Assembly (NCBI GenBank): GCA_035510735.1
Contig: DATKGN010000008.1
Coordinates: 76,466 to 140,465 of the forward strand
DNA length: 64,000 nt
Direction of reading: 5' to 3'
Source of the DNA: Patescibacteria group bacterium
GTDB taxonomy: Bacteria; Patescibacteriota; Microgenomatia; UBA10105; UBA927
Notes under the pieces: generated by a model
The model's database searches: none
What the model was told of the DNA's origin: nothing
The model's input: only the letters and a program-made list of their open reading frames with translations
Program-made: the position numbers and the translations under genes
Shown: one piece after another, positions 1 through 64,000 of the stretch
Numbering within the stretch: position 1 is the stretch's first letter
Layout of the letters: every line of letters begins with the position of its first letter

Positions 1-176
1 ACGCTCCGTATCATTTCACGCGTGTTATCCTCGCTTCCATTATCAACGTATATAAACTCGAATACATATCCGGGAATATCTTTAACGACAGAAGAAAGAG
101 CTTCATAGGCAGGAATAACATTCAGCTCTTCGTTATAACAGGGAATTCCTATTGAAATAAGTTTTTTGCGACCCAT
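1..176 (-). CDS. Glycosyltransferase family 2, N-terminal fragment (gene continues past window start)
   Basis: Reverse translation from ATG at 176..174 gives MGRKKLISIGIPCYNEELNVIPAYEAL. IPCYNEE is the canonical GT2 N-terminal motif. Not in the ORF track because it is truncated by the window edge. Confidence 0.55.
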   Translation of the reverse strand, partial: MGRKKLISIGIPCYNEELNVIPAYEALSSVVKDIPGYVFEFIYVDNGSEDNTREMIRS

Positions 177-234
177 AAAGCGAACCCATCATAATCGTAA
201 ATCCTGCTCTTGTAAAGCGCTTTTTGGTTGCCAA

Positions 235-1122
235 TCAAATTCTAACGGAGGACTTTTTGAAGAATTCGTCCTTTTTGATTTGCGCAATATTGAGGCTTCT
301 GTAATGAGTTTTATAGTACGCATACAGTTTAGCTATCCCCTCTTCATATGTATGGAAACGAAACCGGGGAAGCTCGTGCCTTAGCTGTCGGTTACTGCCG
401 GTATATTGAAAATTGAGCCCCGGGTATCTGACCATAACAGAACCCTTTACTCCTGAGAGTGTTTGAATAATCCGGACAATGTCTGATAATTTTATCGACT
501 CATCAGGCGTCACATTGTAGACGCGATGACGCATCTGGTGTGTCAGCATATGCTCAATAATTTTAACGAGGTCGTCAATATACAAATAATCAAAAATAAC
601 ATCCTGTTTAATTACAATGGGAATTCCCGAGAGCTGTTTCACGATCGCATTAGAAATGAATTTGATGCAATAATCTTCATGAGACCCATACACACCAAAC
701 GGCCGAAGTGTTATGATATTTTTCCGGGTTTTTGAAAGAAGACTCATGAGATATTTAGCCATCCCGTACTCATCGGCGGGCAACAATTGCCCAAAAGAGC
801 TCTCTGTAACACGAATTAAATCCCACCGTTTATCATATTCTGCGCCGGATCCGAACGTAATAATTTTTGAAAGCCTGTCGCCCTGTTCAAGTAAATTCAC
901 AAACATCCTAACACTTTCTGCAAACCCACCGAACCGTTCTCCCGTTGCACAATGAATGACCGTATTAATGCTGTGCTTGGTGATGTAGCTACTAACCTTT
1001 ACCCCGTCCAGAAGATCCAGTTCTTTATGCGACGGAGCAAAGACTGAAAATTTCCGCTTGAGAGTTGTTGCGATATTACATCCGAAAAATCCGCTCCCGC
1101 CGGTCACAAGTACATGTTTCAT
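235..1122 (-). CDS. NAD(P)-dependent sugar epimerase/reductase, Fcl/RmlD-like short-chain dehydrogenase
   Basis: 295 aa. Rossmann motif VTGGSGFFG at the N-terminus, catalytic YGMAKY (YxxxK), and ELDLLD...VIHCA as in GDP-fucose synthase / dTDP-4-dehydrorhamnose reductase. Confidence 0.8.
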   Translation of the reverse strand: MKHVLVTGGSGFFGCNIATTLKRKFSVFAPSHKELDLLDGVKVSSYITKHSINTVIHCATGERFGGFAESVRMFVNLLEQGDRLSKIITFGSGAEYDKRWDLIRVTESSFGQLLPADEYGMAKYLMSLLSKTRKNIITLRPFGVYGSHEDYCIKFISNAIVKQLSGIPIVIKQDVIFDYLYIDDLVKIIEHMLTHQMRHRVYNVTPDESIKLSDIVRIIQTLSGVKGSVMVRYPGLNFQYTGSNRQLRHELPRFRFHTYEEGIAKLYAYYKTHYRSLNIAQIKKDEFFKKSSVRI

Positions 1123-1214
1123 GTCGAATCATTATATCCCGACACGTCGATTTGTCTACCCGCTATATTTTCATCTTCTGACACGTATGGTAAAAGATAA
1201 AGATTAGACCTACC

Positions 1215-2597
1215 ATGATAACTATGTCACGGATTCGCTATTCCACTATAGTATCAGGCATTATTTTTATCATTATTCTTACGGCTGTATTCCTCCTACG
1301 GTATTTCTACCTTAGAAACGCGGGAGAACTCCTGACTCCCCCAGATAGCACCGGCTATTACGAGCGCGTAGAGGAATTTACGACATCGCCGCTTACCGCT
1401 TTTTTCTCGGAATACCGGACGCCCGGCTACCCGCTCTTCATCCTTTCAATTTTCAAACTCACAGGGACTGCGATTGCTCCTGTCTGGTCTCCCGCATTTT
1501 TCCGTGGTATGGAGGCCGTCGTCTTTACGCAAACACTCATAGGCATAGCCGGTCTCATATTGCTTACCTATATTTGTCTTCGGGTCGGCATCCCAAAATC
1601 GGTAAGCTATGTTTTTATACTATTTACCGGCGCAAATATTCTCCTTTTTACCTGGGAACGGTCGATTCTGGGCGAAAGTCTGTCAACAACAGTGCTTATC
1701 CTATACGTGTATCTCTTTCTGTTGCTCCTTGATAAAGCGACAATCCGTAAATTGTTTTTATTTACACTCATCTCGATCGTATTGTTTTTAGTGCGGCCGA
1801 TATTTATCGTACTCCCGTTTGCAGTCCTTCCGATTGTTGGAATGTATCATCGAAGTAAAACGGTGACAAACAAAGTTCTGCTTTTCATGGCCATATGGCT
1901 TCTCATTCCGCTCATCTATATGAATGCCAATACGATCCTTCACGGATACTCAGGTGTCAACCACATCAACGATATCAATGTGCTTGGCCGTATTTTAGCC
2001 CACGATTTACCGATAAATTCCGGAAAAGACGTTCCGTATTTCTACAACAATGTTAATAATTTTAGAACAAATCACGGTGACACCTCAATGCCGTACATTT
2101 TCCTCAATTACATAGATCCTACAATTTACGGAAACACGCTTCGCCTGAACGAACTGCAAAAATTTGACGGACAAATAATGCTGGGAGCTCCCCTGCCGTT
2201 TTTAGAAAGCGTTATTGCAGACGTCCCGACGATGCTCCTTCACACGGACTTTACCGATATCACCGGTATTCAAACAATACAGAGTCCGCGCATCCGTTCC
2301 TTTTATCAGATGTTGTTTACTTTTTACCACTCAATAAAACCGCTCACCTTTTTATTTCTACCGTTATTTCTGTTCATCTTTTTTAAACTGATGCACACAA
2401 AGAAAAATATATGGCTTGCGTTTCTGACGTGTTTAGGAAGTATTACGCTGTATCAGATTGTCGTCGCGCTCGTGTTTGGCTATGCGGAATTCGACCGCCT
2501 CATCATTCCTATAGAGCCGCTTCTCTATTTATTTTGTTTTGCAGGGATTTGGGAATTTATTCAGACGGTAAAACAAAGTATCTACCGCACCCGATAA
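1215..2597 (+). CDS. Polytopic membrane protein, putative GT-C glycosyltransferase (PMT_2/ArnT-like), subfamily A
   Basis: 460 aa with at least 10 hydrophobic segments. The first loop has DSTGYYERVEEF...RTPGYPLFIL, resembling the PMT_2 loop motif. Its soluble segment (INDINVLGRILAHDLPINSGKDVP) is paralogous to ORF 14074..15387 (ISDVNLWGKLLVLHLPIDQVPDIQ). Confidence 0.65.
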   Translation: MITMSRIRYSTIVSGIIFIIILTAVFLLRYFYLRNAGELLTPPDSTGYYERVEEFTTSPLTAFFSEYRTPGYPLFILSIFKLTGTAIAPVWSPAFFRGMEAVVFTQTLIGIAGLILLTYICLRVGIPKSVSYVFILFTGANILLFTWERSILGESLSTTVLILYVYLFLLLLDKATIRKLFLFTLISIVLFLVRPIFIVLPFAVLPIVGMYHRSKTVTNKVLLFMAIWLLIPLIYMNANTILHGYSGVNHINDINVLGRILAHDLPINSGKDVPYFYNNVNNFRTNHGDTSMPYIFLNYIDPTIYGNTLRLNELQKFDGQIMLGAPLPFLESVIADVPTMLLHTDFTDITGIQTIQSPRIRSFYQMLFTFYHSIKPLTFLFLPLFLFIFFKLMHTKKNIWLAFLTCLGSITLYQIVVALVFGYAEFDRLIIPIEPLLYLFCFAGIWEFIQTVKQSIYRTR

Positions 2598-4237
2598 AGT
2601 ATTGTGTCCCCTTCTTGATATACAGGTACGAGAAATTGATACGGAAGCACCGTAAACGCCGGATTCATGTGTTCCGTCGGAGAATAAAGAACAAAACGAA
2701 TAGTATTTGTTTTGATAAACTGCGCAGCTTCACTTTGCGTCATATTGCCGCTGTAAAAAGATTCCATACGGTTTCCCACATCCCAAAACCCGGGCGATTC
2801 CATAAGCCGGTGCCACCAACTCGTATAGGTTACGTTACCCGAAAACGCAGGGATGAGGTTGCCGGTAAAGTAACCGCTCAGGATAACATCATCTTCCTTG
2901 GAATGTTTTGATAACCAGGATAAGGTATCAATAACCGTTTTCTTTGGATACCCAAACGCAAACGCATCGGCATTACAAAAACAAACGAACAGACGATTAT
3001 AGCTTACCTGATATGAGTAATACCCTGACAGCAGTACAATTGCCAATAATCCTCCGGCAATAAGCGACGTCGAAATTGTATGAACGTACTTCTGAATTAT
3101 CCGTGCGATATCAAATAAACCCACTGTCGCAAGCATGCCGAATCCCACGTAATACGGCAAAAGGAAATATCTGATCCTGTTGATGTGCAGTAATACCGGC
3201 AAAATATATTCGCCAACAGGGTGCATGATTATCCAGGGAAGGATGAGAAGAAATATCGTTTTCCCGTCTTTCCAAACCCGATAGGTGGCAATAATGGAAA
3301 AGACATACGTCGCGCCCATCGTGAGGATGTATTGCATAACGGTGAGATGAAAAGGATTTAGTTCCTCCGTATGGGAAAACGAATACGGGCCCCAAATCGT
3401 AGTCATGACGTAGCGGACATACAGAATTGGTAAACCCGAAATGAGTGCATAGGAAAATAAAATTTGCGCCTGCGTGATAAGAACTTTTTTGATCTGACGA
3501 TTTTTGCGGAGTCGGAAAGCAATGAGACAAAAATACAAAGGCAAGGAACTGACGATTAGGACCATCCCAGGGGCATTAATAAGCGACGCAAGAGCTCCGG
3601 TTGCGACCGACCAGATAAAATAACGGGTGCGGGTCGGGGCATCGAGTACTCGCGATAGGAAATAAAGCGATGCTACGGTGAGTGCGCCGCCCAAAAGATA
3701 ATGAATTCCTGCGGTTGTTAACCGTTGGGTCACAAGCGCATCCATCACGCTCGTCGCTACAAAATCCTTGAGAGGAGAAATCGTGATGCTCGTCCCGAAT
3801 AGAACAAGAATATAAGCAACAACGCGCTCGAACGGACGTTGCCATACATACGCAATAACACGGTAAATAATATAAAAAAACAGGAGTGATGTAATGAACC
3901 GCGCAATGTGAAATGCAATGAGCGGGTCGATAAGAAGGAGTCGCGCGAACATTCCGATCGTCGTATATTCCATTTTTACGAATGACCAGCTCGCTGGAAG
4001 GGTTGAAGAAATATTAAGGAACGACTCAAGGTGGCCGTTATACCCCTGACGGATAAGACCTAAATTCCATGTTGTATCAATCGGATATTCATCGGCCATA
4101 CCATAATAAAACAAGTCATGCGGCGCCCGCTGGTAATTAACGTAAATCGGGTAATATGAAATAATAAGGAGAACGAGGGCGGCAATAACGCACCAGAATA
4201 TATTACTGCGGAACCACGAATATATCTTTTTTGTCAT
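2582..4237 (-). CDS. Polytopic membrane protein, putative GT-C glycosyltransferase, subfamily B (shared C-terminal extracytoplasmic module)
   Basis: 551 aa, multi-TM. The C-terminal DVILSGYFTGNLIPAFSGN...FYSGNMTQSEAAQFIKTNTIRFVLY module is shared with ORFs 9782, 17892 and 19896. Confidence 0.7.
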   Translation of the reverse strand: MTKKIYSWFRSNIFWCVIAALVLLIISYYPIYVNYQRAPHDLFYYGMADEYPIDTTWNLGLIRQGYNGHLESFLNISSTLPASWSFVKMEYTTIGMFARLLLIDPLIAFHIARFITSLLFFYIIYRVIAYVWQRPFERVVAYILVLFGTSITISPLKDFVATSVMDALVTQRLTTAGIHYLLGGALTVASLYFLSRVLDAPTRTRYFIWSVATGALASLINAPGMVLIVSSLPLYFCLIAFRLRKNRQIKKVLITQAQILFSYALISGLPILYVRYVMTTIWGPYSFSHTEELNPFHLTVMQYILTMGATYVFSIIATYRVWKDGKTIFLLILPWIIMHPVGEYILPVLLHINRIRYFLLPYYVGFGMLATVGLFDIARIIQKYVHTISTSLIAGGLLAIVLLSGYYSYQVSYNRLFVCFCNADAFAFGYPKKTVIDTLSWLSKHSKEDDVILSGYFTGNLIPAFSGNVTYTSWWHRLMESPGFWDVGNRMESFYSGNMTQSEAAQFIKTNTIRFVLYSPTEHMNPAFTVLPYQFLVPVYQEGDTILYRVR

Positions 4238-4256
4238 AGGAACTCTTCTTAGAGTA

Positions 4257-4997
4257 TTACGACTTTAACCCCAATGGCAAATAGACGAGGGGCCGGAATA
4301 TGCTCCACCAACTTTTCAAAGAAACCATTTTTGTATTTAATTTCATCTCCTTATGATATTTTTTTGTTACAGCAATCTCCCCCACTTTATAGTGCAATTT
4401 GATCACTTTGTAAAAAAAATACGGCTCAAGCTCATATCGATTGAGCCATGTTTGTTTAAGCCTGATTCGCTTATCAGAAATAAGTGAGCTTTTAAACGCA
4501 CGAAGCCCGTTGGTCGCGTCGGTTGTAGGAAATCCTGATACGAGTGCAAAAAGTACCGAATATATTCTCGTAAGAAACGATCTACTAAAGGGGTGTTGGA
4601 TTCTTTTTCCGCCTTTCATCCAGCGTGAGCCGTGGATATACGAATAACCGCCGTCCGTGAGTTTTGCGACGAGTGGTTTGATATCATTTGGGTCGTCCTG
4701 ATCATCTCCTGCCATGAGAACAGTAATATCATAATTGTGTGTGTTTGCCCAGAAAAATCCAGTTCTGATGGCAGCTCCTGCTCCTGAATTAACCGGGTGG
4801 CTGATGACGGTAGCGCCTGCTTTTTTCGCCTCAACGGCTGTTGCATCAACCGACCCGTCGTCAACGACGATAACCGCATCAACCAAGCCATAACAAATCT
4901 TCTTCAATCGCTCTACCGATGGCCCTATTTTCCCTGCTTCATTAAGACATGGCATAATGACGGCAACAGTATTTTTTTTATACATACGATGACGCAA
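4257..4997 (-). CDS. Glycosyltransferase family 2 (polyprenyl-phosphate sugar synthase / DPM1-like)
   Basis: 246 aa. VAVIMPCLNEAGKIG and VVDDGSVDAT (DxD region), typical of GT2. Confidence 0.85.
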   Translation of the reverse strand: MRHRMYKKNTVAVIMPCLNEAGKIGPSVERLKKICYGLVDAVIVVDDGSVDATAVEAKKAGATVISHPVNSGAGAAIRTGFFWANTHNYDITVLMAGDDQDDPNDIKPLVAKLTDGGYSYIHGSRWMKGGKRIQHPFSRSFLTRIYSVLFALVSGFPTTDATNGLRAFKSSLISDKRIRLKQTWLNRYELEPYFFYKVIKLHYKVGEIAVTKKYHKEMKLNTKMVSLKSWWSIFRPLVYLPLGLKS

Positions 4998-5997
4998 ATT
5001 TACGGAAATCTACTTCCTTTTTTTCTCTCAGTGACTGCGATATCGCTTCAAGAAGAAGAACATTCGTAAACCCGTCGGACACCGAGGTAATCGGTTCCTG
5101 CTCTTTATTAATACATGCGACAAAATGCTTAATCTCGGTCGCCAAAGGATCAATCGGCTCAATTCTCGGGATAAACACATTCCCTAAGCGGAATGCGGCT
5201 TTATACGGATCGGTTTCCGACGGATACCGAATAATGGTATTATAAATTTTCACAGGTTCAATCTGATTGGTATCTTCAAAAACCGCCATCCTTTTCCGTC
5301 CCAAGAGAGTGAGCATCCGGATTTTCATAGGATAAAGCCACGCAACGTTAATGGTCACGAGCATGGAGCTTCCGTATTCAAGCATAATGGACGCGATGTC
5401 TTCCTGCGGGTGTCTCATATACCGTTTGGCTTTTGCAAAAATTGAGGTGGGCATTTTATTTCCGAGAAGGTACGTAATCATGGAAAGGTCATGCGGGGCA
5501 AAATCCCAGATGATATTGACGTCATCGCGGATCGGCCCGTAACTTTGCCGCTTACATTCAATGTGAAAGAGTTTTCCGAAATATCGTTTATCAACTTTCG
5601 CTTTCAGCCATCGGACCGCCTGATTATAAAGAAACGTATGGCCTACCAAAACGCATGCCTTATACTTTTTCACCAACTGTTTAAGCTCTACAGCCTGGAC
5701 AAGTGAACTCGTGAGCGGTTTTTCGATAAGGAGAGCAGTGCCGGTCGGAATGATCTTTTTAGCGAGCGCGAAGTGCGTTGTTGCGGGCGTAGCAATAATG
5801 ATGCCATCGAGTTTTTGTTTAATCAGCTCATCGACGGAGGCGGTAGTGTGAACGTGCGGATATCTTTTCTTAACATCTGATAACATCTCGGGCCTGAGTT
5901 CGCACACCCAGGAAAGCTCCGCATCAACCGTGGTATCCAAATATTTAATATAATTTCTTCCCCAGTATCCCCATCCGATAATGCCGAGTTTAATCAT
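4978..5997 (-). CDS. Gfo/Idh/MocA-family NAD-dependent sugar-nucleotide dehydrogenase (WbpB/WlbA-like)
   Basis: 339 aa. N-terminal Rossmann MIKLGIIGWGYWGRNYI and EKPL motif (LLIEKPLTSS). Paralog of ORF 6820..7842. Confidence 0.85.
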   Translation of the reverse strand: MIKLGIIGWGYWGRNYIKYLDTTVDAELSWVCELRPEMLSDVKKRYPHVHTTASVDELIKQKLDGIIIATPATTHFALAKKIIPTGTALLIEKPLTSSLVQAVELKQLVKKYKACVLVGHTFLYNQAVRWLKAKVDKRYFGKLFHIECKRQSYGPIRDDVNIIWDFAPHDLSMITYLLGNKMPTSIFAKAKRYMRHPQEDIASIMLEYGSSMLVTINVAWLYPMKIRMLTLLGRKRMAVFEDTNQIEPVKIYNTIIRYPSETDPYKAAFRLGNVFIPRIEPIDPLATEIKHFVACINKEQEPITSVSDGFTNVLLLEAISQSLREKKEVDFRKFASSYV

Positions 5998-6053
5998 AGT
6001 GTGTTTGTATGCAAATCTACCTCATTTGTCAATAGAATCGCACATGATATCAT

Positions 6054-6755
6054 ATGCCCATGCGTCTTTCATCACTATCAATACTCATTCCTGCATACAA
6101 TGTTGAGCATACAATTAACAAAGTGGTTACAGATGCCCATGCGGTTGGAAAACAAGTAACGGACAATCTTGAGATCATCGTAACTGACGACGCCAGCGGT
6201 GATGCAACGGGTAAGCAGCTCCTTCACCTGAAACAAACGGTGCCGCATCTCCGGATTATTACGCATAAAATTAATCGGGGATACGGAAAAACCATTAAAG
6301 AACTATACCAATTAGGCCGAAGGGAATGGTTATTTTCGCTTCCGGGTGATGACCAATTTGATGCAAAAGAACTCATGGCGTTACTGCCCGAAACAAAACA
6401 TGCTGACATGATTTTGGGTTGGCGGGAAAAACGTCAGGACTCACTACGACGCCTCATCCAATCCAAAACGTACAACGCAATTCTCAATATTCTCTTCCAT
6501 CTCAACGTCCATGATGTGAATACCATTCGACTCATGAAACGATCTGTTGTTCATTCAATCCCCCTCAATTCTGATACCGCTTTCGTCGATGCAGAACTTG
6601 CGATACGATTACAGAAAAAGAAATTAAAGATTATTGAAATTCCGATTCATCATAAAATGAGAAAAGATACAGGCGCAACCGGCGGAAAATTTATTATAAC
6701 TATCTATCCGACAATCATTGATATTATCCGGATGAAATTCAGCGGGAATACGTAA
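6054..6755 (+). CDS. Glycosyltransferase family 2
   Basis: 233 aa. LSILIPAYNVEHTI and IVTDDASGDAT (DxD). Confidence 0.8.
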   Translation: MPMRLSSLSILIPAYNVEHTINKVVTDAHAVGKQVTDNLEIIVTDDASGDATGKQLLHLKQTVPHLRIITHKINRGYGKTIKELYQLGRREWLFSLPGDDQFDAKELMALLPETKHADMILGWREKRQDSLRRLIQSKTYNAILNILFHLNVHDVNTIRLMKRSVVHSIPLNSDTAFVDAELAIRLQKKKLKIIEIPIHHKMRKDTGATGGKFIITIYPTIIDIIRMKFSGNT

Positions 6756-6819
6756 GCTCTTGAATTTTTGGTGAGTATTATGGTACTGTGAGCGGTGACC
6801 TGCCTCAATTACGCTTATC

Positions 6820-7842
6820 ATGACAACGCATATTGCAGTTATTGGGTACGGCTACTGGGGACCAAACATCGTCCGCAATTTTTCGAAGGTCGACGATACT
6901 GAAGTTACATGGGTCTGCGACATGAACCCCAAGGTTGTAGCCGAAATTCCCCATCTCTATCCGACAATTCATGTAACGAACGATGTCACAGAAATGTTAA
7001 ACGATGACAATGTTGATGCCGTGGTCATCGCCACTCCGACAGCCAGTCACTACGCGCTTGCAAAACTTGCGCTTGCTGCAGGGAAACATGTGCTCGTTGA
7101 AAAACCGATGACGCAAACGGCAAAAGAAGCCGACAAATTAGTACGCTTCGCGAAAAAGGCAAAAAAAGTTCTCATGGTCGATCACACATTTATCTATACG
7201 CCGGCAATCCGGAAAATTAAATCAATTATCGATAAAGGCGAACTCGGTGAGATCTACTATGTCGACAGCGTAAGGACTAATTTGGGTATACTGCAAAAAG
7301 ACAGTAATGTAATTTTTGATCTGGCAACTCATGATTTTTCCATCATGGATTATTTGTTTCATCAAATGCCACTGACCATTTCGGCAACCGGAATTTCCCA
7401 TAAACAATTAAATCAGGAAACAGTCGCCCATATCGCGGCAATGTATAAACATAATCTATTCCTCCACTGTCATGTCAATTGGCTTTCACCGGAAAAAATC
7501 CGGAGAATGATATTCGTCGGAACGAAAAAGATGCTGACGTATGATGACATAGAACCTTCGGAAAAAATTAAAATCTACGACAAAGGAGTGTCGTTTACCA
7601 AAGACCCGAAGCAGTCGTATCAACTCCGGATCGGTTACCGGAGCGGCGACATCACCTCTCCCCATATCCCTATCGAAGAAGGACTGTATGGTATGGCGAA
7701 AGAATTTGTAAAATCAATACAGTCTAAAAAGCATCCGATTACCGACGGCGAAATGGGTGTTCGGGTTATCCGTTGTATAACAAAAGCAACGGAATCATTG
7801 AGGTCAGGAGGAAAACCCGTTTCTCTGTCATTCCGGGCTTGA
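6820..7842 (+). CDS. Gfo/Idh/MocA-family NAD-dependent oxidoreductase (second paralog)
   Basis: 340 aa. IAVIGYGYWGPNIV Rossmann motif and VLVEKPMTQT. Aligns along its length with ORF 4978..5997. Confidence 0.85.
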   Translation: MTTHIAVIGYGYWGPNIVRNFSKVDDTEVTWVCDMNPKVVAEIPHLYPTIHVTNDVTEMLNDDNVDAVVIATPTASHYALAKLALAAGKHVLVEKPMTQTAKEADKLVRFAKKAKKVLMVDHTFIYTPAIRKIKSIIDKGELGEIYYVDSVRTNLGILQKDSNVIFDLATHDFSIMDYLFHQMPLTISATGISHKQLNQETVAHIAAMYKHNLFLHCHVNWLSPEKIRRMIFVGTKKMLTYDDIEPSEKIKIYDKGVSFTKDPKQSYQLRIGYRSGDITSPHIPIEEGLYGMAKEFVKSIQSKKHPITDGEMGVRVIRCITKATESLRSGGKPVSLSFRA

Positions 7843-7859
7843 CCCGGAATCCATTATTT

Positions 7860-8150
7860 ATGATCAAACACTACTTTGTCTACATGTTAGCCAGCAAAGC
7901 AAATGGGACTATTTATATCGGTGTAACTAATAACCTTCCAAAACGAATTACTGAACACAAGCACGATTTCGCTGACGGTTTTTCGAAAAAATATCGTGTC
8001 CATAGACTTGTCTACTATGAAATGTATACTGATATTAAAGAGGCAATTCATAGAGAAAAACAATTAAAGTGGTGGAAAAGAGATTGGAAAATAAAACTGA
8101 TTATTGAAAAAAATCCTGGGTGGAATGATTTATATAAAACAATTTTCTAA
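7860..8150 (+). CDS. GIY-YIG nuclease-family small protein (UPF0213-like)
   Basis: Internal Met of the 7773 ORF (MIKHYFVYMLASKANGTIYIGVTNNLPKRITEHK) gives a 96-aa protein with the GIY..YIG..R..EH motif. The upstream part of the track ORF overlaps the preceding gene in another frame, so the start was moved. Confidence 0.7.
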   Translation: MIKHYFVYMLASKANGTIYIGVTNNLPKRITEHKHDFADGFSKKYRVHRLVYYEMYTDIKEAIHREKQLKWWKRDWKIKLIIEKNPGWNDLYKTIF

Positions 8151-8165
8151 ACAATAAGACTGGAT

Positions 8166-8183
8166 CCCGGCTCAGAGGCCGGG
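8166..8183 (+). terminator. GC-rich hairpin cccggc-tcagag-gccggg downstream of the GIY-YIG gene
   Basis: Perfect 6-bp GC stem, 6-nt loop, 16 nt after the stop at 8150. Not followed by a T-tract, so an intrinsic terminator is uncertain. Confidence 0.3.
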
Positions 8184-8199
8184 ATGACAAGAAAAGACT

Positions 8200-8670
8200 A
8201 TGATCAAAAAAGATGTAAAACTCGGAAAGAATGTGGTCATTCATCATCCTGAACAGGTTAACCTCTACGGCTGTACCATCGGCGATGGTACACGGATCGG
8301 AGCGTTTGTCGAAATCCGAAACGGCGTGACAATCGGCAAAAACTGTAGACTTCAGGCTTTTATTTTTATACCTGAGGGAATCACGATTGGTGACGGCGTT
8401 TTTATCGGTCCGCATGTCTGTTTTACCAACGATAAACATCCGAAAGCGGTCAATAAAGACGGTTCACCGCTCACTGCCGACGACTGGAAACTTGAAAAAA
8501 CGATCGTCAAAGACCGCGCAGCTATCGGAGCCGGAGCGGTCATTCTACCGGGATTAACCATCGGCCAGGGTGCGGTTGTGGGTGCCGGGTCAGTCGTGAC
8601 CAAAGACGTACCGGACGGCACCACCGTCGTAGGGAATCCCGCAAGAATTCATAAAAAACAAATAATATGA
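8200..8670 (+). CDS. Left-handed beta-helix (hexapeptide-repeat) sugar N-acetyltransferase (WbpD/PglD-like)
   Basis: 156 aa. Repeated [LIV]G-x4 hexapeptides (IGDGTRIGAFVEI, IGDGVFIGPHV, IGAGAVILPGLTIGQGAVVGAGSVV). Confidence 0.85.
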   Translation: MIKKDVKLGKNVVIHHPEQVNLYGCTIGDGTRIGAFVEIRNGVTIGKNCRLQAFIFIPEGITIGDGVFIGPHVCFTNDKHPKAVNKDGSPLTADDWKLEKTIVKDRAAIGAGAVILPGLTIGQGAVVGAGSVVTKDVPDGTTVVGNPARIHKKQII

Positions 8671-9776
8671 ACATCCCACTCGTCGATTTACAGGCACAAT
8701 ATAAAACAATTAAAACTGATATTGATGCGGCGATCAAACAAGTCGTTCGTAAATGTGATTTTATTTTGGGCGATGAGGTGAACGAATTTGAAAACTCTTT
8801 CGCCAAATACATCGGGGTTCACTATTGTATCGGCGTCGCAAGCGGTACGGACGCAATACACCTCATGCTTCTTGCGGCGGACGTGAAACCCGGCGACGAG
8901 GTGATAACACAGGCCAACACGTTTATTGCAACCGTGTTACCCATGATGGAATTGGGTGCAAAACCGGTGCTCGTCGACGTTGATGAGATGACCGGCGCAA
9001 TTGACATCGATAAGGTGAGAAAAGCGATCACGAAAAAAACCCGCGCCATCCTCCCTGTCCACCTTTTCGGTCGACCAGCACCTATGAATGAATTATTTCG
9101 AATCACGAATCACGAATCACGAATCACGGTTCTCGAGGATGCCGCCCAGGCTCACGGATCAACGATCAACGGGAAAAGGGCGGGTTCGTTTGGATCTATG
9201 GCTGCATTTTCCTTTTACCCGGGGAAAAATTTAGGGGCGTACGGCGATGCAGGAGCAATTACGACGAATAACAAAAAATTGGCTGACATGATACGGATCG
9301 TGAGAAACATCGGCATGCGCGAAAAATATAACCACGTGGTACCCGGCTTCAACAGCCGGCTTGATACGATCCAAGCGGCAATATTATCGGTAAAATTAAA
9401 ACACTTGAATGATTGGAATGCGAAACGGGATAACATCGCAAAAACATTTGTTCGTGAATTATCGGGTGTCGGCGATCTTGTCACTCCCCCGCTTTCAACA
9501 TCGGACGCAAAAACCAACTGGCATATTTTCCCGATACGAACAAAAAAACGGGACCAATTAATAAAGTATTTAGCGGAAAAAGGTATCCACTGCGGCATCC
9601 ATTATCCGGTCCCGCTTCATATGACACCGGCACTCAAATCCCTGGGATATAAAAAAGGAGATTTCCCGATTTCGGAACTCCGGGCGGAAACAATGCTTTC
9701 ACTGCCGATGTATGCGGAATTAACAGAACGACAGCAAGCCTACATCGTCGCAACAATCAAACGATTCTTCCGTTAA
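8667..9776 (+). CDS. DegT/DnrJ/EryC1/StrS-family PLP-dependent sugar aminotransferase (WbpE-like)
   Basis: 369 aa. Family hallmarks are the N-terminal MNIPLVDLQAQY, the LEDAAQAHGS motif, and the NLGAYGDAGAITTN lysine region. Its start overlaps the acetyltransferase stop (ATGA at 8667-8670). Confidence 0.9.
   Translation: MNIPLVDLQAQYKTIKTDIDAAIKQVVRKCDFILGDEVNEFENSFAKYIGVHYCIGVASGTDAIHLMLLAADVKPGDEVITQANTFIATVLPMMELGAKPVLVDVDEMTGAIDIDKVRKAITKKTRAILPVHLFGRPAPMNELFRITNHESRITVLEDAAQAHGSTINGKRAGSFGSMAAFSFYPGKNLGAYGDAGAITTNNKKLADMIRIVRNIGMREKYNHVVPGFNSRLDTIQAAILSVKLKHLNDWNAKRDNIAKTFVRELSGVGDLVTPPLSTSDAKTNWHIFPIRTKKRDQLIKYLAEKGIHCGIHYPVPLHMTPALKSLGYKKGDFPISELRAETMLSLPMYAELTERQQAYIVATIKRFFR
9100..9128 (+). 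repeat. Heptanucleotide tandem repeat (CGAATCA)x4 inside the aminotransferase coding sequence
   Basis: Read directly: tcgaatcacgaatcacgaatcacgaatcacgg, encoding ...FRITNHESRIT... in frame. Confidence 0.9.
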
Positions 9777-9781
9777 TCCGA

Positions 9782-11428
9782 GTGTATAATCCGGAAATTC
9801 TCATAATTGCTCATTTATACGAAGACTATTATGATACAACCATGTTTCATATTCGGATGCATCCGCTTGTTTTGACAACGATATTGCTTCTTGTGCAACT
9901 GAGCCTATTTCTCTTTCTTTCCGTCCGTCCGAACAGAATAGCCCCACCGGATCGGGAATATCCGCCGATCGGTTACGGATATTATTACGTCAATGTCATG
10001 CGCCAGGCCATCGATGGTGCTTGGGATGTACGGGATCCGAGTTCCACCCGCCCGGTGCCGCGTATACACATCTTTACCTTTTTTACAATTCTCGGAAAAC
10101 TTGCGAAAATTACCAAAACTGATCCGGTTCTTATCTACGAACTGTTTCATGTCGGAGGCGGGGTTGTTCTCTTTTTCATCTCCTACTGGTTTATCTGTAT
10201 TCTGCTACCAAAGAGCTATCATTTTTTTGCCGTACTTTTGGTACTTGGATATGAACTCATTCCCGTAAATAACATTGGTTTTCCGTTTACTGCACATTCG
10301 CTCATCGCCCGCCATTTCGGGCTCCCCCATCATGTATGGGGTGAAGTATTCGGACTTCTATCTTTTGGTTATTTATATATTTTATGTAAAAAAATATCAG
10401 TCGCAGGCGTTATCATGCTCTTCATATTGGGAATCATCGCAACCCAGATGTTGCCTTCATACATGTTCTCAGTCGGAATTCCGGTATTTGTCACCATATT
10501 TATCTATACCATATTCACAAAAGGGATAAAAAATGCCCTTATACCAATGGTCGCTTTAGGACTCTCCATGCTTATTATGGGAATTTCACTTCATGTCGAA
10601 TCCCAAAAGGGGATTCCGTTCTCAAATCTCGTTTCTGAGGAAAAATCCTGGGCAACCAATAGCGGTCTGATCATTTCATATCTGACCTCGTGCATCGTTT
10701 ATATTCCTTTTCTCATAATGCTTGCCGTCATATCAGTGAAAAAGTGGCGCATATGGAATTCTCAAATTCACTTGACCATTCTTCTGTGCACCGCCTGGAT
10801 ACTATTTCCGCTTATAGGATTTCAATTATCGCTACAATCATGGTTTCCTATTGCAAACTGGCGGTTAGTGGAGGGCACTCATTATGTCCCTCTGGGAATT
10901 CTCTCTGCAATCGGACTTGTCCAATTCTTCTCGCTTATTTCACACCCGTATTGGAAACGCGTCGTTACCATGATAAGTCTCATCAGTATTCTTCTCTATT
11001 CCGGATGTGCGCTTACGATATATACACGGAAGAAAATGGACTTACAAAATACATTCTGGTCAAATATTTACCCGCTGAAAAGCACGATGCGGGCTATCTA
11101 CTTTTTAAATACCTTACCCAAACAAAGCGGCATCATGGTCAGAGAATATGTTGGTGAAATTATTCCCGGTTTTGCCGATGTACATGTGTTTATCGACGGT
11201 CCCATTGGATACCCCGATTGGCCGCAGCGGCAGTGGCTTTCACAACAATTTTTTTCGGGAACACTAACTGATGCTGCGGCGCTCAAACTGCTCAAGGATA
11301 ATCATATCGACTACGTTTTCGATGGCCAGGATGAACAAGCCCTCACCACAACACCCAAATTATATCCGTCCATATTAACTCCAATATTCTCAACCGATTC
11401 GGTTGTTATATTTTCGTATCACAAATAA
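9782..11428 (+). CDS. Polytopic membrane protein, putative GT-C glycosyltransferase, subfamily B
   Basis: 548 aa, many TM segments. C-terminal FFSGTLTDAAALKLLKDNHIDYVF matches the module found in 2582, 17892 and 19896. Confidence 0.7.
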   Translation: MYNPEILIIAHLYEDYYDTTMFHIRMHPLVLTTILLLVQLSLFLFLSVRPNRIAPPDREYPPIGYGYYYVNVMRQAIDGAWDVRDPSSTRPVPRIHIFTFFTILGKLAKITKTDPVLIYELFHVGGGVVLFFISYWFICILLPKSYHFFAVLLVLGYELIPVNNIGFPFTAHSLIARHFGLPHHVWGEVFGLLSFGYLYILCKKISVAGVIMLFILGIIATQMLPSYMFSVGIPVFVTIFIYTIFTKGIKNALIPMVALGLSMLIMGISLHVESQKGIPFSNLVSEEKSWATNSGLIISYLTSCIVYIPFLIMLAVISVKKWRIWNSQIHLTILLCTAWILFPLIGFQLSLQSWFPIANWRLVEGTHYVPLGILSAIGLVQFFSLISHPYWKRVVTMISLISILLYSGCALTIYTRKKMDLQNTFWSNIYPLKSTMRAIYFLNTLPKQSGIMVREYVGEIIPGFADVHVFIDGPIGYPDWPQRQWLSQQFFSGTLTDAAALKLLKDNHIDYVFDGQDEQALTTTPKLYPSILTPIFSTDSVVIFSYHK

Positions 11429-11432
11429 TCGT

Positions 11433-12152
11433 TTACTCCACCCTATACGTAACCACGGTTGTCCCATTTTCTTCGGTAATAAGGGGAACTGTAATATGAC
11501 CGACTTCACTGGTGTCTGCGACTTGCGTACCGCCATCGGCGACTGACCCGATCCCGGTAAGCGTCAGCTTACGGAGGGGTTTGTTAGACGGCAAACCGGG
11601 TTGCAAATAAATTGCCTCTTTTTGCAATTCTTCAAGCGGCATGAATGCAGTCACAAATGCAATCTTTTTTACTATTAATTCGTTAGCTTTCGCTTCTAAC
11701 TCCTGTTTTATATCACGGCCCAGAGTCCCCTGATATACGATAAATGGTTTTTTCCCGTGATCGCCTTTCATAGGCATGAGGGTTTTTGGCGAATATCCCA
11801 AAAGGAACATTGCAAAATCCACGACATGGCCCCCAGAGTGAATTTTCATATGACGATACCTGCGATCCCAGTCGATAACGCCGTGAACCTTCATTCCGGC
11901 CGTCGGAGCCGTAGGCGACTCAATGTAATGCCAAATTTCCCCTTCCTTCATAAGCGCCTGATACACTTTTCCGGTCCAACCATCCGACGTAAGCGCCCCC
12001 TGATCAGTCGGTTGTCCGCCGCCCATCGGATAAAAAACGGTTTCATCTAGAATCACACGATAGCGGATACCGCCCTCAGGCATTACGTCAAGAACGGTCG
12101 CATTCATTTCTTTTTTGTAGGAATCCTCCAAATAGATCGCATGTGTTTTCAT
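11433..12152 (-). CDS. AlaX-like tRNA editing-domain (tRNA_SAD) metal-dependent hydrolase
   Basis: 239 aa. YLEDSYKKEMNATVLDV...VILDETVFYPMGGGQPTDQGAL matches the AlaX/AlaRS-editing N-terminus. HSGGH forms an HxxxH zinc motif, and GGTQV...EVGHI is the second metal motif region, with Cys replaced. Confidence 0.55.
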   Translation of the reverse strand: MKTHAIYLEDSYKKEMNATVLDVMPEGGIRYRVILDETVFYPMGGGQPTDQGALTSDGWTGKVYQALMKEGEIWHYIESPTAPTAGMKVHGVIDWDRRYRHMKIHSGGHVVDFAMFLLGYSPKTLMPMKGDHGKKPFIVYQGTLGRDIKQELEAKANELIVKKIAFVTAFMPLEELQKEAIYLQPGLPSNKPLRKLTLTGIGSVADGGTQVADTSEVGHITVPLITEENGTTVVTYRVE

Positions 12153-12210
12153 AAAATTCCTTTCAAAATAACTCCTTATTTATACCACAATTTCTATATT
12201 TTGTGTTATT

Positions 12211-13209
12211 ATGAAGCCCATGAAACTCGTTAATAAAAACATACTTGTTACGGGCGGGGCCGGGTTTATCGGGTCCCACTTTGTGGAAGCGATTGCGAAG
12301 ACAAATACGGTAACGGTGTATGATAATTTCTCTTCCGCCGTCATCATACCTACGGAATTAACGGACTTCGGAGTATCCGATGTTATAAAAGGTGATATTC
12401 TCGACGGAATAAAATTAGAGAAAGCGATGCAAGGGATTGATGTCGTTTTCCACTTCGCTGTTGCATGCGTACGGCTCTCATTGTCACAGGAACGACATGT
12501 GCATGATGTCAATGCGACCGGAACACTCAACACGTTATTAGCTGCAAAACGAGCAGGGATCAAACGGTTTGTCTATATTTCATCCTCAGAAGTCTACGGC
12601 ACGGCAGATGGCGGGCGTATGAACGAATCGCACCCAATAAATCCCACGACCGTCTATGGCATGAGCAAATATGTGGGCGAACTTTACACAAAACATTTTA
12701 ATGATATGCAGGGCTTGCCGACCTTGATCGTTCGGCCATTCAACACATACGGCCCCAGAAGCCATTTTGAGGGAGTGTATGGTGAAGTGATCCCCCGCTT
12801 TGTTGTACGCACTCTAAATGGAAAGCAACCGATTATTTTCGGTTCTGGTAAACAAACCCGGGACTTTACGTATGTGACCGATACGGTTTCGGGGATTATG
12901 AAAGCGTTCCAATCTGATCGATTAATCGGCGATGCCATCAACATTGCGAGGGGTCAGGAAATTTCTATTTTGGATATCGCAAAAACCATCTGTAATGAAA
13001 CGCATCTCCCCTTCTCTCCGCTTATGAAACCCCCACGCCCCAATGATGTCATGCGGCACTTTGCTGACATTGCAAAAGCAAAAAAACTATTATTATTCTC
13101 GCCCAAAATTCCGATTGAAAAAGGTTTACATGAGTACGTTGAGTGGGTGAAAAAAACGTTTCCGCAACCTGAAAAACTCCTCCGCCTTGTGCCGGATACA
13201 AATTGGTGA
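12211..13209 (+). CDS. NAD-dependent nucleotide-sugar epimerase/dehydratase (extended SDR)
   Basis: 332 aa. ILVTGGAGFIGSH Rossmann motif, catalytic YGMSKYVGE (YxxxK), and the SSSEVYG motif. Confidence 0.85.
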   Translation: MKPMKLVNKNILVTGGAGFIGSHFVEAIAKTNTVTVYDNFSSAVIIPTELTDFGVSDVIKGDILDGIKLEKAMQGIDVVFHFAVACVRLSLSQERHVHDVNATGTLNTLLAAKRAGIKRFVYISSSEVYGTADGGRMNESHPINPTTVYGMSKYVGELYTKHFNDMQGLPTLIVRPFNTYGPRSHFEGVYGEVIPRFVVRTLNGKQPIIFGSGKQTRDFTYVTDTVSGIMKAFQSDRLIGDAINIARGQEISILDIAKTICNETHLPFSPLMKPPRPNDVMRHFADIAKAKKLLLFSPKIPIEKGLHEYVEWVKKTFPQPEKLLRLVPDTNW

Positions 13210-13272
13210 GCAAAAAAATTATCGCAGGAGGTATATATTTGCCAGCACCGTCACCCGCGCGGGAACAGATTT

Positions 13273-13497
13273 TTTTGGTTAACGCGCTTACGGTCGCAAT
13301 GAAATTTAGATCCGGGCTTCAGTTCGTTCGTGAAATAATGGTTTTCTGCATTCGTAGATTATCCTCGCTCGCAAATGAATCCGGACTAAATTTTATTGGC
13401 TCCCCGCGCGGGAGGTCCAATTCTATTCGACCTAAGAAAGGTAAGCGTTGACGGATGTCCACGATCCTGCGATCGTTGGATCGAAGGACGCACAAAT
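13273..13497 (-). repeat. Copy 1 of a ~230-nt intergenic repeat element (reverse orientation)
   Basis: Reverse complement aligns over ~230 nt at ~85% identity to 16118..16349. Shared blocks include ttgtgcgtccttcgatc, ggacatccgt, cctcccgcgcggggagccaat, aatttagtccggattcatttg, cgaacgaactgaag and gcgcgttaacc. It fills the whole spacer between two convergent genes. Confidence 0.85.
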
Positions 13498-13520
13498 ATA
13501 TACCGACGAAAGATAATTTT

Positions 13521-14066
13521 TTACATTGATAAATTTTTTGTGTTTATCCCAAAAAGTTTCGTAATAACTTTATAAAATTGGAGAATAAATTGACCAAACG
13601 GAGTGATCCTGTATCCATCCCCTATTCTGGTAATTGTCCCCGTGTGAATCTGTTCGTTAAACCGTTTATCCATCGCTCCATTTTTATTTACATATGTATC
13701 AATAAATGCATTCGTAAACTCTTTCTGTGTAATCTCTTGGTTATTATTGCCTCCCATATACCCCAGAAAATATACGGATATAGACCTGTCGGCAGTTACC
13801 GGAACAAGCGTAAAAAACACGAGGTTGACACAAAAAAGAACGGTGATCGCAAGAATGATATCGTGATTTGTAACACTTGGAATAATTGCACGTACTTTTA
13901 ATAATCCCAATCCGATTGAACATACGACACAAACTATGAAAAGAAGAATAATTCCTCTATAGAAAAAAATTGTCTCGCGAAATAACGGCGTATGAAACAG
14001 TGCGATATATAATACTGTTCCCGCAACAAAACTCATTACATAAAAGAGAATCGTTTTCTTTAGCAT
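13521..14066 (-). CDS. Small integral membrane protein (3-4 TM), unknown function
   Basis: 181 aa. Hydrophobic helices (MSFVAGTVLYIALF, IILLFIVCVVCSIGLGLL, IILAITVLFCVNLVFFTLVPV) followed by a soluble tail. Confidence 0.55.
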   Translation of the reverse strand: MLKKTILFYVMSFVAGTVLYIALFHTPLFRETIFFYRGIILLFIVCVVCSIGLGLLKVRAIIPSVTNHDIILAITVLFCVNLVFFTLVPVTADRSISVYFLGYMGGNNNQEITQKEFTNAFIDTYVNKNGAMDKRFNEQIHTGTITRIGDGYRITPFGQFILQFYKVITKLFGINTKNLSM

Positions 14067-14073
14067 ATAAGTA

Positions 14074-15387
14074 CTAACCGTTGCTGACGCTGCTCTTCAA
14101 ACGCGTAATCAACCGATACCATAACACAAATGACGTCAAATACAGAAACGGCTGTGCAATACTGATATGCCGTGCATAATCGTTATATCCTAAATACACG
14201 CCGATGCCAATCTGATATAGCCCGACAAGCGCGAAAAGCACAAGTGCAATATTGTAGGTAGTTTTCTTCTTCCACGCCTCGTAGAGGAAAACAGGAAACG
14301 CAACGATGACCGTGTAATTAATATACATTGCATATTGATAGGTTCGTTGAAGCGTTTGAAACAACCAATCAAACCGGTTTGTTGCCATGACGTCAACGAT
14401 GTCGCTCTTCGAGACCAGTGCACCCGGTAGTTCAAGAGTTGATTTGATAACATATGGCAAAATTGATTGACGTGTCGCTTTCGTAATAAACTCATGAAAC
14501 GGCAAAGCGTTCTTCGCATCATACATCTCAGGAAATTGACGGTAGACTTGCCAGGGGTCATCTGATTTCATATCAATCGTCGCTTGGAGCATTGGTTTAA
14601 CTCCCTGGATATCCGGGACCTGATCTATCGGCAGATGAAGAACCAGTAATTTCCCCCATAAATTCACGTCACTGATACGACTAATAGTGGGATAGCCTGC
14701 TGTCTTTGCGTTACCCCAACTGTATCCGGCAAGCACAGCACCATAGATAAGAAGACCCAACAGGCTCCAGATGATAATATTCCGGCTCCAATGTTTCCAA
14801 ATAAGGATCACTGATAATACGACGGGAAGCGCAATAAAACTTGGACGCAGGAAGGTTCCGATTATCCACATAAGGACAAATATAATGAACGAACCCACAG
14901 TGAAACGGGATAATAATCGTATGGTTAAAAAAATTGTTAACACTAACCATAAGGAGGCAAACGCCTCTGTCAGCATCGTGTGTTCAAATAAAAGAAACGA
15001 ATAATTACACGCCATAAAAATACAAAAAATTCCGGCTGCCCACAATGTAAACCGCAAATGCACAAGTAAGAAAAACAAAAGTACGACCATCAAAATACCC
15101 CCGATTGATTGGAGGACGCGAATCAACCAAAATTCAGGAACATAAACGCCGACAACAGTATCCGGCATCGCATTTGCTTTAAATAAAAACGGCGATGCGA
15201 GAATTATCGGATATAACGGGGTCCGCCACGGATCAACAATAGTTCGATTTTGAATCATTGTTTTCGCAGTTAAATAATAACTGACTGTATCACCGGTTGT
15301 TTCAAAGAAAGGAGAATGAATATTGTAAAGAACTCTGATAGCAATCGCAACGCATATGATACAAATAACCCAAAAGAATGATTTCAT
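14074..15387 (-). CDS. Polytopic membrane protein, putative GT-C glycosyltransferase, subfamily A
   Basis: Multi-TM. GDTVSYYLTAK...RTPLYPIIL loop parallels ORF 1215. The start is set at the internal Met MKSFFW (15387), which forms an ATGA overlap with the upstream GT2 stop. The track ORF starts at 15414. Confidence 0.7.
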   Translation of the reverse strand: MKSFFWVICIICVAIAIRVLYNIHSPFFETTGDTVSYYLTAKTMIQNRTIVDPWRTPLYPIILASPFLFKANAMPDTVVGVYVPEFWLIRVLQSIGGILMVVLLFFLLVHLRFTLWAAGIFCIFMACNYSFLLFEHTMLTEAFASLWLVLTIFLTIRLLSRFTVGSFIIFVLMWIIGTFLRPSFIALPVVLSVILIWKHWSRNIIIWSLLGLLIYGAVLAGYSWGNAKTAGYPTISRISDVNLWGKLLVLHLPIDQVPDIQGVKPMLQATIDMKSDDPWQVYRQFPEMYDAKNALPFHEFITKATRQSILPYVIKSTLELPGALVSKSDIVDVMATNRFDWLFQTLQRTYQYAMYINYTVIVAFPVFLYEAWKKKTTYNIALVLFALVGLYQIGIGVYLGYNDYARHISIAQPFLYLTSFVLWYRLITRLKSSVSNG

Positions 15388-16115
15388 ACAGATTTCCCGA
15401 AATGGATATCCCAAAATACGCGCATCATATCAACAGTCGCTTCCCATACATGGATCATCCGGATTCCGCGTTTTACCTTCGCTGCTTTCTTATGAGAGAC
15501 ATTCAAAAACCCGATTCTATATCCCAATTTCTCCGCGCGAATAAGACGCTCTGCTTCATCAAACACTCCCCAGGAAATTATCGGAATGCGTGTCACGTCT
15601 TTTCGAAACGCTTTTATACTTCCTGCATCACGGGTGTCAACGCCAAAGAAATATGACGTAAACGTATTATATAAAGCGGAAACCATACTCCTCCAAACGG
15701 TATATCGCTTTTGTCGACGGACCCCAACAACGATATCATCGTTCTCTGTATCAAGTGTTTTGGCAAGCCTCAGGGTGTCTCCTGGATCCCATTCGCCATC
15801 GAGACTGAAAAGCACGATAATATCGCCCTTCGCTTTGCTGTACAGTTCACGATATGTTGTTGCAATTCCCTCATTCTTTGAGTGAAAAAACAATTTAATG
15901 TGAGATATATTTTTACAATAATTTCTCGCCCACTCCCGACTTCCGTCGAAGCTTGCGTCATCGATAAGAACGATTTCCCATTTGCGGAAAGCCTTCTTCA
16001 GTTCTTTAACAAGCTCAGGTAATATAAACGGCAAACTATGCCGGTCATTATAAATCGGCGAAACGATGGAAACTGATCTGTTCATAAAATTGTTAAAACG
16101 TACTTTAGTCGGCAT
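15384..16115 (-). CDS. Glycosyltransferase family 2
   Basis: 243 aa. SVSIVSPIYNDRHS (GT2 N-terminal motif) and IVLIDDASFDGS (DxD). The true start is possibly the internal Met at 16085 (MNRSVSIV). Confidence 0.8.
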   Translation of the reverse strand: MPTKVRFNNFMNRSVSIVSPIYNDRHSLPFILPELVKELKKAFRKWEIVLIDDASFDGSREWARNYCKNISHIKLFFHSKNEGIATTYRELYSKAKGDIIVLFSLDGEWDPGDTLRLAKTLDTENDDIVVGVRRQKRYTVWRSMVSALYNTFTSYFFGVDTRDAGSIKAFRKDVTRIPIISWGVFDEAERLIRAEKLGYRIGFLNVSHKKAAKVKRGIRMIHVWEATVDMMRVFWDIHFGKSV

Positions 16116-16117
16116 GT

Positions 16118-16349
16118 ATTTTGTGCGTCCTTCGATCTAAAGATCTCAGGATCTTGGACATCCGTAACGCTTAAGTCTTTTGCGGACTAAATATAATTTA
16201 CCTCCCGCGCGGGGAGCCAATGAAATTTAGTCCGGATTCATTTGTGAGCGAGGGTAATTTGCGAAAACAGAAAACAGTGATTTCGCGAACGAACTGAAGT
16301 CCGGATCTAAATCTCATTGCGACCTCAAGCGCGTTAACCATATACGTTT
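16118..16349 (+). repeat. Copy 2 of the ~230-nt intergenic repeat element (forward orientation)
   Basis: See copy 1. It lies in the divergent spacer between the GT2 gene (start 16115) and the GT-C gene (start 16389). It contains the 10-bp GC palindrome cccgcgcggg and the hairpin aagatc-tcag-gatctt. Confidence 0.85.
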
Positions 16350-16388
16350 AACTCACGTTAAATCTTTCTTATGCTATTATAAAGAGCA

Positions 16389-17891
16389 ATGAAAAGTAAA
16401 CTCTCCGCGAATATTTATCCCGTCATAGGCAAAATTCTTATTGCCGCAACGCTAGTCCTTTGTGCAATCCTCCTCTACTCCGTCATCAAAAGCGGATATG
16501 CGTACCAATTCGATTCAGATGAACTCCATCACGCAAATCTCGTCTACCTCTACCTGCATGGTTATTTGCCCTACAAAAATATTTACAACTCATTCTATAC
16601 TCCGATTTTCGAGTTGGTCATTATGCCGGCATTTATCCTTTTCGGATTTACGTTCAGCGCTGTCGCGTTTGCGCGGTATATCATGATTATTCTTTTCCTT
16701 ATCCGGCTCATTGCGGCATATTTGTTTATAAAACAAATATTTTCCAAACGCGCAGCACTATTTTTTTTGCCGCTTTTATTGTTTGACCCGTTTCTCGTAT
16801 ATTCCGCCATGCAAATCCGTCCGGATAATCTCATGATGACCCTCTATACGATCGCGCTTGCCCTCCTTGCATACGGTCTCAAACGAAAAAATAGTATTCT
16901 CCTCTCTATCTCCTCATTTTTCTTCGGATTATCAGTGCTCACGTTTATGAAAATACTCCCCGGAGTTGCGGTCGTAGGCATTGTCATACTTATCTATTGC
17001 ATCGCAAAACGGATGACAAAATTTCTTGTCCCCATGGCAATCGCATGTTTCTTACCGTTTATACTATTTGCTCTCTATGGCGTCGCAATCGGTGCACTTC
17101 ACGAAATGATACTGCAGCTATTTTTAGAAGCCAAAACCGCGTACAACGTATTTCAGTATCCAATACCGTTCGGCAATTTTAATGAGCCCAATAATATTTT
17201 TGTGTATGGCGCCATGGGGACGCCGTCAACATGGACCTATGTATGGATTCTGCCGATGATCGGCGGTGCCGGATTTTACGCCTGCATGCGCGACGTATTC
17301 GATAAGGAAAAGAATTCGCGAGAATCCGTCATAAAAATAATTCTCTGTTTATCCGCTATCGTACAAATCTTCGTCATATTTTCCGTTCCGTCTGTTTTTT
17401 TACAACACTATCTCCTGGTCAATTGGTTATTTGCCCTATTTGGCGCTATCACGATTGATAACGCTTTAACCCTCCTTGGGCGGTACCGCATTATTCAGGC
17501 TGTACTCATTATCATCCTCATGTATTTCTATGTAATCCTTGTGCACGACAGCTATACATATAATCTCGTGAGGTCAGGAATTACGGCTCCCGAAAACCTC
17601 AAACCGTATGAAACAACGTGGCACATCATCCCCCCCAATGAAGCGGTATTTCCCAATTATCTCTTCCGCCCACCCTCCTATCCCGTCCCCTTCGGGTACT
17701 TTATCGGCAACGTCCCTCCCGCTATTCTTGCCCGCTTGCCGTCAATTACAGGAATGCTTGAAACCAAAAAATTGAAACATTTGGTGTTAGATGACTATAC
17801 AATGAAAACGCTTCAACCCGATGTGCAGAGATATATCGCCGACCACTATGCCCGCCTCGCGGCCAACAGCGCTATCTGGGTAAGGAAATAA
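16389..17891 (+). CDS. GT-C glycosyltransferase (PMT_2/ArnT-like)
   Basis: 500 aa with at least 11 TM segments. The first extracytoplasmic loop has FDSDELHHANLVYLY, a DE-x-x-H/Y motif characteristic of ArnT/PMT-type GT-C enzymes. Confidence 0.75.
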   Translation: MKSKLSANIYPVIGKILIAATLVLCAILLYSVIKSGYAYQFDSDELHHANLVYLYLHGYLPYKNIYNSFYTPIFELVIMPAFILFGFTFSAVAFARYIMIILFLIRLIAAYLFIKQIFSKRAALFFLPLLLFDPFLVYSAMQIRPDNLMMTLYTIALALLAYGLKRKNSILLSISSFFFGLSVLTFMKILPGVAVVGIVILIYCIAKRMTKFLVPMAIACFLPFILFALYGVAIGALHEMILQLFLEAKTAYNVFQYPIPFGNFNEPNNIFVYGAMGTPSTWTYVWILPMIGGAGFYACMRDVFDKEKNSRESVIKIILCLSAIVQIFVIFSVPSVFLQHYLLVNWLFALFGAITIDNALTLLGRYRIIQAVLIIILMYFYVILVHDSYTYNLVRSGITAPENLKPYETTWHIIPPNEAVFPNYLFRPPSYPVPFGYFIGNVPPAILARLPSITGMLETKKLKHLVLDDYTMKTLQPDVQRYIADHYARLAANSAIWVRK

Positions 17892-19820
17892 TTAGTACTG
17901 GACCTGATAGATGCGGACTGTCTGATTCTGGAATACCTGAGTGAGCGCCGGATACATCGTCCGCAAATCATCGACCCCGCCTGATATTTCCTGTTCTTCA
18001 GGACCGTAAAAAATATAATTAATGTGCTGAGAGGTTATCCAGCCCATTTCTTCGGCAAGTGTCAACCGTTTGACGTAAAAATTATTGACCGCCGCCATTT
18101 TATCTTCGAGCTGGACGGTATTGGCGTGGCCGACAAATGCGGTATTGCCGGAATAAACGGGAATATAATTTCCGGTCGTCATGCCGGATAATATGATGGC
18201 GCTTCTCGGCGTATTCACTTCAAGCCACACGATCCCGTCGATGATGTCGTGCATAGGATACATGACCTCAGCTCCCGACGGTACAAGCGGAATTGTCGCC
18301 CGGAGTTTGTGATCAACGAAATCCTTGAGCCACATGTAAGAGGACGACATCGTACCCATGCCGAAGAGGATAATGATGAGCGGAATAATAAGAATGACAC
18401 GCGCGGGGAGGTTTGTTTTTTCGAGCACTGTCACTGCGCGGGTTCTGGAAGCGGGTCCTGCCTCGGGCTTTCCCTCAAGAATACCCACAAGGGGACCCCT
18501 TCTTGGGGGTCCTCCAGCCCGCGTCACCCGCTCACCAAGCACTGACGGATGCGCAGAAAAAAGCAAACCGACCTTAGCGCGCGTATACAATTCATAAAAT
18601 AAATATGCTGTCAGAATTGCAAGCGGCACGTGCGGAGCCATCTGGGTAAACCGCGTCGGCGACTGGGCCGGAATTTTTTCAAATACGAACAAAAAGACGA
18701 GCCACGATGCAATCCACGCGATAAATACGCTGAATTTCGCGAACACATTCCACCGACGCAAAATGATAATAAGGAGGATCGCCAATAACCCCAAGGGCAG
18801 CGTCGGCCCCATCGCCATAAAATATTCAATCATAGAAAATTTCGTCGGATGAAGGACGTCGAATTCCGCAAGCCGTTTCCACGGATATTGAGACAGGAGA
18901 AGCGCAAAGTAGATAAATGTGGGCCCTGAAAGAACACCGAACACGAACCGTCCAAAGAGATCTTTTAGAAACCAGGACTTAATAACCGCGAAAGTAATTT
19001 TCCCCCCGCCTCGGCCTCCGAGTCCCCGCTCCCACCAGATTTTCATAAATTCAAAAAACGTAATGACTCCTAACACGCCATAAATAAACAGAAGTCCGGG
19101 TGGAAAAATAATTCCTAAAACGATACCGACAACGCCTAAAAATATATAATTCCCCGGATGTTTTTTCGAAATGAACCCGCCGGAGAATACCCAAAAAATA
19201 AATACCATCATCGCCTGGGCAAGAGTCACATGCGGCATAAACGTCGTCCGCTGAAGACTGTCCGACATCGTATACCACCCCATCCAGCCGCCAAGCCGTG
19301 GGACGCCTGCAACCACTTCAAACTTCGGCCAGGTCGACGCGGTAACGACAAGAAGAAATGCGATGAACTGCCACAATGGTTCAGTTTTGGGAACGATTCC
19401 CTTATCGCTGAAAAACCACTCAGCCGTCTTCCAGATGACCCAAAGAAGAAGCGCGCCGAAAAATACACGGGCGACATGATACGCAAACCAGATATACGGC
19501 GTCTGCACGTGAGCGTAATCAGCAAGTCTTCCGATAACGACATACATCACCTGCGAAAGTGACGGTGCATGAGGCTCTGATGTATATTTTTCCGTTGCGA
19601 GCCACGCTCCCTCTTTCCCCTCACGTATTCGGGATAAGTAAAGGTTATAGTCGGTTGGAAAGTTGTGGACGAGTTCAAAAAAACGGTCAGCGTGTATGCG
19701 CCCCCGCGCATTCCATTCATAGAACGTCGGCGCCATAGAAAGAAGAATAAAAAAGATAATAAACCCGACAACGATGTATTGAATTTGTGAATTTCCGCTC
19801 GTTCGTTTCATGATAATCAC
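17892..19820 (-). CDS. Polytopic membrane protein, putative GT-C glycosyltransferase, subfamily B, with a GC-rich Pro/Gly/Arg-rich in-frame insert
   Basis: 642 aa, multi-TM. C-terminal AIILSGMTTGNYIPVYSGN...FYVKRLTLAEEMGWITSQHINYIFYG module shared with 2582, 9782 and 19896. Residues ...GERVTRAGGPPRRGPLVGILEGKPEAGPASRTRAV... are encoded by an unusually GC-rich block at about 18,420-18,560. Confidence 0.7.
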   Translation of the reverse strand: MIIMKRTSGNSQIQYIVVGFIIFFILLSMAPTFYEWNARGRIHADRFFELVHNFPTDYNLYLSRIREGKEGAWLATEKYTSEPHAPSLSQVMYVVIGRLADYAHVQTPYIWFAYHVARVFFGALLLWVIWKTAEWFFSDKGIVPKTEPLWQFIAFLLVVTASTWPKFEVVAGVPRLGGWMGWYTMSDSLQRTTFMPHVTLAQAMMVFIFWVFSGGFISKKHPGNYIFLGVVGIVLGIIFPPGLLFIYGVLGVITFFEFMKIWWERGLGGRGGGKITFAVIKSWFLKDLFGRFVFGVLSGPTFIYFALLLSQYPWKRLAEFDVLHPTKFSMIEYFMAMGPTLPLGLLAILLIIILRRWNVFAKFSVFIAWIASWLVFLFVFEKIPAQSPTRFTQMAPHVPLAILTAYLFYELYTRAKVGLLFSAHPSVLGERVTRAGGPPRRGPLVGILEGKPEAGPASRTRAVTVLEKTNLPARVILIIPLIIILFGMGTMSSSYMWLKDFVDHKLRATIPLVPSGAEVMYPMHDIIDGIVWLEVNTPRSAIILSGMTTGNYIPVYSGNTAFVGHANTVQLEDKMAAVNNFYVKRLTLAEEMGWITSQHINYIFYGPEEQEISGGVDDLRTMYPALTQVFQNQTVRIYQVQY

Positions 19821-19895
19821 CCTTGCAACGATCTCACTAATACTCTACAGTCTACTATGCTATAAAGAGAAGGACAACGTACTGAATTTACTGTT

Positions 19896-21500
19896 ATGAA
19901 TCTTATCGTCACCGGAATTATTATCCTTACCACGTTCTTGAACATCAGCAGTTATTTTGTACTCGCGACACGGACACCGCAGTTTACGGTATTTTTAGGA
20001 ACCGTCCACTACCCGATGGATTATCTCGACTACCTTGCATTTATCACGCAGGGGAAAAACCACTGGTTCTTAAGTTATCACGTTTTTACCGGTGAAACCA
20101 CGCGGCTCGAACTGTTGAATTGGATATACACATTTGGCGGACACATCGGGTCTTTTTTTCATCTCACTGCACCGATCACCTATCAAGTGCTTGTTGTAGT
20201 GGCGAGCGCCGCATATCTGTATATCGCCTACCGGCTCGCATCACTTCTGTTTCCGACAAACAAAACCACCAGGCTTATCGCCTATATTCTCTTTTTGTTA
20301 AGCAATGAGTTTCCTAAAATTTATGCAGATCACGGAATTTGGATATTCTCTTACTTTTACCCCTGGAATAACATTGGAGAACCGCTTGTCCGGCTGACCA
20401 ACGTACCGCATCATCTGTTCATCCAGTTCGGCATTATGGCAGCGTTCGTCGCTGGGATTACCTACTGGCTCAAGTTAGGAAAAAAGCATCTTATCATCCT
20501 CGCATTCTTAGGATGTTTCGTCGCAAGTATGCAGCCCCTCCAGTGGGCTCTGGTCACCGGGGTTTTGGGGGTAAGCGGTTTGTTTGCCTGGTGGCAAACA
20601 AAAACAGAGGAACGGAGAACTACACTCGTCAAACAGGGATTATTTGCATTTCTTCCGTCCGTTATCTTTTTCCTTTCCGGATTACCCGTTGCCATATATC
20701 TCAAACATCTCTATGTACTTGCGCCCTATGATTACACGCTCATATGGGAAGCAACACAACAGGTGCGGTTAACTATCCTCCAATTTATTATTCTCAACGG
20801 TCCTCTCATGGTACTTGCCATTCTTGCGATCCCGTTCGTCGTTAAGAAAATAACAATACGGGAATTTCCGATTATTTTTTACTCCGTCTTCGTCATCGCC
20901 GTCTTTTTTTCACCGATTCCTGATTATGCAAAAATATTAAACCTCAGGTTTCTCTCCGTCATCCCGACGTTCGCATGCGCGTATCTGGCGGCCCGCCTCA
21001 TCTGGCTTGCCGCCGCAAAAGTTGATCCGAAACGAAAAAACATGCTTGCCTGGTTTTTAAGCATTGTGGCACTATCAATTACCCTTCCGGTCACCGCGAA
21101 CCAGTTTTATAGCCGGACATTAACCGTAGGACCGACGGATGTGAATGCGTACCTGCCCCTTGGAGCATATGAGACATTCAATGTTGCACAGCGGGTCGTT
21201 GGCCCCACAGAAACAGCACTGGTTGAACCATTGTTTTCCGATACATTCGCCGGTTTAACCGGAAAACATGTATTTGTTTCCAATGAATTTGCAACAATTG
21301 ATTACACAAGAAAAATACAGGAAGCCACGGATTTTTATTACAATAAACAGTTATCGGATTCTTATAAAATCGCATGGCTTCACAAAAACCATATTTCATA
21401 TATTTTTACTTATGCGTGGGTGCCGATTTATCTCCCTAATCTTAGCATCGTGTATCAGAATCAATATGCTATATTCTATAAAGTAACAAACGCGAAATGA
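19896..21500 (+). CDS. Polytopic membrane protein, putative GT-C glycosyltransferase, subfamily B
   Basis: 534 aa, multi-TM. HYPMDYLDYLAF loop. C-terminal FYYNKQLSDSYKIAWLHKNHISYIFT module homologous to the other subfamily-B members. Confidence 0.7.
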   Translation: MNLIVTGIIILTTFLNISSYFVLATRTPQFTVFLGTVHYPMDYLDYLAFITQGKNHWFLSYHVFTGETTRLELLNWIYTFGGHIGSFFHLTAPITYQVLVVVASAAYLYIAYRLASLLFPTNKTTRLIAYILFLLSNEFPKIYADHGIWIFSYFYPWNNIGEPLVRLTNVPHHLFIQFGIMAAFVAGITYWLKLGKKHLIILAFLGCFVASMQPLQWALVTGVLGVSGLFAWWQTKTEERRTTLVKQGLFAFLPSVIFFLSGLPVAIYLKHLYVLAPYDYTLIWEATQQVRLTILQFIILNGPLMVLAILAIPFVVKKITIREFPIIFYSVFVIAVFFSPIPDYAKILNLRFLSVIPTFACAYLAARLIWLAAAKVDPKRKNMLAWFLSIVALSITLPVTANQFYSRTLTVGPTDVNAYLPLGAYETFNVAQRVVGPTETALVEPLFSDTFAGLTGKHVFVSNEFATIDYTRKIQEATDFYYNKQLSDSYKIAWLHKNHISYIFTYAWVPIYLPNLSIVYQNQYAIFYKVTNAK

Positions 21501-21531
21501 TGATCAAAATATTTACAAAAGTTGTGCTACA

Positions 21532-22299
21532 ATGACGAAAATTATGGATACGGGTGAAAGTGAACAAATTCCGCCGATAAAAAATACCGCGATTATCGCA
21601 ATAGGCGTAAGTGTGGCCGTCATTGCCCTTATCATCCTCCAACATAACCTGGCGTTTCAGGGAGTCGGAACCATCGTCCTTCCGGCCGGCGGCACATATT
21701 TGGGTCCGACGGATACAACAACCCCCGCGCCTGCGATTACGACACCCGCACCGGTTGCGCCAACGGTAACCGTATCAACAACTCCGACCGCACCGACTAA
21801 AAACGGCACATACACGACCGCACAGGGTAAATTTGCCGTAACGAAAGATGCCGTATGGGTCACAGTGAAAGGAAATAAATATCCGTATTCATTTAAGAAG
21901 CCGTCAGCGTTAAACCTCGTCACGTTTCCTAATGACCAGTTCGATATCTATGCTATTTCCTGGAACGGACAGCCGCCGGATCAGAATGTACTCATCGGAG
22001 TCGACAATCTCAATAGAACTGATGCATTGAAACAATATATCGATGTATCAAAACGGACATATGTCGAGAACTGGTGGAAACAATTCGGACTGAAAGGAAT
22101 CGGATCGATAACAGAATTTACCAACAGCCACGGCCTCAAAGGCTACCGCGCAAAATTCCTCAATAGTGCGGGCCAGACTCCTAATGATGATGTCTTTTTT
22201 GAAACACCAAATCCCATCTACGTCATCCATATCGCAAGTGGCGTACTTGATTCTTCCGTTTTTGATCCGCTCATTGATAGTGTCGCGTGGGGAAAATAA
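21532..22299 (+). CDS. Membrane-anchored protein with a Thr/Pro-rich linker and a C-terminal globular domain
   Basis: 255 aa. One N-terminal TM (AIIAIGVSVAVIALIIL), then TDTTTPAPAITTPAPVAPTVTVSTTPTAPT, then an aromatic-rich domain. Confidence 0.65.
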   Translation: MTKIMDTGESEQIPPIKNTAIIAIGVSVAVIALIILQHNLAFQGVGTIVLPAGGTYLGPTDTTTPAPAITTPAPVAPTVTVSTTPTAPTKNGTYTTAQGKFAVTKDAVWVTVKGNKYPYSFKKPSALNLVTFPNDQFDIYAISWNGQPPDQNVLIGVDNLNRTDALKQYIDVSKRTYVENWWKQFGLKGIGSITEFTNSHGLKGYRAKFLNSAGQTPNDDVFFETPNPIYVIHIASGVLDSSVFDPLIDSVAWGK

Positions 22300-22313
22300 T
22301 CCGCTCACTCACT

Positions 22314-24218
22314 ATGAAAAAAGTGTTGACATTTGTCACGAATCCGACTAATTTTCAATTCCTGCTCGGTGTTGCGCTTTTACTCCGGCTTGTTCTCATC
22401 CCGAATCCCGGATTTGAGGCAGACGTGGCTTTCTGGAAATCCTGGGGATTGGCGGTACGCGATTTCGGCATCGTCAAAGGGCTCCCGCTCACGAATTTTA
22501 ATTATCCTTCACCCTTTGCCTACGTTTTGGCGCTTATGGCCGATGTGTACAGCTTTTTTGCCAATCCGCATAATTATAATGAATACTGGAACAACGCCAA
22601 CGTCCTTTTTCTCGCCATCTGCAAAACGCCGTCGATTCTCGCAGACTTCGGCATATTTGCCGTCATTCTCTGGATCGGTAAAAATGCCAAACGCATAGGA
22701 TTCCCCCAGCTCCCCATGCCGTTTTACACGACCCTCGCATTTATCTATCTCTTAAGCCCGCTTGCCATGCTTGACGGCGCGCTTTGGGGCCAGGTGGACA
22801 GCCTCGGCGTCGTTATTTTCCTTATCGCAAACTGCCTCGTCCTCCGGAAAAAACCGTTCCTCGCCGGCATCGTCTATATGATCGCGATGATGACAAAACT
22901 CCAGAATATGATTTACGGCCCGGTATTTTTCCTGTTTATCTGGCAGTACTTGGGATTTGAAGGATTCATGCAGGCGGTCGGCGGAGCGGCGCTCACCTTT
23001 TTCTCACTCAATATTGAATTCGTTTTAAATAGGGATATGTCGCGGGTCGCCGGTGACTTGACCGGCAACTACGATTACTTCCCGTGGATGTCCTTAAACG
23101 CCTATAACGTGTGGTGGATCGTATCGGGCGCACATGGTATGCAGATGTCGGATAAAAATATGGCCATAGGCATCGTAAACGCCAAGACGGTCGGACTTTA
23201 TATGTTTGCCTCAACGTATCTTCTCTCCGTTCTCACGATGCTCAAGGGGAAATTTTTGCCGTCCAACAATAGAGCAATTCAACAATTTAACAATGAAGGC
23301 ACCCTGAATAGTCCGATTGTCTCCCGCGAGCTCCTATTTAGATATTTGAGCGGATTAATAATCGCTGCCTCCGGCTTTTTTCTTTTTCAGACGGAATCCC
23401 ACGACCGGTACGCGTTTCCGGTAATCGTGTTTTTACTGCTCTGGGGGCCATTATGGATCACAAGAAATAAGAAAGAAATAATCGAACGGGAAATCACCCC
23501 CTTATTTACGTCATTTATCGTGGGATATATTCTCATCACGCTTCTCTATTTTTACAATCTTCACAACGCATTTATTCAGAACTACCCTCATAACGGCATT
23601 TCGTTTCTGACGGGACTCAATATTCCCACCCTAACGATTCTTGCTTCCCTTGCACAGATCGGGGTATTTGGCTATTTTCTCTATATATTACGGCGCTATA
23701 TCACAACACCGATTTTTGCATCGTGCGTGGGTATTTGTATCCTTCTTATTATTGCCAAGGATATGCCGCTCATCACGAAAAAACCGGTCTATATCACAAA
23801 ACTTACACCGATCTCAGCGACGGCAGGCTATGGAAGCCGCCAGGTTGATATGCCGGTCATGGCAAGCTTCGGATTTAGCAAATGGGGCTTCTTATCAACC
23901 CAATACGCATTTTACCATCATGGTATCGGCACCCACGCGCCTGCACGCGAGGTGTATGATATCAACCGGAATTTTAAAACACTAACGACGGATGTCGGCA
24001 TCGACACAAACGGCGGGCCTCAGGGAAGCGTCGAGTTTGACGTCTACGGCGACGGAAAACAGCTTTATTCGTCAGGTCTCGTCACGCGGTATCAATTCCC
24101 GAGACACGCAAATATCAATGTCACCGGCGTCAAGACACTCGAACTCATTGTGACAGACGGCGGCAACGGCAATGTCGATGATCACGCGGATTGGCTCAAT
24201 ACACAATTGATACCATAA
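22314..24218 (+). CDS. GT-C-like polytopic membrane protein fused to a C-terminal NPCBM-type carbohydrate-binding domain
   Basis: N-terminal EADVAFWKSWGLAV loop after TM1 and at least 10 TM segments. The C-terminal ~150 aa (YAFYHHGIGTHAPAREVYDI...VGIDTNGGPQGSVEFDVYGDGKQLYSSGLV...LELIVTDGGNGNVDDHADWLNTQL) match the NPCBM/NEW2 signature. Start moved to Met at 22314, because the track start at 22287 overlaps the previous gene. Confidence 0.7.
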   Translation: MKKVLTFVTNPTNFQFLLGVALLLRLVLIPNPGFEADVAFWKSWGLAVRDFGIVKGLPLTNFNYPSPFAYVLALMADVYSFFANPHNYNEYWNNANVLFLAICKTPSILADFGIFAVILWIGKNAKRIGFPQLPMPFYTTLAFIYLLSPLAMLDGALWGQVDSLGVVIFLIANCLVLRKKPFLAGIVYMIAMMTKLQNMIYGPVFFLFIWQYLGFEGFMQAVGGAALTFFSLNIEFVLNRDMSRVAGDLTGNYDYFPWMSLNAYNVWWIVSGAHGMQMSDKNMAIGIVNAKTVGLYMFASTYLLSVLTMLKGKFLPSNNRAIQQFNNEGTLNSPIVSRELLFRYLSGLIIAASGFFLFQTESHDRYAFPVIVFLLLWGPLWITRNKKEIIEREITPLFTSFIVGYILITLLYFYNLHNAFIQNYPHNGISFLTGLNIPTLTILASLAQIGVFGYFLYILRRYITTPIFASCVGICILLIIAKDMPLITKKPVYITKLTPISATAGYGSRQVDMPVMASFGFSKWGFLSTQYAFYHHGIGTHAPAREVYDINRNFKTLTTDVGIDTNGGPQGSVEFDVYGDGKQLYSSGLVTRYQFPRHANINVTGVKTLELIVTDGGNGNVDDHADWLNTQLIP

Positions 24219-24389
24219 ATAAAAAGTTATTTAGTTAGTTTGTTACTTAGTTACTTAGTTTAATGGAGAGTTGAGTAAATAGATTTATATAATGAAATCA
24301 AGCTATGCGAAGGATAAAATTTTATCACAAGCAATAGAAGATATTGCATAAAATAATAAGGAGGTTCGCAATACATTTTTGAAGACAAC

Positions 24390-24436
24390 TGCGCGTTTGC
24401 GCTAGACTGAGAGAACGACATGATGGCAAACGCGCA
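24390..24436 (+). promoter_or_regulatory. 11-bp perfect inverted repeat tgcgcgtttgc / gcaaacgcgca (25-nt spacer) in the leader of the 24499 gene
   Basis: Read directly at 24390-24400 and 24426-24436. A consensus SD, aaggagg, lies at 24357-24363 with no conventional ORF behind it. Confidence 0.35.
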
Positions 24437-24498
24437 TTTAGTGAGGTCGGAAATAACTGATACGTCGAGGGCATCACGCCGAACGGGTCTGAAAAAAT

Positions 24499-27213
24499 GT
24501 GTTGCGAATCTTAAATGAGATGAAAAAACTGACGAAAGAAAAAATAGTTGCACTCATACTCCTCCTCTTTGCCGTGGGATTTAATCTATGGTTGTATAAA
24601 TTGGAGCCGACGGCGACGATTGACCCGAATGACAATGCATTCCAATTCGGTTTGGTTGATAGGACAAACACCATATGGGATTTTGCAATCAAAAAGTGTT
24701 CATCTTCGCTCGGCGGGATTCTCACCTTCCCCATTTGTCAATTCAGCTATCTCGGCGACCACTGGGTCCACAACTGGGCGGATGGATTCAACTTGCCATT
24801 CTACTACTCCCACGTGCCCCAGATCCTTATCGTGGCCTCATGGCGGTTTATCGCCCTTTTTGCGCCTCAGTTGAGCCTATTTACCTATTATCATATAGTT
24901 ATCTACTTATTATTATGTCTCTTCCCCATTTCCGTCTTTATCGCTCTCCGGGTAATGGGCCTCTCGTGGATGACGGCAGGCGTGGGAGCTCTGTTTGCCA
25001 CAAATCTCTCAACCGACGGCCTTTATGGCCTGGACCCGTCATCTTTCCTCTGGCGGGGCTACGGCCTCTCAAGTCAGCTGTTTGCCATGATCTGGCTCCC
25101 GCAGGCTATCGCCTACAGCTACCGGTTCTTCGCCGCTCAGGAGGGTGAGGAAGTCGGGAAACGATTTTTGAGAGAACTGGCGTCCGGACTCAAATATCTT
25201 TGGGTAAAAATGAACAGAGAAGGACGCCATTTAGCGAGCGGGGGAAACTCCAACCCTGTGCAAGAAGCCCAGCGAGCGACTCGAAAAAATTCGTTTCACG
25301 AATTCCTGATACCCGCGATCTTCTATATTACAGCGACAACCGCGGGACACTTGGGAATCGGCATGATCGCCATGCTCTCCGCCGGATTTCTCGGAATCGC
25401 TATTCCCATTATGAAAGTTTTCCGTCAGCAGACGTTCCGTGACGTCGTCGGATCGCTCAGAGAACAAATTATACGCGTCATTATCGTCTGCGGCGTCGCT
25501 ATATTTATTCTCGGCTATTGGATCATCCCGATCTTCATCTACGGCAACTATCACAACATCTCATTCTGGGACCCTGTGTGGAAGTTCAACTCCTATGGAA
25601 CCAAGGAAGTCATGATCCGTCTGTTTAACGGCGACCTCTTTGATTTTGGGCGGCTGCCGATTCTCACCTATCTCTCTATACTTGGAATAATAGTAAGTCT
25701 TAGCGCGGCGAGTTGGAAATTTTTTGAAGATCGCTTCTCGAGCTTAGCAAAATCAGGCAAAACAAAAAGTGAGCCTGTTGCGAGTAGCGGATCGAGAAAA
25801 ATTACCAACTCGCAAAGCCCCAACGAACCGACCTCAGCACGAACTGAGGATTATTCCCCTCTCGCCTTCCTTTTTATTTTCTGGTTATTATTCTACTTCG
25901 GGAGAACCACCTGGGGAGGACTCATCGACCTTATCCCGGGCATGAAAGATTTCCATTTATCCCGGTTTATCGTCGGTCTTCATGCCGCTGGTATGCTCCT
26001 TGCCCCCATCGGGTTTGTGTGGCTTGCCGAATTCGGATCACGAATCACGAATGACGGATTACGGAAACTTACGACGCTTCGTATTAATTATTCGTTTATT
26101 CGCTTATTCGCTTATTTAATTATTGGATTATTGTTAATCCCCCCCGTTTTTCAATGGACCATCACGTACAACACGTTGAATAATGACCTTATCGTGAGAG
26201 CAAACACTAACCACGCGAAAGTGGCGGCAGACGAGCAGAAATTATTTGCAAAACTCAATTCGCTTGAGCCCGCACGCGTGTTTGCCGGACGGGGCGGGAG
26301 CTTCGGCAAGAACTTCCGCGTTGCCGAGACCCCATACTTCATGGATCTGTCCACGTACGGCATTCCTACGACCCTGTGGCTGCCTGAAACATGGTCTATG
26401 AATTCGGACACCGAACAGTTTTTCTCCGAAGATCAGGCAAAAGACTACGATCTTTACAATATGAAATACGTGGCTGCCCCACCGGATCAGACACCGCAGC
26501 CATTTTGGACTCTCATCGATCAGGCGGCGACATGGAAACTCTATAGCGTCCCGACATCAGGTTACTTCACCGTGGGTATAAGGCCTGCCATCGTATCCAT
26601 CAATAAAATCAACTTTTACACCGTTGTCCACCTTTGGGTCCAGTCAGACGCGCACAAAAACGGGCTTTTCCCCGAGTTGACCTTTGATGCATCCTATCCC
26701 AAAACAACCGGTCTCCCGAATTTCAAAATGACCGATGAAGTGACCTATGTAACGCCCGATAAAAAAACACACAATCTGTTTGCCGAACCTCCAATCTACT
26801 TGCCTCCCGGTTTTATGTCGGTCGAACAATTTAACAATACAACAATAAAACAATACAACAATCTGAAGTTGATTGGCCCCGAGAAAAATGATACGAATAT
26901 GATTTTTTCGACGAAGGTAGATGTAGGCACAAATTGCCAACAGTGTCTCGTGATCCTCAAACAAACGTATCATCCATCCTGGCGCGCGTGGGTCGACGGA
27001 AAGCCGGTTAAGCCCATTATCGTCTTCCCCTTCTATATCGGTGTGCAGGTTGGTCAGCCAGGAGTCCATGAAGTAACGCTCGCCTATGAACCGTCACTCA
27101 TGAAAATGGCACTCCTCTATCTTGCGATCATCGCAATCGTTCTCTGGGTGATTGTGATAATATTACGAAGAAAAGATCAGAAATCCCTAACGTCTACGGT
27201 GAAACACGGGTAA
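24499..27213 (+). CDS. Large polytopic membrane protein (YfhO/GT-C-like size class) with low-complexity inserts
   Basis: 904 aa with at least 12 TM segments and a C-terminal TM anchor (ALLYLAIIAIVLWVIVIIL). Hydrophilic inserts (…NREGRHLASGGNSNPVQEAQRATRK…, …SGKTKSEPVASSGSRKITNSQSPNEPTSARTEDY…) separate TM blocks. The start may be Met at 24520. Confidence 0.7.
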   Translation: MLRILNEMKKLTKEKIVALILLLFAVGFNLWLYKLEPTATIDPNDNAFQFGLVDRTNTIWDFAIKKCSSSLGGILTFPICQFSYLGDHWVHNWADGFNLPFYYSHVPQILIVASWRFIALFAPQLSLFTYYHIVIYLLLCLFPISVFIALRVMGLSWMTAGVGALFATNLSTDGLYGLDPSSFLWRGYGLSSQLFAMIWLPQAIAYSYRFFAAQEGEEVGKRFLRELASGLKYLWVKMNREGRHLASGGNSNPVQEAQRATRKNSFHEFLIPAIFYITATTAGHLGIGMIAMLSAGFLGIAIPIMKVFRQQTFRDVVGSLREQIIRVIIVCGVAIFILGYWIIPIFIYGNYHNISFWDPVWKFNSYGTKEVMIRLFNGDLFDFGRLPILTYLSILGIIVSLSAASWKFFEDRFSSLAKSGKTKSEPVASSGSRKITNSQSPNEPTSARTEDYSPLAFLFIFWLLFYFGRTTWGGLIDLIPGMKDFHLSRFIVGLHAAGMLLAPIGFVWLAEFGSRITNDGLRKLTTLRINYSFIRLFAYLIIGLLLIPPVFQWTITYNTLNNDLIVRANTNHAKVAADEQKLFAKLNSLEPARVFAGRGGSFGKNFRVAETPYFMDLSTYGIPTTLWLPETWSMNSDTEQFFSEDQAKDYDLYNMKYVAAPPDQTPQPFWTLIDQAATWKLYSVPTSGYFTVGIRPAIVSINKINFYTVVHLWVQSDAHKNGLFPELTFDASYPKTTGLPNFKMTDEVTYVTPDKKTHNLFAEPPIYLPPGFMSVEQFNNTTIKQYNNLKLIGPEKNDTNMIFSTKVDVGTNCQQCLVILKQTYHPSWRAWVDGKPVKPIIVFPFYIGVQVGQPGVHEVTLAYEPSLMKMALLYLAIIAIVLWVIVIILRRKDQKSLTSTVKHG

Positions 27214-27901
27214 ACATAATAGGTACATTCGCCCAAGGCACGAGCTTCTCCGTATCATCATACTTCCCGTTATTATTCGCATCCTGGTACAAACGGATGA
27301 CGACAACTGCCTGACTCGTATTCCCCGGCATAATAGGGCTTGTTGGTTTATTCATGACCCAGGCAACAATTGAAGTCCACACATGAGTAACGGTCGATTG
27401 AAAACTTTTCCAGGAAAAGGCGGCAGATCGATATGCCACCCGACCGCCACCACTTGTTAATTTCATGGCAATATCAACGGTATTGATGCTCATCGCGCTC
27501 AGGGCCATCGTCCGCGAGGGCAATGTCATTGTCACACCTGCGACCGGCTGGGAAGCGATAGTATAGGTACCCGCAGGCACTTGCCCGATCGCGGTTCCGG
27601 TTATACCGGTCATCCCTTTGTAGCCGGTCCCGCTTAGGGTAATTGTACCGATAGATTCAACCATCCCGGCGGTTTGGGCCTTAAAAACGATATCGATAAG
27701 CTGCTGCGGAGTTAAATTTGCGGCATTGCTCGCCGTAATCGATTGGTTGGCCGACGCTTCTTCCTGAGCGATCGAATACAGAAGCGGGCTCACGGACTGA
27801 AGATCTGCGGCTTTTACCGTTTGAGCGCCATGGGGAGCTAAAAATAATAAAAACAGGATACCGAATCCAAACAGTACGAATAATTTCTTTATCGATTTCA
27901 T
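27194..27901 (-). CDS. Small secreted/exported protein, unknown function, immediately downstream of the giant gene and co-oriented with it
   Basis: Start chosen at MKSIKKLFVLFGFGILFLLFLAPHGAQTVKA (signal peptide), preceded by agaggaa 5 nt upstream. It lies 48 nt after the giant gene stop. Its 3' end overlaps the convergent 24499..27213 gene by 20 nt. Confidence 0.65.
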   Translation of the reverse strand: MKSIKKLFVLFGFGILFLLFLAPHGAQTVKAADLQSVSPLLYSIAQEEASANQSITASNAANLTPQQLIDIVFKAQTAGMVESIGTITLSGTGYKGMTGITGTAIGQVPAGTYTIASQPVAGVTMTLPSRTMALSAMSINTVDIAMKLTSGGGRVAYRSAAFSWKSFQSTVTHVWTSIVAWVMNKPTSPIMPGNTSQAVVVIRLYQDANNNGKYDDTEKLVPWANVPIMFTRVSP

Positions 27902-27949
27902 AGTTCCTCTATTCATCATGCCAGGCTAATTCATATTTATCAACCAACA

Positions 27950-30900
27950 TTATTGCGCCCTCATACTATTTGGCATTACCTGCTTTCCGCACATTTTTTC
28001 CAGCTGTGGATTTGAACTATGTGAATCAAGCAACCTGTTCACCGTATATAAATCGTTTATTGCATAATAATCCGTCTCCAACTTGCGTAATCCCTGATAA
28101 CTTAATTCACCTGGATCGAAATATAGCTTCTGTATAAGGAAACTAACGACGTCGGGTGATACTTTATCCAGCAATGCAGACATCGTTACCACATGATATG
28201 GTGATCCCATACGGTCGCTCAAATTATAATCATAGTAGATATTATCAAGAAGACTCATGGAATTTGCATCACCGTTGTGAATGGCTGCATAAACCTCAGG
28301 ATGAGCCTGAACCAAAAGCTGGTTATAAGGCAGCGAGGTTGAAAACGTATCAAGAATATTTTTACTCATCCAATATTCATTCATATAATTATTCATCGTC
28401 TCATCGCTGGTGCCCCATTCACGTTCCCGGGCGGCATACTTATAAAAATCGGCTAAATCTGCCACACTGGCATTTATATTGCCATTATCTTGTTCTAAAA
28501 ACAGTTCAAGAACATGAGAGGATGAGGTTGGCGCACCGCTTGTTTGAGACTCTTGTTCTATAAAGGAGGAGAGCATATCAAAATAATTGCGTCTCTGATC
28601 CGTAAGATCGGTAAAATGCCCGCTTCCCTGCATCCCATATAATAATCTTCCTAAATCATGAGAACCGTTAGATTTTGCTAAATATAACAATCCCATAAAA
28701 TTACTAGGACTCGTCTTACCTAAATACATATCAGCATTTGCGCTCATTAAATTCGTTTTATACTGCAGGATACTTGCTAAATATTCCGGCGATACGGTAT
28801 CAATCGGATTTTGATTTTTTAGGTCTGAAGGGGAAATATCAATGGATTTCGTAACGAATGAATAAAAATCACTTGTTGAAGTATAGCCGCCGGAACGGTT
28901 CCAATAAACGGCATTTCCTGGATGTGCTTCTTTATACAAATTAATGGAATCCTGTATCGTTTGTGAAAACGGCTGATAATATTTATTCGTCACTGCCGGA
29001 ATGTTTCCCGGCCGTATCACATTATATGCATTTGCAATTACATCAATTGGAAGCGCCAGGAGTGACGGCAAATGCCCGATTCCACTTAATATATCAGATA
29101 TTGCGGGCTGCGCGTTACATTGCAGTGCATCAGATCTGGTTAATAAAAGGAGTAAAAACGCTAATGAGAGTCGTTTACGGCGCTCATCACCTGGCCCTCC
29201 AAATTCTTTTGTCATAAAACCCCGGACATCATCCGAATAATGTTTTATCCAAATAAAGTTCCCTATCCCACCTAACCCTGATGTAGCTTTGAACCCGACC
29301 CGAATGGATATTGAACAGTTTGTCCCAACACTCGTTCCATCCTGGGCATACACGCGGGAGACAAGAGGGTTATAGGAAAAACAATCAGGATTATTTACTT
29401 TACTCAAAAAGCTCTTCACTTTTTCCCACACTCTCTGGTACCATGGAGGCTGAGTAGCCGGCGGAACGTAATTGTTCGGCGCTAATGAAAATCCGGAAAA
29501 CTTAGATTGCACACCGCCCGGACCGGACATGGTATATGGTTCGTTGTTTTCCTGTACGAATCGGAGTCCCTGCGCAGTGAAGCGCCAGAAAGGTTCAGGG
29601 TGTTTTAGTTTTTCCGTACCTATCGGAATGTGATAATCCAAGTAACCAATCCGTATAAGTACGGCAAATAGGACATTATTCGGTTCTAACGTAAATACCG
29701 CACCCTCTTTCATAACAGAGCTAACATACAGATTCATCATGCTTATATCTGACTCACTTCTTTCAATACCAAACCCTTTGGGACCCAGGTCAGCTGCTAT
29801 TTTACCGATTGCCGACACTGCATTGACGATGTATGCGCTTGCCATATCACGGGCATCGGATTGATTCACAGCCCCGTACATCTCTGATGTTGAATATCTC
29901 GGATCAATAATAAAGTGACTAAGCTCTTGAACTTCGACATCAGATAACATTGGTCTTACGGCATCAATCAATGTGCGAAACGTCGTATGACCATGGAGGG
30001 GTTCAAAGACGTTAAGATTTCCCAGATTAGAAGCAGGGATACCCGCGGGCATGATTCCAATCCGGTTGATACCTTTCCAAAATTCTTGTAAGAGTTCCCT
30101 TATTCCGTATGTTGTAGTAGACGGATTAATCGGTTGCGCCGAATTTTGCACATTTAACGGAACGAGCGGAGCCACCAGGGCTTGTGTATAAATACGCTCC
30201 CGTTCGATCGCCCATTGTTCGTCTTCCGGTACAAAACCGCGGAATTGACCGCTCGTCATATAGGCATTCAAGAGCAACGTTATTTGTTCATTGGTCAACA
30301 CGCCCGTTTTCTCGAAGATCCGACGCAACGTTCCGGTCAAAAAGCCTGGGTGTCTATCTTTTTTCACAGGATCGATACTTAAGAGCCAATTTTCTAAACC
30401 GGACGTCGGATTATCTATTCCTGTCCGATAATCAAGAAGGAGAAATTTTTCCCAAAGCGAAAAATTTGAAAGATCGGCGCGGGATAATTTTATGGTCGCA
30501 TCATCAGATGTTGCGTAATTTTCCGCAGCGCTCCTCGGGATACCGGAAAGTAACGCCAAGCGGATGGTGTGAAGCCTATCATAGCTGGTAGATGTATCCC
30601 ATTCACTAGGATTGTCCGTAAGCCACTCTTTTGGATCCGCAAGCGATTCCTCAGGGAAAACTCCTGTATTTGCCGGTGCGCGGATAACCTTTCCTGCTGC
30701 TTGAAAATTCAGAAGCGAATATTGTCCGTTTGCGTGCCGCACAACTCCATAGGTCGGATTCTTCCCTATTGCAGCAATAAGTAGCGCTCTATCCTCCGAT
30801 GAAAGCTTATTCATCCAGATGGTAAATTGTGTACTATCTTCAGGGTAATAACCGGCGTAGACTTTACGGACATTGTCAGTTTTCGTAATGACACTCTTTA

Positions 30901-33900
30901 CCTCGTCGGGCAAGCGGGAAAGAAGCTGATCATACGCACGTAAACCCTCCTTGGCATTTGCCAAATCTATGGGCAACGCGGACACATCCACTCCTCCAGA
31001 TGACTTTGGCGCGGGTGAAGGTTGGCTTGAATTAGGAAGTATAATTCGCAAGCCTCCCAGTACCCCACGCCGCCACCACGGAAGCCGTATGATAAGACTA
31101 CCTAGATACCGCTCCCATGATTGATATTTTGCAACATCGGTAGTTGTCGTGATTGGCGCTGTCGGGGTCAGTTTCATGAGCTGGGTCATCTCCGTATTGG
31201 TCACGCCATATTGCTGAATTAACCGAAGCGCTCCTCGGGTATCAGATGGATCAAGTCGTCCGCGCAAGTATTCCCATTCGTACGGCTCGCGTGCAAGTGG
31301 CGTACCGATCACATCAAAGAAGTATGCGCGCGTCTGTCGGGCATCATCCAATGCATTTGCCGTATCCAATGTACTGATAACCCCCTCAAGCCGGCTTAGA
31401 TTTACAGCGTCTGATTGATCCAAGCCGGTTGGCACCAGATCCATAATCGCTGAGGACACCGTCGGGCGGACGAGATATTTCTTCCCTCCTTTTTCAATAT
31501 ACGGAAGCTGGGTTAAGAAATACGACCGTAATTCTTCCAAATCACGTGCCTGACTCGCGTCCAAAAGTACGTACATATCGTTCGCTGCCTCGCGTTTTAT
31601 GAAAATATTTTTTACCCCCCACCGGTGGAAGAGAAATTGGGCATATTTTTCAAACTGCATCTGTATCACTTCGTCCCCTGCAGCATCCCCAAAATCGGTA
31701 TTAAAAGGCTTTATGAGCTGTCCGATGCTGAGGCGTACTACCAACAGTTTTGTCGGATGGGTGGCAATGCGGGATGATAAAATAGCATCAAACCGATCCG
31801 CAAACGCGGTAACGGTGACTGACTGGTCGCCCGACTCCGCGCGGAATGATTTTTCAAGATCCTGTGCTTTTTTATCCAGTACATCATCAACCAAAATTGA
31901 AGCCGCCAGTTGCTTAAGAAAATCCCGTATCGTCGGCCCGCCAAACGTTGATCCCATCTTCTGCTGTATCTCATCTGTGAGGAGGGTAAACAAACTATGC
32001 TGCTTTCCGATGCGATCAAGATCGGCAGGCGTATACGGCCAAGCTCTCTGGTCGGGCTGCAACACTTTTTCCATCGTCGTTAAGTCAGCTAAGCCCACCC
32101 CGTCTTCATCTTGAGGCGCCGGCACATACGGTGCAAAATGAACATCTATGGGTTTTTTGACAACGTTACCCCCTTCACGATACAACATCGGAAGGAGTTT
32201 CAATTGCTCGGTAACACTAGCCTCAACCTCCGCTGTAGACGTATTCTCCGGCCCGATGATGCCGTACGTATCGCCCTTGAGACGGACGATAGAAAAACCC
32301 GGACCTAGCGCTTTTTGTATGCCGTAGACGATAAGCCGAAGCGCATAATTCCCAAGCACACTCTGCCCGCCGTTGGCGTTCATCACCTGATTGATACTAT
32401 AAATCGTTTTGCCATCGATCGTGGTTATTATCTGTTTACCGGGCCCAAGAACAATCGGCAATGAACTCGAGCGCCATACTGGTTGCGGTATGCCGTCGGC
32501 ATCGTCAAGCATCTGCAGGAAGGCAGCGTCGACGAGTGGTCTTGCATCCGGCGGAAAATCCTCAATCGTCAGATGTGCAATCGATTGTTGGTGGAGCCGG
32601 TCGTAAAATCGTTCCGTGAAGAACGACAGGATGTCTGGGTGAGAGACCAGTTGCGCCACAATGCTTTGCCGCATCATTACGCGCGTCTTATCATCTAGAT
32701 ATGCATAATTGTTCAAAAATCCGTCAGCAATCGCCTCTGCCACCTGTCTTTGTTGCTCTACCAGAACGAGAGCTGCTTTCGGATCGGTATTTTGCGGTGG
32801 TGTGGGCGGATTAGATCGAGCTGGATTTTGAAACGGACCTGGTTGAACGATCGTCCTTGCGCCCGCAAACGTTAAACTGTTTTGCACGCTTTCCGGCACT
32901 ATTGACTGTACTAATGCCGACGTGCGATCGAAGAGATATTGCCACGTGCCGGGTTGAGTAAGAGCATATATTGAAGATGTAGCCACCCGCGGTAAACCTG
33001 GTATCCATGTCCAAAGTGGCGCGATCCAGTTTCCTAAAAATAAAAGACTATGTTGGACGAACGGAATCGCGCCGAAACCGAAATTCGCCCCTCCCGCCGG
33101 ATAGAGCACATCTAAATCATCGACCGATTTACTGATAAGGGTTATTAAATCCGCAACAGCCGCCACTTGTTGGTCCTTGGTAAATGCGTTGTATCTGGCG
33201 GGGTTGTTATCGACGATAAATTGCAGCACCTCGTCCTGGACTGATCCGGCAGGGAGAATGGACAATAGTTCATTTGCCACGCTTTGCATCTTCGTAATAT
33301 TCAGCTTTGAGCTCGTCATCGTCTGCAGGAACAGCGGAAACAGTTTGTCTCCTTCGAATCGGTATATATCTCGTAGGGTTGCGTTGACACCGGCCCTAAA
33401 GCCCTCTCGCTCAACGCGTAGTTCAAACGGATCTTCAAGTGTCGGCCACGAAAGATAATCTTGAATATCTGTACCCGCGTTTTCAAATTCTTTCTTCTTA
33501 TCCGGCACGATTTCCTGTGCTCGCAGTAATACGTTTTTAGCCCGATTACTTAGACTCGACATCGCCGTCGCATCCTCGGGAATTATGTTATAGCCTGCGC
33601 CCGAGAATATATTTCCGAATGCCGCCTGCTTTTCAGATTGGATTTGCGCTTCGGTAACATCGCGGAATGCTGCGACCGTAACTCTTCTCCCCTCATCCAT
33701 TGCAATATATTTAAGCGCTAACTCAGCTAAACCCTGTAATTCCCTTACTCTTTGTAATTTCTGACTATCATTTAAATCGCTATAGGGCCTTATTTTATAA
33801 CTTTCGAGTACATTATTTATATTTGTTTGAAAATCCTGAGGGTACTGTGGCAACTCAAATGATAAGGCAACGTACATGTTGGTCACAATTTGCGGATCTA

Positions 33901-36900
33901 TTGATGGTGAATTTATATACGCGCGGATCGTCTGAATAATAGATTGTGCCGTTTCCGTATTATTTTCAGGTAGGAGAGGCGGGATCTTCGGTGCGGCGAT
34001 GGGCTGCGGTTTGACGGGCTGCGGCGCATTCCCAACCGCACCCGGAACAAGGTCCTTGCCGTCTACGAGCATCACAGCGTTATTCAGATCATACTTTCGA
34101 GCCCAAATGTCACCGACAAGAATTGATTCGGTCGTAGGAACGCGTATTTGAGGATCTAGAATTGCCATAAATTGACTGACATGGCCAACCGACTTCCCCT
34201 CCTCGGTTATCACACCATACCAACCGGCGAGTGGAAGCTCCATTTCTTTCTTCTTTCCAAGGCGCCCATTTATGATTTCCGTCGCCATTATCTTTTGTCC
34301 GGGCGTGAGTGTAATACAGGGGAGTTTACCGTTCTGGGCAAAAACGGATGGAATCAGTCCAATTGGGGTATCACAACCGACAGTTGCTGTGGTATTTGTT
34401 TGAGCTTGAAGCGCCGCTTTCTTCTCTTCAGCGGCTCGTTTTTGTACGTATGTTTCAAAGTCAAAATATTGTGCAAAATTATAGTCGTTATCAGCGGCTT
34501 GACCGGCTACGGCGAGCATATTTGTATTACCCCAGTCAAAAATGACAAGCGTCCCATCATCCTGGTATCCCATCTGGTCCAGGCGTACATCACCGGCTTT
34601 TAGCGTATTACCCATAAAATCCAAAAGCTCCCGTACCCGCACAATATCTTCTTCCTTACGGATGCCGTATGGTAAGAGTAATGCTTTAATTTCCTGATCT
34701 GCTATGGCAGCATCGGGTACATACCTATGAACATCTGCGATGGACTTCACAAGCTCGTCTATGGGTCCAAACGATTTCAAAGGCACTACCCGGGCTTCCC
34801 TGATATACTTCGTATCTGCGGTTGTATCTGCCACCATGCCCCATCCGGTCACCCTGGCCAGGTTCTTGCGAAATTGCGGGAAAAATAGCCATATATACGC
34901 CTCCGTTATCGTTTCTACACTGGTATCAACCTTTATAACTTCTGCGTTTTTCAAATCATATGTTTGACGACCCGAAGTAGCGGGCGATAATCGGGCAAGT
35001 GGAACAGAGTCATAATACAATTGGTTACTTCGCTGAGTCGCACTATGGACGTCGGGTTGGATATAGAGAGTAACAAGTTGATCAATAGTCTGCCGAATAG
35101 ATTGTTTCGCCTGTTCGTCAAGTCCCTGATGACTTGCGACCATGAGCGCATCCAAAAATGCCGAAGAGGAAAGGGTAACACTCGAAGGCGCATTCGTTAT
35201 AACTGGAACAACATGCATGGTTTGGTTTGCGTCTATATTGACGCGCCAAAAGCCCGACGGCGTCTCAATCAAATCGTTATTCTTTATATGGATTGGTTCT
35301 GATGTATGGGTAATAACCGGAACCCCGTTTATCCAAACATCCTTACTTCGTTGAGTCGAGGATATTATCCAATCTGCCTTCTTACCGGCCCCGACATAGT
35401 CCGTCTGAAGCAAATATCCAGGCTCAACATATGGACGTATTTCTGTTAATTGGCTATTTAGCCAATACTGACCGTCTGCAAAAATCTTGGTTTGCCGTTT
35501 GGGGTCAGGCTTATCGGCAAGCACTGGAGGCTGATTCTGAGCTTGGCCCCCTACGACATCTTCCCCCCACACCTGTATGATGGGTTGGTTGGATAATCCC
35601 GAAGAAATATCAATTTGTTCATCAGCGGCAACGGTGGGCTGGGTTCCGAATCTCCAGGCGAACCAATTCTTTACCTTGTCCCCTACTTTCCACCATCGAC
35701 CCGCGATCGGAACGGTCATGTCGGTTGCTGTAGGGGCAACAACGCCGTTTTGATCGATCGCATAGGCTTTATACCTATTCCCAGGCTTAAGCGCACAGGA
35801 TGGCGTTTGGGCAAATACGACACCGAAAAGGTTGAATGAGAAGGGCGAACAATTACCTAACGCACTCTGATCTGTTATGGTTGACGAAAACCATGGTAAC
35901 TTATTTTCAGAAACTTTAATCCACCCCCGAAGCTCCTGATCGTCTTTCAATGGACCGGTTTGTGTATCACTCCACTCCCACCTCCGAACCGAAAAGTCTA
36001 AAAATGGGGTTAATCGGTATATCAGGCGCTTTATTGATGTTAATACACGCACTACCGGATTTTGCTGGGCTAAGTTATCAACGATTCGAATGGCATGCGC
36101 CGACGGATACAAGACAATAATTTGATTTGTATCCGTACTTCCGGGAGTGGCTTCAAACTCTTTAGTTGCTAGAGCAATACCTTCAGCAGCAAATATACGC
36201 CGGGCGTCTTCCAAATGGGTCAATATTGCTTCATACCAATGAATATTATTTGGATCGAATGCGCCAACTCCGAAGATAACCATTGCTTTCACAATCACAA
36301 AATGAAGTGCGTGGAACTGAACGAGTGGACTGACTAAACCAGTAAACACTACGTCGCGCAAGAAGCTAATTGACGGAAGAAGATAACGTGCCAAGGTCAC
36401 ACCTGTAGTTAATACGCCAATATCATCTCCCCTCATAGCCATATAAAGGGGTTTATTGGCAATATCTGTAGCCAGAAGTGGTTTATGAACATCTCGGGCT
36501 ATATTTGAAACAGACCGATCAAAACGAAAACGTGAATCCTCAACCAGGGCTGAGCCATATATCGACTGAACAAGGCCTGTTTGCAAGCTTGGTAATACGT
36601 CCGGCCCCACATATTCATCCACAATAGCTTTTGTACGTTGGTTACGTATATACGCCTCGATAATAGGATCAACAAAACTCCCATACGTGTCATGATTCGC
36701 GCTAATCACTGTTACATCCACCCCATTTATGGTTACAATCTGAACTTTATCGCGTATAAACTGTTCTAGATCTGCTTCGGTGAATTTTCCCTGCGATAAT
36801 TCGATCGCAAAATCATGTTTAGCTTTATCGAGAATCTGTTGATATTCGAGTGCTCCGGGAGATCGTTTAAGCAGTTGACCTGGAACAACCCTCCCGGGAA

Positions 36901-39900
36901 TCTGTTTCAAGGTTTCAGGAGCACCAACTGCCTCAAGTGCAACATTAGCTACTAATTCTGGCCGTATATAGAGATTTTGACTTTCAGCCGCACCGTAAAA
37001 CTTCTTAGTAAATGTAAACACTGCTTTCCGCAAATCAGAATACTCCGGGGAATTTGCAACATCAATTCTCGTGACGAACGAATGGTTTGCTACAGCATTT
37101 GCTAGTTTACTCAACGCGGATACCATTGCTTTTCCCGTTGAATCATCTAAATATTCTGGATCGATTTTTTTGCTATCAGGATCATCTATCACATCTGCCG
37201 CAGTCAATTGTTCCCTAAGTAAATTTTGGTCAATAACGTTGGTTTGAGACGTAGATAGAAGAGGTAAATGCTGATATCGCGTAACAATTGTAGTAACGAC
37301 CAAGGATATAACGATTTCCATTTGGTCCGGCGGTCCTCGCTCCGTATCCGACATGAGACCATATTGATTTTCAACTATCCGTCGAACTTCTTGAGGTGCA
37401 TTCACAGAGGTAAAATCAATTTGATCAAGTTCGGTTATACGTTTTGTTAACACAGCCTGTTGAACCACCTGAACCGGATCTTGAACCTGCGGTTTGGGTT
37501 GGATTTGAGAAATTGCTCGCACTGGTTCTTGACCCGTCCCCAAATCTCCTCCATCCACCTGCATAATTGGTTGATTGGATAATCCTGAGGAAATGTCAAT
37601 TTGTTCATCAGCGGCAACGGTGGGCTGGGTTCCGAATCTCCAGGCGAACCAATTCTTTACCTTGTCCCCTACTTTCCACCATCGTCCCGCGATAGGAACG
37701 GTCATCATTGTCCCCGTCGGGGCAACCGTGCCATCCTGATCGATTGCATGGGCTTTATACCTACCCCCCGGCTGAAGCGCACACGATGGCGTTTGGGCAA
37801 AAACAAGGCCGAAGAAGCTTTCAGTTGGAATACATGAGTCATTACTCAGCGCATGCCTTGCAAAGATAGCTTTCAATCTCCTCATTTTTAAAGGACTCCA
37901 CTGACTACTGTTAAGAATATTCCACACTTCATTTGAGTCATCTCCAACAACCCGTTCAAGTAATTGGAAAAAATCAGCCTCGTGACCCGGTGCAGCAAAA
38001 TATGAATGGCCAAAGGCAATCTGAGCGCTTCCGGGCGGCAATCCCGCAAGCTGATCAACCGAAGTCAGTACGTATTCAATTGGACCATGACTTCGAAAAT
38101 ACCCGACAATAACTGACTCTAAATGAAGTAATATATAGCTTACCTTTTTATATAAAGAAGCATGTTGGACTGCTTCCTCATGGAAATAATCCGTAAAGGT
38201 CTCATTTGGTAAATTATTAGTAAAATTTATCCGAAATTGATTACTTACTACACTTGCATGTGTAAGCTCGTGTTGAATGGCTGCTGGAATGGTAAAAGGT
38301 TGTATCCCTAATAATACAGTATCTGGTATCAATGTAAGTGGATTCGGGGGGGCTCGAAAGGCATAAAAATATAAAAAGGCAGTAGCTGGGAAAATACTTA
38401 CCCTAACTGCCCCACTCGAATTATTGCTATACCCACTCATCAAAGACGTCAGAAAAAATATGGGAATGTAAAGTACGCGATATTTTGTTTTTTCCCAAAA
38501 CGTTGATGAATTATCCCGAGCTATAGTATTTTCCAGTGTCCTATGAAACATAGAAATAGTTTTCACTACAAAACTAATTGGGTCATCGATAGTGGCAGTC
38601 CGAATAATTGTAGGGAGCAGCAATTTGGGCAACCCATATTTCCTCTGCGCGCCAATAAAATCCGAGTACGCTTCCCGACGATATAATCCGGATATTAATC
38701 CGCTACTTCGCAGATCATTATTGATCACATCCGTTGGAACTCCTTCTTGTGCGGCAACCCATCCATCCATAATTCGCTGATCGAATCGCTCATATATTTC
38801 TATTTCCTTCCTTTGATCTTCGGTAACATATTGCGCGCCGTACCACTTTGTTGTCATACGAGTTGAGATCAGACTCTGATCAATCCACGGAATGAGAGAC
38901 TTATATTTCTCCATTTCCCGTCTTAATGTATCTTTTTCCGCTTGAGTCCTTGGTGTTACCTTTTGTGTTTGATTTAATATAGTTATCAACTCATCAATCG
39001 TTGGCCTCTCAGTTTCTGGACTGACTTCTGTGGCCACGCTATTACGCAATACAGTTTCAAGGTGAGATTGCTGATGAGGTATAACAGGAAAACCCTCTAA
39101 TAGACTTGTCAGATTTATTAGTTCCGGTGTCATTTTCGCAGCGAACATTATTTTGGCTATTTCTTGTTCGATGGTTCTCGTCGGGCTTGAAGCTAATCCC
39201 GAAGGAAATAATGCTGAATTCTCTTCAATTACGGCCGTTACCGCTTTTATGTTAACCAAAATATATGTTCCTTTACTGCTTGTTAATAACAATACTCCTA
39301 AATATTTTTTGAAATATGATTGTAATTGTTGAAGCTGATCTTGAGAAAAATCAATGGAGTTATTCATATATCCGACAGGAATTAATCCTGTAGCGACACG
39401 TATAAATGTGGTGTAATCTAATGACTTGCGGGTTTCCAATGGAAGTGAATCAAGTAATTGTTGAAATGATTGTAAACCCTGCATGACACTTTCTTCGGTT
39501 ATATATTTCGGTTTTACACCGCTTTTTTGAAACTCCGACACCGCGTTTTGGACAGAATTTTCTACAATAGACCAATCTATATAATCTGATGAATTTTCTT
39601 TTGTCGATGTTGTATTAGGTTGCGCTTCGGCGGTTATTCCGGAGGCATCTATCGCGGTGATGATAGGTGCATCCATCGCAGCCTCAACTATCGGTTCCGC
39701 CGCATCAATAATGTGTCCGACAACACAGCCTGCACCACCCACCGTGCCTCCCGCCGCATATACCGCCGGAACGAGATGCATCGCACCAACGCCGCACGCT
39801 TGCCGCCTAATAGCTTTGGCTTTTTGTCTTATATAATCTTTTGCCGGAAGCGCTACGTTACGAAGTGGTTGTCCTGCACGAACTGCGGCAAGGGCAATAG

Positions 39901-42900
39901 ATGGATCAATTTTAAACGTTGGTGCTAACCGGACTCCGGGCCTTGCTGGTTTTGCTTTTTTCACCGACGTTTTTGCGTTAGTAGTTTTTACCTCAACTGC
40001 TTGTTTAAGTGTCACAGTATTAATCTGAGGAACAAACTGAATATTTCTATATTGGGACAACTGACTCGCAAGTTGGTTCAACGACTTCAACGCACCGGCC
40101 CAATATCGGAAAAATGTGATAATGTTTGGCAAAGAGAGAGATTTTGCTTGTTCTTGTGTTTGCCACTGTACATTTAGCTGTTGGAAACGATTAAAAAGAA
40201 CGGTGACAGCTGCATTTCGAGCAGTTGATTGAACAGTCGTTACTTTCACGATTGCCTTTCTGTTGCGGTAACGTTCAACCAAACCCGCAAGTAGCTGCGA
40301 TCGGAATATCAGCGAACCGAAGGCATCTGATAATTTAAGAAGCGTTCCCGCGAGAAAACCAACAGGAAGAACCGAATTTTGTGCCATCTGCGTCGCGGCT
40401 TGCGCTTCTTCTTTGGTTAGAACAATGGCGATCTGGCTTTTCCCGGGGCCGGGCGCAATTGTGCCGTATTTATTAACAAACTCATCAAACGTAAGCTCGC
40501 TGTAGCGCACCTCTCCGTCGGATTTAATCGTTTTTATCCCGTTTACATTCACTGTGCCATCATCAAGATAATTCGCATCATACACACGATATTTTCCGTC
40601 GGCCGTCTTGTCGGAAAGTAGGAATAGAATATGACCGGGCTCTTTTGAACCTTTGTTATACAGAACAATAAAGTGCCCTAATCCTGCATCCAAATCTGCC
40701 TGTGACTGCACGCGCTGCACGGCATACTGGCCTTTTACATACACAATTCCCGCTGGACTGTTGTTCAAATCATTGCCGACAATCTGCTTTGCAACTGCTC
40801 CACCAATGGTCGAAAAATCATTTATCCCACCAGGAAAATCAGTCAACCCACTTTGCTGCATAATGTTTGCGAATGCAATACATTGCACTTCCTCATTCGA
40901 AAAACCTGTTGAGGTGAAATCCAAAAATGTATACGCACTTGTTCCTTCTAATTTATCTGCCATATCGGCAAATCCATTTGCTTTGAGTCCCTGCCGCAAC
41001 GCGTCGCTTGCAGAAATTGCGTTACGTTTTGTTGGATCATTCTGCCAGTCATCAAGAATCTTCATTACTGCTCCGCCGAATTTGTCGACTTGAGAAGTAT
41101 AGACATGCCTATTTATAGAACCAGGGACATTTGCCACCGATAGAGAATTATCCGCGGCAACCTGAACATTGGTTGCAGATTGTGCAACGGGCGCAACTGC
41201 TGATTGAGGAACAACGACCTCTTGCGACACTGAAGCTGGCGGTTGTATCGGTTGTTGGTTCACAGCGGGCGGTGCATTTTGTTGTTGTGAGGTAGAATTA
41301 TTCCCAACCTGCTCATTATTTCCCGCCACAGGATTAACTGCAGAATTGGCCGGGTTAACCGGATTAACCGGGTTAACCTGAGGATTTATGGTGTTTACTG
41401 ATGGTTTTTGCTGCTGTACAACCTGGACATTATTCACCTGAGAAGGAAGGGACGCGCTGTTTCGATTGTTTTGAATCGTTGAAAAATAACCGGCAACAAT
41501 CGCAGCTAATGTGAGCCCGATGAGTAACACGGTTGCTCTCCTTCTGATCATTGGTGCACGGAAGGCAAAATATGCAAGCGTGCCGATGCCCGCGATACCG
41601 GCGAGTATACCCACCGTCGGCAGGGCTGTCATGATAACCGGTGAGATTACGGCTCCAGCCGCCGCTACAGCTGCCGTAATCCGCGCGCCATTACTCTCCA
41701 GTGCTTTTATAATGAAATATGCCGCCGCAGTTACAAGCGGGAAACCGGCAACCGCCGCGATACCACGGAAATGATCTTTTATGAAATTTCCAATAGTATC
41801 GATTGTTGAAGAAATGAATGATGGTGATTGTGAAGTTTTTATAGACGGATTTATCCGTGCACGTTCCGCCGAGATTCGTGCTAGATGTTGAACGTATTGA
41901 TTAGGAGTTACATCTGATCGGTTCGGCGTAAAAATATTTAATAGCCTTAATTTCTCCGTGACAGAAATATCGCTTCTGTCTATGGACTCTATAGCGCGTT
42001 GTGTAATAATCGCTTCGACAACACAATTAGCCATTGACCCTTTACAGGTATCCCCCGTACGTATGGCATACCCGCTCGCAATAGTATCGACGGGAATGGT
42101 CTTTAAGATCTGAGCTATCAAATCTCTCAGTAATTGAGACGACCTGTTTGCGTAATAGACGGGTTGATCTATTTTTTCATTCATAGCACCCATCCATGCA
42201 GTTGTTTTTAATTCTTCAAGATTTTGGAGATATTGTTTCCAGGCGTCTCCTGCTGCTTGCAAATATTTGTCTTTTACGTCTTTGGCACCTGTAGCATTGA
42301 TGATCCGCTGAAGCATCCAGTCGTACGTTTGTCGGGCGGCACCAAAACCTTTGAGTGCATCCGTCCTGTTAGTCGCTATCATCTGATCGTTCGCATTATC
42401 AGAGAGGAATTGTGTCTCACGCGCAACCTGTTCCCGGTTTTGAATTGTGGTCTCTGCTTCATCAACGAGCGCCATAAATGATGCATATCGGCTGTCAGAC
42501 GGGAGTATTTCTCCGGATAAACCGTTCTCGAGGTTGAGAATCCTCGCGTCATTTGCACCGAGAACTTCTTTCAAATCGTCCAATGATATGTATTGTCTCG
42601 TTGCTCCCCATGACCGTATCTGATCCTTTCCCTTGCTTACAGGGATAAGCCGGCCAACCCTCCCCCTGATTTGTTCGAGTGTGCTACTCTTTTGAAGCCC
42701 GCTGATGAGCTCAAAAAATCCTCCCGCCTCCCGGACCTGCTGGTCGGGCTGGAAATCAACACCACGGCCGATATTCGCAGTACCTACGGCAATATTCCCC
42801 GATGTGCCTGCTCTTGCAATATTTTCAGCTTTATCTCCGCCCGCGCGTTCGGATATAAAGATGGCATTCGCAAAAGCTGCAGTACTGCGAAGAGCGCTTA

Positions 42901-45900
42901 AGGCTCCTTCATTTTTAACTGCAACTAATACTGCCCTGTGTTGTGCCCGAATCGATTGTGAATCCTGACCCAATGCTTGTTCTTTCGCGCTATCTGTGAT
43001 GAACAGTCGTGGGGAGTAATCAACTCTGTCTTTTTCAAGGATAACCCATGCACCCGACTGCTTATGGACGACGCTATATATCCACTGCTTGCTTGCCTGG
43101 TCATATAACTGAACTAACAAATACTCAGGATTATTCTGATTTTGTTTTGCCATGGATATATAGAGCGGGAAAGGAATCGCTTTCGGAATCAATCCATAGT
43201 ATGTCTCAAGCTCATTCCCCTCCTGAAATGCAGTCGCGGTAAATATGACGACCGATCCCGCCTCTCTCACGAACGTCATGGTGGTCTGTAAATCAAACGT
43301 CGTATCGCTTATCTGGGTAAAATTTTGCGTCCGCCCATGCTTCGCTTCAAGCGCCCATTGGAGGCCACTTTGGAACTTTTTGTCAGCGTCCGTTATCTGT
43401 TCATCATCGAGTATCGTAATTTCCCCGGTCGTCTGATCGTAAAGGTAATCTACCCCCTCTTTCATAAGCGAAGCCTCACGGGCAAATTCGACGTAGCCTG
43501 CAAACGTGTCATCTGACATTCCGGTTGGTTGCAGTATGGATAACTCGGCAATTGCTTTCGGCGTGAGCGATGATAAGGTAATATCCTCAGGATCAAACGT
43601 ATAATAATCCCGATTCCCTGCCCATCCCTGCATTTTACCGGCAAGAGCTGACAATACATTCATCTCTATAGTGCTCAAATTTTCCGCTTCAGCGGCTTGC
43701 CCGGTACGTACTATCGGTGTTAACGCCTCTTGTAATACACTTTTATCGCCCTCATCAGGAATCAGCGTATAATCGGCCAAAGGAATGTTGACGCCGCTTT
43801 GCAACGCAAGAGAGTAGGCTTGCGCGATATCAGTTAATTTTCCGTAAATAATCGGCACATTAGGAGTGAGGTATTGTCCTTTATCCACAACTCCGGACGG
43901 CACACCAAACACGGAGAACAGATCCGAAACGTCATGTAAGTCCCGTGTAGCTAAATCGACGTTCGCTGAACTGACCAAGACTCCTGACTGGAATAATGAG
44001 CGCACTAACGCGACACAGGCAGCAGCATATGTTTTACCTGTTCCTGTCGGCAGCTGTACTGCGATATGATCGGAAGCTATCGCATCATAAATAGCAAATA
44101 GTTGAGCATCCGTAAACGATTTCCCTTTATTCGCCTGTAACACTAAATCGAAAAGTGCGACGGCACGGATTATCCGCGTATTTTTTTCGCTACCCGAAAC
44201 GTGCTTACCGGTTTTCATAACTTCATTCATAAATTCCGAGACCAGGAATTTAACCGGTCTTCCTGATTTGGTAATGCGCGCCTCTTCAGCCGCAATGGCA
44301 TCAGTAAACGTCAACTCTCCTGAATACTCGGTCCGTATAAACTTCACCATGTCGTCTTGTTCTTTACGGACGTAATTCACAGACCGGGATACTGATTTGC
44401 CATTTGTCCCCACAGTATCGGTAACGTTCATAGTTACTTTCGGAACAAAGAAATTCCCGATAGTGTGGACAACTGTTGTTACCGAGGTCGCCCGATTACG
44501 GATATCCTCCTGTAATTTTGTTCGAATGGAATCTACTAATGTCTTTACTACACCCTTATCTTCGTGGATCACATACGGTAACTCGTTTTGTACGAAGTCA
44601 TTCGTTTGATTTTTCAGACTCTCTCTCATCAGCGCTAACTCATCCGTAAACAATGAAGGATTGTTGACATGGAGAGCAAAGTTGGTAGAAAGATCCAGTG
44701 TATGGGAGTTGACCTCGCTTAACGGAACAAACAGGCTTCCAACGCCTACTGTCGTTACGGGTAATAAACTCATGTTTTTGGAATCCGGGTTATTCGGCAA
44801 ATAAAACTCTTTCAGAAATATATCGAATGGGACCGTGACTACCTGACGTACTCCTTGTCCGCCGGCTCCGGCAAAATACCTCTGAATCATATCCGTCTCC
44901 CCCATTGCGACTCCGGGGTACTTTTTCTTTAAAGCGTCAAAATTTTCCGAGGAATATAATGTCGTGTCAGCGCCAATTTCATTAGAGAATGAAAAATCCA
45001 TTGCATATCGGGTGCCGTCAATAACCGTTGTTACCACTGCGTGTGCGTCACGAATTGCCAACCACGTTACAGAGGACGGAATACCCATCGTTGATAAATA
45101 CGCCTGTGCAAGGGTTGATTGATCGCCACACGCACCAACCCCTATGGCGTCGGGTATATGATAGGTTTGAGGTGAGCGGGCAGCGGTAGTTTCTGTATAT
45201 GGATCTACTATGGAGATAGCCGCGTGAATTGCATTTAACGCATCAACTTTTTCCTGTGTACTACCCGATTGGAATATTATCTCAATGGCATCCCGTGAAT
45301 AATCTCTTCCTTTGTTTTTACCGATAATTTGGAGCTCCGAATCCAATGCAATTAATATCCCCTTCCATGCTTTGCTCTGCAAATCCTGATCATTCAGAAT
45401 GACATTGGGAAGATTCGGATTTCTTAAATATTTATTTTCATATAATGAATTAGCTACCTGAACATAAATTTTGGACGGATCATTTGTGATATACGCTCCG
45501 GTATCAGCATCATAATATTTCCCGTTATTCTCTATGACATGTTGTCCGAATGGCGTCGTATACACGGGATGATCCTTCTTTAATTGCCCCAGTGAATCAA
45601 CGTTTAATCCATTTGGTGTACTGATAGGTTGTATGGGATTTAACTGTGCATCCGCCAGTGATGGAATATTCGCGATATCGGAAGGTGAATACGTCATAGG
45701 AGTTTGTCGGCTATAGTTTGCAATAAGTGAAAGGAGATTTTTATCAACTCTTGGTGCTGCCTGCACAGATAGTGGCTGGCTATTAGATGAAGCGCCTGTT
45801 GTTGAGTTCGCCAATGAAGCTTGCGATGGATTCGTCTGAAGCGAAAGTTGGTCCAGTTGACCCTGAAGCGTATTTACCTGAACTATTACATTATTTATCG

Positions 45901-48900
45901 TTTTTATATTTACCTGTGAATTGGCATCTATTGCTGGTTGATTATTTAACGAAGCAAAATATTTTTGATTTATTGGTGAGTTCGGTATCGGGTTTCCGGT
46001 CTTATCGACCTCCAAAACCCACGCCGTAATCTTAAACGATTCTTTATTTATAACCTCGAGTGAATCTGGGACGATATTATTGGTCGAATCCGTTGGGGCG
46101 TTTTTCCCTAATATATATCCATTATTTGCAAACCACGGATTTAGGACAGCGGTATTCGGCTTCGATTCATCAAGAGTAAAATAATTACTCGTATATACGA
46201 TCTTCAACCGTTTGTCTGAATTATTAACCACAACATATGGAAACCCCGTTGAAAATGAATAATTGGAAAGATTCCCGTACCACCCCGCTAAAAATGGTTC
46301 ATGATCAAAAGGTTCATGGAGAGCATATCCGGGTTTGACAAATAATCCGTCAATGCCAGTCTGTTCTATTGCGGTCCCCAGTGTTGCCGCATCAGTGCAT
46401 ATGCCAGATCCATTTAGGCCGTTGTACACCACAAAGTGTGTCGGCATTGTTTTTCCGAAAGCAATATTTGCAATATTGACAGATTTTCCTGGTTCAATGA
46501 TTGTCCCGCTAATCCTACTCGAGACATCCGCCACATTACTCAACTTCCCCCATCCTTGTTGACCCCTTTCACCATCATAATATGCCGTAGCGGTTTGTGC
46601 CCTATTCTGCTGGAGGTATGCCATTCCGGTATCAAACGCTGTAGCGATGGTCGCACCTAAATGGGCTGTTTCATAATCCAGAAGAGATGCACCTTCAATG
46701 AAATTAAAATCTCGATGAGACAAGTTATCACCATTTATCGCCATTGATACGCCAAACCGCTGACCGTTCGGAAGTTGAATAATACCGCTGTTGTTCTCCC
46801 GAATCCAGAGATGTGGTGAATCTGTATACGATGAAAATAAGTTAATCGCAAACGGATCCTTTGTTTGAATGGAGGAAAATCCTTTTTGATTGAGTAAATT
46901 ATCGTATCCGCTCCCCTTCGGCACAAAACCACCTCTATAATTTAAAATAGACAATAAATAACCCTGTTCATCCTGATGCGACCACCAATCTGATGTTCGC
47001 AAATCTTCATTAAGAAGCGTCAATGACTGTGTCATTGCCTGAGAAACGGTTGCGTCTTGTATCGGATGTGCATTGTAATATGACCAGAATTTCATAATAT
47101 CTGCCGTAGTTGAAGTATTTGATGTGAGGTCTGTATCAGACATACCGATGGTGGCAAGCAAATTGTTTACTTGGTTACTTACTGAGGATGTAGAAAGATA
47201 TTGTGTTAATTGAGTCGCCACTTTTTGTTCACCTTTTCGTTGGGCAAGCTGTGAATCAATAATTTGTGACACCGTCATCCCGTTAAATCCTTGAGGCGAA
47301 TAGTTTAAAAGATCTTGCCCCGATAATCCTTGTTGCTCCAACAGCGAAATCAGCGCATAGACCTTTACTGTATTTAAATTTGAATCCATGGTCATATGTA
47401 CTGAATCATTCACGCCAAAGATTTTCCCTGTGTTAAGATCAATTACACTTATACTCACAACGGCATGTTTATCATTCGTAAAGTATTTATTCTGAATTTG
47501 TGTAGCTTGACTAGTTAGCGCCGCCTGCAAATTCTGGTAATTCGTCTGGCGGATTTGTTCACCGGTTACCGAACGGGTAGAAACCTCAAGATACTTTTGC
47601 CCAACGTCCGTTGACAAAAACGTATTTATATATTGGGTAATGTGATTAGTGTCCGTTTGATTACCCGACACATAGGATTGAATGGTAGTCGCAACAGTAT
47701 TCATAGTAGCTACATCGTCACTTGAAAATTCTAAATTTGAATAATTTTGTGAAACGCCCTTCAGGTCTGAAGCGAATGACGTAAGGGAAGTATTGAGAAG
47801 TTGCCTCTGCGAGGCAATTTGTTGTGAAATCTGCTCCGAAGGAGAAATATTTTTATTTGACGGTACATTAACCTGAGTATTACCTACATTGGCATTAGTA
47901 ACAGTACTTGGATTAGCCACCACTCCGGTTGTCGTATTCACTTGATTACCGCTTACGGGACTGTTTGCAACAACCGGCTTTGATTCCAACAATTGTTTTG
48001 TTGTATATTTAGCCGCGTCAGGCAATGTTGTATATTCCGGCGGAGCAATGACGGAGAAGAGCGTTGGTGTTATTAAAATACCCGTTGTTACAAACCCTAT
48101 CCAACTTAACAATCCAATGGAGAATGGTACAGCGCTACCAAAAGTCAAAATCGTAAGGGCTACCGAGGCTATTCCAAGAGCAGCAAAAACGTAAGCGCCC
48201 GTGGGGATTGGTCGACGTTGTGGTGCATATGAGGAGAGCGGTTTTGGAAATTGAACCGGCACAACAACATCGTTAGTGTCACCCTTCGCCCGTATCACGA
48301 GTTCATAATTCGTTGCATTTGTACGACGAAGGAGAACGTTGATTTGTGAACCATCCTGCATTTGGACGGTGATTGTGTTATCTACGGTCAACGGCACCCG
48401 ATCATTTCCTATAAACATCTTTATTTGCGGATCGACACCATTTTGAAGTATCTGCGGATCAAAACCGATCTGTAACGAAGAGGCGTAGACATATCGTTTA
48501 AAATCCGAAGGAGATACTATCCAAGACAACTGAATTCCATCCTGAGTTGCTTTCACGAAATGGAGCCTCCATCCAATCGTCTGCATCGGAAGTATATTTG
48601 CAAAAACATAATTTTTGTCACCCCGTGGATGTGTTGCAAGAAGTGCCTGTAGCCCTTCTTGAACGTGGACGGCAAAAAGAAAATGAAGAATTGATTTTGC
48701 CTGTTCTCTTTGAGATGCGGTCGCATATGTCGCCTGGATATCAGCATTCTTTTCAAACGCAGCCAATACAGTATTCCATTGCAATCCGGCAACATCACCC
48801 GTACGCATCGCCTGATCGACAACGCTCCGGACAAAATTATCAAGATAAAGAAGATCTGGATTTTGAGTAAAATCTTCCTCTTCGGGGCGGAAAAGAACGA

Positions 48901-51900
48901 TTTGTAATTCTTTTGAAAGGTTGCTGTAATCACCTTTCTTGAACAAATTCCATCCGGTTTTTGAAATATAATCATTAACCCTCTGAAACATTGTCAGCTG
49001 AGCGGTTAATTGAGCAGCTTGGGCTGTTTGAGCATTATTGTTTGCTTGTTTTTCTTCAATAGCGGCCAGGACTCTCAGTAATGCATTACGCGTGCTCGCG
49101 ATCCACAAATTCTCATCAACATTTGCACTGGCGAGCACGCCGTCGGCGACACCGTTTTGACGCAAATACTCCCGAAGCGCATTATCAATCTGATCTCTCG
49201 ACCCGGTCGTAATCGCGCTTCTCACTGATGGATCATCAAGAAGGGTACGCTGTAAAGATAAAAGCAAGTCTACATAGTTGATAAATACCGGCCGGCGCGC
49301 GATTTCCAGGGCTGTTACCACCCTATCGATTATTACTTGCTGCGGGGATTTCGAAGCAGCCGCGTGATACAGAATATCTCCGGTTGTCCGCGCCGCCGCG
49401 AGATTAGATTCCAAATACAATGCGGGCAGAAGTGCTGATACGATCGGTGATGTTACAACACGTGCGGCTGCCGATTCATGGACCGCGCGCTCTTTGGCAA
49501 GCGCTTCCGAACCGGCAATCAAGGCTCTGGTGTCATCTGCGGAAATAACTGAAGATGATTGCCATTGAGCCTCGGCGTCAAGTAGCTGTGCTTCCAGCGC
49601 CTGTTTTTGCTGCTCTCTCAGCGTGAGTTGTGCTTGTTGCGCCTGTCGTGTTTCGACAATCGAACGGGCCCGTGTCACCTGCGCAACCACCGTCGGTACA
49701 TCGTGTAAACTGCTCAATTCGTGAGCTATTTGATTCACAATGGATGCATCCCGGGCGTCTGCATTTTGCACCAGCCGTGCTGCAATTGTTTCCCCTGTCA
49801 GGTTCCGCATCGATTCGTCAAGAGGATTACCAATTTCTGCGATAAACTGTTGGATCGCCGCTGTATCAGTAGGGCCAACGATATTCGCAAGGACGAATGC
49901 AGTTTTAGATTCCCCGGGGTTTGTAAGATATTCATTCATTGCGACTTTTAAATCTGCGCGGCTTAGTTTCTGATCGGCATACATACTTACAAGTAACTGA
50001 TCCAAATCCGTAATGACAGCCTCCTGATTCTTTCCGGCAATTGCCTGAGTAAGTAATGTGTCCGTAACGCCAAAATATGTTAGACGCTCTTGGATAGTCT
50101 GACGGATGACTGTATCGCTTGCGCCATTAACATACTGGGTAAGCACGGGACCGGGGCCCAAAATATCCATCATTGCAAGTTCGTTTGCGGCGTGGAGCTC
50201 CTGTTGTTTTTGTTCTGTCCAAAGACCAATAAGCCGGAAAAATAGCAGACGTGTTGCGATTTGTTGTTGATCCGTACCCGTCGTTGTACCGCCATTCGTT
50301 TCGGTCGGACCGGCATTTGATCCTCCGCCGCCCGGCGGCTTAGTTCCTGTTGGTGGGGCACCCCCACCCGGTGGCGAAGAAGGCGATTCGGGATTGGTCG
50401 GCGGCTTTTGATAATTTTCAATTGATTGGATGAGCGCATCTATTGCCTTTGAAGCATTTGCCGGAAACTTGCTGCCCGCGGGCATAAGTGTACGCAACTC
50501 CTGGTAGATAGTTTGTAACGATGACTGTATCGTCTCCGACGATAAATCAGAGCGTAATAACTGGGAAATATCGGAATCTATTTTACCCAATGTTACGGCT
50601 TGTTTCTGCAGCGAATCCAGACTGCCATGCGCTTCATGGTATTCTTGGACCGTCAGGATAGTGTCCAAAAGCCATCCGGCAATGTGTGCACGGGCGTACT
50701 CCTCCGTTGAGGCAAAATTGCTATATTGAAGCGCTTCCCGGACGCCGGTTTGAAATTCTGAAGCATCAGGCTGGTTTTGACCAAAATCTGTATTTATCGA
50801 CTGACCTCTTGAGCCAATGATTGATCCGGCTTTTAAAAGTGCCATTACGTTTGGCCATGGATGCATCATGAGAGAAGCGGAGATGAATGTTACGTTAGAT
50901 AGCGACTGTGCAAACGGACCATACGTCGCCATGATGATGAGCCGGTTAATCTCTTCTGGTGTATATTCTTTGGGCTCGGGTAAGTATGCGTTTTGTATAT
51001 CCTCAAATGCTGTAGTTACCATGTCAGTTCGAAACGTAATCTGATTTGTCAGTATTTCTTGTACATACCGTTCATCCTCTCCCGCCGGCAAATGTAATGA
51101 AGCAACAAATTTCCGTACGTCGTTTTCGTTAAAATTTGCCTCCACTTTGTTGTTTGGGGAAAAGTCCGGTAATCCCTGCGGCACTGCTACCTGCGGCAGG
51201 TTCGTCGTAAGGACAATCATGGCGTTTATCGCCACATCGATATCCCCACGCATAACAGACCAAACCGTGTTGTCCCCGCCGGCCAGACTGATAGCCTGTT
51301 TCAAGAGTGTAAACGCTTCGCCGTATAATTCCTGAGTATTTTTGTCAGAAACCTGATAGAGGATTTGTTTCACCGCCGAGGACTGTGCATATATAGTCGG
51401 CCAATCATACGGTCGATCCGGTGTATGCAGAATGACACTGGCAAATACGCTCGTATTCACTCTCCCCCCATACGTATCAAGCACTCCCAGAACATCCGCG
51501 CGTTTACCACCTGGAGTAAAATCCGTAGTCATATGTTCCAAAGACATACTGTCAGGATATGAAACGCGGAGTGCAGCGATAATGTTGTTCTGCTCCGCCT
51601 GTGACAACAACCCAAATTGGTCATTACGAGCGCTAAGGAGAGCGGCCATCTGATCTCTGATGATTACCTCAGACTGATCGTTATTGAGTATGTCTTGTTT
51701 TCTCCCCCACTCATATTCCGTTACGGCAGCTAAGAGGTTTGCGAATTCACTTGTATTGATGCCGTATTGTTGGGTAATTCGAGCAGTAGATTCAGCAGGG
51801 GTGCTTCCAGCGTTCGCGCCGAGGAGTGAATTGAAGAGTTCATTTTGAACGATTACGTTAACATCAGTAAGATCGATGAAATCATGAAGAGTCGTCGCTT

Positions 51901-54900
51901 TTTTAACTTCTGCTGGCAAGCTCGTATTCTTTTCCAGGGCATTAATGGCAAGCTGAGTCTGGGAAAGCGCCTGGGGAATTTGGTTAATATTCGTGGACCC
52001 GATCACACGCACAAATATCGGCAGCCGGGCAAGGAAATCCGGAAAATTGCCGCTTGCTTTGGCCAATGTATTTATCGCTTGTTGGATACTTTTGAGTTCT
52101 GCAGGCGTGGCTCGCGCGAGATCATTTAGTGATGCAATTGGTATCGTACCGGATAGTAATGCATCAATAAACATCTGCTCAACTTGAGGGTTCCCTTTCC
52201 ATCCTGCAGGCAATCGGGCGAATAATTTACTGGCAACTGTTCTTGCTGTTTGTTCTTCCAACATAGTAACGATGGATTGAAGTTTCGTAAAGCTATATGT
52301 TCCCGTAATAGCATCAACACTACCCAGAGCAATTGCACGCTTCGCTAATGTAACGATTGCTTGTTGTTTTTCATCGATAGCCTTACGCAAAATAGGATCT
52401 ACCGCTGGAACACTCATCGTCGTACCGTCAAAAAGCGTATACATCTGCTCTGGCGCAGCATTCCTTTGCAAGGAATCTAAATTATTCTGGCTTTCGCCGG
52501 TCCGAAAATTCAATCCATCGGCAAGATTGAGCACTGCTGCATTCTTCAGGCTCCACATCCCCATACCGCCAAAATGATAGGTATCCTTTGCCACCGTCTC
52601 AATCGCGCTGATTACCTTGGTACCGATACCCTGATTTGTCTGTTTAGCGACAATCATCGCCAACACCGGTATCGTCTGTTCCCCTGATGTGCCGAGTAAG
52701 TTATTCCGGGTTTCCGTTAATACTGGCGGTAAATTATCCGATCCGACTAAAAATTGATTAGGATTAATAAATGTCAACCCCAACATATCCAATTCGTTAC
52801 TCTTTAGAATATGGATTGCCATCGTATAGGCGTTACCTGTTTTTTGGTATGTAGTTTCCAATTCAGTAGCAGGAATGCGTTCCAGTGCAGATTCTTGATT
52901 TTCATAGAGGATGCCTACATCAGTCATCAATCCCTGCTGATGTAGCTCACGGGTAAGATCCGACGCGAACCTGGTCATCAAGACTAATTCGTGAAAATCG
53001 GTACTCCTTCTCACCGGGTCGATATAGCGATAGTTTTCCAAATAGTCGTCAACCGAAACGCCGTCATCCTTAAGCGCGTTAAGCATATCCAGTGTCGCAG
53101 GCCTGTTGGCTTTTTTGAGCTTATCCAAATCCGCCTGTGCCGTTGCAGCGATATAATGCTGCCAAACATTTTGCCCGTTCTCTCCGACTTTACCCATAAA
53201 ACGGACAACGATCGGTTCATTTGATCCCAAATGTAATCTGACAAAATCACCCGGCTGTATTTGCTCAGAAATATTCTTATCCAAATCTGAACTTATTGGA
53301 ACCTGCTTGTAACTTCCAAACGCAATGCCGGTTTCATCTGCCTTATGAGTACTGACATCAATAATCCCGTTAACGTCCTCACTTCTCCAGGCGGTAAGAA
53401 GCGGATTAAGTGCCGTTCGTTCGGCAGCCACATACGGCACAGCATTGACTGTTGCGGTTCTCCAGGATTGCGGGAGTTCTACTTCGGAGGGCACATAGCG
53501 CTGCCAGGTATTCGTCCCGTCCGATAACGTTCCTGCAAAGAGGAAATAATACGTCAATTCGGACTCGGCAACTGGACGAATGCTTACGACTCCCCCGTTT
53601 TTCTCATCCTGATACTTTTCGATCAATGCGTTTTCCCAATCACGAAGATTTGATGAAGAAATAACAGGATAATCCGTTGTATCATCTGCGCCAAACCCGC
53701 CATCCGTTCCAAGTGAATAATGGCTCTGTCGAACTGCGATTGGTCCTGATTTCACGACGTCGGCAAGCAAGCTGGATAAGCTACCCCGAGTTAGTTTGTT
53801 TTTGGTAGCAGTACTTTTGGCGTAGGTCGTATTGTTGATAGTGATAATCGGAGGTGTAGTCAGCGTATCATTAAGAATTGTTGTGTTGATGAGGGTGATA
53901 TGCGCCTGAATGTGGTCAATAAGTTGTTGAACATTAATCGAAGCCTGGATTATCCCGGTTAAACCGGTTTGGTCGGCAAGTCCGTCCTCAATACCCCTCA
54001 GGAGTTTATCCAGATTCGTAAGTTGGCGGATGGTGATGCCATCGGCGTCGATCTTTGTATCAACGAGAGCGGCAACTTCACCAAGAAGCGACTGGAGACC
54101 CTGAACGCCTTTATCCCCGTTTCTCCAAGCCTTTACCGCTGAGCGAAAATCGCCTTCTAATAGTGGCTGAAGCGTGTCGGTGACTAATGTGTCTGCCGCC
54201 AACGCTAATCCGTCTTTCTGACCCTGTGCAAACTCGCTTTCTAATGTTTGATCGAGGAGCGCCGTGGTCCATGTGGTGTTTTCTGCACCATAGGCGCCCG
54301 TTGAAATAGACGTAAGGAGAACTCCCATAGCCGTAAGATGTTGTTCGATGACTTGAGCGCTTTGCCCGGAATCCGTCATCCTATTGAGACCGGCATACCA
54401 CACAGCATGCAGCGCGTCATCGACGATACCACTTGCGATACGTGCTCGGGCGTCCTGGATGCGCTCTTGAAGCCTTGTCGCCTGTGTTCTGAGACTTGCT
54501 AAGTCCGGATCAGTTGCGACCTGCCCTATGGCAATAGTGACATCCGCAATATTGGGAGCGCTAAACCAACCCTCGGTTATTGATCTTGGCACTGATCGGA
54601 ATATTTCCTCTGTATCAGTTTGTTTCTGTTTGACCTTGTCTAATACTGGTTTGATTATGGCTAATTGATCAGCCACTGTCACATTAATCCACCATGCTTG
54701 AATGGTTGCAGGGATGGGTTTGCCATTAAATTGAGACACATCGGCAATAGCGGTTATCCTTGACACGACAAGCCCATCAGGATCGTCAGCAGCTACAGCA
54801 TCGGTCTGAATTGAATTACGTTCCTGTACGAACGCTGTATTTAATGCCGAAAGCATGCCGATGGCATCGGTATGAAGGCCAACCAGAATATTCTGGAATA

Positions 54901-57900
54901 GCGTACTTTGATCCGGATCCGCACTATCCAGTGAGGGTCGACCCGACCAGTTGATAAGATTGGATACATCATACCGACCACCCGCTGCTTCATTAGCCAA
55001 GATTGCCCGAATAATGCTGACGCGCCTTCTCGAAACAGTAAAATACGCCTGGATGGCATCATGTTTTTGTGTATATAATTCTTTTCCTTTGGCCTGTGCA
55101 CCAGAAATGGCAAAATCTAATGCCGTAAGATCATCTGCTGTTAATGTTATGTTGTATGAGCCTAATATAGTAATAACGTTACTAGCGGTTAACGTAGTTG
55201 TGCCGGTTGTGGAAATAGCGTTCGTAATATCCTGTACTACCGATTTGACAACAGCATCGACAATTTGACCCCGAAGCGTTGTAAGCGCCGTATCAATCGT
55301 CGATTGCTTCGCCGTCGAAGGAAGCCTGCGGACGGAAAGTAACTTTGCGTTTTGTACGGACGTAACCAGCGCATCGTAGCTAGTACGGTCGGACGGTATC
55401 GCGGCTTCAACTTTTACTATGAACCCCTGCAATTGATAATTAATTTGTGTATTTTGAGCTATTTGAGCATCAACATTTTCTTGCGTATATGAACCGCTGT
55501 TGAGTAAGTCATTCCTGTTGGTGGTTAGCTGAGAAGCTAATAGCCTGCTCCGTAATGCTTGGAGACTAAAGTCTTCTCCTCTTGCGATATCTGCATCAAC
55601 GAGCTGACTCACTAAGTCCAAACGGGAAATATCAACTTTTTCCGTCTGAAGCCCGTGTACATTTGTCCACTGTTGATATTCGCTATCCGGCAATCGTGCC
55701 GCCTCCCGTGGAGGTAATAGAGTGATGGCATTAAATCGTGCTACAGCTTTATCAGCAATTACTTGTTCAGCGGGTGATTTTGGACCATTCAATTTTATTG
55801 AATTATTATATATATCTCGTTCCTGATCGGTTAATGTAGGCGGCAGTGATTCAATTGTGGCCGGAAATGGCTTAGTTTTTTTGGCCAACTGAATCGCCTC
55901 AATTTTCAATGAAATCTCAGAAATCAAACTTTGTATATCCCGCTCCAATCCGTACACCCGATAGATTGGTAGAACAGCCGATTCCAGTGCCTGTTGCAGA
56001 CGTGTTAAGGCGTTGACGCTTTGTAACGAAGCTATCCTGTCGTTAATTAACGGCAGAATATCGTTCTGTAGCTGGGTAATTAATGTCGCCCGGTCAACTG
56101 CGGTGATCGTAAATCCGTTCAATGATACATTGATCGATTTGAGCGCATTTACTACTTTTGCCAGCTGCGACTGCGTCTGTTTCACCTGCGTTTTAGCGGC
56201 TGCTCGTGCTGTTGTTTTCGGTGGTTTCACAACTGGTGTCGTCGGTTTGACGGCCTTCGTGAGACTCTGATCAATCAGGTATTGTAAAAATGCCGCCACG
56301 CGCTTCTCGACAGGGTCCCGCAATATACTGGTCGTATCAGTATATTGAAACGTCGCAGGCGGAACTTCACTGCTAAATTGGGCAATTGCAGAAGCGAGAA
56401 GATTTTTCGTTCTTGTAAGATCATTTTCTGCTATCGGCGAATTCATTGAGTTAAATGCCTGTATAAACCCGTTATAAAAATCCATAAGATCCTTCATCGT
56501 ACCGTTCTTAAGTTTTTCTATGATGATATCTGTTGTCGCGTCAGCACTATGGACGCCGTCTCCGTTAATCATGTCGGTTAATAAAGAAGTTGTATCGGAA
56601 TACCCAAGGCTTTTGGCGAACTGCTCGATACTGATGTTTATCGGCGCGAGCGTGGTCGTTAACAAGTGCTGGCCGTTAGTTACAAGCGTATTAAGACCTG
56701 TTCCGCTCGGTTCTAGGCGCAGGGTCGTCCTGATATCGCGCAGTCTTGCTCCCAATCCACCTATGATGCTTTCATCATAGAAAACCGGTGTCGTGATGCT
56801 TCCGCCCTCGGCCGTCTGTATCCACCGATCAAACAAACTCACAGGATCAGTGAATAATGGCTGAACTTTTTGAAAAACCGGATCAGCGGTAATAATCTTA
56901 AATTGCGCGCGCAGAAGATCCGCTTCCAGGTCTCCCCTACTTTTTACCGGAGCCGACGCCGCTTTTTGAAGCTGTTTGATCATTGGAGCAAGCGCTGGCG
57001 AAAAACCCGCCTGATGATATGCCTGCCGTAACGCATCTTTAATCAAGGGGAACATCACCAGGTTATTATTACCCTGCACATCCTGATAGGTCGACACCGG
57101 GATACCTGACTTCTTGCTCAGGGAGTTATAGATACTCTGTCGGAACGTATCGGCAAGCTTATTCGGTTGGATCGTATAATATTTGTTTGCAAGACTGGTG
57201 ATTTCGGATGTTACAATTCTATTCGTCATCGTAAGACCACTCATTTGCTCGTCAGCCGCCGTAGAATCTGCATCATACTGTGCACTCAAACTATCATAGA
57301 GCCATTTGCCGTACGCGTACGCGAGCTCTTCCCGTTGACTGCTTTTATCGGCGTCTTTACCCGCAATATTCATGAGTATAAACGGCTTCACAAGTCTCGT
57401 CTGCTGATCTTGTATAAATTGATCCAAATCGACTTTCACTCCACCCCATGATTCATAATTTGTCGTATTCACACGTAGCGCCTGCTGCAATATTTTTAGA
57501 TTACTCTGTATTATTTGAACTCTATCCGCATTTGAAGCGATTGTTCCGATAGCGAGATTGATGATTTCTTCATTGTTACCGGCTTTACGCGCAATCCCCA
57601 AAATACTTCGCCACAGGGCGCCGGTAACCTCCGACTGAAGAGCTTTCGAGATATTGTTAACAAGAGCCATGGAAGGCAACGAGCTTGGGCCAGAAAGGAG
57701 ATCTTCAATAAACTTGCGTATAATCTTTGCCACCGCCGGATTAATCCCCTTTGGCGTAAATGCAGCGACAACGGCTTCAACGGTGCTCGTTTGCGGCTTT
57801 GTCGGATTTAACGCGTCAAGCGCCTTTGCGAGATTCTCAAGCGGAGTCTTCAAATCTTTCGGAGCTGTATTTTTCAGATCCCGAACTTTTTGAGCAAGAT

Positions 57901-60900
57901 CGGGCGCCGTATCCTTGAGGGCTGTTGTCGTAAACACTACTGGTATGTTTGCCGTGGTCTGGTTAATTATTTTTTGCGCATACGCACTTCCGCCGACTGT
58001 TCCCGCGATAAAGCCATTAAGCGACGTCCCGGTAAAAATGGTTGCTAATGCGTCTATCGTCGTTTGATAAGACGCGAGTTGATTTGTTTGTGCCGTGGGA
58101 ACATCCGGAAGCCGGAGCGTTGAAGGCAGCTTCCGTATCGCATCCTGTTGGACGACCGGCACCGCGACCTTGGCGCCCGATTTAGGCAGTTTATTCACAA
58201 ACATCGCGATTCCCGATGTATCATCAATGGGTTTATTGCCGATTAATTGTGCCACCCTGCCGACCATTTTACTTGCAGCCATATCCGGCGTAAGACCATT
58301 ACCGCTTAAGATATTAAACACTTCAGTATTAAAGCCGGCTCCGCGCCTGGCGTATTTCCGAAAACCATCAGACAGAAGCATCACCCGGTCTCCCTCGTAC
58401 ATTTGGTACATTTCGATATTCGCTCCCCAAAATAATGTCGATCCGAGTCCATTCGGGAGATTCCCCTCCGCCTGGATAAGCGGAGAACCGTTGATTACGT
58501 CCGCACTTGCACGCCGCAGGGTATTTAACGGATATATTCGTCCCTCACGCAGAAGCATCATATCGCCGTCACCAACGCGGATGGTAATGAGACGCCCTGA
58601 CGGATGGATAAATGCCCCAGAATAGATGGTTCCCGCGTTTTTATCACCGAATTCGTTAATCATCTCGCCATTTACATCCTTCATCTGTGCCTGAAGGAAC
58701 CCGGTAACCTCAGGTAGCGGCAATTTCATTGCAGCTTTTTGAATTTGTTGCATGCGCGCCACAACATATTGCGCGCCTTCCGCTGACCGCGGCCGTTTGG
58801 ATGCACCGTCTGCATCACCAATGGAATATACACCGGGCTTTGTTGTGATCACGGCGTCCTGACCCATCGTTTTTGAAGCCTCCGGTTTATCTGTGTGATA
58901 GGCCGTTCCTTTACCCTTTCCGACTAAAACGTCTGTGACCCCTGTTACATCAGATGCATCAAACACACTCGCGACGCCATCAGCGGTGATATGCAAATAA
59001 TAGGTGCCATTAAATTCGGTAAAATCAATCTCTCCGTGATTATTAATCTGTGCTATCCATTTCGTACTCCCGATTTCGATTATCGATTTATCCTGAATGG
59101 TCGTTTGTGCTCCTATGGCCGAAACTCTTCCGTCAATAACGACGACATTATCAATATTCGGAATTATGTAGAAACCGGTTGGCGTATGCCCAAGCGTAAA
59201 CGCATTCGCCGGTATGGTCACATCTGCTATCCGGATACCTGCGTCTTTTCCTGATCCGATTGTTGTATCCCACGTATCAACCACGGGCTGCACGGGAACG
59301 ATGGTAACACTCCCATCCTCGTAAATTGCGATAAATTGTGATCCGTCAGTTTTCCAAAGATACGGCAATCCATCGGCGTCAATCCTAAATGTATACGTCA
59401 GCAAATTCGGTAGGATTATTTTATCGATTTCATGAATGAGGGCTTGATCACCAATATTCATGGCGATTCCGTTGAGTGTAACATTAACTTTCAGAGCTTT
59501 AATATAAAAAGCTCCATTTTGATCCTGAATGATATATATTGAATTATCTCCGATTAGCTGAGATGTAAAGCCGGATTGTGGAGCTGCAGCGATCTGATCC
59601 CGTGCCGCCTGGATAATGGCATCGACTACCGGTTGATTGATAAGCGGGCGGAGCTCGGTATTTGATGGACCTCTCCTCCCCCTCACGCCGGCCGGTATCG
59701 TATTAATAAGCAGGTTTCTGACAATTTCCTGTGTCACCGATAATTGTGTGTTCGGCGCTTGTAAGGATGTTACTGCCGCATCAACCGCCTGTTTATATGC
59801 CGCATCCGTGGATGCAAGAGCATTGAGGCGTGCAATGGCAGCCGTAATGGCCGCGCTCATCGTTGTCGGCGCCGTTACCCGGCCCTTAGCGCTAACGAGT
59901 TTCCCTTTAATTTGCACAAGCAGACTGGGCAACCAACGGTCACCGGTAGTTTGACGTGCGATTCTGTCAATTATTGCACTGGCTTTATCATAGTTTTGTT
60001 TTTGCGTCGTAACAGAGGCCCCGGTTGTAGTCCCATTCAATGCATCATAAAATGCATTTTTATCATCTATCGACCGGAATAACCCAGTGTACAACGTATT
60101 TGATAGTGCATCATTAACATATTCCACAATACTTTGTGCATCAAGCGTCAGCGTCGGTCCGGTCGGTCCCGCTGTATTAATTGCTTTCGTCAGCGCACGG
60201 GAGGCTTTCGCGATATCACTCCCCCGTTTGATGAGACTGGTAAACGGATGTGCATCCGTCCAGTTCGCTTTCATGTAATCGATAAGCTGTTGATACGGGG
60301 TGAGCGTTGTACTCGGGGCCGCAGCCGCAATCTGATCGTTAATCTCGACAGATAACGCGCTTAAGAATGCCCGCACTCCACTCACAACATCTGACACTTG
60401 AGCACCAAGAGTTCCGAGCGGAGAATTAATTGACGGCTTGCCCTGCAATTGAATATGTAAATCATTCCACGCACGAATTGCGGCGGCAAGATCCTGACTT
60501 TCGTTCATTACTTTATTGATCATTCTTGTCGACGTCCGCTTCTCGACTCCTAACGTGGTAAACCAATTCGTGAGATATGACTTTTCCAGAGTTGCTGTGT
60601 AGAGCGGATTTGCGACAAACGCATCCCGGAGTTGAGGGGAAATTGACTCTGTCGCGATTGTGATAAGTGCAGTCTTCGCATCCGTTAATTGCGATTTTGT
60701 GATAAGCGCGCGGCTTTTCATCGACGCCGTTAAATTATTCAGATTCTCCCACGCATTGATTTGGATAGCCACCTCATCTACCGGATGAACGCCTCCGGCG
60801 CTGATAAAGGTTCTTATGTTCTCCATCATTTGATGAGCCTCCGCAACCGGATCAGGTGGAGTATTAATAATGAGGTCATATTCAGCCTGAGCTGCCGGCC

Positions 60901-63900
60901 ACAGACTTAGAAGTTCATGGGCAATCCACGCGTCATAAACATCCTGCGCTCTTGTACCCCGCGGCACTGCGCGGTTGAGTTCTGTTGTAATCGCTGCGTC
61001 TCGGGCGGCGCTATCCCCACCCGCTACAAGGGCCTGAGCTCCCGCCTGAACCATGGAAGTTACATTCGTGATGGTCGGAAAGCTCCCTATATCCGTGACA
61101 ATATTGTTGGCCTCTGCCGTAATATACGTATCAGCGATTACCGTTGGTTCAAGAGCTTTGAGCGCCGTAAATTGCGGGACAAGTTCAAATGCGGCTTTGC
61201 GGGAAGTAACGGCCGCCGGTACCGTTTGTCCGGCAAAAAGATCAGCAATAAGTCCCGGCCTTTGGGTTGTTACGTACCCTCTGAATGCGACGCGCGCGCT
61301 ATGGATCTGTATCGCCTTTACGTTGGCAGCGGCAAGCGCACGGGCCAGTTCTGCAGCTTTCGCAGCAGCATCCGGGAACGTTAAACTATTAAGGGCGGTT
61401 TCAATTACCGTCTGAGCCTGCGCAACGTTGACGGCATTGGTAAGGTTGTTTTCATCTTTCAATAGTTCATTTGCGGCATTTGCAATATCCGCGTCGCTGG
61501 CCGCCGCGACAGGCGTAAACGCCCGGGAGATATTGAGCATTTGCCCAATCCATAACATATAGGCATCATCATCGGCATTAAAGCCGTCACCCATCAAAGG
61601 TTGAGGCAGTATATGATCATCTGCCATAAAATTCCGGTCATCAGGAGTAAGCACTGCTACTTTTTGCAATATTGCCAACACATCGGCGCGGGGCAATACC
61701 ACTCTACCGGCCCAATGATCGCTAAGCTTCGTTAAATCTTCAGGGCTTAATGATGAGAGTCTTATTTTAAGAGCCTGAAAACGAACAAATTTTTCCGTAA
61801 TACTTCTCGGGTATCCACTCAATACTCCATACCGCATATTCCCCTCCGGTAAACCGTTTTGGAACCAATCTTGCGGATGGTTTTGCATCCACAATGCAAC
61901 ATTCGTCCAATCAACCGACGGGAATAAATTGAGATTTGACGGAAGCTTCATCACACGCTCTACAGCAGCAAGATTTATAATAACGAGTATATTTGAGCTG
62001 CTGGGTGCCGGTGTTGTTACTTCAAAAGCGGACATTCCCGCTACCCGGTTTATTGCACTCATTAAGATTGTGCGGTTGGGTTGAGCCAAACCATTACTCC
62101 GTTCCGCAATGATACCGGTAAATACCAATTCCAAATTGATATCATCTTTGATTTGCTGTCGTACCGTACCCGGCAAGCCGGCTAAAAACGCTCTGTACCG
62201 GGCGTGGCCGGCGTTGGCCTCATTCTGGGTCGGGAGTGCTACCGGACCGACACCGGGAGGCACCGCAGTCGGCATAGTTGCGGCCTTCTTTTGGGCCGCA
62301 TAGGCTACCCATTTCTCGTAATACACCGGATTCTCACCGGCGGCGATACCAACAAACGCTTTGACTTGGTTCGTTAAAGTCGCAACGTCATTGGTATTTG
62401 AAAGTCTTGAATCGGGCTTCAATGCATTTTCCCACCTCTTTATTTGACCAAGACGTCCATTGATAAAGTCTTTTGCCTGTAATGTGACAATCGTATCTGA
62501 CGGCCTGTTGGCTGCATCGGGGATCGCGCTTTTTATAGCTGCCACTATCTGGGTAATTATCGGCGCAATTATTGCATCATCTGTTTGCGGTGGTGTCGCC
62601 CGAAGCCCGTCAGCTATTGCACCAACCCAATCCTTTGCTTTCCCGTCGGCAAAAGGAATCACGAGGGCGCGTACCAAAAGCAATTGATGAGCAAGTTTTC
62701 GTATTCCGGGTAAGTCTTTTGTAAACTGTGCGTCTTTATTAAAGAGCGCAATTGAGGGGTACACATACGTTTTCATGTACGTCTTAAGTTCCGTAATGGC
62801 AGCTGTCGTTTCGACGCCGTCGATATCACTTTCCGCAGCTATAATCGTGAGTAGCTTTGTGGCACCCATATATATTTTATCTTTTGTTACAGCGGCTTCT
62901 GCATTTACTGCTGCTTCCGCAAGAGCTACTGCGTGCTGTTGATATGGATCGGATTTTGAAAATTCATACCATCCTCCGGGGGTAAAGGATATTCTGATGA
63001 GATCAAAAACATTTGGCAACGCAAATGACTTTAATGCCCAAGGAAGAGTCGGCGGAAGAGGGTTTCCGAGCGTATATATAACACCGATTCCATAAAGAGC
63101 TGCCGGTATAATCCGACGGGATACATTATACCAGGCAGGGTGGGTTTTCGGCGTCGCCAATAGCAAATCCCGTAACGATTTAACTCCTTTTGGCAAAGGA
63201 TTATCAGACCACATCCACTTGACATACCATGGTAATTCGTTATATTTTTTCGTCGTCGGATTAAATCCGGGAAGTTTACGAAGTAAAGCATTGAATCCCG
63301 TGTGCGTTCCGGTCGGAGGTGGCAATGACGTCGGTTGTCCGGTCAATAAATGATTGATCCCCGGAATAAATCGGGCTAAATCATGCGCAACAAATCCTGC
63401 TAATATCCATTTTGATACCGGATCGGGCGAACTGATCAAAACGGTGTAGATTGGAGCTCTCACTCCAAAACCGCCAATCAGGGCAGCAGTTTTGCTATAT
63501 GGACCGAACGTCGTTGACGATATGTGCATTTTTAACATATCCAACATACCGTACTGGGCCACCGTACTTGCTAATATCCTCGTGAACGGGTCCCATTGCC
63601 AACCCAGCGCCTGAACGACGCCGATAACCGGATTAATTGGAGCAGTTATTGTCCCGACGAATACATGCCCAAAGACAAATCGAACCGTTTCCGCCACGCC
63701 GTATTTCGAAAATGCATATCCTAAATTCCAACCGGGTTGTCCGATACCGAACGGCGTTGCGTTGAACCACTTAAAGAATGTATTGTCACGACGACCAAGA
63801 AGTCCCGCTGTTTCCTGAGTCGGCATGAGCATTCCAAAATCATCTTCATACTGTTGTTTAGTTGGGACACTATTGATCCATTGAATAGTTTTTGTAAGTG

Positions 63901-64000
63901 GATTTGAGGCTGTTTTCCCTTGAGCCACTAGTATGTCATTCCGGATACTTAGGCCAAAGAGAGCGATGCCGATAATCCCTACGACGATACCCCCCGTCGT
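27950..64000 (-). CDS. Giant multi-domain membrane-anchored protein (at least 12,015 aa in window; 5' end beyond window)
   Basis: A 35,979-nt reading frame with no stop; the track gives 11,992 aa from the first in-window Met at 63928. The frame stays open to nt 64000, where it encodes ...TTGGIVVGIIGIALFGLSIRNDILV, a TM-like helix. It contains recognisable catalytic-domain motifs, TM clusters and low-complexity linkers (see sub-features). Confidence 0.9.
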   Translation of the reverse strand, partial: TTGGIVVGIIGIALFGLSIRNDILVAQGKTASNPLTKTIQWINSVPTKQQYEDDFGMLMPTQETAGLLGRRDNTFFKWFNATPFGIGQPGWNLGYAFSKYGVAETVRFVFGHVFVGTITAPINPVIGVVQALGWQWDPFTRILASTVAQYGMLDMLKMHISSTTFGPYSKTAALIGGFGVRAPIYTVLISSPDPVSKWILAGFVAHDLARFIPGINHLLTGQPTSLPPPTGTHTGFNALLRKLPGFNPTTKKYNELPWYVKWMWSDNPLPKGVKSLRDLLLATPKTHPAWYNVSRRIIPAALYGIGVIYTLGNPLPPTLPWALKSFALPNVFDLIRISFTPGGWYEFSKSDPYQQHAVALAEAAVNAEAAVTKDKIYMGATKLLTIIAAESDIDGVETTAAITELKTYMKTYVYPSIALFNKDAQFTKDLPGIRKLAHQLLLVRALVIPFADGKAKDWVGAIADGLRATPPQTDDAIIAPIITQIVAAIKSAIPDAANRPSDTIVTLQAKDFINGRLGQIKRWENALKPDSRLSNTNDVATLTNQVKAFVGIAAGENPVYYEKWVAYAAQKKAATMPTAVPPGVGPVALPTQNEANAGHARYRAFLAGLPGTVRQQIKDDINLELVFTGIIAERSNGLAQPNRTILMSAINRVAGMSAFEVTTPAPSSSNILVIINLAAVERVMKLPSNLNLFPSVDWTNVALWMQNHPQDWFQNGLPEGNMRYGVLSGYPRSITEKFVRFQALKIRLSSLSPEDLTKLSDHWAGRVVLPRADVLAILQKVAVLTPDDRNFMADDHILPQPLMGDGFNADDDAYMLWIGQMLNISRAFTPVAAASDADIANAANELLKDENNLTNAVNVAQAQTVIETALNSLTFPDAAAKAAELARALAAANVKAIQIHSARVAFRGYVTTQRPGLIADLFAGQTVPAAVTSRKAAFELVPQFTALKALEPTVIADTYITAEANNIVTDIGSFPTITNVTSMVQAGAQALVAGGDSAARDAAITTELNRAVPRGTRAQDVYDAWIAHELLSLWPAAQAEYDLIINTPPDPVAEAHQMMENIRTFISAGGVHPVDEVAIQINAWENLNNLTASMKSRALITKSQLTDAKTALITIATESISPQLRDAFVANPLYTATLEKSYLTNWFTTLGVEKRTSTRMINKVMNESQDLAAAIRAWNDLHIQLQGKPSINSPLGTLGAQVSDVVSGVRAFLSALSVEINDQIAAAAPSTTLTPYQQLIDYMKANWTDAHPFTSLIKRGSDIAKASRALTKAINTAGPTGPTLTLDAQSIVEYVNDALSNTLYTGLFRSIDDKNAFYDALNGTTTGASVTTQKQNYDKASAIIDRIARQTTGDRWLPSLLVQIKGKLVSAKGRVTAPTTMSAAITAAIARLNALASTDAAYKQAVDAAVTSLQAPNTQLSVTQEIVRNLLINTIPAGVRGRRGPSNTELRPLINQPVVDAIIQAARDQIAAAPQSGFTSQLIGDNSIYIIQDQNGAFYIKALKVNVTLNGIAMNIGDQALIHEIDKIILPNLLTYTFRIDADGLPYLWKTDGSQFIAIYEDGSVTIVPVQPVVDTWDTTIGSGKDAGIRIADVTIPANAFTLGHTPTGFYIIPNIDNVVVIDGRVSAIGAQTTIQDKSIIEIGSTKWIAQINNHGEIDFTEFNGTYYLHITADGVASVFDASDVTGVTDVLVGKGKGTAYHTDKPEASKTMGQDAVITTKPGVYSIGDADGASKRPRSAEGAQYVVARMQQIQKAAMKLPLPEVTGFLQAQMKDVNGEMINEFGDKNAGTIYSGAFIHPSGRLITIRVGDGDMMLLREGRIYPLNTLRRASADVINGSPLIQAEGNLPNGLGSTLFWGANIEMYQMYEGDRVMLLSDGFRKYARRGAGFNTEVFNILSGNGLTPDMAASKMVGRVAQLIGNKPIDDTSGIAMFVNKLPKSGAKVAVPVVQQDAIRKLPSTLRLPDVPTAQTNQLASYQTTIDALATIFTGTSLNGFIAGTVGGSAYAQKIINQTTANIPVVFTTTALKDTAPDLAQKVRDLKNTAPKDLKTPLENLAKALDALNPTKPQTSTVEAVVAAFTPKGINPAVAKIIRKFIEDLLSGPSSLPSMALVNNISKALQSEVTGALWRSILGIARKAGNNEEIINLAIGTIASNADRVQIIQSNLKILQQALRVNTTNYESWGGVKVDLDQFIQDQQTRLVKPFILMNIAGKDADKSSQREELAYAYGKWLYDSLSAQYDADSTAADEQMSGLTMTNRIVTSEITSLANKYYTIQPNKLADTFRQSIYNSLSKKSGIPVSTYQDVQGNNNLVMFPLIKDALRQAYHQAGFSPALAPMIKQLQKAASAPVKSRGDLEADLLRAQFKIITADPVFQKVQPLFTDPVSLFDRWIQTAEGGSITTPVFYDESIIGGLGARLRDIRTTLRLEPSGTGLNTLVTNGQHLLTTTLAPINISIEQFAKSLGYSDTTSLLTDMINGDGVHSADATTDIIIEKLKNGTMKDLMDFYNGFIQAFNSMNSPIAENDLTRTKNLLASAIAQFSSEVPPATFQYTDTTSILRDPVEKRVAAFLQYLIDQSLTKAVKPTTPVVKPPKTTARAAAKTQVKQTQSQLAKVVNALKSINVSLNGFTITAVDRATLITQLQNDILPLINDRIASLQSVNALTRLQQALESAVLPIYRVYGLERDIQSLISEISLKIEAIQLAKKTKPFPATIESLPPTLTDQERDIYNNSIKLNGPKSPAEQVIADKAVARFNAITLLPPREAARLPDSEYQQWTNVHGLQTEKVDISRLDLVSQLVDADIARGEDFSLQALRSRLLASQLTTNRNDLLNSGSYTQENVDAQIAQNTQINYQLQGFIVKVEAAIPSDRTSYDALVTSVQNAKLLSVRRLPSTAKQSTIDTALTTLRGQIVDAVVKSVVQDITNAISTTGTTTLTASNVITILGSYNITLTADDLTALDFAISGAQAKGKELYTQKHDAIQAYFTVSRRRVSIIRAILANEAAGGRYDVSNLINWSGRPSLDSADPDQSTLFQNILVGLHTDAIGMLSALNTAFVQERNSIQTDAVAADDPDGLVVSRITAIADVSQFNGKPIPATIQAWWINVTVADQLAIIKPVLDKVKQKQTDTEEIFRSVPRSITEGWFSAPNIADVTIAIGQVATDPDLASLRTQATRLQERIQDARARIASGIVDDALHAVWYAGLNRMTDSGQSAQVIEQHLTAMGVLLTSISTGAYGAENTTWTTALLDQTLESEFAQGQKDGLALAADTLVTDTLQPLLEGDFRSAVKAWRNGDKGVQGLQSLLGEVAALVDTKIDADGITIRQLTNLDKLLRGIEDGLADQTGLTGIIQASINVQQLIDHIQAHITLINTTILNDTLTTPPIITINNTTYAKSTATKNKLTRGSLSSLLADVVKSGPIAVRQSHYSLGTDGGFGADDTTDYPVISSSNLRDWENALIEKYQDEKNGGVVSIRPVAESELTYYFLFAGTLSDGTNTWQRYVPSEVELPQSWRTATVNAVPYVAAERTALNPLLTAWRSEDVNGIIDVSTHKADETGIAFGSYKQVPISSDLDKNISEQIQPGDFVRLHLGSNEPIVVRFMGKVGENGQNVWQHYIAATAQADLDKLKKANRPATLDMLNALKDDGVSVDDYLENYRYIDPVRRSTDFHELVLMTRFASDLTRELHQQGLMTDVGILYENQESALERIPATELETTYQKTGNAYTMAIHILKSNELDMLGLTFINPNQFLVGSDNLPPVLTETRNNLLGTSGEQTIPVLAMIVAKQTNQGIGTKVISAIETVAKDTYHFGGMGMWSLKNAAVLNLADGLNFRTGESQNNLDSLQRNAAPEQMYTLFDGTTMSVPAVDPILRKAIDEKQQAIVTLAKRAIALGSVDAITGTYSFTKLQSIVTMLEEQTARTVASKLFARLPAGWKGNPQVEQMFIDALLSGTIPIASLNDLARATPAELKSIQQAINTLAKASGNFPDFLARLPIFVRVIGSTNINQIPQALSQTQLAINALEKNTSLPAEVKKATTLHDFIDLTDVNVIVQNELFNSLLGANAGSTPAESTARITQQYGINTSEFANLLAAVTEYEWGRKQDILNNDQSEVIIRDQMAALLSARNDQFGLLSQAEQNNIIAALRVSYPDSMSLEHMTTDFTPGGKRADVLGVLDTYGGRVNTSVFASVILHTPDRPYDWPTIYAQSSAVKQILYQVSDKNTQELYGEAFTLLKQAISLAGGDNTVWSVMRGDIDVAINAMIVLTTNLPQVAVPQGLPDFSPNNKVEANFNENDVRKFVASLHLPAGEDERYVQEILTNQITFRTDMVTTAFEDIQNAYLPEPKEYTPEEINRLIIMATYGPFAQSLSNVTFISASLMMHPWPNVMALLKAGSIIGSRGQSINTDFGQNQPDASEFQTGVREALQYSNFASTEEYARAHIAGWLLDTILTVQEYHEAHGSLDSLQKQAVTLGKIDSDISQLLRSDLSSETIQSSLQTIYQELRTLMPAGSKFPANASKAIDALIQSIENYQKPPTNPESPSSPPGGGAPPTGTKPPGGGGSNAGPTETNGGTTTGTDQQQIATRLLFFRLIGLWTEQKQQELHAANELAMMDILGPGPVLTQYVNGASDTVIRQTIQERLTYFGVTDTLLTQAIAGKNQEAVITDLDQLLVSMYADQKLSRADLKVAMNEYLTNPGESKTAFVLANIVGPTDTAAIQQFIAEIGNPLDESMRNLTGETIAARLVQNADARDASIVNQIAHELSSLHDVPTVVAQVTRARSIVETRQAQQAQLTLREQQKQALEAQLLDAEAQWQSSSVISADDTRALIAGSEALAKERAVHESAAARVVTSPIVSALLPALYLESNLAAARTTGDILYHAAASKSPQQVIIDRVVTALEIARRPVFINYVDLLLSLQRTLLDDPSVRSAITTGSRDQIDNALREYLRQNGVADGVLASANVDENLWIASTRNALLRVLAAIEEKQANNNAQTAQAAQLTAQLTMFQRVNDYISKTGWNLFKKGDYSNLSKELQIVLFRPEEEDFTQNPDLLYLDNFVRSVVDQAMRTGDVAGLQWNTVLAAFEKNADIQATYATASQREQAKSILHFLFAVHVQEGLQALLATHPRGDKNYVFANILPMQTIGWRLHFVKATQDGIQLSWIVSPSDFKRYVYASSLQIGFDPQILQNGVDPQIKMFIGNDRVPLTVDNTITVQMQDGSQINVLLRRTNATNYELVIRAKGDTNDVVVPVQFPKPLSSYAPQRRPIPTGAYVFAALGIASVALTILTFGSAVPFSIGLLSWIGFVTTGILITPTLFSVIAPPEYTTLPDAAKYTTKQLLESKPVVANSPVSGNQVNTTTGVVANPSTVTNANVGNTQVNVPSNKNISPSEQISQQIASQRQLLNTSLTSFASDLKGVSQNYSNLEFSSDDVATMNTVATTIQSYVSGNQTDTNHITQYINTFLSTDVGQKYLEVSTRSVTGEQIRQTNYQNLQAALTSQATQIQNKYFTNDKHAVVSISVIDLNTGKIFGVNDSVHMTMDSNLNTVKVYALISLLEQQGLSGQDLLNYSPQGFNGMTVSQIIDSQLAQRKGEQKVATQLTQYLSTSSVSNQVNNLLATIGMSDTDLTSNTSTTADIMKFWSYYNAHPIQDATVSQAMTQSLTLLNEDLRTSDWWSHQDEQGYLLSILNYRGGFVPKGSGYDNLLNQKGFSSIQTKDPFAINLFSSYTDSPHLWIRENNSGIIQLPNGQRFGVSMAINGDNLSHRDFNFIEGASLLDYETAHLGATIATAFDTGMAYLQQNRAQTATAYYDGERGQQGWGKLSNVADVSSRISGTIIEPGKSVNIANIAFGKTMPTHFVVYNGLNGSGICTDAATLGTAIEQTGIDGLFVKPGYALHEPFDHEPFLAGWYGNLSNYSFSTGFPYVVVNNSDKRLKIVYTSNYFTLDESKPNTAVLNPWFANNGYILGKNAPTDSTNNIVPDSLEVINKESFKITAWVLEVDKTGNPIPNSPINQKYFASLNNQPAIDANSQVNIKTINNVIVQVNTLQGQLDQLSLQTNPSQASLANSTTGASSNSQPLSVQAAPRVDKNLLSLIANYSRQTPMTYSPSDIANIPSLADAQLNPIQPISTPNGLNVDSLGQLKKDHPVYTTPFGQHVIENNGKYYDADTGAYITNDPSKIYVQVANSLYENKYLRNPNLPNVILNDQDLQSKAWKGILIALDSELQIIGKNKGRDYSRDAIEIIFQSGSTQEKVDALNAIHAAISIVDPYTETTAARSPQTYHIPDAIGVGACGDQSTLAQAYLSTMGIPSSVTWLAIRDAHAVVTTVIDGTRYAMDFSFSNEIGADTTLYSSENFDALKKKYPGVAMGETDMIQRYFAGAGGQGVRQVVTVPFDIFLKEFYLPNNPDSKNMSLLPVTTVGVGSLFVPLSEVNSHTLDLSTNFALHVNNPSLFTDELALMRESLKNQTNDFVQNELPYVIHEDKGVVKTLVDSIRTKLQEDIRNRATSVTTVVHTIGNFFVPKVTMNVTDTVGTNGKSVSRSVNYVRKEQDDMVKFIRTEYSGELTFTDAIAAEEARITKSGRPVKFLVSEFMNEVMKTGKHVSGSEKNTRIIRAVALFDLVLQANKGKSFTDAQLFAIYDAIASDHIAVQLPTGTGKTYAAACVALVRSLFQSGVLVSSANVDLATRDLHDVSDLFSVFGVPSGVVDKGQYLTPNVPIIYGKLTDIAQAYSLALQSGVNIPLADYTLIPDEGDKSVLQEALTPIVRTGQAAEAENLSTIEMNVLSALAGKMQGWAGNRDYYTFDPEDITLSSLTPKAIAELSILQPTGMSDDTFAGYVEFAREASLMKEGVDYLYDQTTGEITILDDEQITDADKKFQSGLQWALEAKHGRTQNFTQISDTTFDLQTTMTFVREAGSVVIFTATAFQEGNELETYYGLIPKAIPFPLYISMAKQNQNNPEYLLVQLYDQASKQWIYSVVHKQSGAWVILEKDRVDYSPRLFITDSAKEQALGQDSQSIRAQHRAVLVAVKNEGALSALRSTAAFANAIFISERAGGDKAENIARAGTSGNIAVGTANIGRGVDFQPDQQVREAGGFFELISGLQKSSTLEQIRGRVGRLIPVSKGKDQIRSWGATRQYISLDDLKEVLGANDARILNLENGLSGEILPSDSRYASFMALVDEAETTIQNREQVARETQFLSDNANDQMIATNRTDALKGFGAARQTYDWMLQRIINATGAKDVKDKYLQAAGDAWKQYLQNLEELKTTAWMGAMNEKIDQPVYYANRSSQLLRDLIAQILKTIPVDTIASGYAIRTGDTCKGSMANCVVEAIITQRAIESIDRSDISVTEKLRLLNIFTPNRSDVTPNQYVQHLARISAERARINPSIKTSQSPSFISSTIDTIGNFIKDHFRGIAAVAGFPLVTAAAYFIIKALESNGARITAAVAAAGAVISPVIMTALPTVGILAGIAGIGTLAYFAFRAPMIRRRATVLLIGLTLAAIVAGYFSTIQNNRNSASLPSQVNNVQVVQQQKPSVNTINPQVNPVNPVNPANSAVNPVAGNNEQVGNNSTSQQQNAPPAVNQQPIQPPASVSQEVVVPQSAVAPVAQSATNVQVAADNSLSVANVPGSINRHVYTSQVDKFGGAVMKILDDWQNDPTKRNAISASDALRQGLKANGFADMADKLEGTSAYTFLDFTSTGFSNEEVQCIAFANIMQQSGLTDFPGGINDFSTIGGAVAKQIVGNDLNNSPAGIVYVKGQYAVQRVQSQADLDAGLGHFIVLYNKGSKEPGHILFLLSDKTADGKYRVYDANYLDDGTVNVNGIKTIKSDGEVRYSELTFDEFVNKYGTIAPGPGKSQIAIVLTKEEAQAATQMAQNSVLPVGFLAGTLLKLSDAFGSLIFRSQLLAGLVERYRNRKAIVKVTTVQSTARNAAVTVLFNRFQQLNVQWQTQEQAKSLSLPNIITFFRYWAGALKSLNQLASQLSQYRNIQFVPQINTVTLKQAVEVKTTNAKTSVKKAKPARPGVRLAPTFKIDPSIALAAVRAGQPLRNVALPAKDYIRQKAKAIRRQACGVGAMHLVPAVYAAGGTVGGAGCVVGHIIDAAEPIVEAAMDAPIITAIDASGITAEAQPNTTSTKENSSDYIDWSIVENSVQNAVSEFQKSGVKPKYITEESVMQGLQSFQQLLDSLPLETRKSLDYTTFIRVATGLIPVGYMNNSIDFSQDQLQQLQSYFKKYLGVLLLTSSKGTYILVNIKAVTAVIEENSALFPSGLASSPTRTIEQEIAKIMFAAKMTPELINLTSLLEGFPVIPHQQSHLETVLRNSVATEVSPETERPTIDELITILNQTQKVTPRTQAEKDTLRREMEKYKSLIPWIDQSLISTRMTTKWYGAQYVTEDQRKEIEIYERFDQRIMDGWVAAQEGVPTDVINNDLRSSGLISGLYRREAYSDFIGAQRKYGLPKLLLPTIIRTATIDDPISFVVKTISMFHRTLENTIARDNSSTFWEKTKYRVLYIPIFFLTSLMSGYSNNSSGAVRVSIFPATAFLYFYAFRAPPNPLTLIPDTVLLGIQPFTIPAAIQHELTHASVVSNQFRINFTNNLPNETFTDYFHEEAVQHASLYKKVSYILLHLESVIVGYFRSHGPIEYVLTSVDQLAGLPPGSAQIAFGHSYFAAPGHEADFFQLLERVVGDDSNEVWNILNSSQWSPLKMRRLKAIFARHALSNDSCIPTESFFGLVFAQTPSCALQPGGRYKAHAIDQDGTVAPTGTMMTVPIAGRWWKVGDKVKNWFAWRFGTQPTVAADEQIDISSGLSNQPIMQVDGGDLGTGQEPVRAISQIQPKPQVQDPVQVVQQAVLTKRITELDQIDFTSVNAPQEVRRIVENQYGLMSDTERGPPDQMEIVISLVVTTIVTRYQHLPLLSTSQTNVIDQNLLREQLTAADVIDDPDSKKIDPEYLDDSTGKAMVSALSKLANAVANHSFVTRIDVANSPEYSDLRKAVFTFTKKFYGAAESQNLYIRPELVANVALEAVGAPETLKQIPGRVVPGQLLKRSPGALEYQQILDKAKHDFAIELSQGKFTEADLEQFIRDKVQIVTINGVDVTVISANHDTYGSFVDPIIEAYIRNQRTKAIVDEYVGPDVLPSLQTGLVQSIYGSALVEDSRFRFDRSVSNIARDVHKPLLATDIANKPLYMAMRGDDIGVLTTGVTLARYLLPSISFLRDVVFTGLVSPLVQFHALHFVIVKAMVIFGVGAFDPNNIHWYEAILTHLEDARRIFAAEGIALATKEFEATPGSTDTNQIIVLYPSAHAIRIVDNLAQQNPVVRVLTSIKRLIYRLTPFLDFSVRRWEWSDTQTGPLKDDQELRGWIKVSENKLPWFSSTITDQSALGNCSPFSFNLFGVVFAQTPSCALKPGNRYKAYAIDQNGVVAPTATDMTVPIAGRWWKVGDKVKNWFAWRFGTQPTVAADEQIDISSGLSNQPIIQVWGEDVVGGQAQNQPPVLADKPDPKRQTKIFADGQYWLNSQLTEIRPYVEPGYLLQTDYVGAGKKADWIISSTQRSKDVWINGVPVITHTSEPIHIKNNDLIETPSGFWRVNIDANQTMHVVPVITNAPSSVTLSSSAFLDALMVASHQGLDEQAKQSIRQTIDQLVTLYIQPDVHSATQRSNQLYYDSVPLARLSPATSGRQTYDLKNAEVIKVDTSVETITEAYIWLFFPQFRKNLARVTGWGMVADTTADTKYIREARVVPLKSFGPIDELVKSIADVHRYVPDAAIADQEIKALLLPYGIRKEEDIVRVRELLDFMGNTLKAGDVRLDQMGYQDDGTLVIFDWGNTNMLAVAGQAADNDYNFAQYFDFETYVQKRAAEEKKAALQAQTNTTATVGCDTPIGLIPSVFAQNGKLPCITLTPGQKIMATEIINGRLGKKKEMELPLAGWYGVITEEGKSVGHVSQFMAILDPQIRVPTTESILVGDIWARKYDLNNAVMLVDGKDLVPGAVGNAPQPVKPQPIAAPKIPPLLPENNTETAQSIIQTIRAYINSPSIDPQIVTNMYVALSFELPQYPQDFQTNINNVLESYKIRPYSDLNDSQKLQRVRELQGLAELALKYIAMDEGRRVTVAAFRDVTEAQIQSEKQAAFGNIFSGAGYNIIPEDATAMSSLSNRAKNVLLRAQEIVPDKKKEFENAGTDIQDYLSWPTLEDPFELRVEREGFRAGVNATLRDIYRFEGDKLFPLFLQTMTSSKLNITKMQSVANELLSILPAGSVQDEVLQFIVDNNPARYNAFTKDQQVAAVADLITLISKSVDDLDVLYPAGGANFGFGAIPFVQHSLLFLGNWIAPLWTWIPGLPRVATSSIYALTQPGTWQYLFDRTSALVQSIVPESVQNSLTFAGARTIVQPGPFQNPARSNPPTPPQNTDPKAALVLVEQQRQVAEAIADGFLNNYAYLDDKTRVMMRQSIVAQLVSHPDILSFFTERFYDRLHQQSIAHLTIEDFPPDARPLVDAAFLQMLDDADGIPQPVWRSSSLPIVLGPGKQIITTIDGKTIYSINQVMNANGGQSVLGNYALRLIVYGIQKALGPGFSIVRLKGDTYGIIGPENTSTAEVEASVTEQLKLLPMLYREGGNVVKKPIDVHFAPYVPAPQDEDGVGLADLTTMEKVLQPDQRAWPYTPADLDRIGKQHSLFTLLTDEIQQKMGSTFGGPTIRDFLKQLAASILVDDVLDKKAQDLEKSFRAESGDQSVTVTAFADRFDAILSSRIATHPTKLLVVRLSIGQLIKPFNTDFGDAAGDEVIQMQFEKYAQFLFHRWGVKNIFIKREAANDMYVLLDASQARDLEELRSYFLTQLPYIEKGGKKYLVRPTVSSAIMDLVPTGLDQSDAVNLSRLEGVISTLDTANALDDARQTRAYFFDVIGTPLAREPYEWEYLRGRLDPSDTRGALRLIQQYGVTNTEMTQLMKLTPTAPITTTTDVAKYQSWERYLGSLIIRLPWWRRGVLGGLRIILPNSSQPSPAPKSSGGVDVSALPIDLANAKEGLRAYDQLLSRLPDEVKSVITKTDNVRKVYAGYYPEDSTQFTIWMNKLSSEDRALLIAAIGKNPTYGVVRHANGQYSLLNFQAAGKVIRAPANTGVFPEESLADPKEWLTDNPSEWDTSTSYDRLHTIRLALLSGIPRSAAENYATSDDATIKLSRADLSNFSLWEKFLLLDYRTGIDNPTSGLENWLLSIDPVKKDRHPGFLTGTLRRIFEKTGVLTNEQITLLLNAYMTSGQFRGFVPEDEQWAIERERIYTQALVAPLVPLNVQNSAQPINPSTTTYGIRELLQEFWKGINRIGIMPAGIPASNLGNLNVFEPLHGHTTFRTLIDAVRPMLSDVEVQELSHFIIDPRYSTSEMYGAVNQSDARDMASAYIVNAVSAIGKIAADLGPKGFGIERSESDISMMNLYVSSVMKEGAVFTLEPNNVLFAVLIRIGYLDYHIPIGTEKLKHPEPFWRFTAQGLRFVQENNEPYTMSGPGGVQSKFSGFSLAPNNYVPPATQPPWYQRVWEKVKSFLSKVNNPDCFSYNPLVSRVYAQDGTSVGTNCSISIRVGFKATSGLGGIGNFIWIKHYSDDVRGFMTKEFGGPGDERRKRLSLAFLLLLLTRSDALQCNAQPAISDILSGIGHLPSLLALPIDVIANAYNVIRPGNIPAVTNKYYQPFSQTIQDSINLYKEAHPGNAVYWNRSGGYTSTSDFYSFVTKSIDISPSDLKNQNPIDTVSPEYLASILQYKTNLMSANADMYLGKTSPSNFMGLLYLAKSNGSHDLGRLLYGMQGSGHFTDLTDQRRNYFDMLSSFIEQESQTSGAPTSSSHVLELFLEQDNGNINASVADLADFYKYAAREREWGTSDETMNNYMNEYWMSKNILDTFSTSLPYNQLLVQAHPEVYAAIHNGDANSMSLLDNIYYDYNLSDRMGSPYHVVTMSALLDKVSPDVVSFLIQKLYFDPGELSYQGLRKLETDYYAINDLYTVNRLLDSHSSNPQLEKMCGKQVMPNSMRAQ
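35585..35830 (-). repeat. Intragenic repeat copy A (giant gene)
   Basis: See copy B. Flanks are ~80% identical and the core is 100% identical. The protein repeat is FNLFGVVFAQTPSCALKPGNRYKAYAIDQNG.... Confidence 0.9.
37570..37815 (-). repeat. Intragenic repeat copy B (giant gene), ~245 nt with an 89-nt core identical to copy A
   Basis: Core 37595..37683 = 35610..35698 exactly. It encodes MTVPIAGRWWKVGDKVKNWFAWRFGTQPTVAADEQIDISSGLSNQPI within a ~100-aa protein repeat (FFGLVFAQTPSCALQPGGRYKAHAIDQDG...). Confidence 0.9.
40550..40900 (-). other. Possible papain-fold Cys-His peptidase/amidase-like segment
   Basis: EEVQCIAFANIMQ (Cys preceded by Gln) and, about 63 aa later, GLGHFIVLYNKG (His). 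Spacing and context resemble CHAP/NlpC-P60-type folds. Weak. Confidence 0.25.
41500..41800 (-). other. Cluster of ~4 TM helices in the giant protein, followed by a Q/N/P/V-rich linker (41,150-41,450)
   Basis: GIAAVAGFPLVTAAAYFIIKAL...AAVAAAGAVISPVIMTALPTVGILAGIAGIGTLAYFAF...ATVLLIGLTLAAIVAGYF. The linker has PQVNPVNPVNPAN, encoded by the tandem ccgggttaaccggattaaccgggttaacc. Confidence 0.6.
42650..44100 (-). other. Divergent SecA-DEAD / SF2-helicase-like P-loop ATPase domain within the giant protein
   Basis: Walker A QLPTGTGKTYAAAC at about 44,030-44,060. DEAD-like YTLIPDEGDKSVLQEALTPIV, as in SecA, near 43,745. IAVGTANIGRGVDF at about 42,760-42,800, matching SecA TNMAGRGTDI. Motif VI LEQIRGRVGRL. 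Confidence 0.65.
44950..45250 (-). other. Transglutaminase-like cysteine-protease core (Cys-His-Asp) within the giant protein
   Basis: AIGVGACGDQSTLAQAYLSTMGIPSSVTWLAIRDAHAVVTTVIDGTRYAMDFS follows the TGase-core pattern G.C...a.....lr..GIP.R.V.G......HaW.ev.......D. Confidence 0.55.
46600..47500 (-). other. Possible penicillin-binding/beta-lactamase-fold (D-Ala-D-Ala carboxypeptidase-like) segment, degenerate
   Basis: AVVSISVIDLNTGKIFGVNDSVHMTMDSNLNTVKVYALISLL resembles the l.DantGkvL...paSltKlmTayl start of S11/class-A folds, and a later VPKGSGYDN resembles K[ST]G. There is no canonical SxxK, so this may be inactive or mis-assigned. Confidence 0.25.
48040..48215 (-). other. Transmembrane hairpin (2 TM) in the giant protein, followed by an N/T/V-rich low-complexity linker
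   Basis: AYVFAALGIASVALTILTFGSAVPFSIGLLSWIGFVTTGILITPTLFSVIA. Confidence 0.6.
58330..58900 (-). other. PP2C (PPM)-type Ser/Thr phosphatase-like domain within the giant protein (approx. residues 1680-1870)
   Basis: GVYSIGDADGA (motif 1 region), GTIYSGAFIHPSGRLITIRVGDGDMMLL (motif 2, GT..a....vGD), DRVMLLSDGF (SDG motif), and IDDTSGIAMFV (C-terminal D-[DN]-x-[ST]-v-i motif). Confidence 0.6.
63929..64000 (-). other. In-frame hydrophobic helix upstream of the first in-window Met of the giant ORF (likely N-terminal TM anchor; true start outside window)
   Basis: Manual reverse translation of 63929-64000 gives TTGGIVVGIIGIALFGLSIRNDILV with no stop codon. Confidence 0.5.

Follow-up and report, generated by a model that had tools for sequence, protein, structure and literature searches.

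Introduction

Multi-component transmembrane glycosylation is a known framework, for which the acceptors tabulated in Gram-positive systems are teichoic acids and wall polysaccharides, and Rismondo et al. have speculated that a small GT-C enzyme may depend on a second protein to recognise its acceptor (PMC8035078). Protein acceptors are found in streptococci, where GtrB/PgtC2 and Pgf glycosylate Ser/Thr-rich disordered regions of membrane proteins (bioRxiv 10.1101/2024.05.05.592596), and the mycobacterial enzyme MtPMT is selective for proline-rich sites (PMC12331936). EmbC of mycobacteria is described as having a lectin-like carbohydrate-binding domain (PMC3044687).

Here we analyse a window of 64,000 nucleotides from a tiny, uncultured bacterium of a Candidatus Gottesmanbacteria lineage (Microgenomates, CPR/Patescibacteria), in which a stretch of approximately 27 kb encodes nine GT-C membrane proteins among about 23 genes, a number far beyond chance for such a genome. 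This region is, we believe with some confidence, a cell-envelope glycosylation island, most likely comprising several multi-component transmembrane glycosylation modules, and its most likely function is to make or modify a glycan of the cell surface.

Results and discussion

Nine GT-C proteins of five families

The nine polytopic ORFs of the preliminary description were all found, at 446–904 aa and with 7–10 TM segments each (Kyte-Doolittle). One of them, originally placed at 22314, has an upstream GTG start at 22287, and 22314 is its first internal ATG. They belong to five families:

1215..2597, plus strand: group A GT-C (o1215), compact and divergent PMT_2-like, 460 aa
2582..4237, minus strand: group B GT-C (o2582)
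9782..11428, plus strand: group B GT-C (o9782)
14074..15414, minus strand: group A GT-C (o14074)
16389..17891, plus strand: PMT_2-family GT-C, ArnT/PMT-like (o16389)
17892..19820, minus strand: group B GT-C of the conserved core lineage (o17892)
19896..21500, plus strand: group B GT-C (o19896)
22287..24218, plus strand: GT-C with a GT87/ALG6-like membrane domain and a C-terminal NPCBM carbohydrate-binding module (o22287; Pfam NPCBM 5e-34)
24499..27213, plus strand: GT-C of a divergent YfhO family with a large C-terminal extracytoplasmic region (o24499)

Each of the nine has support at family level or better as a GT-C-fold glycosyltransferase, the evidence being indirect for o24499, o22287, o2582 and o19896. 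Acidic residues in the first loop are conserved across the families in hundreds of sequences, apart from the clade of o9782, which has no Asp there. Positive residues outnumber acidic ones (K+R > D+E) before TM1 in seven of the nine proteins (o14074, o9782 and o19896 are uninformative), consistent with a cytoplasmic N-terminus. Since 43 related 20-kb loci contain a median of five GT-C genes and a maximum of eight, richness in such genes is a trait of the lineage. An 11,992-aa ORF adjoins the region.

Probable enzymes of the donor side

The remaining enzymes are GT2 glycosyltransferases and sugar-nucleotide tailoring enzymes, together with one small membrane protein:

1..176, minus strand: N-terminus of a fourth GT2, continuing past the left window edge (Pfam Glycos_transf_2, E=2.5e-9)
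235..1122, minus strand: SDR-type NAD-dependent sugar epimerase/reductase-like protein (Pfam Epimerase 1.6e-19, RmlD_sub_bind)
4257..4997, minus strand: soluble GT2, polyprenyl-phosphate sugar synthase-like (NCBIfam PpgS best at 2.3e-25, also AglJ and Dol-P-hexose transferase; PDB DPMS 1e-9, ArnC 9e-7)
4978..5997, minus strand: GFO/IDH/MocA oxidoreductase, UDP-GlcNAc 3-dehydrogenase-like (Pfam and NCBIfam, 1.5e-45), absent from the closest relative
6054..6755, plus strand: soluble GT2, polyprenyl-phosphate sugar synthase-like (closest solved homologs ArnC, 9e-9, and GtrB; NCBIfam ArnC/AglJ)
6820..7842, plus strand: GFO/IDH/MocA oxidoreductase, UDP-GlcNAc 3-dehydrogenase-like (NCBIfam 3.8e-50, below the equivalog cut-off)
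8200..8670, plus strand: left-handed beta-helix sugar N-acetyltransferase-like protein, NeuD/PglB/VioB type (Pfam Hexapep 1e-23; NCBIfam 1.8e-23)
8667..9776, plus strand: DegT/DnrJ/EryC1-type sugar aminotransferase (Pfam 4e-114)
12211..13209, plus strand: SDR nucleotide-sugar 4,6-dehydratase/epimerase-like protein (Pfam Epimerase 2e-55; NCBIfam LegB-like 1.4e-56)
13521..14066, minus strand: 181-aa membrane protein (m181) with about three TM segments and a soluble C-terminal part
15384..16115, minus strand: soluble GT2, polyprenyl-phosphate sugar synthase-like (PDB ArnC 1.2e-13, DPMS 4e-7)

The closest solved homologs of the three GT2s lying wholly in the window are ArnC, DPMS and GtrB, and at the family level these proteins resemble polyprenyl-phosphate sugar synthases, with all NCBIfam scores below the equivalog cut-offs. 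No TM segment is predicted in the GT2 at 4257. Each is close to GT-C genes: that at 4257 precedes o2582, the last gene of a minus-strand unit that begins with the oxidoreductase at 4978; that at 6054 is the first gene of a plus-strand cassette ending with o9782; and that at 15384 lies by o14074 and o16389, adjoining a PMT_2 gene in 11 related loci. Together with the tailoring genes, they bear out the earlier proposal of a glycosylation island operating with lipid-linked donors. Because the fourth GT2 runs off the left edge, the island extends beyond the window there.

No GtrA- or Wzx-type flippase was found within the window, nor any recognisable gene for an acceptor, a polymer-initiating phosphoglycosyltransferase, a polymerase or a ligase. 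m181, which gave no Pfam or NCBIfam match, accompanies o14074 and the GT2 at 15384 in three related loci (L004, L006 and L013) and is a candidate flippase or GT2 membrane partner.

A conserved core and variable cassettes

Over 80 loci, the lineage-wide core consists of o17892, often o19896 (in 35 of the 80, a group B ORF matches it best), a Thr/Pro-rich (TP) membrane protein, o22287 and o24499. The remaining cassettes are variable: even the closest relative (L001) lacks two blocks of the window (approximately 4990–5967 and 7820–11446). Three further elements lie among these cassettes:

7773..8150, plus strand: small GIY-YIG nuclease gene (Pfam GIY-YIG 1.5e-15), true start probably near 7860, at the left border of the second block missing in L001
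13276..13496, plus strand: inverted copy of a leader element of about 225 nt, one inverted-repeat arm (repeat search; blastn)
16120..16340, minus strand: 5' leader, about 225 nt, of the operon of the GT2 at 15384, the second arm (repeat search; RNA fold)

The two arms, which are 89–91% complementary in the repeat search and 86% over 223 nt by blastn, flank the GT2–GT-C–m181 cassette. The leader has a palindromic core (16183–16234) and an RNA fold z of -2.5, and gave no Rfam match.

The TP protein and the nature of the acceptor

21532..22299, plus strand: TP protein, a candidate acceptor or accessory subunit; orphan-family membrane protein of type II topology (synteny; family alignment)

The TP protein comprises an N-terminal TM, a VLPxGxTYLGP motif, a Pro/Thr/Ser stalk (residues 58–91) and a conserved C-terminal domain of about 150 aa; the family has no Pfam or PDB match. 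The Thr/Pro-rich linker noted previously is indeed present: its 34 residues, GPTDTTTPAPAITTPAPVAPTVTVSTTPTAPTKN, form the only stretch of at least 60% Ser/Thr/Pro in any protein of the region, the 11,992-aa ORF included. Since K/R occurs immediately ahead of the TM helix in the orthologs, stalk and C-terminal domain would both point out of the cell. A stalk opening with YLGP[ST]P[ST] is found in essentially all of 54 orthologs; it is 14–59 residues long (14–20 in many) and unconserved in sequence, several orthologs having merely 3–5 Ser/Thr, whereas the juxtamembrane motif and C-terminal domain are the most conserved parts. The gene occurs at 60 of the 80 loci and directly adjoins the GT87-NPCBM gene in 21 of 51; its last position is 22299, against a start of the following gene at 22287 (GTG) or 22314 (ATG), so that the two may be co-translated. 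The gap between the GT87-NPCBM and YfhO genes is at most 300 nt in 47 of 51 loci.

The NPCBM module of o22287, present in all 51 orthologs, points to an acceptor that already bears sugar, rather than to nine acceptor-specific protein glycosyltransferases, and parallels the lectin-like domain described for EmbC (PMC3044687).

Tentatively, the TP protein could be an accessory subunit, its extracytoplasmic domain binding or presenting an acceptor polymer or scaffolding the core GT-C proteins, with the stalk as a spacer. In that case the island's product would be a lipid- or wall-anchored glycopolymer, or its decoration, comparable to the output of the mycobacterial lipomannan/arabinogalactan GT-C assembly lines or to Gram-positive teichoic-acid/wall-polysaccharide decoration. 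The conserved synteny with three or four GT-C genes, the possible co-translation with o22287 and the retention of the motif and C-terminal domain over the stalk all favour such a role, as do the parallel with EmbC, the second protein envisaged for small GT-C enzymes (PMC8035078) and the best TM-scores of the group B model, which are to AftA (0.54/0.58). However, the TP domain is unlike known carbohydrate-binding or scaffold domains, no fusion of TP to a GT-C protein was observed, genes for the initiating transferase, polymerase and ligase are missing from the window, and the literature searched on Gottesmanbacteria, Patescibacteria and CPR glycosylation documents no such glycopolymer.

It is rather unlikely that the TP protein is instead, as the preliminary description had it, the main acceptor, its stalk O-glycosylated by the PMT-like GT-C enzymes of the island with each paralog adding a different sugar. 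The unique composition of the stalk, its presence throughout the family, its predicted outward orientation, the conserved place of the gene in the cluster and the streptococcal and mycobacterial precedents agree with this. Yet the stalk is variable and often poor in Ser/Thr, the conserved motif and C-terminal domain would be expected of a working partner more than of a passive substrate, and an accessory role accounts for the synteny equally well. In bacterial glycosylation systems, the genes of protein substrates do not usually neighbour those of the enzymes. Both the sugar-bearing acceptor implied by NPCBM and the acceptors tabulated for Gram-positive systems (PMC8035078) also argue against it.

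Group B is a Pfam-orphan GT-C family

The group B paralogs are related at pairwise E values of 4e-13 to 1e-3 (blastp; o19896 to o17892, 4e-13; o2582 to o17892, 9e-11) and have in common a C-terminal [FY][FY]..L[TS]......I.[YF][IV]F module. None of 83 members matched a Pfam GT-C family, and group B is thus a separate orphan family, whose confident AlphaFold model matches GT-C enzymes only. In the AF2 model of o17892 (pLDDT 89.6, pTM 0.90), residues ~520–642 form a C-terminal extracytoplasmic alpha/beta domain. Its best 27 Foldseek matches in the PDB are all GT-C enzymes (STT3, AglB, PglB, DPY19, AftA, ArnT and AftB), beyond which the probability is at most 0.25; the GT-C assignment of o2582 and o19896 follows indirectly, by paralogy with this model. 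The first-loop Asp, D57 of o17892 (FELVHNFPTD57YN), is kept in approximately 165 of 175 members, including the clade of o2582. As the clade of o9782 is without this otherwise near-universal residue, that protein is possibly catalytically divergent and may not be an active transferase.

Because the best matches are STT3, AglB and PglB (E=4e-9 to 2e-5) and the alpha/beta domain is present, group B might be thought to contain oligosaccharyltransferases, moving a lipid-linked oligosaccharide en bloc to protein rather than single sugars from polyprenyl-phosphate. This is already disfavoured and seems to us very improbable: the GT66 hallmark WWDxG is missing in 175 of 175 sequences, the TM-scores are just 0.43–0.50 with AftA, DPY19 and ArnT about equal, there is no Pfam STT3 match, and the GT2s of the island resemble polyprenyl-monophosphate sugar synthases, while the initiating phosphoglycosyltransferase and Wzx flippase of lipid-linked oligosaccharides are absent from it.

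The remaining GT-C families

o16389 scores 27.9 bits against Pfam PMT_2 (threshold 26.1) and has DSDELHH past TM1, the D-x-D-E of which (D42-x-D44-E45) is invariant in 40 of 40 orthologs; the ArnT/PMT-type loop motif ascribed to it is present. The group A proteins are 24% identical over their full length (E=2e-20, blastp) and have D..YY and RTPxYP motifs in common (RTPGYP and D44 in o1215); D44, Y48, Y72, Q106 and R428 are invariant in 91 sequences, of which 29 match PMT_2, and o14074 has these residues too. High-probability Foldseek matches of the o1215 model (pLDDT 95.5) are almost all GT-C enzymes (STT3, DPY19, AglB, ArnT, PglB, Pmt4 and ALG9), and transporters are interleaved lower, at probabilities below 0.2. 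The own GT87 match of o22287 is sub-threshold (17.1 bits against 25); among its 51 orthologs GT87 is matched by 20 and Alg6_Alg8 by 12, D46 is invariant in the family, and hhalign relates it to group A (E=5e-5), placing the Asp residues of the two first loops in register. o24499 matched no Pfam family itself; 25 of 50 orthologs match YfhO (best 7e-9), and D42-P-N-D45-N past TM1 is invariant.

The division into subfamilies A and B, with their motifs, and the GT-C rather than transporter character of the nine proteins stand as first described, and none of the profile and fold searches placed any of them in a permease family. Their general designation as PMT/ArnT-type holds by sequence for o16389 and group A but not for the other six, group B being an orphan family and o22287 and o24499 being GT87/ALG6-like and divergent YfhO proteins, respectively; nor is any of the nine a protein O-mannosyltransferase (GT39), as none matched Pfam PMT or MIR. 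An incidental cluster of transporters, permeases or inactive relics is effectively refuted and barely credible, despite seven of the nine having no Pfam/NCBIfam match on their own sequence and despite the label 'MFS family permease' that one source gives to a homolog of group B, because fold searches return GT-C at high probability and transporters at no more than 0.25, the first-loop acidic residues are invariant over hundreds of sequences, family members match PMT_2, GT87, ALG6/8 and YfhO, and GT2 and sugar-nucleotide genes are consistently adjacent.

A model for the island

The GT-C identity, the conserved first-loop acidic residues, the class of the GT2s, the synteny and the differences from the closest relative are established here. 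Under the glycosylation-island reading that we prefer, we infer from them the donors, the order of action and the acceptor, which may be a protein stalk, a lipid anchor or a polymer of the wall. Nucleotide sugars would be tailored in the cytoplasm by the two SDRs, the two UDP-GlcNAc-3-dehydrogenase-like oxidoreductases, the DegT aminotransferase and the hexapeptide acetyltransferase, which jointly could yield a 3-amino or 2,3-diacetamido sugar. Three or four soluble GT2s would charge polyprenyl phosphate with single sugars, a putative flippase would flip the lipid-linked sugars, and the nine GT-C transferases, through their first-loop acidic catalytic residues, would pass them to acceptors outside the membrane. 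The core of o17892, often o19896, the TP protein, o22287 and o24499 probably acts serially on one glycan-bearing surface conjugate, to which the variable GT2/GT-C cassettes would add strain-specific decorations.

Nine membrane proteins of five GT-C-type families

Nine GT-C-like membrane ORFs had been described in the window, and all nine are present at those positions (named here by their starts: o1215, o2582, o9782, o14074, o16389, o17892, o19896, o22287 and o24499); the start once given as 22314 is the first ATG within ORF 22287..24218, and a GTG lies upstream of that ATG. The proteins are 446–904 aa long with 7–10 hydrophobic segments each (a crude Kyte-Doolittle count), and in seven of the nine K+R exceeds D+E before TM1, the N-terminus of GT-C proteins being cytoplasmic. 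The two proposed paralog groups were recovered in an all-against-all BLASTP of the nine proteins: o1215 and o14074 (group A) match at E=2e-20 with 24% identity end to end, o2582, o9782, o17892 and o19896 (group B) are connected by E values from 4e-13 to 1e-3, and o16389, o22287 and o24499 are singletons. Every motif quoted in the preliminary description was also found: group A has D..YY and RTPxYP, group B has its C-terminal module, o16389 has DSDELHH, and a 34-residue Thr/Pro stretch is present in ORF 21532..22299, which encodes the Thr/Pro-rich membrane protein referred to here as the TP protein.

When the proteins were scanned on their own sequences, o16389 alone exceeded a Pfam gathering threshold (PMT_2, PF13231; 27.9 vs 26.1 bits), seven of the nine had no Pfam match, and an NCBIfam scan of the nine single sequences gave nothing beyond Pfam. 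Since these scans placed a single family above threshold, the families were examined through their relatives, each ortholog set being scanned member by member with Pfam. No GT-C enzyme came up when solved structures were searched by sequence with profiles of group A, group B, the o24499 family and o16389, and hhalign probabilities were below 2% for group B against group A and for the YfhO-like family of o24499 against either group.

An exhaustive HMMER search with group A returned 322 cluster representatives at E<=1e-30, a number that rises to 6,295 at E<=1e-3. PMT_2 was matched individually by 29 of the 91 aligned members (best 1.2e-8), and o1215 and o14074 have no PMT_2 match themselves; on these sequence comparisons we treat the pair as a putative divergent sister group of PMT_2 and not as formal members. 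Residues D44, Y48, Y72, Q106 and R428 are invariant in the group. The model of o1215 (pLDDT 95.5, pTM 0.93) has STT3, DPY19, AglB, ArnT, PglB, Pmt4 and ALG9 as its high-probability Foldseek matches, with transporters interleaved lower in the list at probabilities below 0.2. In o16389, the D-x-D-E of the first loop is found in all 40 orthologs.

The o22287 sequence carries a C-terminal NPCBM module (5e-34) and a sub-threshold GT87 match (17.1 vs 25 bits). Among its 51 orthologs from related loci, NPCBM was matched by all 51, GT87 by 20 (E<=0.01) and ALG6/ALG8 by 12. D46 in the first loop is invariant, and hhalign of o22287 against group A (E=5e-5) aligned the first-loop Asp residues. Among solved structures the family profile found only NPCBM-type modules and no GT87 structure. 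We conclude that o22287 is a predicted GT-C of the PimE/ALG6 type that falls below the GT87 (PF09594) threshold. The o24499 protein itself has no YfhO match at E<=1; its orthologs at 45–67% identity matched YfhO (PF09586) and no other family in 25 of 50 cases (best 7.1e-9), PF09586 is precomputed in 53 of the 120 homologs listed, and one homolog is named 'YfhO family protein'. With D42-P-N-D45-N invariant after TM1, o24499 is regarded as a likely divergent YfhO member.

Across the nine proteins, a first-loop acidic residue is conserved in eight, the exception being the o9782 lineage. No match to PMT (PF02366), MIR or PMT_4TMC was found at E<=1 in any of the nine, and PF02366 was touched by just three of 91 distant group A relatives; no WW-like domain was detected in the window proteins, and the WWDxG motif is absent from all nine. 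We conclude that the nine are GT-C-type proteins of five families, with evidence at family level at least, and that o17892 and o1215 are predicted by their models to have the GT-C fold.

Group B is a separate GT-C family

A profile search with group B returned 266 proteins, none with a Pfam domain, and the few named homologs are from Candidatus Gottesmanbacteria or Patescibacteria. None of the 83 members scanned individually matched a GT-C Pfam family. The AlphaFold2 model of o17892, built on the group B alignment (pLDDT 89.6, pTM 0.90), gave against the PDB a Foldseek list whose best 27 matches are all GT-C enzymes (STT3, AglB, PglB, DPY19, AftA, ArnT and AftB; E 4e-9 to 2e-2, TM-scores mostly 0.4–0.54), below which stand transporters at probabilities of 0.25 or less. 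AftA is the top match by TM-score. In the model, the C-terminal module is a helix-strand element within an extracytoplasmic alpha/beta domain. The first loop carries a near-invariant FELVHNFPTD57YN motif, and D57 is kept in approximately 165 of 175 family ORFs spanning more than 20 sub-lineages.

Both modelled families, A and B, have their best Foldseek E-values with the oligosaccharyltransferases STT3, AglB and PglB (GT66), with which they share a polytopic N-terminal domain and a first-loop acidic residue; group B also has a C-terminal extracytoplasmic domain in common with them. TM-scores to the oligosaccharyltransferases are at most 0.5, and the window has no genes for assembly of lipid-linked oligosaccharides. 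Assignment of group B to GT66 was rejected, as there is no Pfam STT3 match and none of the 175 sequences has the WWDxG motif, so that group B is a family of its own. The model and alignment thus describe a distinct predicted GT-C family without a Pfam model, with D57 as the candidate catalytic Asp.

The six-member o9782 lineage is the only multi-member clade of group B without the first-loop Asp, having PPIGYGYYY at that position, and o9782 may have diverged in catalysis or lost activity. Read from its annotated GTG start, o9782 has an acid-rich N-terminus without K or R, and the true start may be a Met 20 codons downstream. Separately, residues ~420–460 of o17892 (17892..19820, minus strand) form a lineage-specific Gly/Pro/Arg-rich low-complexity insertion (pLDDT <50) that is missing in most orthologs and coincides with a raised G+C of 0.478 in 18001–20000.

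Putative donor genes accompany the GT-C genes

Three GT2 enzymes of 233–246 aa without a TM segment (GT2_4257, GT2_6054 and GT2_15384) are encoded in the island. Among solved structures they are closest to ArnC, Pyrococcus Dol-P-Man synthase and GtrB. NCBIfam gives PpgS, AglJ, ArnC and Dol-P-hexose transferase as best matches, with every score under the equivalog cut-offs; PpgS is the top match of GT2_4257, and PgfS is among the weaker matches of all three. The C-terminal TM helices typical of GtrB/CsbB are absent from them. Interleaved are genes for further soluble enzymes, namely two SDR epimerase/dehydratases, two UDP-GlcNAc-3-dehydrogenase-like oxidoreductases (GFO_4978 and GFO_6820), a DegT aminotransferase and a hexapeptide acetyltransferase. 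The gene order is as follows.

1..176, minus strand: N-terminus of a fourth GT2, running off the left edge of the window
Minus strand: GFO_4978, GT2_4257, group B o2582
Plus strand: GT2_6054, GFO_6820, a GIY-YIG gene, acetyltransferase, aminotransferase, group B o9782
Minus strand, divergent from PMT_2 o16389: GT2_15384, group A o14074, m181 (a 181-aa membrane protein)
Block: group B o17892, in opposite orientation to the next gene, then group B o19896, TP protein, GT87/NPCBM o22287, YfhO-like o24499

Because the fourth GT2 is cut by the window edge, the island must extend past the coordinates of the preliminary description. It can be seen that each of the three GT2 genes has a GT-C gene beside it, o2582 standing by GT2_4257 and o14074 by GT2_15384, while o9782 ends the GT2_6054 cassette. 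In 11 related loci the PMT_2 gene stands next to that of GT2_15384. Among ORFs of at least 150 aa, no Pfam match to a GtrA or Wzx flippase was found, and the gaps hold no plausible small membrane ORF; m181 (13521..14066, minus strand) has no family match. A flippase gene may lie in another part of the genome.

A gene for an AlaX-like free-standing alanyl-tRNA editing domain (11433..12152, minus strand; tRNA-synt_2c C-terminal region, 8.7e-11) lies mid-island and keeps the same position in the closest relative, with no obvious functional link.

A conserved core and variable cassettes

For comparison we used 80 loci from a scan of species-representative genomes. Where record titles are informative, nearly all name Candidatus Gottesmanbacteria, the few exceptions being Woesebacteria, Roizmanbacteria or Microgenomates. 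Many of the related MAG records (L004–L083) are titled 'uncultured Gammaproteobacteria', at odds with their proteins, whose nearest relatives are in named Candidatus Gottesmanbacteria MAGs; these titles are probably placeholder or erroneous labels in bulk-submitted assemblies.

Table. Occurrence of island components in the 80 related loci.
TP protein: 60 of 80
GT87/NPCBM: 55 of 80
YfhO-like: 51 of 80
PMT_2: 40 of 80
o19896-like (group B): 35 of 80
Individual GT2s: 18–38 of 80
Aminosugar genes: 13–22 of 80
Group A: 4–5 of 80

The GT87/NPCBM and YfhO-like genes are no more than 300 nt apart in 47 of 51 loci, and the TP gene adjoins GT87/NPCBM in 21 of 51, most of the others having one or two more GT-C genes in between. 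Loci of at least 20 kb have a median of five GT-C genes and a maximum of eight.

Island content varies between relatives. The closest relative, GCA_964385705.1, is 77–86% identical to the window in nucleotide sequence and has neither of two window blocks, ~4990–5967 (GFO_4978) and ~7820–11446 (GIY-YIG, acetyltransferase, aminotransferase and o9782). Parts of the o9782 cassette are found in more distant relatives, so both gain and loss of the block are possible. The island is therefore made up of a conserved core and variable cassettes. A small GIY-YIG nuclease gene (7773..8150, plus strand; Pfam 1.5e-15), too short for the set of ORFs of at least 150 aa, sits precisely on the left boundary of the 3.6-kb block that the closest relative lacks, and may be a selfish or mobile element tied to gain and loss of the cassette.

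An inverted repeat and a giant gene

An inverted repeat of ~225 nt flanks the m181, o14074 and GT2_15384 genes, with arms at 13276..13496 (plus strand) and 16120..16340 (minus strand) that are 86–91% identical. One arm is the 5' leader of GT2_15384, and in the other the first GT2 codons survive in decayed form. The repeat has a palindromic core, CGGACTAAAT...CCCGCGCGGG, at 16183–16234. The leader RNA folds modestly better than shuffled controls (z=-2.5), and Rfam found no known RNA in the region, the leader element included. In the closest relative the halves of the element (12028–12188 and 14977–15108) lie in direct orientation around the same cassette and overlap at the palindromic core, which suggests an inversion or insertion at that core. 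The same relative has a perfect 55-nt direct repeat (15138..15192 and 15293..15347) that duplicates the 3' end of the epimerase gene near the split leader element and is another sign of local rearrangement.

Directly beside the island lies a giant ORF (27950..63928, minus strand) of 36 kb and 11,992 aa, which continues in an identical public contig. Its only Pfam matches are PP2C_2 (aa 1685–1877) and a divergent SecA_DEAD/P-loop_SecA pair (around aa 6576–7060). It resembles the 'giant genes', a class marked by TM and Ser/Thr-phosphatase domains and a divergent SecA_DEAD and described mainly from Omnitrophota, in a preprint that makes no mention of Gottesmanbacteria (bioRxiv 10.1101/2023.11.21.568195). 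With about six TM-like segments and no Ser/Thr/Pro-rich stretch, the protein looks mostly non-membrane and was rejected as a glycosylation acceptor.

The TP protein as accessory subunit or acceptor

The 59 members of the TP family have no Pfam and no PDB match; a DUF5849 match, seen in one of the 59 and on the linker, was discarded as a low-complexity artefact. Their layout is constant: the N-terminal TM helix, which in orthologs has K/R ahead of it, is followed by the nearly invariant juxtamembrane motif VLPxGxTYLGP, a stalk and a conserved C-terminal domain of ~150 residues. The stalk is Pro/Thr/Ser/Ala-rich and opens with [ST]-P-[ST], and its length ranges from 14 to 59 residues (median 29) with no conservation of sequence, the long form being that of the window and its nearest relatives. 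The Thr/Pro-rich composition first reported is thus real and family-wide, and the 34-residue stretch is unique to the TP protein in the region, the adjacent 11,992-aa ORF included. What selection has visibly kept is the motif and the globular domain.

One possible, if doubtful, role for the TP protein is that of an accessory subunit; Rismondo et al. speculate that small GT-Cs may need a second protein for recognition of the acceptor polymer (PMC8035078). That it is itself a glycosylated acceptor, as the preliminary description proposed, we consider unlikely. There is precedent in streptococci, where GtrB/PgtC2 and the Pgf GT-A/GT-C pathway glycosylate Ser/Thr-rich disordered regions of membrane-anchored proteins extracellularly (bioRxiv 10.1101/2024.05.05.592596), and in the preference of mycobacterial PMT for proline-rich sites (PMC12331936). 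Comparable to these streptococcal and actinobacterial systems, a gene for a membrane-anchored protein whose extracytoplasmic stalk is Pro/Thr-rich lies here among GT2 and GT-C genes. However, glycosylation in the streptococci falls on housekeeping proteins such as PrsA, PBP1a, LytR and PknB (bioRxiv 10.1101/2024.05.05.592596), whereas the candidate acceptor here is encoded inside the cluster and has a stalk of unconserved length; and, unlike the actinobacterial system (PMC12331936), there is no GT39 PMT among the window proteins.

Discussion

Three-component transmembrane glycosylation systems consist of a GT-A polyprenyl-phosphate sugar synthase, a flippase and a GT-C, as in CsbB/GtcA/YfhO, GtrB/GtrA/GtrC, GacI/GacJ/GacK/GacL and ArnC/ArnE-F/ArnT (PMC8035078). 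Like these, the window has ArnC/DPMS/GtrB-class GT2 genes beside GT-C genes and an acidic motif in the first extracytoplasmic loop of its GT-Cs; it has PMT_2- and YfhO-type GT-Cs like the Firmicute systems tabulated in the same paper and, like the Arn pathway, has one cassette in which a GT2 and a GT-C go together with genes for aminosugar tailoring. The PMT_2 and YfhO-like members fit this framework directly. The GT2s, being short and without TM segments, resemble PpgS. They are also like the cytoplasmic GacI-type GT-A, which binds a separate membrane protein (PMC8035078). Unlike the known systems, which have one GT-C each, the window has nine GT-C genes of five families in a single island, no GtrA/Wzx flippase, a GT-C family without a Pfam model and a CPR host. 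It is this density and diversity, the Pfam-less family and the host, together with the obligatory NPCBM fusion and the orphan stalked core protein, that set it apart from the known framework.

In the mycobacterial and corynebacterial GT-C lines for PIM/LM/LAM and arabinogalactan (PimE, MptA-C (GT87), EmbA-C, AftA-D, and PpgS with Rv3779), a single envelope glycoconjugate grows stepwise as many GT-C paralogs add to it from polyprenyl-phosphate sugars. The window likewise has many GT-C paralogs and a GT87-like member, with AftA giving the best TM-score for group B and PpgS the best match for GT2_4257. A carbohydrate-binding module on a GT-C is common to o22287 and AftD (PMC8035078), and also to mycobacterial EmbC (PMC3044687). 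In contrast to the mycobacterial lines, sequence similarity is marginal, GT87 falls below the Pfam threshold, the window has no genes for phosphatidylinositol-mannoside initiation or decaprenyl-phospho-arabinose synthesis, and its genes are clustered rather than dispersed, in another phylum with another type of envelope.

We consider it probable that the island works through lipid-linked donors and GT-C transfer to extracytoplasmic acceptors. Nucleotide sugars would be modified in the cytoplasm and single sugars moved to polyprenyl phosphate by the soluble GT2s; the lipid-linked sugars would then be flipped, and the GT-C enzymes would pass them to extracytoplasmic acceptors by way of their first-loop acidic residues. 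Fold and family, the conserved residues, the class of the GT2s, the synteny and the variation against the closest relative were observed here. From these we infer the donors, the order of action, the acceptor and the flippase.

Two features argue for action of at least the core enzymes on something that already bears sugar, namely the NPCBM fusion, universal in o22287, and the YfhO-like protein with its large extracytoplasmic region. They also argue against nine independent protein-specific enzymes. A sugar-bearing substrate would place the enzymes in series on one glycoconjugate, comparable to mycobacterial LM/LAM/arabinogalactan or to the decoration of Gram-positive wall polymers.

A bolder reading, to which we give very little weight, is that the Gottesmanbacteria-wide core (group B, TP protein, GT87/ALG6-like-NPCBM and YfhO) is a hitherto unrecognised protein-primed surface-glycan line with the Pro/Thr stalk as primer, group B as a new GT-C family of new acceptor specificity, and swappable GT2/GT-C cassettes that diversify the glycan. 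If this were true, several GT-Cs would, one after another, extend a long glycan on the TP stalk outside the cell, giving a bacterial proteoglycan- or mucin-like anchor, and the cassettes, bordered by repeats and a GIY-YIG gene, would vary the glycan that episymbiotic cells show to hosts and phages.

With genomes of about 1 Mb, members of the CPR/Patescibacteria are believed to spend their lives attached to other cells, and their surface chemistry is little known. A description of GT-C islands in Gottesmanbacteria, Patescibacteria or CPR was not found in open-access papers and bioRxiv preprints, which is weak evidence of absence; the literature on other CPR makes passing mention of multiple 'dolichol-phosphate mannosyltransferase' genes and one GT87 (Peregrinibacteria and Saccharibacteria genomes). 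Transfer by GT-C enzymes from lipid-linked monosaccharide donors is already established biology, and the island therefore extends a known theme rather than founding a new one. It offers testable objects in the Pfam-less GT-C family, with its confident model and candidate Asp, in a GT-C joined to a CBM51-like module, and in an orphan stalked membrane protein that would be an acceptor or a new accessory subunit. Nine extracytoplasmic glycosyltransferases, together with the pathways to their donors, take up at least 27 kb, and a core of four to five genes is kept across the group, all of which suggests that a complex surface glycoconjugate is central to the biology of this lineage.

Follow-up and report, generated by a model that had tools for sequence, protein, structure and literature searches.

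Within the 64-kb stretch of DNA analysed here (the window), two copies of a structured intergenic repeat lie in opposite orientations on either side of a three-gene cassette. The cassette is encoded on the minus strand and comprises a GT2 glycosyltransferase recognised by Pfam (15384-16085), a GT-C-like protein of 437 aa that crosses the membrane several times and has a PMT_2-bearing homolog, P0002 (14074-15387), and, as the last gene, a 181-aa small membrane protein with three hydrophobic segments (13521-14066), in agreement with the gene content given in a preliminary description of this DNA. Copy A (13215-13520) and copy B (16086-16340) are 84% identical over 253 nt. The inverted pair of about 230 nt proposed in that description is thus borne out by blastn (13276-13525 versus 16091-16340, 84.2% over 253 nt) as well as by a repeat search, which delineated arms at 13276-13416/16200-16340 (141 nt, 89%) and 13451-13496/16120-16165 (46 nt, 91%); exact stretches of 22, 22 and 18 nt are shared. 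A third copy was found in the 64-kb window neither by blastn at word size 7 nor by the covariance model. Each copy had been said to fill an entire spacer, which is correct for copy A, occupying all of the 311-nt spacer between the convergent stops of an epimerase (13209) and the 181-aa gene (13521). Copy B, on the other hand, leaves free the last 48 nt before the ATG of a PMT_2-like gene in the spacer shared with the GT2 gene; this upstream region (16341-16388, plus strand) lies outside the repeat but has been preserved in the sister genome (87% over 92 nt relative to L010B, a copy introduced below).

Three modules make up the mosaic element: a core hairpin of ~140 nt (H; 46-48% GC), a GATC hairpin of 31 nt that is optional, and an outer palindrome (O) whose arms measure ~40 nt. 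The ends of the element read TTAACGCG...CCGCGCGGGA. In copy A, the left outer arm (AAAAATTATC..GGTATATATTTG..CAGCACCGTCAC; 13214-13254, plus strand) pairs with 13449-13457 and 13489-13520, forming a duplex of -38.1 kcal/mol (z = -8.0; 0/300 shuffles). A terminal inverted repeat of 28 nt (21 matched; 0/1000 shuffles) spans the whole spacer, the MFE fold of which closes end to end. The GC palindrome CCCGCGCGGG at 13254-13263 is the first of two in this copy, while the second (13403-13412) falls within the 3' end of H, which occupies 13276-13416 in R orientation on the plus strand (model R1, 158.2 bits). Further along the same strand follow a variable linker with a small hairpin (TCCAATTCTATTCGACC...AAGCGT; 13417-13448), evident from alignment A2 and the fold, part 1 of the right outer arm (TGACGGATG; 13449-13457), which pairs with CACCGTCA of the left arm, the GATC hairpin (13458-13488) and part 2 of the right arm (CGCACAAATATATACCGACGAAAGATAATTTT; 13489-13520), which directly adjoins the 181-aa gene at its stop codon. 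Copy B is arranged on the minus strand, with the right outer arm at 16086-16127 (73.7 bits), the GATC module at 16128-16158 and H in R orientation at 16200-16340 (model R1, 157.2 bits); its left outer arm is missing (partner search, z = 0.16). The GC palindrome noted earlier inside the element occurs three times in the window against 0.08 expected (13254, 13403 and 16204, the last being 16204-16213), always within copies A and B.

The several GATC sites reported for the element amount to three per copy at an exact 8-nt spacing (13463/13471/13479 in copy A and 16134/16142/16150 in copy B), and GATC is not enriched genome-wide (278 versus 304 expected). This module houses the small hairpin of the preliminary description, and the difference reported there (acgatc-gcag-gatcgt versus aagatc-tcag-gatctt, a C>A change matched by G>T in the partner arm) was seen as claimed. 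The three GATC segments nevertheless allow three alternative pairings, of which that hairpin is one. In copy L010A of the sister genome, the middle segment has decayed to GATT and only the outer pairing GUCC..GAUCC/GGAUC..GGAC remains, while copy L021 lacks the entire 31-nt module; hence, the small GATC hairpin is not a conserved feature. The view that a structure is under selection therefore holds for the longer core hairpin and not for the small one, which is not kept in L010A, the third full-length copy. Compared with L021 and L024b, the GATC module is cleanly inserted; three copies carry it and four do not.

A search for further copies, as the preliminary description had advised, yielded five in MAG GCA_964385705.1, the sole close relative, on two contigs (pattern scan, profile and covariance-model searches). 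These lie in L010 (9113-9271 and 11970-12111), L021 (742-880) and L024 (2976-3132 and 6838-6975), and one of the two contigs is not syntenic with the window. The total of seven copies refers to ~104 kb, with two in ~71 kb of the window's genome and five in ~33 kb of the sister MAG. All seven are intergenic and reside in glycan-biosynthesis clusters, and their orientation relative to the flanking genes varies, both orientations being represented. In distant relatives (L011, L012, L034, L035 and L036), the element is absent and spacers are compact (16-nt); no copy occurs in L030, 7.2 kb past the left edge of the window, and the element was not found in other phyla, viral contigs, phage records or plasmid records. 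A pattern scan of metagenomes returned only the window's own copy A, four other matches having failed the profile. Genome-scan matches in Poribacteria, Nocardioides, Massilia and others are due to chance, as none fits the profile or the model, and solo outer-arm motifs did not exceed chance expectation.

This distribution bears directly on the explanation that the pair arose when the GT2/PMT_2 promoter region was duplicated once, as an inverted segment, and has neither a family nor a function of its own. Copy B does sit in a divergent promoter region, and the A/B similarity reaches the GT2 start. Nevertheless, the five further copies at other sites and in a second genome refute such an origin, which the preliminary description had reserved for the case that no more copies existed; both sites are also occupied in a genome saturated at neutral sites relative to the window. 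Furthermore, the 'MPTK' codons common to copy A are probably non-coding, the GT2 ortholog starting at the second Met. A simple duplication is accordingly considered very improbable.

Comparison among the copies reveals extensive mosaicism. Copy A, L021 and L024b possess both arms of the outer palindrome, whereas the left arm is missing from copy B and L010A, and L010B and L024a consist of H only; in L024b, the palindrome does not enclose H. The outermost arms, missing in four of the seven copies, are complementary within each copy that has them, although their sequences vary from copy to copy; the arms of H are conserved and complementary among copies. Two apical subtypes were recognised, between which the apical ~60 nt are replaced wholesale. 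L010B, at the site orthologous to copy B, shares its subtype with L024a (88.7-89.6% identity); copy B itself matches L021 (89%). A flanking direct repeat was detected only at L010A (TTGTCAAATTC/TTGTCAAACTC; 0/500 shuffles) and at none of the other six copies.

In L010, the flanks are colinear with those of the window, the same two sites are occupied and the cassette has the same orientation. These two sites, which are the ones comparable between the genomes, differ in the orientation and modules of their elements: copy A is flipped in L010, so that the pair is direct there and inverted in the window, and the L010 copy at the B site is truncated. A reading of the left flank of copy A as an orthologous remnant of the right end of L010 was discarded as not significant (286/1000 shuffles). 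Since the same sites carry directly oriented elements in the sister genome, the inverted arrangement is probably not a dedicated switch for the three genes; judged from the sequences compared, it is best read as incidental.

The possibility of a DNA rearrangement device has to be weighed against the same comparison. Here, copy A would act as an inverton through its 28-nt inverted repeat and switch antisense transcription or read-through, or homologous recombination between A and B would invert or exchange the cassette. The opposite orientations of copy A between colinear flanks, the significance of the inverted repeat bounding it and the location of all copies in surface-glycan loci are in its favour, and phase variation is common at such loci in other bacteria (B. 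fragilis capsule promoters, fimS). In addition, contig 48 (L024) likewise has a three-gene block bracketed by two inverted copies, the genomes differ in cassette content, and A and B have exact stretches in common. However, 13 independent assembled contigs of the window's species from at least nine samples are 100% identical to the window and display a single arrangement. What looked like an assembly break in sample SRR8676594, the only one and located at copy A, was traced to an adapter artefact and a 42-nt AT-rich coverage gap, with no alternative junction. The cassette is oriented identically in both genomes, the terminal inverted repeat is missing from copy B and L010A, and neither recombinase, invertase, transposase nor RAYT was found among the proteins scanned in the window and related loci. 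Moreover, the genes on either side of site A converge on it, leaving none for a switchable promoter to drive. A rearrangement device is therefore regarded as unlikely, and the comparison did not support the earlier suggestion that the copies are recombination sites allowing the cassette to be inverted or excised. A related and decidedly unlikely proposal holds that the elements are cis sites of an unrecognised surface-glycan variation system in an episymbiotic CPR bacterium, in which a protein specific for both sequence and structure would read the invariant arm (AATGAATCCGGACT...) on one strand and either flip single elements, as an inverton-like switch of antisense transcription or read-through, or swap the glycosyltransferase cassettes between element pairs. 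Cassettes bracketed by element pairs were seen twice, at 13215-16340 in the window and at 2976-6975 of L024 on contig 48; for the latter cassette, no ortholog closer than 54% was found in the window's species.

Evidence for selection on the element comes from structure as well as sequence. The core hairpin comprises 34 pairs, of which six show compensatory changes among related sequences from seven copies and two genomes, and 91.5% of it is paired, as compared to 26-52% in slid controls (0/500 shuffles reach 91.5%). The outer stems also covary (CCGTCA/TGACGG to CTCTCA/TGAGAG, the latter where part 1 of the right arm pairs in L024b), and differing P1 sequences still pair. Between the genomes, H is 67-89% identical while four-fold degenerate sites reach only 48%, indicating that the element sequence is constrained; its conservation equals that of second codon positions, with neutral sites saturated, and the 3' arm of H is 97.6-100% identical over 42-44 nt. 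With one arm conserved to nearly 100% at such divergence, a sequence-specific functional element fits better than a selfish repeat. Across the five intact copies, G.T outnumber A.C mismatches 17:1, an asymmetry that favours folding of one strand in single-stranded form. Outer stems P0-P2, the long hairpin and small hairpins together make up the closed fold of several helices adopted by the R strand. Whole-spacer folding energies reveal no consistent strand preference.

Several of these features would suit a hitherto undescribed family of structured RNAs, whether cis-regulatory leaders or trailers or independent sRNA genes, specific to glycan operons of this CPR lineage. Conservation at the level of second codon positions, covariation in the core hairpin and the outer stems and the one-sided wobble pairs are all in keeping with it, as are the retention of the element at the same two sites in both genomes and the position of an F-oriented core directly 5' of GT39/PMT_2-like genes in three of the seven copies. 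Against it stand the differing orientation at one site between the two genomes, truncations at varying module boundaries (L010B and L024a with H only, copy B devoid of the left outer arm), the wholesale exchange of the apical ~60 nt between subtypes, the location of the L024b core outside the outer stems and the inconsistent strand preference of the whole-spacer MFE. Rfam 15 gave no match for the window at the gathering threshold and none for copy A at E<=5, and a tRNA/tmRNA scan returned no match. Scans for sigma-70 promoters and intrinsic terminators detected nothing convincing in the elements and no convincing conserved pair. On balance, a dedicated RNA family is possible but doubtful. By eye, a speculative F-strand promoter can be discerned (TTGGAC/TTGACA, then 18-19 nt, then TAAAAT).

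Among known systems, the REP/BIME elements of Enterobacteria and Pseudomonas offer a close parallel, being extragenic, palindromic and mosaic, found in either orientation, often at convergent genes and operon ends, and conserved within narrow lineages, and the roles proposed for them in mRNA 3'-end stability and termination (PMC3184786) resemble the one suggested here. The present copies are likewise extragenic, occur in both orientations and combine the H, O and GATC modules differently in each copy. REP units, however, are 20-40 nt long, GC-rich, present in hundreds of copies and associated with a RAYT transposase, whereas the core described here has ~140 nt and 46-48% GC, only seven copies are known in the ~104 kb covered, RAYT was not seen and the sequences are unrelated; only the embedded 10-nt CCCGCGCGGG resembles a short GC-rich REP unit. 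ERIC, Correia (CREE), RUP and BOX elements share with the element a size of 100-300 nt, a non-coding nature, a long imperfect hairpin upon transcription, internal indels, subtypes, compensatory stem changes and a location, in both orientations, between genes in stretches that are transcribed or, for the element, presumably so. ERIC and Correia elements undergo co-transcription and influence the stability of mRNA, and REPs favour convergent gene pairs (PMC3184786). In all these hairpin families, the terminal inverted repeats are well defined and the target is duplicated (TA in ERIC and Correia), in contrast to the element, for which a direct repeat flanks one of seven copies, the outer arms vary in sequence and no parental IS is known. 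As for MITEs, the element is small and non-coding (140-310 nt; ORF not conserved), but the target-site duplication typical of them is not a general feature of the copies.

Likeness to invertons such as fimS and the Mpi-controlled capsule-locus regions of Bacteroides fragilis extends to a size of ~200-300 bp, bounding inverted repeats, homologous copies over several polysaccharide loci and opposite orientations at one site, though between species. Assembled contigs of the window's species displayed a single orientation, no invertase was seen in the window or related loci, the bounding repeat exists in some copies only (copy A, L021 and L024b), and the flipped site is flanked by gene ends instead of preceding an operon. 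The attC sites of integrons and CALINs are comparable in being imperfect palindromes of 60-140 nt with single-strand folding and strand-specific mismatches that flank cassettes. However, attC sites are directly oriented, carry RYYYAAC/GTTRRRY core sites and depend on an integrase, none of which was found at the element; the pair in the window is inverted, and the cassettes here are multi-gene operons. No integrase or reverse transcriptase was detected among the scanned proteins. A template/variable repeat (TR/VR) pair of a diversity-generating retroelement was rejected, as the mismatches involve all base classes, both copies are intergenic and RT is lacking.

Taken together, the copies are best explained, with a probability of roughly 0.55, as a lineage-specific family of mosaic, nested-palindrome intergenic repeats of the REP/BIME or ERIC/Correia kind in an uncultured, Gottesmanbacteria-like Patescibacteria bacterium, with a putative role as transcribed hairpins. 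Of the options listed in the preliminary description, a MITE or REP-like repeat is the one supported by additional copies at unrelated intergenic sites in a related genome, which occur in both orientations and may be truncated or have modules exchanged. Classical signs of mobility are weak: a direct repeat accompanies one of seven copies, no presence/absence polymorphism was observed and neither transposase nor RAYT occurs in the sequence examined. In this reading, the family is assembled from separable hairpin modules (H, O and the optional GATC hairpin), and its copies mark operon boundaries within surface-glycan clusters. In the course of evolution, copies are flipped, truncated or given the apical part of another copy, while selection retains the stems and part of the sequence. 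The elements would be transcribed within neighbouring mRNAs, where the long hairpin might serve as an orientation-tolerant RNA end structure, acting as a terminator, insulator or 3'-end stabiliser between operons; the element may also be the binding site of a dedicated protein.

Genomes of CPR/Patescibacteria are small and tightly packed, and no repeat-element family was found described for them in the literature searched. A structured repeat that fills nearly all long spacers of glycan-biosynthesis loci, which are probably central to host-cell attachment, can therefore serve as a useful marker and demonstrates that selection retains non-coding sequence in these loci. It also provides a concrete target for metatranscriptome and read-level studies of termination, RNA processing and phase variation. 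Should the elements drive cassette rearrangement, which is the minority reading, they would represent a surface-variation mechanism in a phylum for which, to our knowledge, none is known.

Gene calling within the element calls for caution. A 47-aa ORF in copy B was called in L002 and L004, and its reading frame runs uninterrupted through copy A, copy B and L010B, which might suggest that the element encodes a small protein. The frame is, however, broken in L010A, L021, L024a and L024b, and the A/B differences are distributed 5/4/7 over the codon positions, with no third-position excess; the candidate was rejected, and such a protein is considered extremely improbable. Similarly, the annotated GT2 start at 16115 probably includes element sequence, as judged from the L010 ortholog, which begins at the equivalent of the second Met and supports a start at 16085. 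For annotators, the element is a source of two gene-calling errors, the spurious ORF of 47 aa and a GT2 start set too far upstream.

The inverted pair belongs to a conserved, multi-copy and mosaic family of hairpin elements, in which both orientation and modules turn over. The repeat search on the window returned inverted arms at 13276-13416/16200-16340 (141 nt, 89%) and 13451-13496/16120-16165 (46 nt, 91%), which merge to 84.2% identity across 253 nt in blastn with a concordant MAFFT alignment, in keeping with the approximately 85% claimed in the preliminary description. Copy A (13215-13520) lies between the convergent stops of a NAD-dependent epimerase and a 181-aa gene, and copy B (16086-16340) between the divergent starts of a GT2 and a PMT_2-like GT-C gene. 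The three genes had been correctly described as encoding a GT2 (Pfam), a GT-C-like membrane protein (437 aa, multi-pass, with a homolog carrying PMT_2) and a small membrane protein (181 aa, three hydrophobic segments). The reported GC palindrome and GATC sites are likewise present: the window has three occurrences of CCCGCGCGGG (0.08 expected), all inside the copies, and the GATC sites number three per copy, spaced exactly 8 nt apart, while the genome-wide frequency of GATC is not unusual. Sensitive blastn and a covariance model detected no third copy in the 64-kb window. The longest GT2 ORF starts at 16115 (MPTKVRFNNF...); this start is probably over-extended, since the second Met (16085) corresponds to the start of the ortholog in a sister MAG (GCA_964385705.1, contig 10 locus, L010), and the 30 nt by which the longer ORF exceeds it (16086-16115) are repeat-element sequence, the 'MPTK' codons being common with copy A.

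Further copies, for which a search had been suggested, are found in this sister MAG. L010 is syntenic with the window and carries the element in both corresponding spacers (L010A and L010B, orthologous to copies A and B), and a scan of 185,579 species-representative genomes with a pattern of two invariant hairpin-arm cores gave true matches only from contigs 10 and 48 of the same MAG; eight matches in other phyla failed the profile and the model, and their count is close to chance expectation. Contig 48 is not syntenic with the window, and is a glycan cluster too (GT2, methyltransferase, GT2, GT39-like protein, RmlD-like, DegT). The covariance model of the core hairpin (R1) recognises five copies in ~33 kb of GCA_964385705.1 (L010A, L010B, L021, L024a and L024b) and two in ~71 kb of the window's organism, and none in five more distant relatives, where the corresponding spacers are down to 16 nt. 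No additional copies were returned from metagenome, viral, phage and plasmid collections. A simple duplication of a promoter region, the preliminary alternative that presupposed no further copies, is thus ruled out by the five extra ones. Only a narrow CPR lineage carries the family, and the copies occupy operon boundaries in glycan loci. The GT-C-like cassette protein has only five homologs among 5.8 billion proteins, the closest (77%) on contig 10, and the epimerase matches a protein of a Patescibacteria group bacterium MAG at 100% identity, with Candidatus Gottesmanbacteria next in similarity. The title of GCA_964385705.1, ‘uncultured Gammaproteobacteria bacterium’, looks wrong, given gene identities of 76-82% to the Patescibacteria MAG and relatives in Gottesmanbacteria. 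The L021 copy adjoins ~1 kb with no ORF >87 aa (L021 1-970), unlike the tightly packed rest of the genome; this stretch could represent decayed genes or other non-coding elements.

Read on the strand with GGTTAACGCG...GCACAAA (R orientation; window + for copy A, - for copy B), the seven copies have in common a ~140-nt core (TTAACGCG ... GGCTCCCCGCGCGGGA) predicted to fold as a long imperfect hairpin, with 34 predicted pairs, 91.5% of cells paired and six pairs showing changes in both partners. Neither its pairing nor its covariation score was reached in 500 shuffles, and pairing in slid controls was only 26-52%. The apical ~60 nt fall into two unrelated subtypes. Copies A, B, L010A and L021 extend through a variable linker into a right-hand module (TGACGGATG ... 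CGCACAAAT ... CGAC.AAAG), into which a 31-nt GATC hairpin is cleanly inserted in A, B and L010A; L021 and L024b are without it. Copy A, L021 and L024b also have a left-hand module that is reverse-complementary to the right-hand one; the two form an outer palindrome with ~40-nt arms (duplex energies -38.1, -37.5 and -45.4 kcal/mol; z = -8.0, -3.2 and -7.5, respectively). These arms differ in sequence yet pair, as in GGTATATATTTG/CAAATATATACC and CCGTCA/TGACGG of copy A versus GCGCACAATTTG/CAAATTGCGCG and CTCTCA/TGAGAG of L024b. The left arm is missing from copy B and L010A, and the core of L024b stands beside the palindrome, not enclosed by it. The element is accordingly a mosaic built from three or more separable palindromic modules; copy A, whose entire 311-nt spacer is predicted to form one closed fold, is a complete version, and copy B is left-truncated. 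The 643-nt spacer of L024a (L024 2752-3394) has further, unrelated inverted repeats upstream of the core (GGGTAGTGAAATTTTC / GAAAATTTTACTCCCC and AAGCGCGAGGGTAGT / ACTCCCCCCGCGCTT), possibly a further hairpin module of this mosaic.

The compensatory change first noticed in the small GATC hairpin (C>A matched by G>T) is real between A and B in the MAFFT alignment, but this hairpin is not what the element conserves. Its three segments can pair as 1-2, 2-3 or 1-3, and all three changed together between the two copies (GATCC/GATCG/GATCG vs GATCT in each). In L010A, the middle segment reads GATT, leaving only the 1-3 pairing plus GUCC/GGAC, and four copies lack the module entirely.

Five orthologous genes of the window and L010 encode proteins 76-82% identical, with codon positions 1/2/3 identical at 84%/90%/56% and four-fold degenerate sites at 48% (n = 600), while the cores are 67-89% identical between the genomes and one arm 97.6-100% over 42-44 nt. 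Conservation of a non-coding core at the level of second codon positions implies that the sequence itself is under purifying selection or was recently exchanged. Identity is lower between copies at orthologous sites (A/L010A 80%, B/L010B 78%) than between non-orthologous copies (A or B vs L021 88-89%; L010B vs L024a 89%), which indicates turnover or gene conversion among copies. Stem mismatches of the core are G.T rather than A.C (21:7 overall; 17:1 in the five intact copies), a bias that fits the R strand folding as RNA or single-stranded DNA better than a plain protein site on duplex DNA; the folding energies of whole spacers show no consistent strand preference. A dedicated structured regulatory RNA is considered unlikely; Rfam gave no match. 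A DGR was rejected (mismatches not adenine-specific; no reverse transcriptase), as was an integron attC site (wrong ends and orientation; no integrase). A 47-aa ORF called within copy B (L002 1239-1382 and L004 2326-2469 in public gene calls; window ~16198-16341, - strand) has no third-position excess and a frame broken in four copies, and is probably spurious.

The suggestion of an invertible or excisable cassette found no evidence. The window and L010 are colinear in one direction through PMT_2, the left part of copy B, GT2, the GT-C protein, the 181-aa gene and the epimerase, and only window 13501-13279 matches L010 12193-11973 in the opposite direction; the sister cassette therefore has the same orientation, with its two elements as direct repeats. 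L010B is cut off right after the core and has the other apical subtype than copy B. In at least nine independent metagenome assemblies, thirteen contigs match the window at 100% identity, with the same arrangement wherever the elements are spanned, and the 27-kb glycan-biosynthesis cluster that forms the window's first part encodes no transposase or recombinase. A DNA-rearrangement device is considered unlikely, somewhat more so than a regulatory RNA. Directly beside the flipped L010A, a 100-N scaffold gap has the final 28 nt of the epimerase gene on both sides (L010 12218-12400), which points either to an error of scaffolding or to heterogeneity at the site; both junctions of the copy nevertheless lie in contiguous sequence. 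One Logan contig (SRR8676594_308, L038 1-19) begins with the Nextera adapter AGATGTGTATAAGAGACAG, a contamination in the public assembly. The core hairpin of L010A is exactly flanked by a direct repeat (TTGTCAAATTC / TTGTCAAACTC, L010 11960-11970 and 12108-12118; 0/500 shuffles), which hints at a separate insertion. It is the sole candidate target-site duplication in the family (one of seven copies), and the reading as a classical MITE was rejected on this count; of the earlier proposals, that of a repeat family is supported.

Among known repeats, the nearest analogues are REP/BIME and ERIC/Correia-type elements. In the most probable reading, the elements would be transcribed together with neighbouring genes, and the long hairpin would serve in either orientation to structure RNA ends, as a terminator, insulator or stabiliser, which would account for the tolerated flip between convergent genes; comparable roles have been reported for ERIC, Correia and REP elements (PMC3184786). 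That one arm is nearly invariant suggests a further, sequence-specific partner. An operon transcript spanning A and B in the window's species would have complementary ends, a feature that is probably incidental as it is not conserved. A literature search found no conserved structured repeats described for CPR genomes, and the element sits in glycan loci likely to matter for host attachment.

Within the glycan cluster, a stand-alone 88-aa GIY-YIG protein (window ~7884-8150; L002 9430-9696), absent from the corresponding L010 region, may be a remnant of a mobile or homing nuclease, and a more distant relative carries a BrnT-like toxin/CopG antitoxin pair in its cluster (L011 4116-4651). Beyond the cluster, the window is filled by an ORF of 11,992 aa (36 kb; 27950-63928, - strand), which occupies a very large part of what is a small CPR genome. 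Its Pfam content is limited to a weak PP2C_2 and a SecA DEAD-like domain, and it contains a 286-nt direct repeat (35542-35827 / 37528-37813, 84%).

Follow-up and report, generated by a model that had tools for sequence, protein, structure and literature searches.

The 64,000-nt stretch of DNA analysed here, called the window, carries the 3' 36 kb of a giant gene that is at least 46 kb long and has at least 15,349 stop-free codons. It is the CPR version of the giant SecA_DEAD proteins of a 2023 preprint (West-Roberts et al., bioRxiv 10.1101/2023.11.21.568195). The reading we favour, with modest confidence, is that this CPR giant gene encodes a membrane-anchored cell-surface protein which exports its own outer segments by means of a SecA2-like motor fused in cis.

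The gene occupies window positions 27950–64000 of the minus strand, where frame 0 is free of stops from 64000 to 27953 (12,016 codons) and ends in a stop codon at 27950–27952. With a stop probability of 0.057 per codon at the base composition of the window, the chance of 12,016 stop-free codons is about 1e-305, which upholds the view, first taken in a sequence-only reading of this DNA, that the frame is a single coding sequence and not a chance product. The remaining two minus-strand frames of the region contain 687 and 805 stops. In bins of 1,000 codons, GC content is always higher at codon position 1 than at position 2, save in the final incomplete bin of 16 codons, and the codon-position pattern is that of the neighbouring genes. 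Within the window, the earliest canonical start of the frame is a GTG at 63928, which would give a protein of 11,992 aa, and the frame is still open at the window edge. It remains open for another 3,333 codons on the overlapping metagenome contig Ga0182021_10001297 (L002, from JGI; 100% identity over a 1,368-nt overlap), that is, at least 10,000 nt past the window edge. The upstream extension that the sequence-only reading had called for thus shows a protein longer than its window part, as had been expected. That reading was also right that the frame runs without a stop upstream of the first Met to nt 64000; because the gene is read from the minus strand, its 3' end falls inside the window and its 5' end outside. 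The length given here is a lower bound, the N-terminus not being reached on the window and L002 together. Residue N of the giant protein, as numbered below, corresponds to nt 64000-3(N-1), and all its parts lie on the minus strand.

A frame of this size could in principle be an assembly artefact, in which shorter genes were joined or collapsed or stops were lost through consensus errors. Short-read assemblies do break within the gene, two Logan contigs stopping at window nt 35639 inside an exact 89-nt repeat (35610–35698, identical to 37596–37684), so that the assembly may have the wrong number of copies of the 1,986-nt unit that separates the repeats. However, the unit is exactly 662 codons, so its expansion or collapse would leave the frame intact. 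There is also no stop in 15,349 codons, compared with the hundreds in the other two frames of the window part, and the independent JGI and Logan assemblies are identical to the window wherever they overlap it (for Logan, 100% over 17194–35639). The proteins encoded next door match those of the NCBI MAG exactly, and a 1.23-Mb contig carries an orthologue, with a called length of 14,485 aa, that stays collinear for 2,528 aa. We regard the artefact reading as close to refuted, with hardly any likelihood left to it; the worry about a chimeric join is largely answered by the independent assemblies and the collinear orthologue.

The 89-nt repeat belongs to an internal duplication, with copy A at aa 8712–8858 (nt 37427–37867) and copy B at aa 9375–9521 (nt 35438–35878), which are 64–77% identical by self-BLAST and share a 286-nt DNA repeat at 84%. 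Otherwise the protein is non-repetitive: self-BLAST gave only two internal duplications and TRF one 29-nt array, on which grounds a tandem-repeat adhesin was ruled out. An alternative genetic code was also ruled out, since neighbouring genes end in TAA, TAG and TGA. A phage or defence origin was dropped because no matches supported it. PADLOC, run on the first 8,333 aa of the giant protein, returned nothing. Rfam and tRNA scans of the whole window were empty.

The most securely recognised part of the protein is a complete SecA-like ATPase motor with NBD1, PPXD and NBD2 at aa 6600–7150 (nt 42551–44203). It was matched by Pfam (SecA_DEAD, E 7e-10; P-loop_SecA, E 8e-4), by the NCBIfam SecA and SecA2 models (E 1e-20 to 1e-16) and, in the PDB, by SecA2 4uaq (phmmer, E 1.7e-8). 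The family profile A5 matched PDB SecA at E 1.4e-40, covering SecA residues 55–552, and PDB sequence searches with single tiles of the giant protein found SecA only. These matches support the divergent SecA_DEAD module proposed from the bare sequence. Identity to SecA is 21–27%, and the Walker A (TGTGKT), Walker B (DEGD), TATA, GRGVDF and arginine finger (RGRVGR) motifs align with those of SecA. The catalytic motifs are intact and the motor leans slightly toward SecA2, which is included among its best PDB and NCBIfam matches. Its nearest ordinary-size relatives include SecA proteins of 779–791 aa from Lactiplantibacillus and Paenibacillus. Rather than a free-standing soluble SecA of ~750–1,000 aa, however, it is embedded, at aa 6600–7400, in a chain that runs to 15,349 aa or more.

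Behind the motor, HSD and HWD are not detectable by sequence with Pfam or the PDB profile; SecA_SW reached E 0.82 only, and the profile match ends at SecA residue 552. An AF2 model, built from a 7-row alignment that included canonical SecAs, has a mean pLDDT of 73.5 (about 60–80 after the motor) and shows a 64-residue helix and further helices at aa 7172–7383 (nt 41852–42487), which may be a remnant of the scaffold domain. Foldseek aligned ~850 columns of the model to full-length SecA with a TM-score of 0.61–0.64, normalised to the target. The HMM scans and structure prediction urged by the sequence-only reading have thus yielded SecA_DEAD, PP2C and GGDEF-like domains and a model of the SecA module.

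Searching 1.84 billion representative proteins with the SecA module gave 1,019 matches. Among the best 150 of these, only two proteins, P0005 and P0006, exceed 2,200 aa, and there is no giant protein from any other lineage, Actinobacteriota included. P0005, which NCBI labels Patescibacteria, is the C-terminal fragment of the 14,485-aa gene on the 1.23-Mb contig and is 49% identical over the query; the core aligns collinearly at 39.6% identity over 2,528 columns (BLASTP, 1,693 bits). P0006 is a complete gene of 7,844 aa. By BLASTP and alignment A3 the conserved family core, collinear with P0005, spans aa 4929–7390 (nt 41831–49216) and consists of a TM hairpin, ~1,200 aa to which no domain could be assigned, and the SecA-like module; the A3 profile had no match in the PDB. 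A word-index homology search with the SecA region found four weak canonical SecAs only. The same search found nothing with the upstream 1,000 aa or with core aa 5330–6560, and the method misses the 39%-identical P0005, which is present in the collection. A scan of GTDB-representative genomes with the SecA region gave no relative. The giant protein belongs to a fast-evolving family of non-repetitive, cysteine-poor, multi-pass proteins, so far confined to Patescibacteria-type genomes, and the hallmark that its members have in common is an internal SecA-type ATPase whose catalytic motifs are intact.

The locus is conserved as well. Convergent with the giant gene is a gene for a 904-aa YfhO-like multi-pass membrane protein (24499–27213, plus strand), an exact match to NCBI HUD19835.1, whose 90% cluster has a member that JGI names YfhO. 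It is kept in all related loci (47–62% identity to the L088 gene, 45% to the L091 gene), and the genes of P0005 and P0006 both adjoin the same YfhO-like gene. Next to it, a membrane protein with a C-terminal NPCBM domain (22287–24218, plus strand; Pfam NPCBM, E 5e-34) also neighbours the related loci where the contig reaches, with 50% identity to the L088 neighbour and the same gene order in L100; the L091 contig ends within the YfhO-like gene, and the NPCBM neighbour is not visible there. The 28 kb downstream of the giant gene consist mostly of glycan synthesis genes and genes for GT-C-like membrane proteins. NCBIfam, run on ten neighbour proteins, recognised AlaXM only. The host is CPR and not Omnitrophota, because the DegT, AlaX, PMT_2, Gfo/Idh/MocA and 904-aa neighbours exactly match HUD19820–HUD19835, "[Patescibacteria group bacterium]" proteins of a 184-kb contig. 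The Omnitrophota-like host implied by the sequence-only reading has to be given up; the closest giant relative carries the Patescibacteria label too.

In the terms of the preprint, proteins are large from 10,000 aa and giant from 30,000 aa (10.1101/2023.11.21.568195); the window gene, at no fewer than 15,349 codons, passes the first threshold, and the complete orthologue (14,485 aa) falls below the second class. The "Archaeovorin" and "Dockerin-type" giants of Omnitrophota carry SecA_DEAD and TM regions (10.1101/2023.11.21.568195; also 10.64898/2026.06.07.730766), and both self-export by the in-cis SecA module and processing by internal peptidases have been proposed for them (10.1101/2023.11.21.568195). 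As with those proteins, an ultrasmall, probably host-dependent bacterium has one ORF exceeding 10,000 aa, with several TM regions and with SecA DEAD and PPXD beside TM helices, the wing and scaffold being undetectable by sequence. The differences are the host phylum, Patescibacteria; the size class, about 15,000 aa (relatives 7,844 and 14,485 aa) versus 30,000–147,000 aa; and the neighbours, envelope-glycan genes (YfhO-like, NPCBM, PMT_2-like) versus T2SS/pilus or CAZyme genes. None of the dockerin, TSP3, glycoside hydrolase, C39, S8, NUDIX and methylase domains of the Omnitrophota giants was detected: Pfam found no TSP3, glycoside hydrolase, S8, NUDIX or methyltransferase domain, and Pfam and NCBIfam found no CAZyme, dockerin, C39, adhesin or cell-wall-binding domain above threshold (E <= 0.01). 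There are likewise no T2SS or sugar-import genes in the 28 kb downstream. The fit to the giant SecA_DEAD class claimed in the sequence-only reading therefore holds for length, TM regions, SecA_DEAD/PPXD, PP2C and GGDEF-like domains, and fails for attachment and carbohydrate-degrading domains and for T2SS/sugar-import neighbours.

Great length, TM regions and a divergent SecA_DEAD module without sequence-detectable wing or scaffold speak for common descent with the Omnitrophota giants, as do the Ser/Thr phosphatase and GGDEF domains, which are listed as features that giant proteins share. However, the host is a patescibacterium, the best 150 matches show no sequence kinship with the Omnitrophota giants beyond the generic SecA fold, and the domain set and the T2SS/sugar-import neighbours are missing from the protein and from the part of the locus that is seen. 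We therefore consider common descent very unlikely. Some actinobacterial giants carry SecA_DEAD, GGDEF and Ser/Thr phosphatase domains (10.1101/2023.11.21.568195). The window protein resembles these, in a comparison by description only, in having a sparse SecA_DEAD/PPXD, GGDEF and Ser/Thr phosphatase set on an otherwise unannotated protein, and differs from them in phylum.

Another comparison is with the accessory Sec systems of Gram-positive bacteria, in which SecA2, alone or together with SecY2, handles the export of a small set of dedicated surface proteins that are often huge and glycosylated. The window motor is roughly as close to SecA2 structures and models as to housekeeping SecA, or a little closer, and it sits in a glycosyltransferase-rich locus with one very large presumptive substrate. 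Unlike accessory Sec, the motor is fused into that substrate, which is not a serine-rich repeat adhesin, and the window has no SecY2 or Asp genes; by this analogy, the likeness would be one of function and not of membership. Among CPR bacteria, the ten longest proteins of Vampirococcus lugosii measure 1,392–4,163 aa (PMC8080830), and proteins of more than 5,000 aa are over-represented in Peregrinibacteria (PMC11573180). The window protein shares with such large membrane proteins a CPR host, membrane localisation and a proposed host-interface role. It is 4–10 times longer than the Vampirococcus proteins, is non-repetitive, has none of their adhesion domains (WD40, PKD, integrin and fibronectin), and carries a SecA motor, which neither paper reports.

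How such a protein might work depends on its topology. Kyte-Doolittle hydropathy, the only predictor used, shows four hydrophobic clusters with about 8–9 helices in all. The residues at the window edge, TTGGIVVGIIGIALFGLSI, are hydrophobic and form a helix at aa 1–27 (nt 63920–64000), as the sequence-only reading had it. This helix is the second of an internal pair, the first lying just upstream on L002, and with the frame open for no fewer than 3,333 codons beyond the window edge, the idea that the protein probably starts with this membrane anchor does not stand. An uncharged hydrophobic stretch of 58 aa at aa 5264–5321 (nt 48038–48211), kept in P0005, is probably a two-helix hairpin. A cluster of 3–4 helices follows at aa 7411–7511 (nt 41468–41770), ~260 aa past the motor, and directly after it comes a Gln/Asn/Pro-rich low-complexity linker (aa 7512–7635, nt 41096–41467). 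Cysteine makes up 0.124% of the giant protein versus 0.67% of its neighbours, a ~5-fold depletion (p = 7e-24). Past the last TM cluster the cysteines are mostly paired around a recurring motif, C-x9-12-h-V-[FY]-A-[QA]-x4-8-C, which forms five loops within nt 29315–39796 (39725–39796, 37781–37834, 35795–35851, 34316–34375 and 29315–29383); one copy is also found in P0005 (residues 7150–7170). In monoderm-type bacteria, cysteine depletion and paired-cysteine loops are more typically a trait of proteins that are exported.

In the mechanism that we infer, the helix clusters would anchor the giant protein in the membrane, with the SecA motor, the PP2C phosphatase and the GGDEF-like domains on the cytoplasmic side. 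The tethered motor would work in cis, as an accessory SecA2 for a single huge substrate, and push long extracytoplasmic stretches of the same chain through SecYEG. The part most likely to be exported would be the C-terminal ~4,500 aa, with the Q/N/P-rich linker at its start and the paired-cysteine loops within. The numerous GT-C-type membrane glycosyltransferases encoded nearby would probably glycosylate the exported parts, which would have their role on the surface of this likely epibiotic bacterium or where it meets its host. Two points limit this scheme. A motor that pushes whatever follows it cannot hold family-wide, because the SecA module of P0006 lies at the extreme C-terminus, with no further chain behind it to be exported, and the module of P0005 is not followed by a strong TM cluster. 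On hydropathy, moreover, the C-terminal third would be cytoplasmic if the cluster behind the motor has four helices and not three.

The same evidence could point to a mostly cytoplasmic, membrane-tethered mega-scaffold, whose SecA-like module serves other substrates as an accessory SecA2 or acts as a general ATP-driven unfoldase or remodeller and whose helix clusters are re-entrant hairpins for anchoring only, the PP2C, GGDEF-like, SecA and core regions all staying inside. Two of the four clusters do look like two-helix hairpins, which leave sidedness unchanged, and P0006 is almost free of cysteines and TM helices from about residue 900 to the module. Each confidently recognised domain (SecA, PP2C and GGDEF-like, with GNAT in the orthologue) is of a typically cytoplasmic type, which speaks against self-export. 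The PP2C/PPM-type phosphatase at aa 1709–1901 (nt 58298–58876) matches Pfam PF13672 PP2C_2 at E 1.6e-5, a borderline score (25.0 bits, cut-off 24.0), and inspection by eye only shows the Asp motifs for metal binding, GQDA, DADG, SDGF and DDTS. GGDEF-like domains normally work in the cytoplasm as well. The tandem pair of these palm domains at aa 10401–10926 (nt 31223–32800) scores below the Pfam GGDEF cut-off (E 0.003–0.012), while a four-sequence family profile (A2) matches PDB GGDEF domains at E 6e-8, indicating a palm fold. Their active-site motif is degenerate (KGDTY and ANDMY; one P0005 copy has GGDEY), and cyclase activity of the window pair is unlikely. However, the cysteine depletion and paired loops after the last TM cluster, the Q/N/P-rich linker directly behind it and the envelope-glycosylation genes conserved next door fit a purely internal scaffold poorly. 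On balance we hold the scaffold reading to be unlikely, and self-export in cis remains our preferred explanation.

A surface role, in turn, gains little from the domain searches. Besides the lack of any adhesin, CAZyme or cell-wall-binding domain above threshold, the wall-related hints are all sub-threshold. A candidate transglutaminase-like cysteine-protease core (aa 6253–6329, nt 45014–45244; Pfam Transglut_core, E 0.05, below threshold) has the motifs GACGDQS...HAVV...MDFS; in the 39%-identical orthologue the same Cys and His are found, with D/E at the acidic position, and there is no PDB match. A conserved Cys/His module at aa 7636–7879 (nt 40364–41095), 28–33% identical to P0006 residues 6831–7073, has the invariant motifs QC..F, PGH and DANY and may be a papain-like hydrolase; its profile (A4) had no PDB match, and a single-sequence AF2 model reached pLDDT 42. 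A segment at aa 5508–5686 (nt 46943–47479) weakly resembles class A beta-lactamases or PBPs (NCBIfam bla_class_A, E 0.0064, 15.7 bits against a cut-off of 200; Pfam Beta-lactamase2, E 0.32). The class A beta-lactamase/penicillin-binding fold was rejected because of this score and because the Lys of SxxK is absent, both orthologues having SNLN.

The first two of these candidates, together with a single HExxH motif (HELTH, aa 8577–8581, nt 38258–38272), a metalloprotease candidate by motif only in a region without a family match, raise the idea of a polyprotein precursor that is cut into separate membrane, secreted and cytoplasmic proteins. The cutting could be done by these built-in proteases or by signal peptidase at ...V-F/Y-A|Q motifs, and would be compatible with either topology model. 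Three protease-like candidates are indeed present, the five hydrophobic-VFAQ/VYAQ motifs resemble AxA signal-peptidase sites, one copy being kept in P0005, and internal-peptidase processing is among the proposals for the Omnitrophota giants. Yet none of the three protease candidates goes beyond a sub-threshold score or a bare motif, the VFAQ motifs come without the full hydrophobic region of a signal peptide, and their flanking cysteines fit disulfide loops equally well. We consider a polyprotein improbable.

Giant SecA-bearing proteins have so far been described, in preprints, mainly from Omnitrophota and some Actinobacteriota, and the same design is now seen in the CPR, a separate radiation of ultrasmall bacteria that depend on hosts; the "giant" proteins reported from it measure ~4,000 aa, or >5,000 aa in Peregrinibacteria. 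If the SecA fusion arose independently in CPR, very small epibiotic or predatory bacteria would have arrived more than once at joining the export motor to a huge substrate. It is conceivable, although we would rather doubt it, that some Patescibacteria devote ~3.5–4% or more of a ~1.2-Mb genome to one conserved-locus gene for a non-repetitive membrane protein of 7,800 to >15,000 aa, in which a SecA2-like motor was fused to its substrate independently of Omnitrophota and which, once glycosylated, is the main structure for host attachment or feeding of these epibionts. Standard pipelines largely miss the family: NCBI lists one fragment as "GNAT family N-acetyltransferase", and none of the protein collections searched contained the giant protein encoded in the window. 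The complete smaller members (7,844 and 14,485 aa, on long contigs) are more tractable than the 30,000–147,000-aa Omnitrophota proteins for structure prediction, metaproteomics and topology work.

Two smaller observations concern the adjoining genes. For the DegT neighbour, a scan gave 553 relatives from many phyla, none above 52% identity, and scoring the neighbours shared among their loci carried no taxonomic information either. A 241-aa ORF with a signal-peptide-like N-terminus (27194–27919, minus strand), which is not kept beside the giant genes of the relatives, lies 30 nt downstream of the giant gene on the same strand and is probably co-transcribed with it, because there is no terminator-like site between them.

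The giant ORF (window 27950-64000, minus strand) contains no stop codon from nt 64000 to 27953, a run of 12,016 codons that ends at the stop codon 27950-27952. Given the base composition, about one codon in 18 should be a stop, and the chance of an open run of this length is ~1e-305; in the same stretch, 687 and 805 stops interrupt the two other frames. All full 1,000-codon bins have a higher GC at codon position 1 than at position 2, as do the neighbouring genes. Since the gene lies on the minus strand, the window holds its 3' end and not its 5' end: the first canonical start within the window is a GTG at 63928, giving 11,992 aa, and the frame is open to the edge. The JGI metagenome contig Ga0182021_10001297 (28,415 bp) overlaps the window edge over 1,368 nt at 100% identity, and in it the same frame stays open through all 10,000 further nt read, or 3,333 codons. 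The protein is therefore at least 15,349 aa long, ~17 kb of the contig lying beyond the part read, and its gene is a single ORF of 46 kb or more. The sequence-only reading was thus right that the stop-free ORF is real, whereas its proposal that the protein starts with a membrane anchor does not hold, the hydrophobic helix at the edge being internal and the second of a pair. The collinear, complete orthologue of 14,485 aa has 7,819 residues ahead of the core anchor point, compared with 8,262 already seen here, so the true start probably lies not far past the part of the JGI contig that was read, and is expected within a few kb of it.

In each of two independent short-read Logan assemblies, of SRR8676592 and of SRR8695230, the sequence stops at window nt 35639. 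This point falls within a direct repeat of 89 identical nt (35610-35698 = 37596-37684), the likely cause of the fragmentation. The repeat sits in a 286-nt, 84%-identical duplication (35542-35827 and 37528-37813), and nowhere else in the ORF is a collapse or expansion plausible. The copy number could be wrong there; because the 1,986-nt spacing is exactly 662 codons, the frame would be kept in either event. A chimeric join, a concern from the outset, is very unlikely because the independent assemblies and the orthologue agree: the JGI contig and the SRR8676592 assembly (the latter over 17194-35639) are 100% identical to the window where they overlap it, and the orthologue is collinear. That the ORF is an assembly artefact is extremely unlikely.

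The giant protein is essentially non-repetitive, with only two internal duplications in a self-BLAST and one 29-nt array detected by TRF. Numbering residues from the window edge, with negative values upstream, a single TM helix (aa -1111 to -1082) precedes the TM helix pair at the edge (aa -56 to 27) by ~1,100 aa, and the upstream 3,333 aa gave no family match at E <= 0.01. A putative PP2C_2 phosphatase domain at aa 1709-1901 is borderline (Pfam E 1.6e-5, 25.0 bits against a cut-off of 24). Further along are an uncharged 58-aa TM hairpin (aa 5264-5321), a class A beta-lactamase-like segment (aa 5508-5686; E 0.006 and 0.32) with an SxxK motif that lacks its lysine, and a transglutaminase-like core (aa 6253-6329; E 0.05) in which the Cys and His are invariant and the acidic residue conserved relative to the orthologue. 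The SecA-like motor (aa 6600-7150) is followed by 3-4 TM helices (aa 7411-7511), a Q/N/P-rich linker (aa 7512-7635) and a Cys/His module (aa 7636-7879), to which a PDB profile search assigned no fold. A single HExxH motif is found at aa 8577-8581. The tandem pair at aa 10401-10926 appears GGDEF-like at the family-profile level only (E 6e-8 against PDB GGDEF), and its active-site motifs in the giant protein, KGDTY and ANDMY, are degenerate.

The motor aligns with canonical SecAs at Walker A (TGTGKT), an NVDLATRD segment, Walker B (DEGD...EALTPIV), the PPXD (preprotein cross-linking domain) segment, TATA (TGTA in SecA), AG..G.IAVGTANIGRGVDF and VREAGG; an arginine finger, RGRVGR, lies just past the end of this alignment. 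A three-sequence family profile matched PDB SecA at E 1.4e-40 over SecA residues 55-552, that is, NBD1-PPXD-NBD2. The NCBIfam SecA and SecA2 models matched at E 1e-20 to 1e-16, far under the true-SecA cut-offs, and the best single-sequence PDB matches were SecA2. Sequence searches found neither a scaffold nor a wing domain (SecA_SW E 0.82). AF2, run on a 7-row alignment that included canonical SecAs, gave a model (mean pLDDT 73.5) in which NBD2 is followed by a predicted 64-residue helix and then by other helices; with those SecAs in its alignment, Foldseek matched it to full-length SecA over ~850 columns at target-normalised TM-scores of 0.61-0.64. The module is an apparently competent SecA-type ATPase placed ~260 aa ahead of the TM cluster. 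Its closest relatives of ordinary size are Lactiplantibacillus and Paenibacillus SecA proteins of 779-791 aa, a SecA-like protein of 645 aa from Pirellulaceae, and the SecA of Campylobacter, with no evident specific affinity.

Large relatives were taken from an HMMER scan run in full against 1.84 billion representative proteins. With aa 6501-7400 as query it gave 1,019 hits; only 2 of the best 150 were longer than 2,200 aa. One relative, MCL4200211.1 (P0005; 7,694 aa), is titled 'GNAT family N-acetyltransferase [Patescibacteria group bacterium]' and shares 49% identity across the query and 39.6% across a collinear core of 2,528 aa (aa 4929-7390 of the giant protein); it has two copies of the GGDEF-like pair. 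A word-indexed protein search missed this protein, which the exhaustive scan found at E 8e-241, and so the negatives of such a search on proteins of this kind should not be trusted. The annotated start of MCL4200211.1 is a scaffold-gap artefact: in GCA_023382895.1 (JAHDXG010000014.1, locus L091, 1-1110) the frame is already open at the contig start, crosses a short N run and continues into the annotated gene. On a 1,228,992-bp contig of GCA_048499835.1 (locus L100) it is the C-terminal part of a 14,485-aa gene that occupies 3.5% of the contig. The other relative, P0006, is a complete gene of 7,844 aa in GCA_040960765.1 (JBFOMR010000026.1, L088 10001-33535), with a signal anchor at its N-terminus and many cysteines in the first ~900 aa. 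It carries the Cys/His module at 6831-7073 (QC..F, PGH and DANY invariant between it and the giant protein) and the SecA module at the extreme C-terminus. Its Cys/His module thus lies directly N-terminal of SecA and the protein ends after SecA, whereas in the giant protein the order is reversed with the TM cluster between. This apparent shuffling of modules within the family argues against one fixed 'motor then cargo' layout.

Five neighbour proteins (Gfo/Idh/MocA, DegT, the AlaX-type editing protein, the PMT_2-like protein and a 904-aa membrane protein) match exactly NCBI proteins of the series HUD19820.1-HUD19835.1, 'MAG TPA ... [Patescibacteria group bacterium]', encoded on a 184,161-bp contig under locus tags VMR81_05280-05305. 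The host is therefore labelled by NCBI as a CPR bacterium, and not as the Omnitrophota-like organism that the sequence-only reading implied. It is also present in several JGI, ENA and SRA samples. A scan of GTDB representative genomes with DegT returned only matches of <=52% identity from many phyla, and thus no taxonomic signal.

West-Roberts et al. (bioRxiv 2023.11.21.568195) described Omnitrophota giants that have numerous TM regions and whose divergent SecA DEAD and PPXD modules lack wing and scaffold. They also noted giants from actinobacteria with SecA_DEAD, GGDEF and Ser/Thr phosphatase domains in common, and proposed self-export. A SecA_DEAD architecture cluster of 20 proteins was reported among long Omnitrophota proteins (2026 preprint, bioRxiv 10.64898/2026.06.07.730766). 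In the CPR literature searched, Vampirococcus has membrane proteins of 1,392-4,163 aa (PMC8080830) and Peregrinibacteria are enriched in proteins over 5,000 aa (PMC11573180), SecA fusions being mentioned in neither report. Our protein exceeds 10,000 aa, contains TM helices and bears a divergent SecA motor, which is the architecture that defines the West-Roberts giants; what sets it apart is its phylum, its size class, its accessory domains and its gene neighbourhood. By analogy it would work as they do, and it is grouped with them by architecture. The likeness first noted to such giants stands in these three respects and does not extend to adhesion or CAZyme domains or a T2SS neighbour. Because no such domain was found in the protein and no such neighbour in the 28 kb downstream, digestion of prey walls in the Omnitrophota manner is very improbable. 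An independent, CPR-specific origin of a surface protein with motor fused to substrate is possible, if doubtful. The existence of a giant SecA-bearing gene will not surprise specialists; new and useful are the CPR host, the conserved locus and complete orthologues of 7,800-14,500 aa, which ease testing of the cis-SecA hypothesis.

In the mechanism that we propose, the ATP-dependent and signalling domains would lie on the cytoplasmic face, and the motor, tethered at the membrane in cis, would act as a dedicated SecA2 that moves long extracytoplasmic stretches of the protein itself through SecYEG. Among these, the C-terminal ~4,500 aa are the strongest candidate for export. Exported parts could then be glycosylated by neighbouring GT-C-type enzymes and work at the cell surface or host interface. 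The identity of the gene is near-certain, export in cis is a tentative suggestion, and the statement as a whole is held with modest confidence. The main alternative, a membrane-tethered scaffold that is mostly cytoplasmic, accords with the hairpin-like TM clusters, with the cytoplasmic character of every secure domain and with the two relatives, in which SecA is followed by little or no sequence beyond a TM cluster; we consider it somewhat unlikely. A polyprotein, compatible with either the export or the scaffold model, is less probable still.

Cysteine is scarce in the giant protein (19 of 15,349 residues, 0.124%, against 0.67% across 22 neighbour proteins; p = 7e-24). Past the last TM cluster, 10 of the 12 cysteines form five pairs, each flanking C-x9-12-h-V-[FY]-A-[QA]-x4-8-C (39725-39796, 37781-37834, 35795-35851, 34316-34375 and 29315-29383, minus strand), and these are candidate disulfide loops or processing sites. 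One copy of the motif also occurs in P0005 (residues 7150-7170). In each relative the cysteines are concentrated towards one end, within the N-terminal ~900 aa of P0006 and the C-terminal ~550 aa of P0005. The VFA|Q part of the loop resembles a signal-peptidase site, and a small segment, 'xLxPGxxxKAxxI...PxAGxW', follows three of the copies.

A YfhO-like membrane-protein gene lies next to the giant gene in every locus, and an NPCBM-domain gene is next in line wherever the contig is long enough; the window copies (24499-27213 and 22287-24218) are 45-62% identical to those of related loci. In two loci a short gene intervenes, PIG-L in L091 and L100 and, in the window, a 241-aa ORF (27194-27919, minus strand). 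The latter has a signal-peptide-like start and lies 30 nt past the stop of the giant gene. Nothing terminator-like separates the two, and at its 3' end the ORF shares 20 nt (27194-27213) with the convergent 904-aa YfhO-like gene; it has no family matches and is not present in the related loci. Large multi-pass membrane proteins whose family matches are absent or weak are unusually frequent in window 1215-27213 (1215-2597, 2582-4237, 9782-11428, 14074-15414, 17892-19820 and 19896-21500, besides the YfhO-like and NPCBM proteins and a PMT_2 protein at 16389-17891). Three GT2 genes are interspersed, and the region has the look of an envelope-glycosylation island. A sugar-modification cassette on the plus strand (6820-9776) comprises a Gfo/Idh/MocA oxidoreductase (6820-7842), a 156-aa ORF that by eye is hexapeptide-repeat acetyltransferase-like (8200-8670) and a DegT aminotransferase (8667-9776). 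Many unrelated phyla have these three genes side by side, at 40-56% identity, and this points to a mobile diacetamido-sugar pathway. Amid these glycan genes lies a free-standing alanyl-tRNA editing protein (11433-12152, minus strand; NCBIfam AlaXM E 3e-44, 151 bits against a cut-off of 300).
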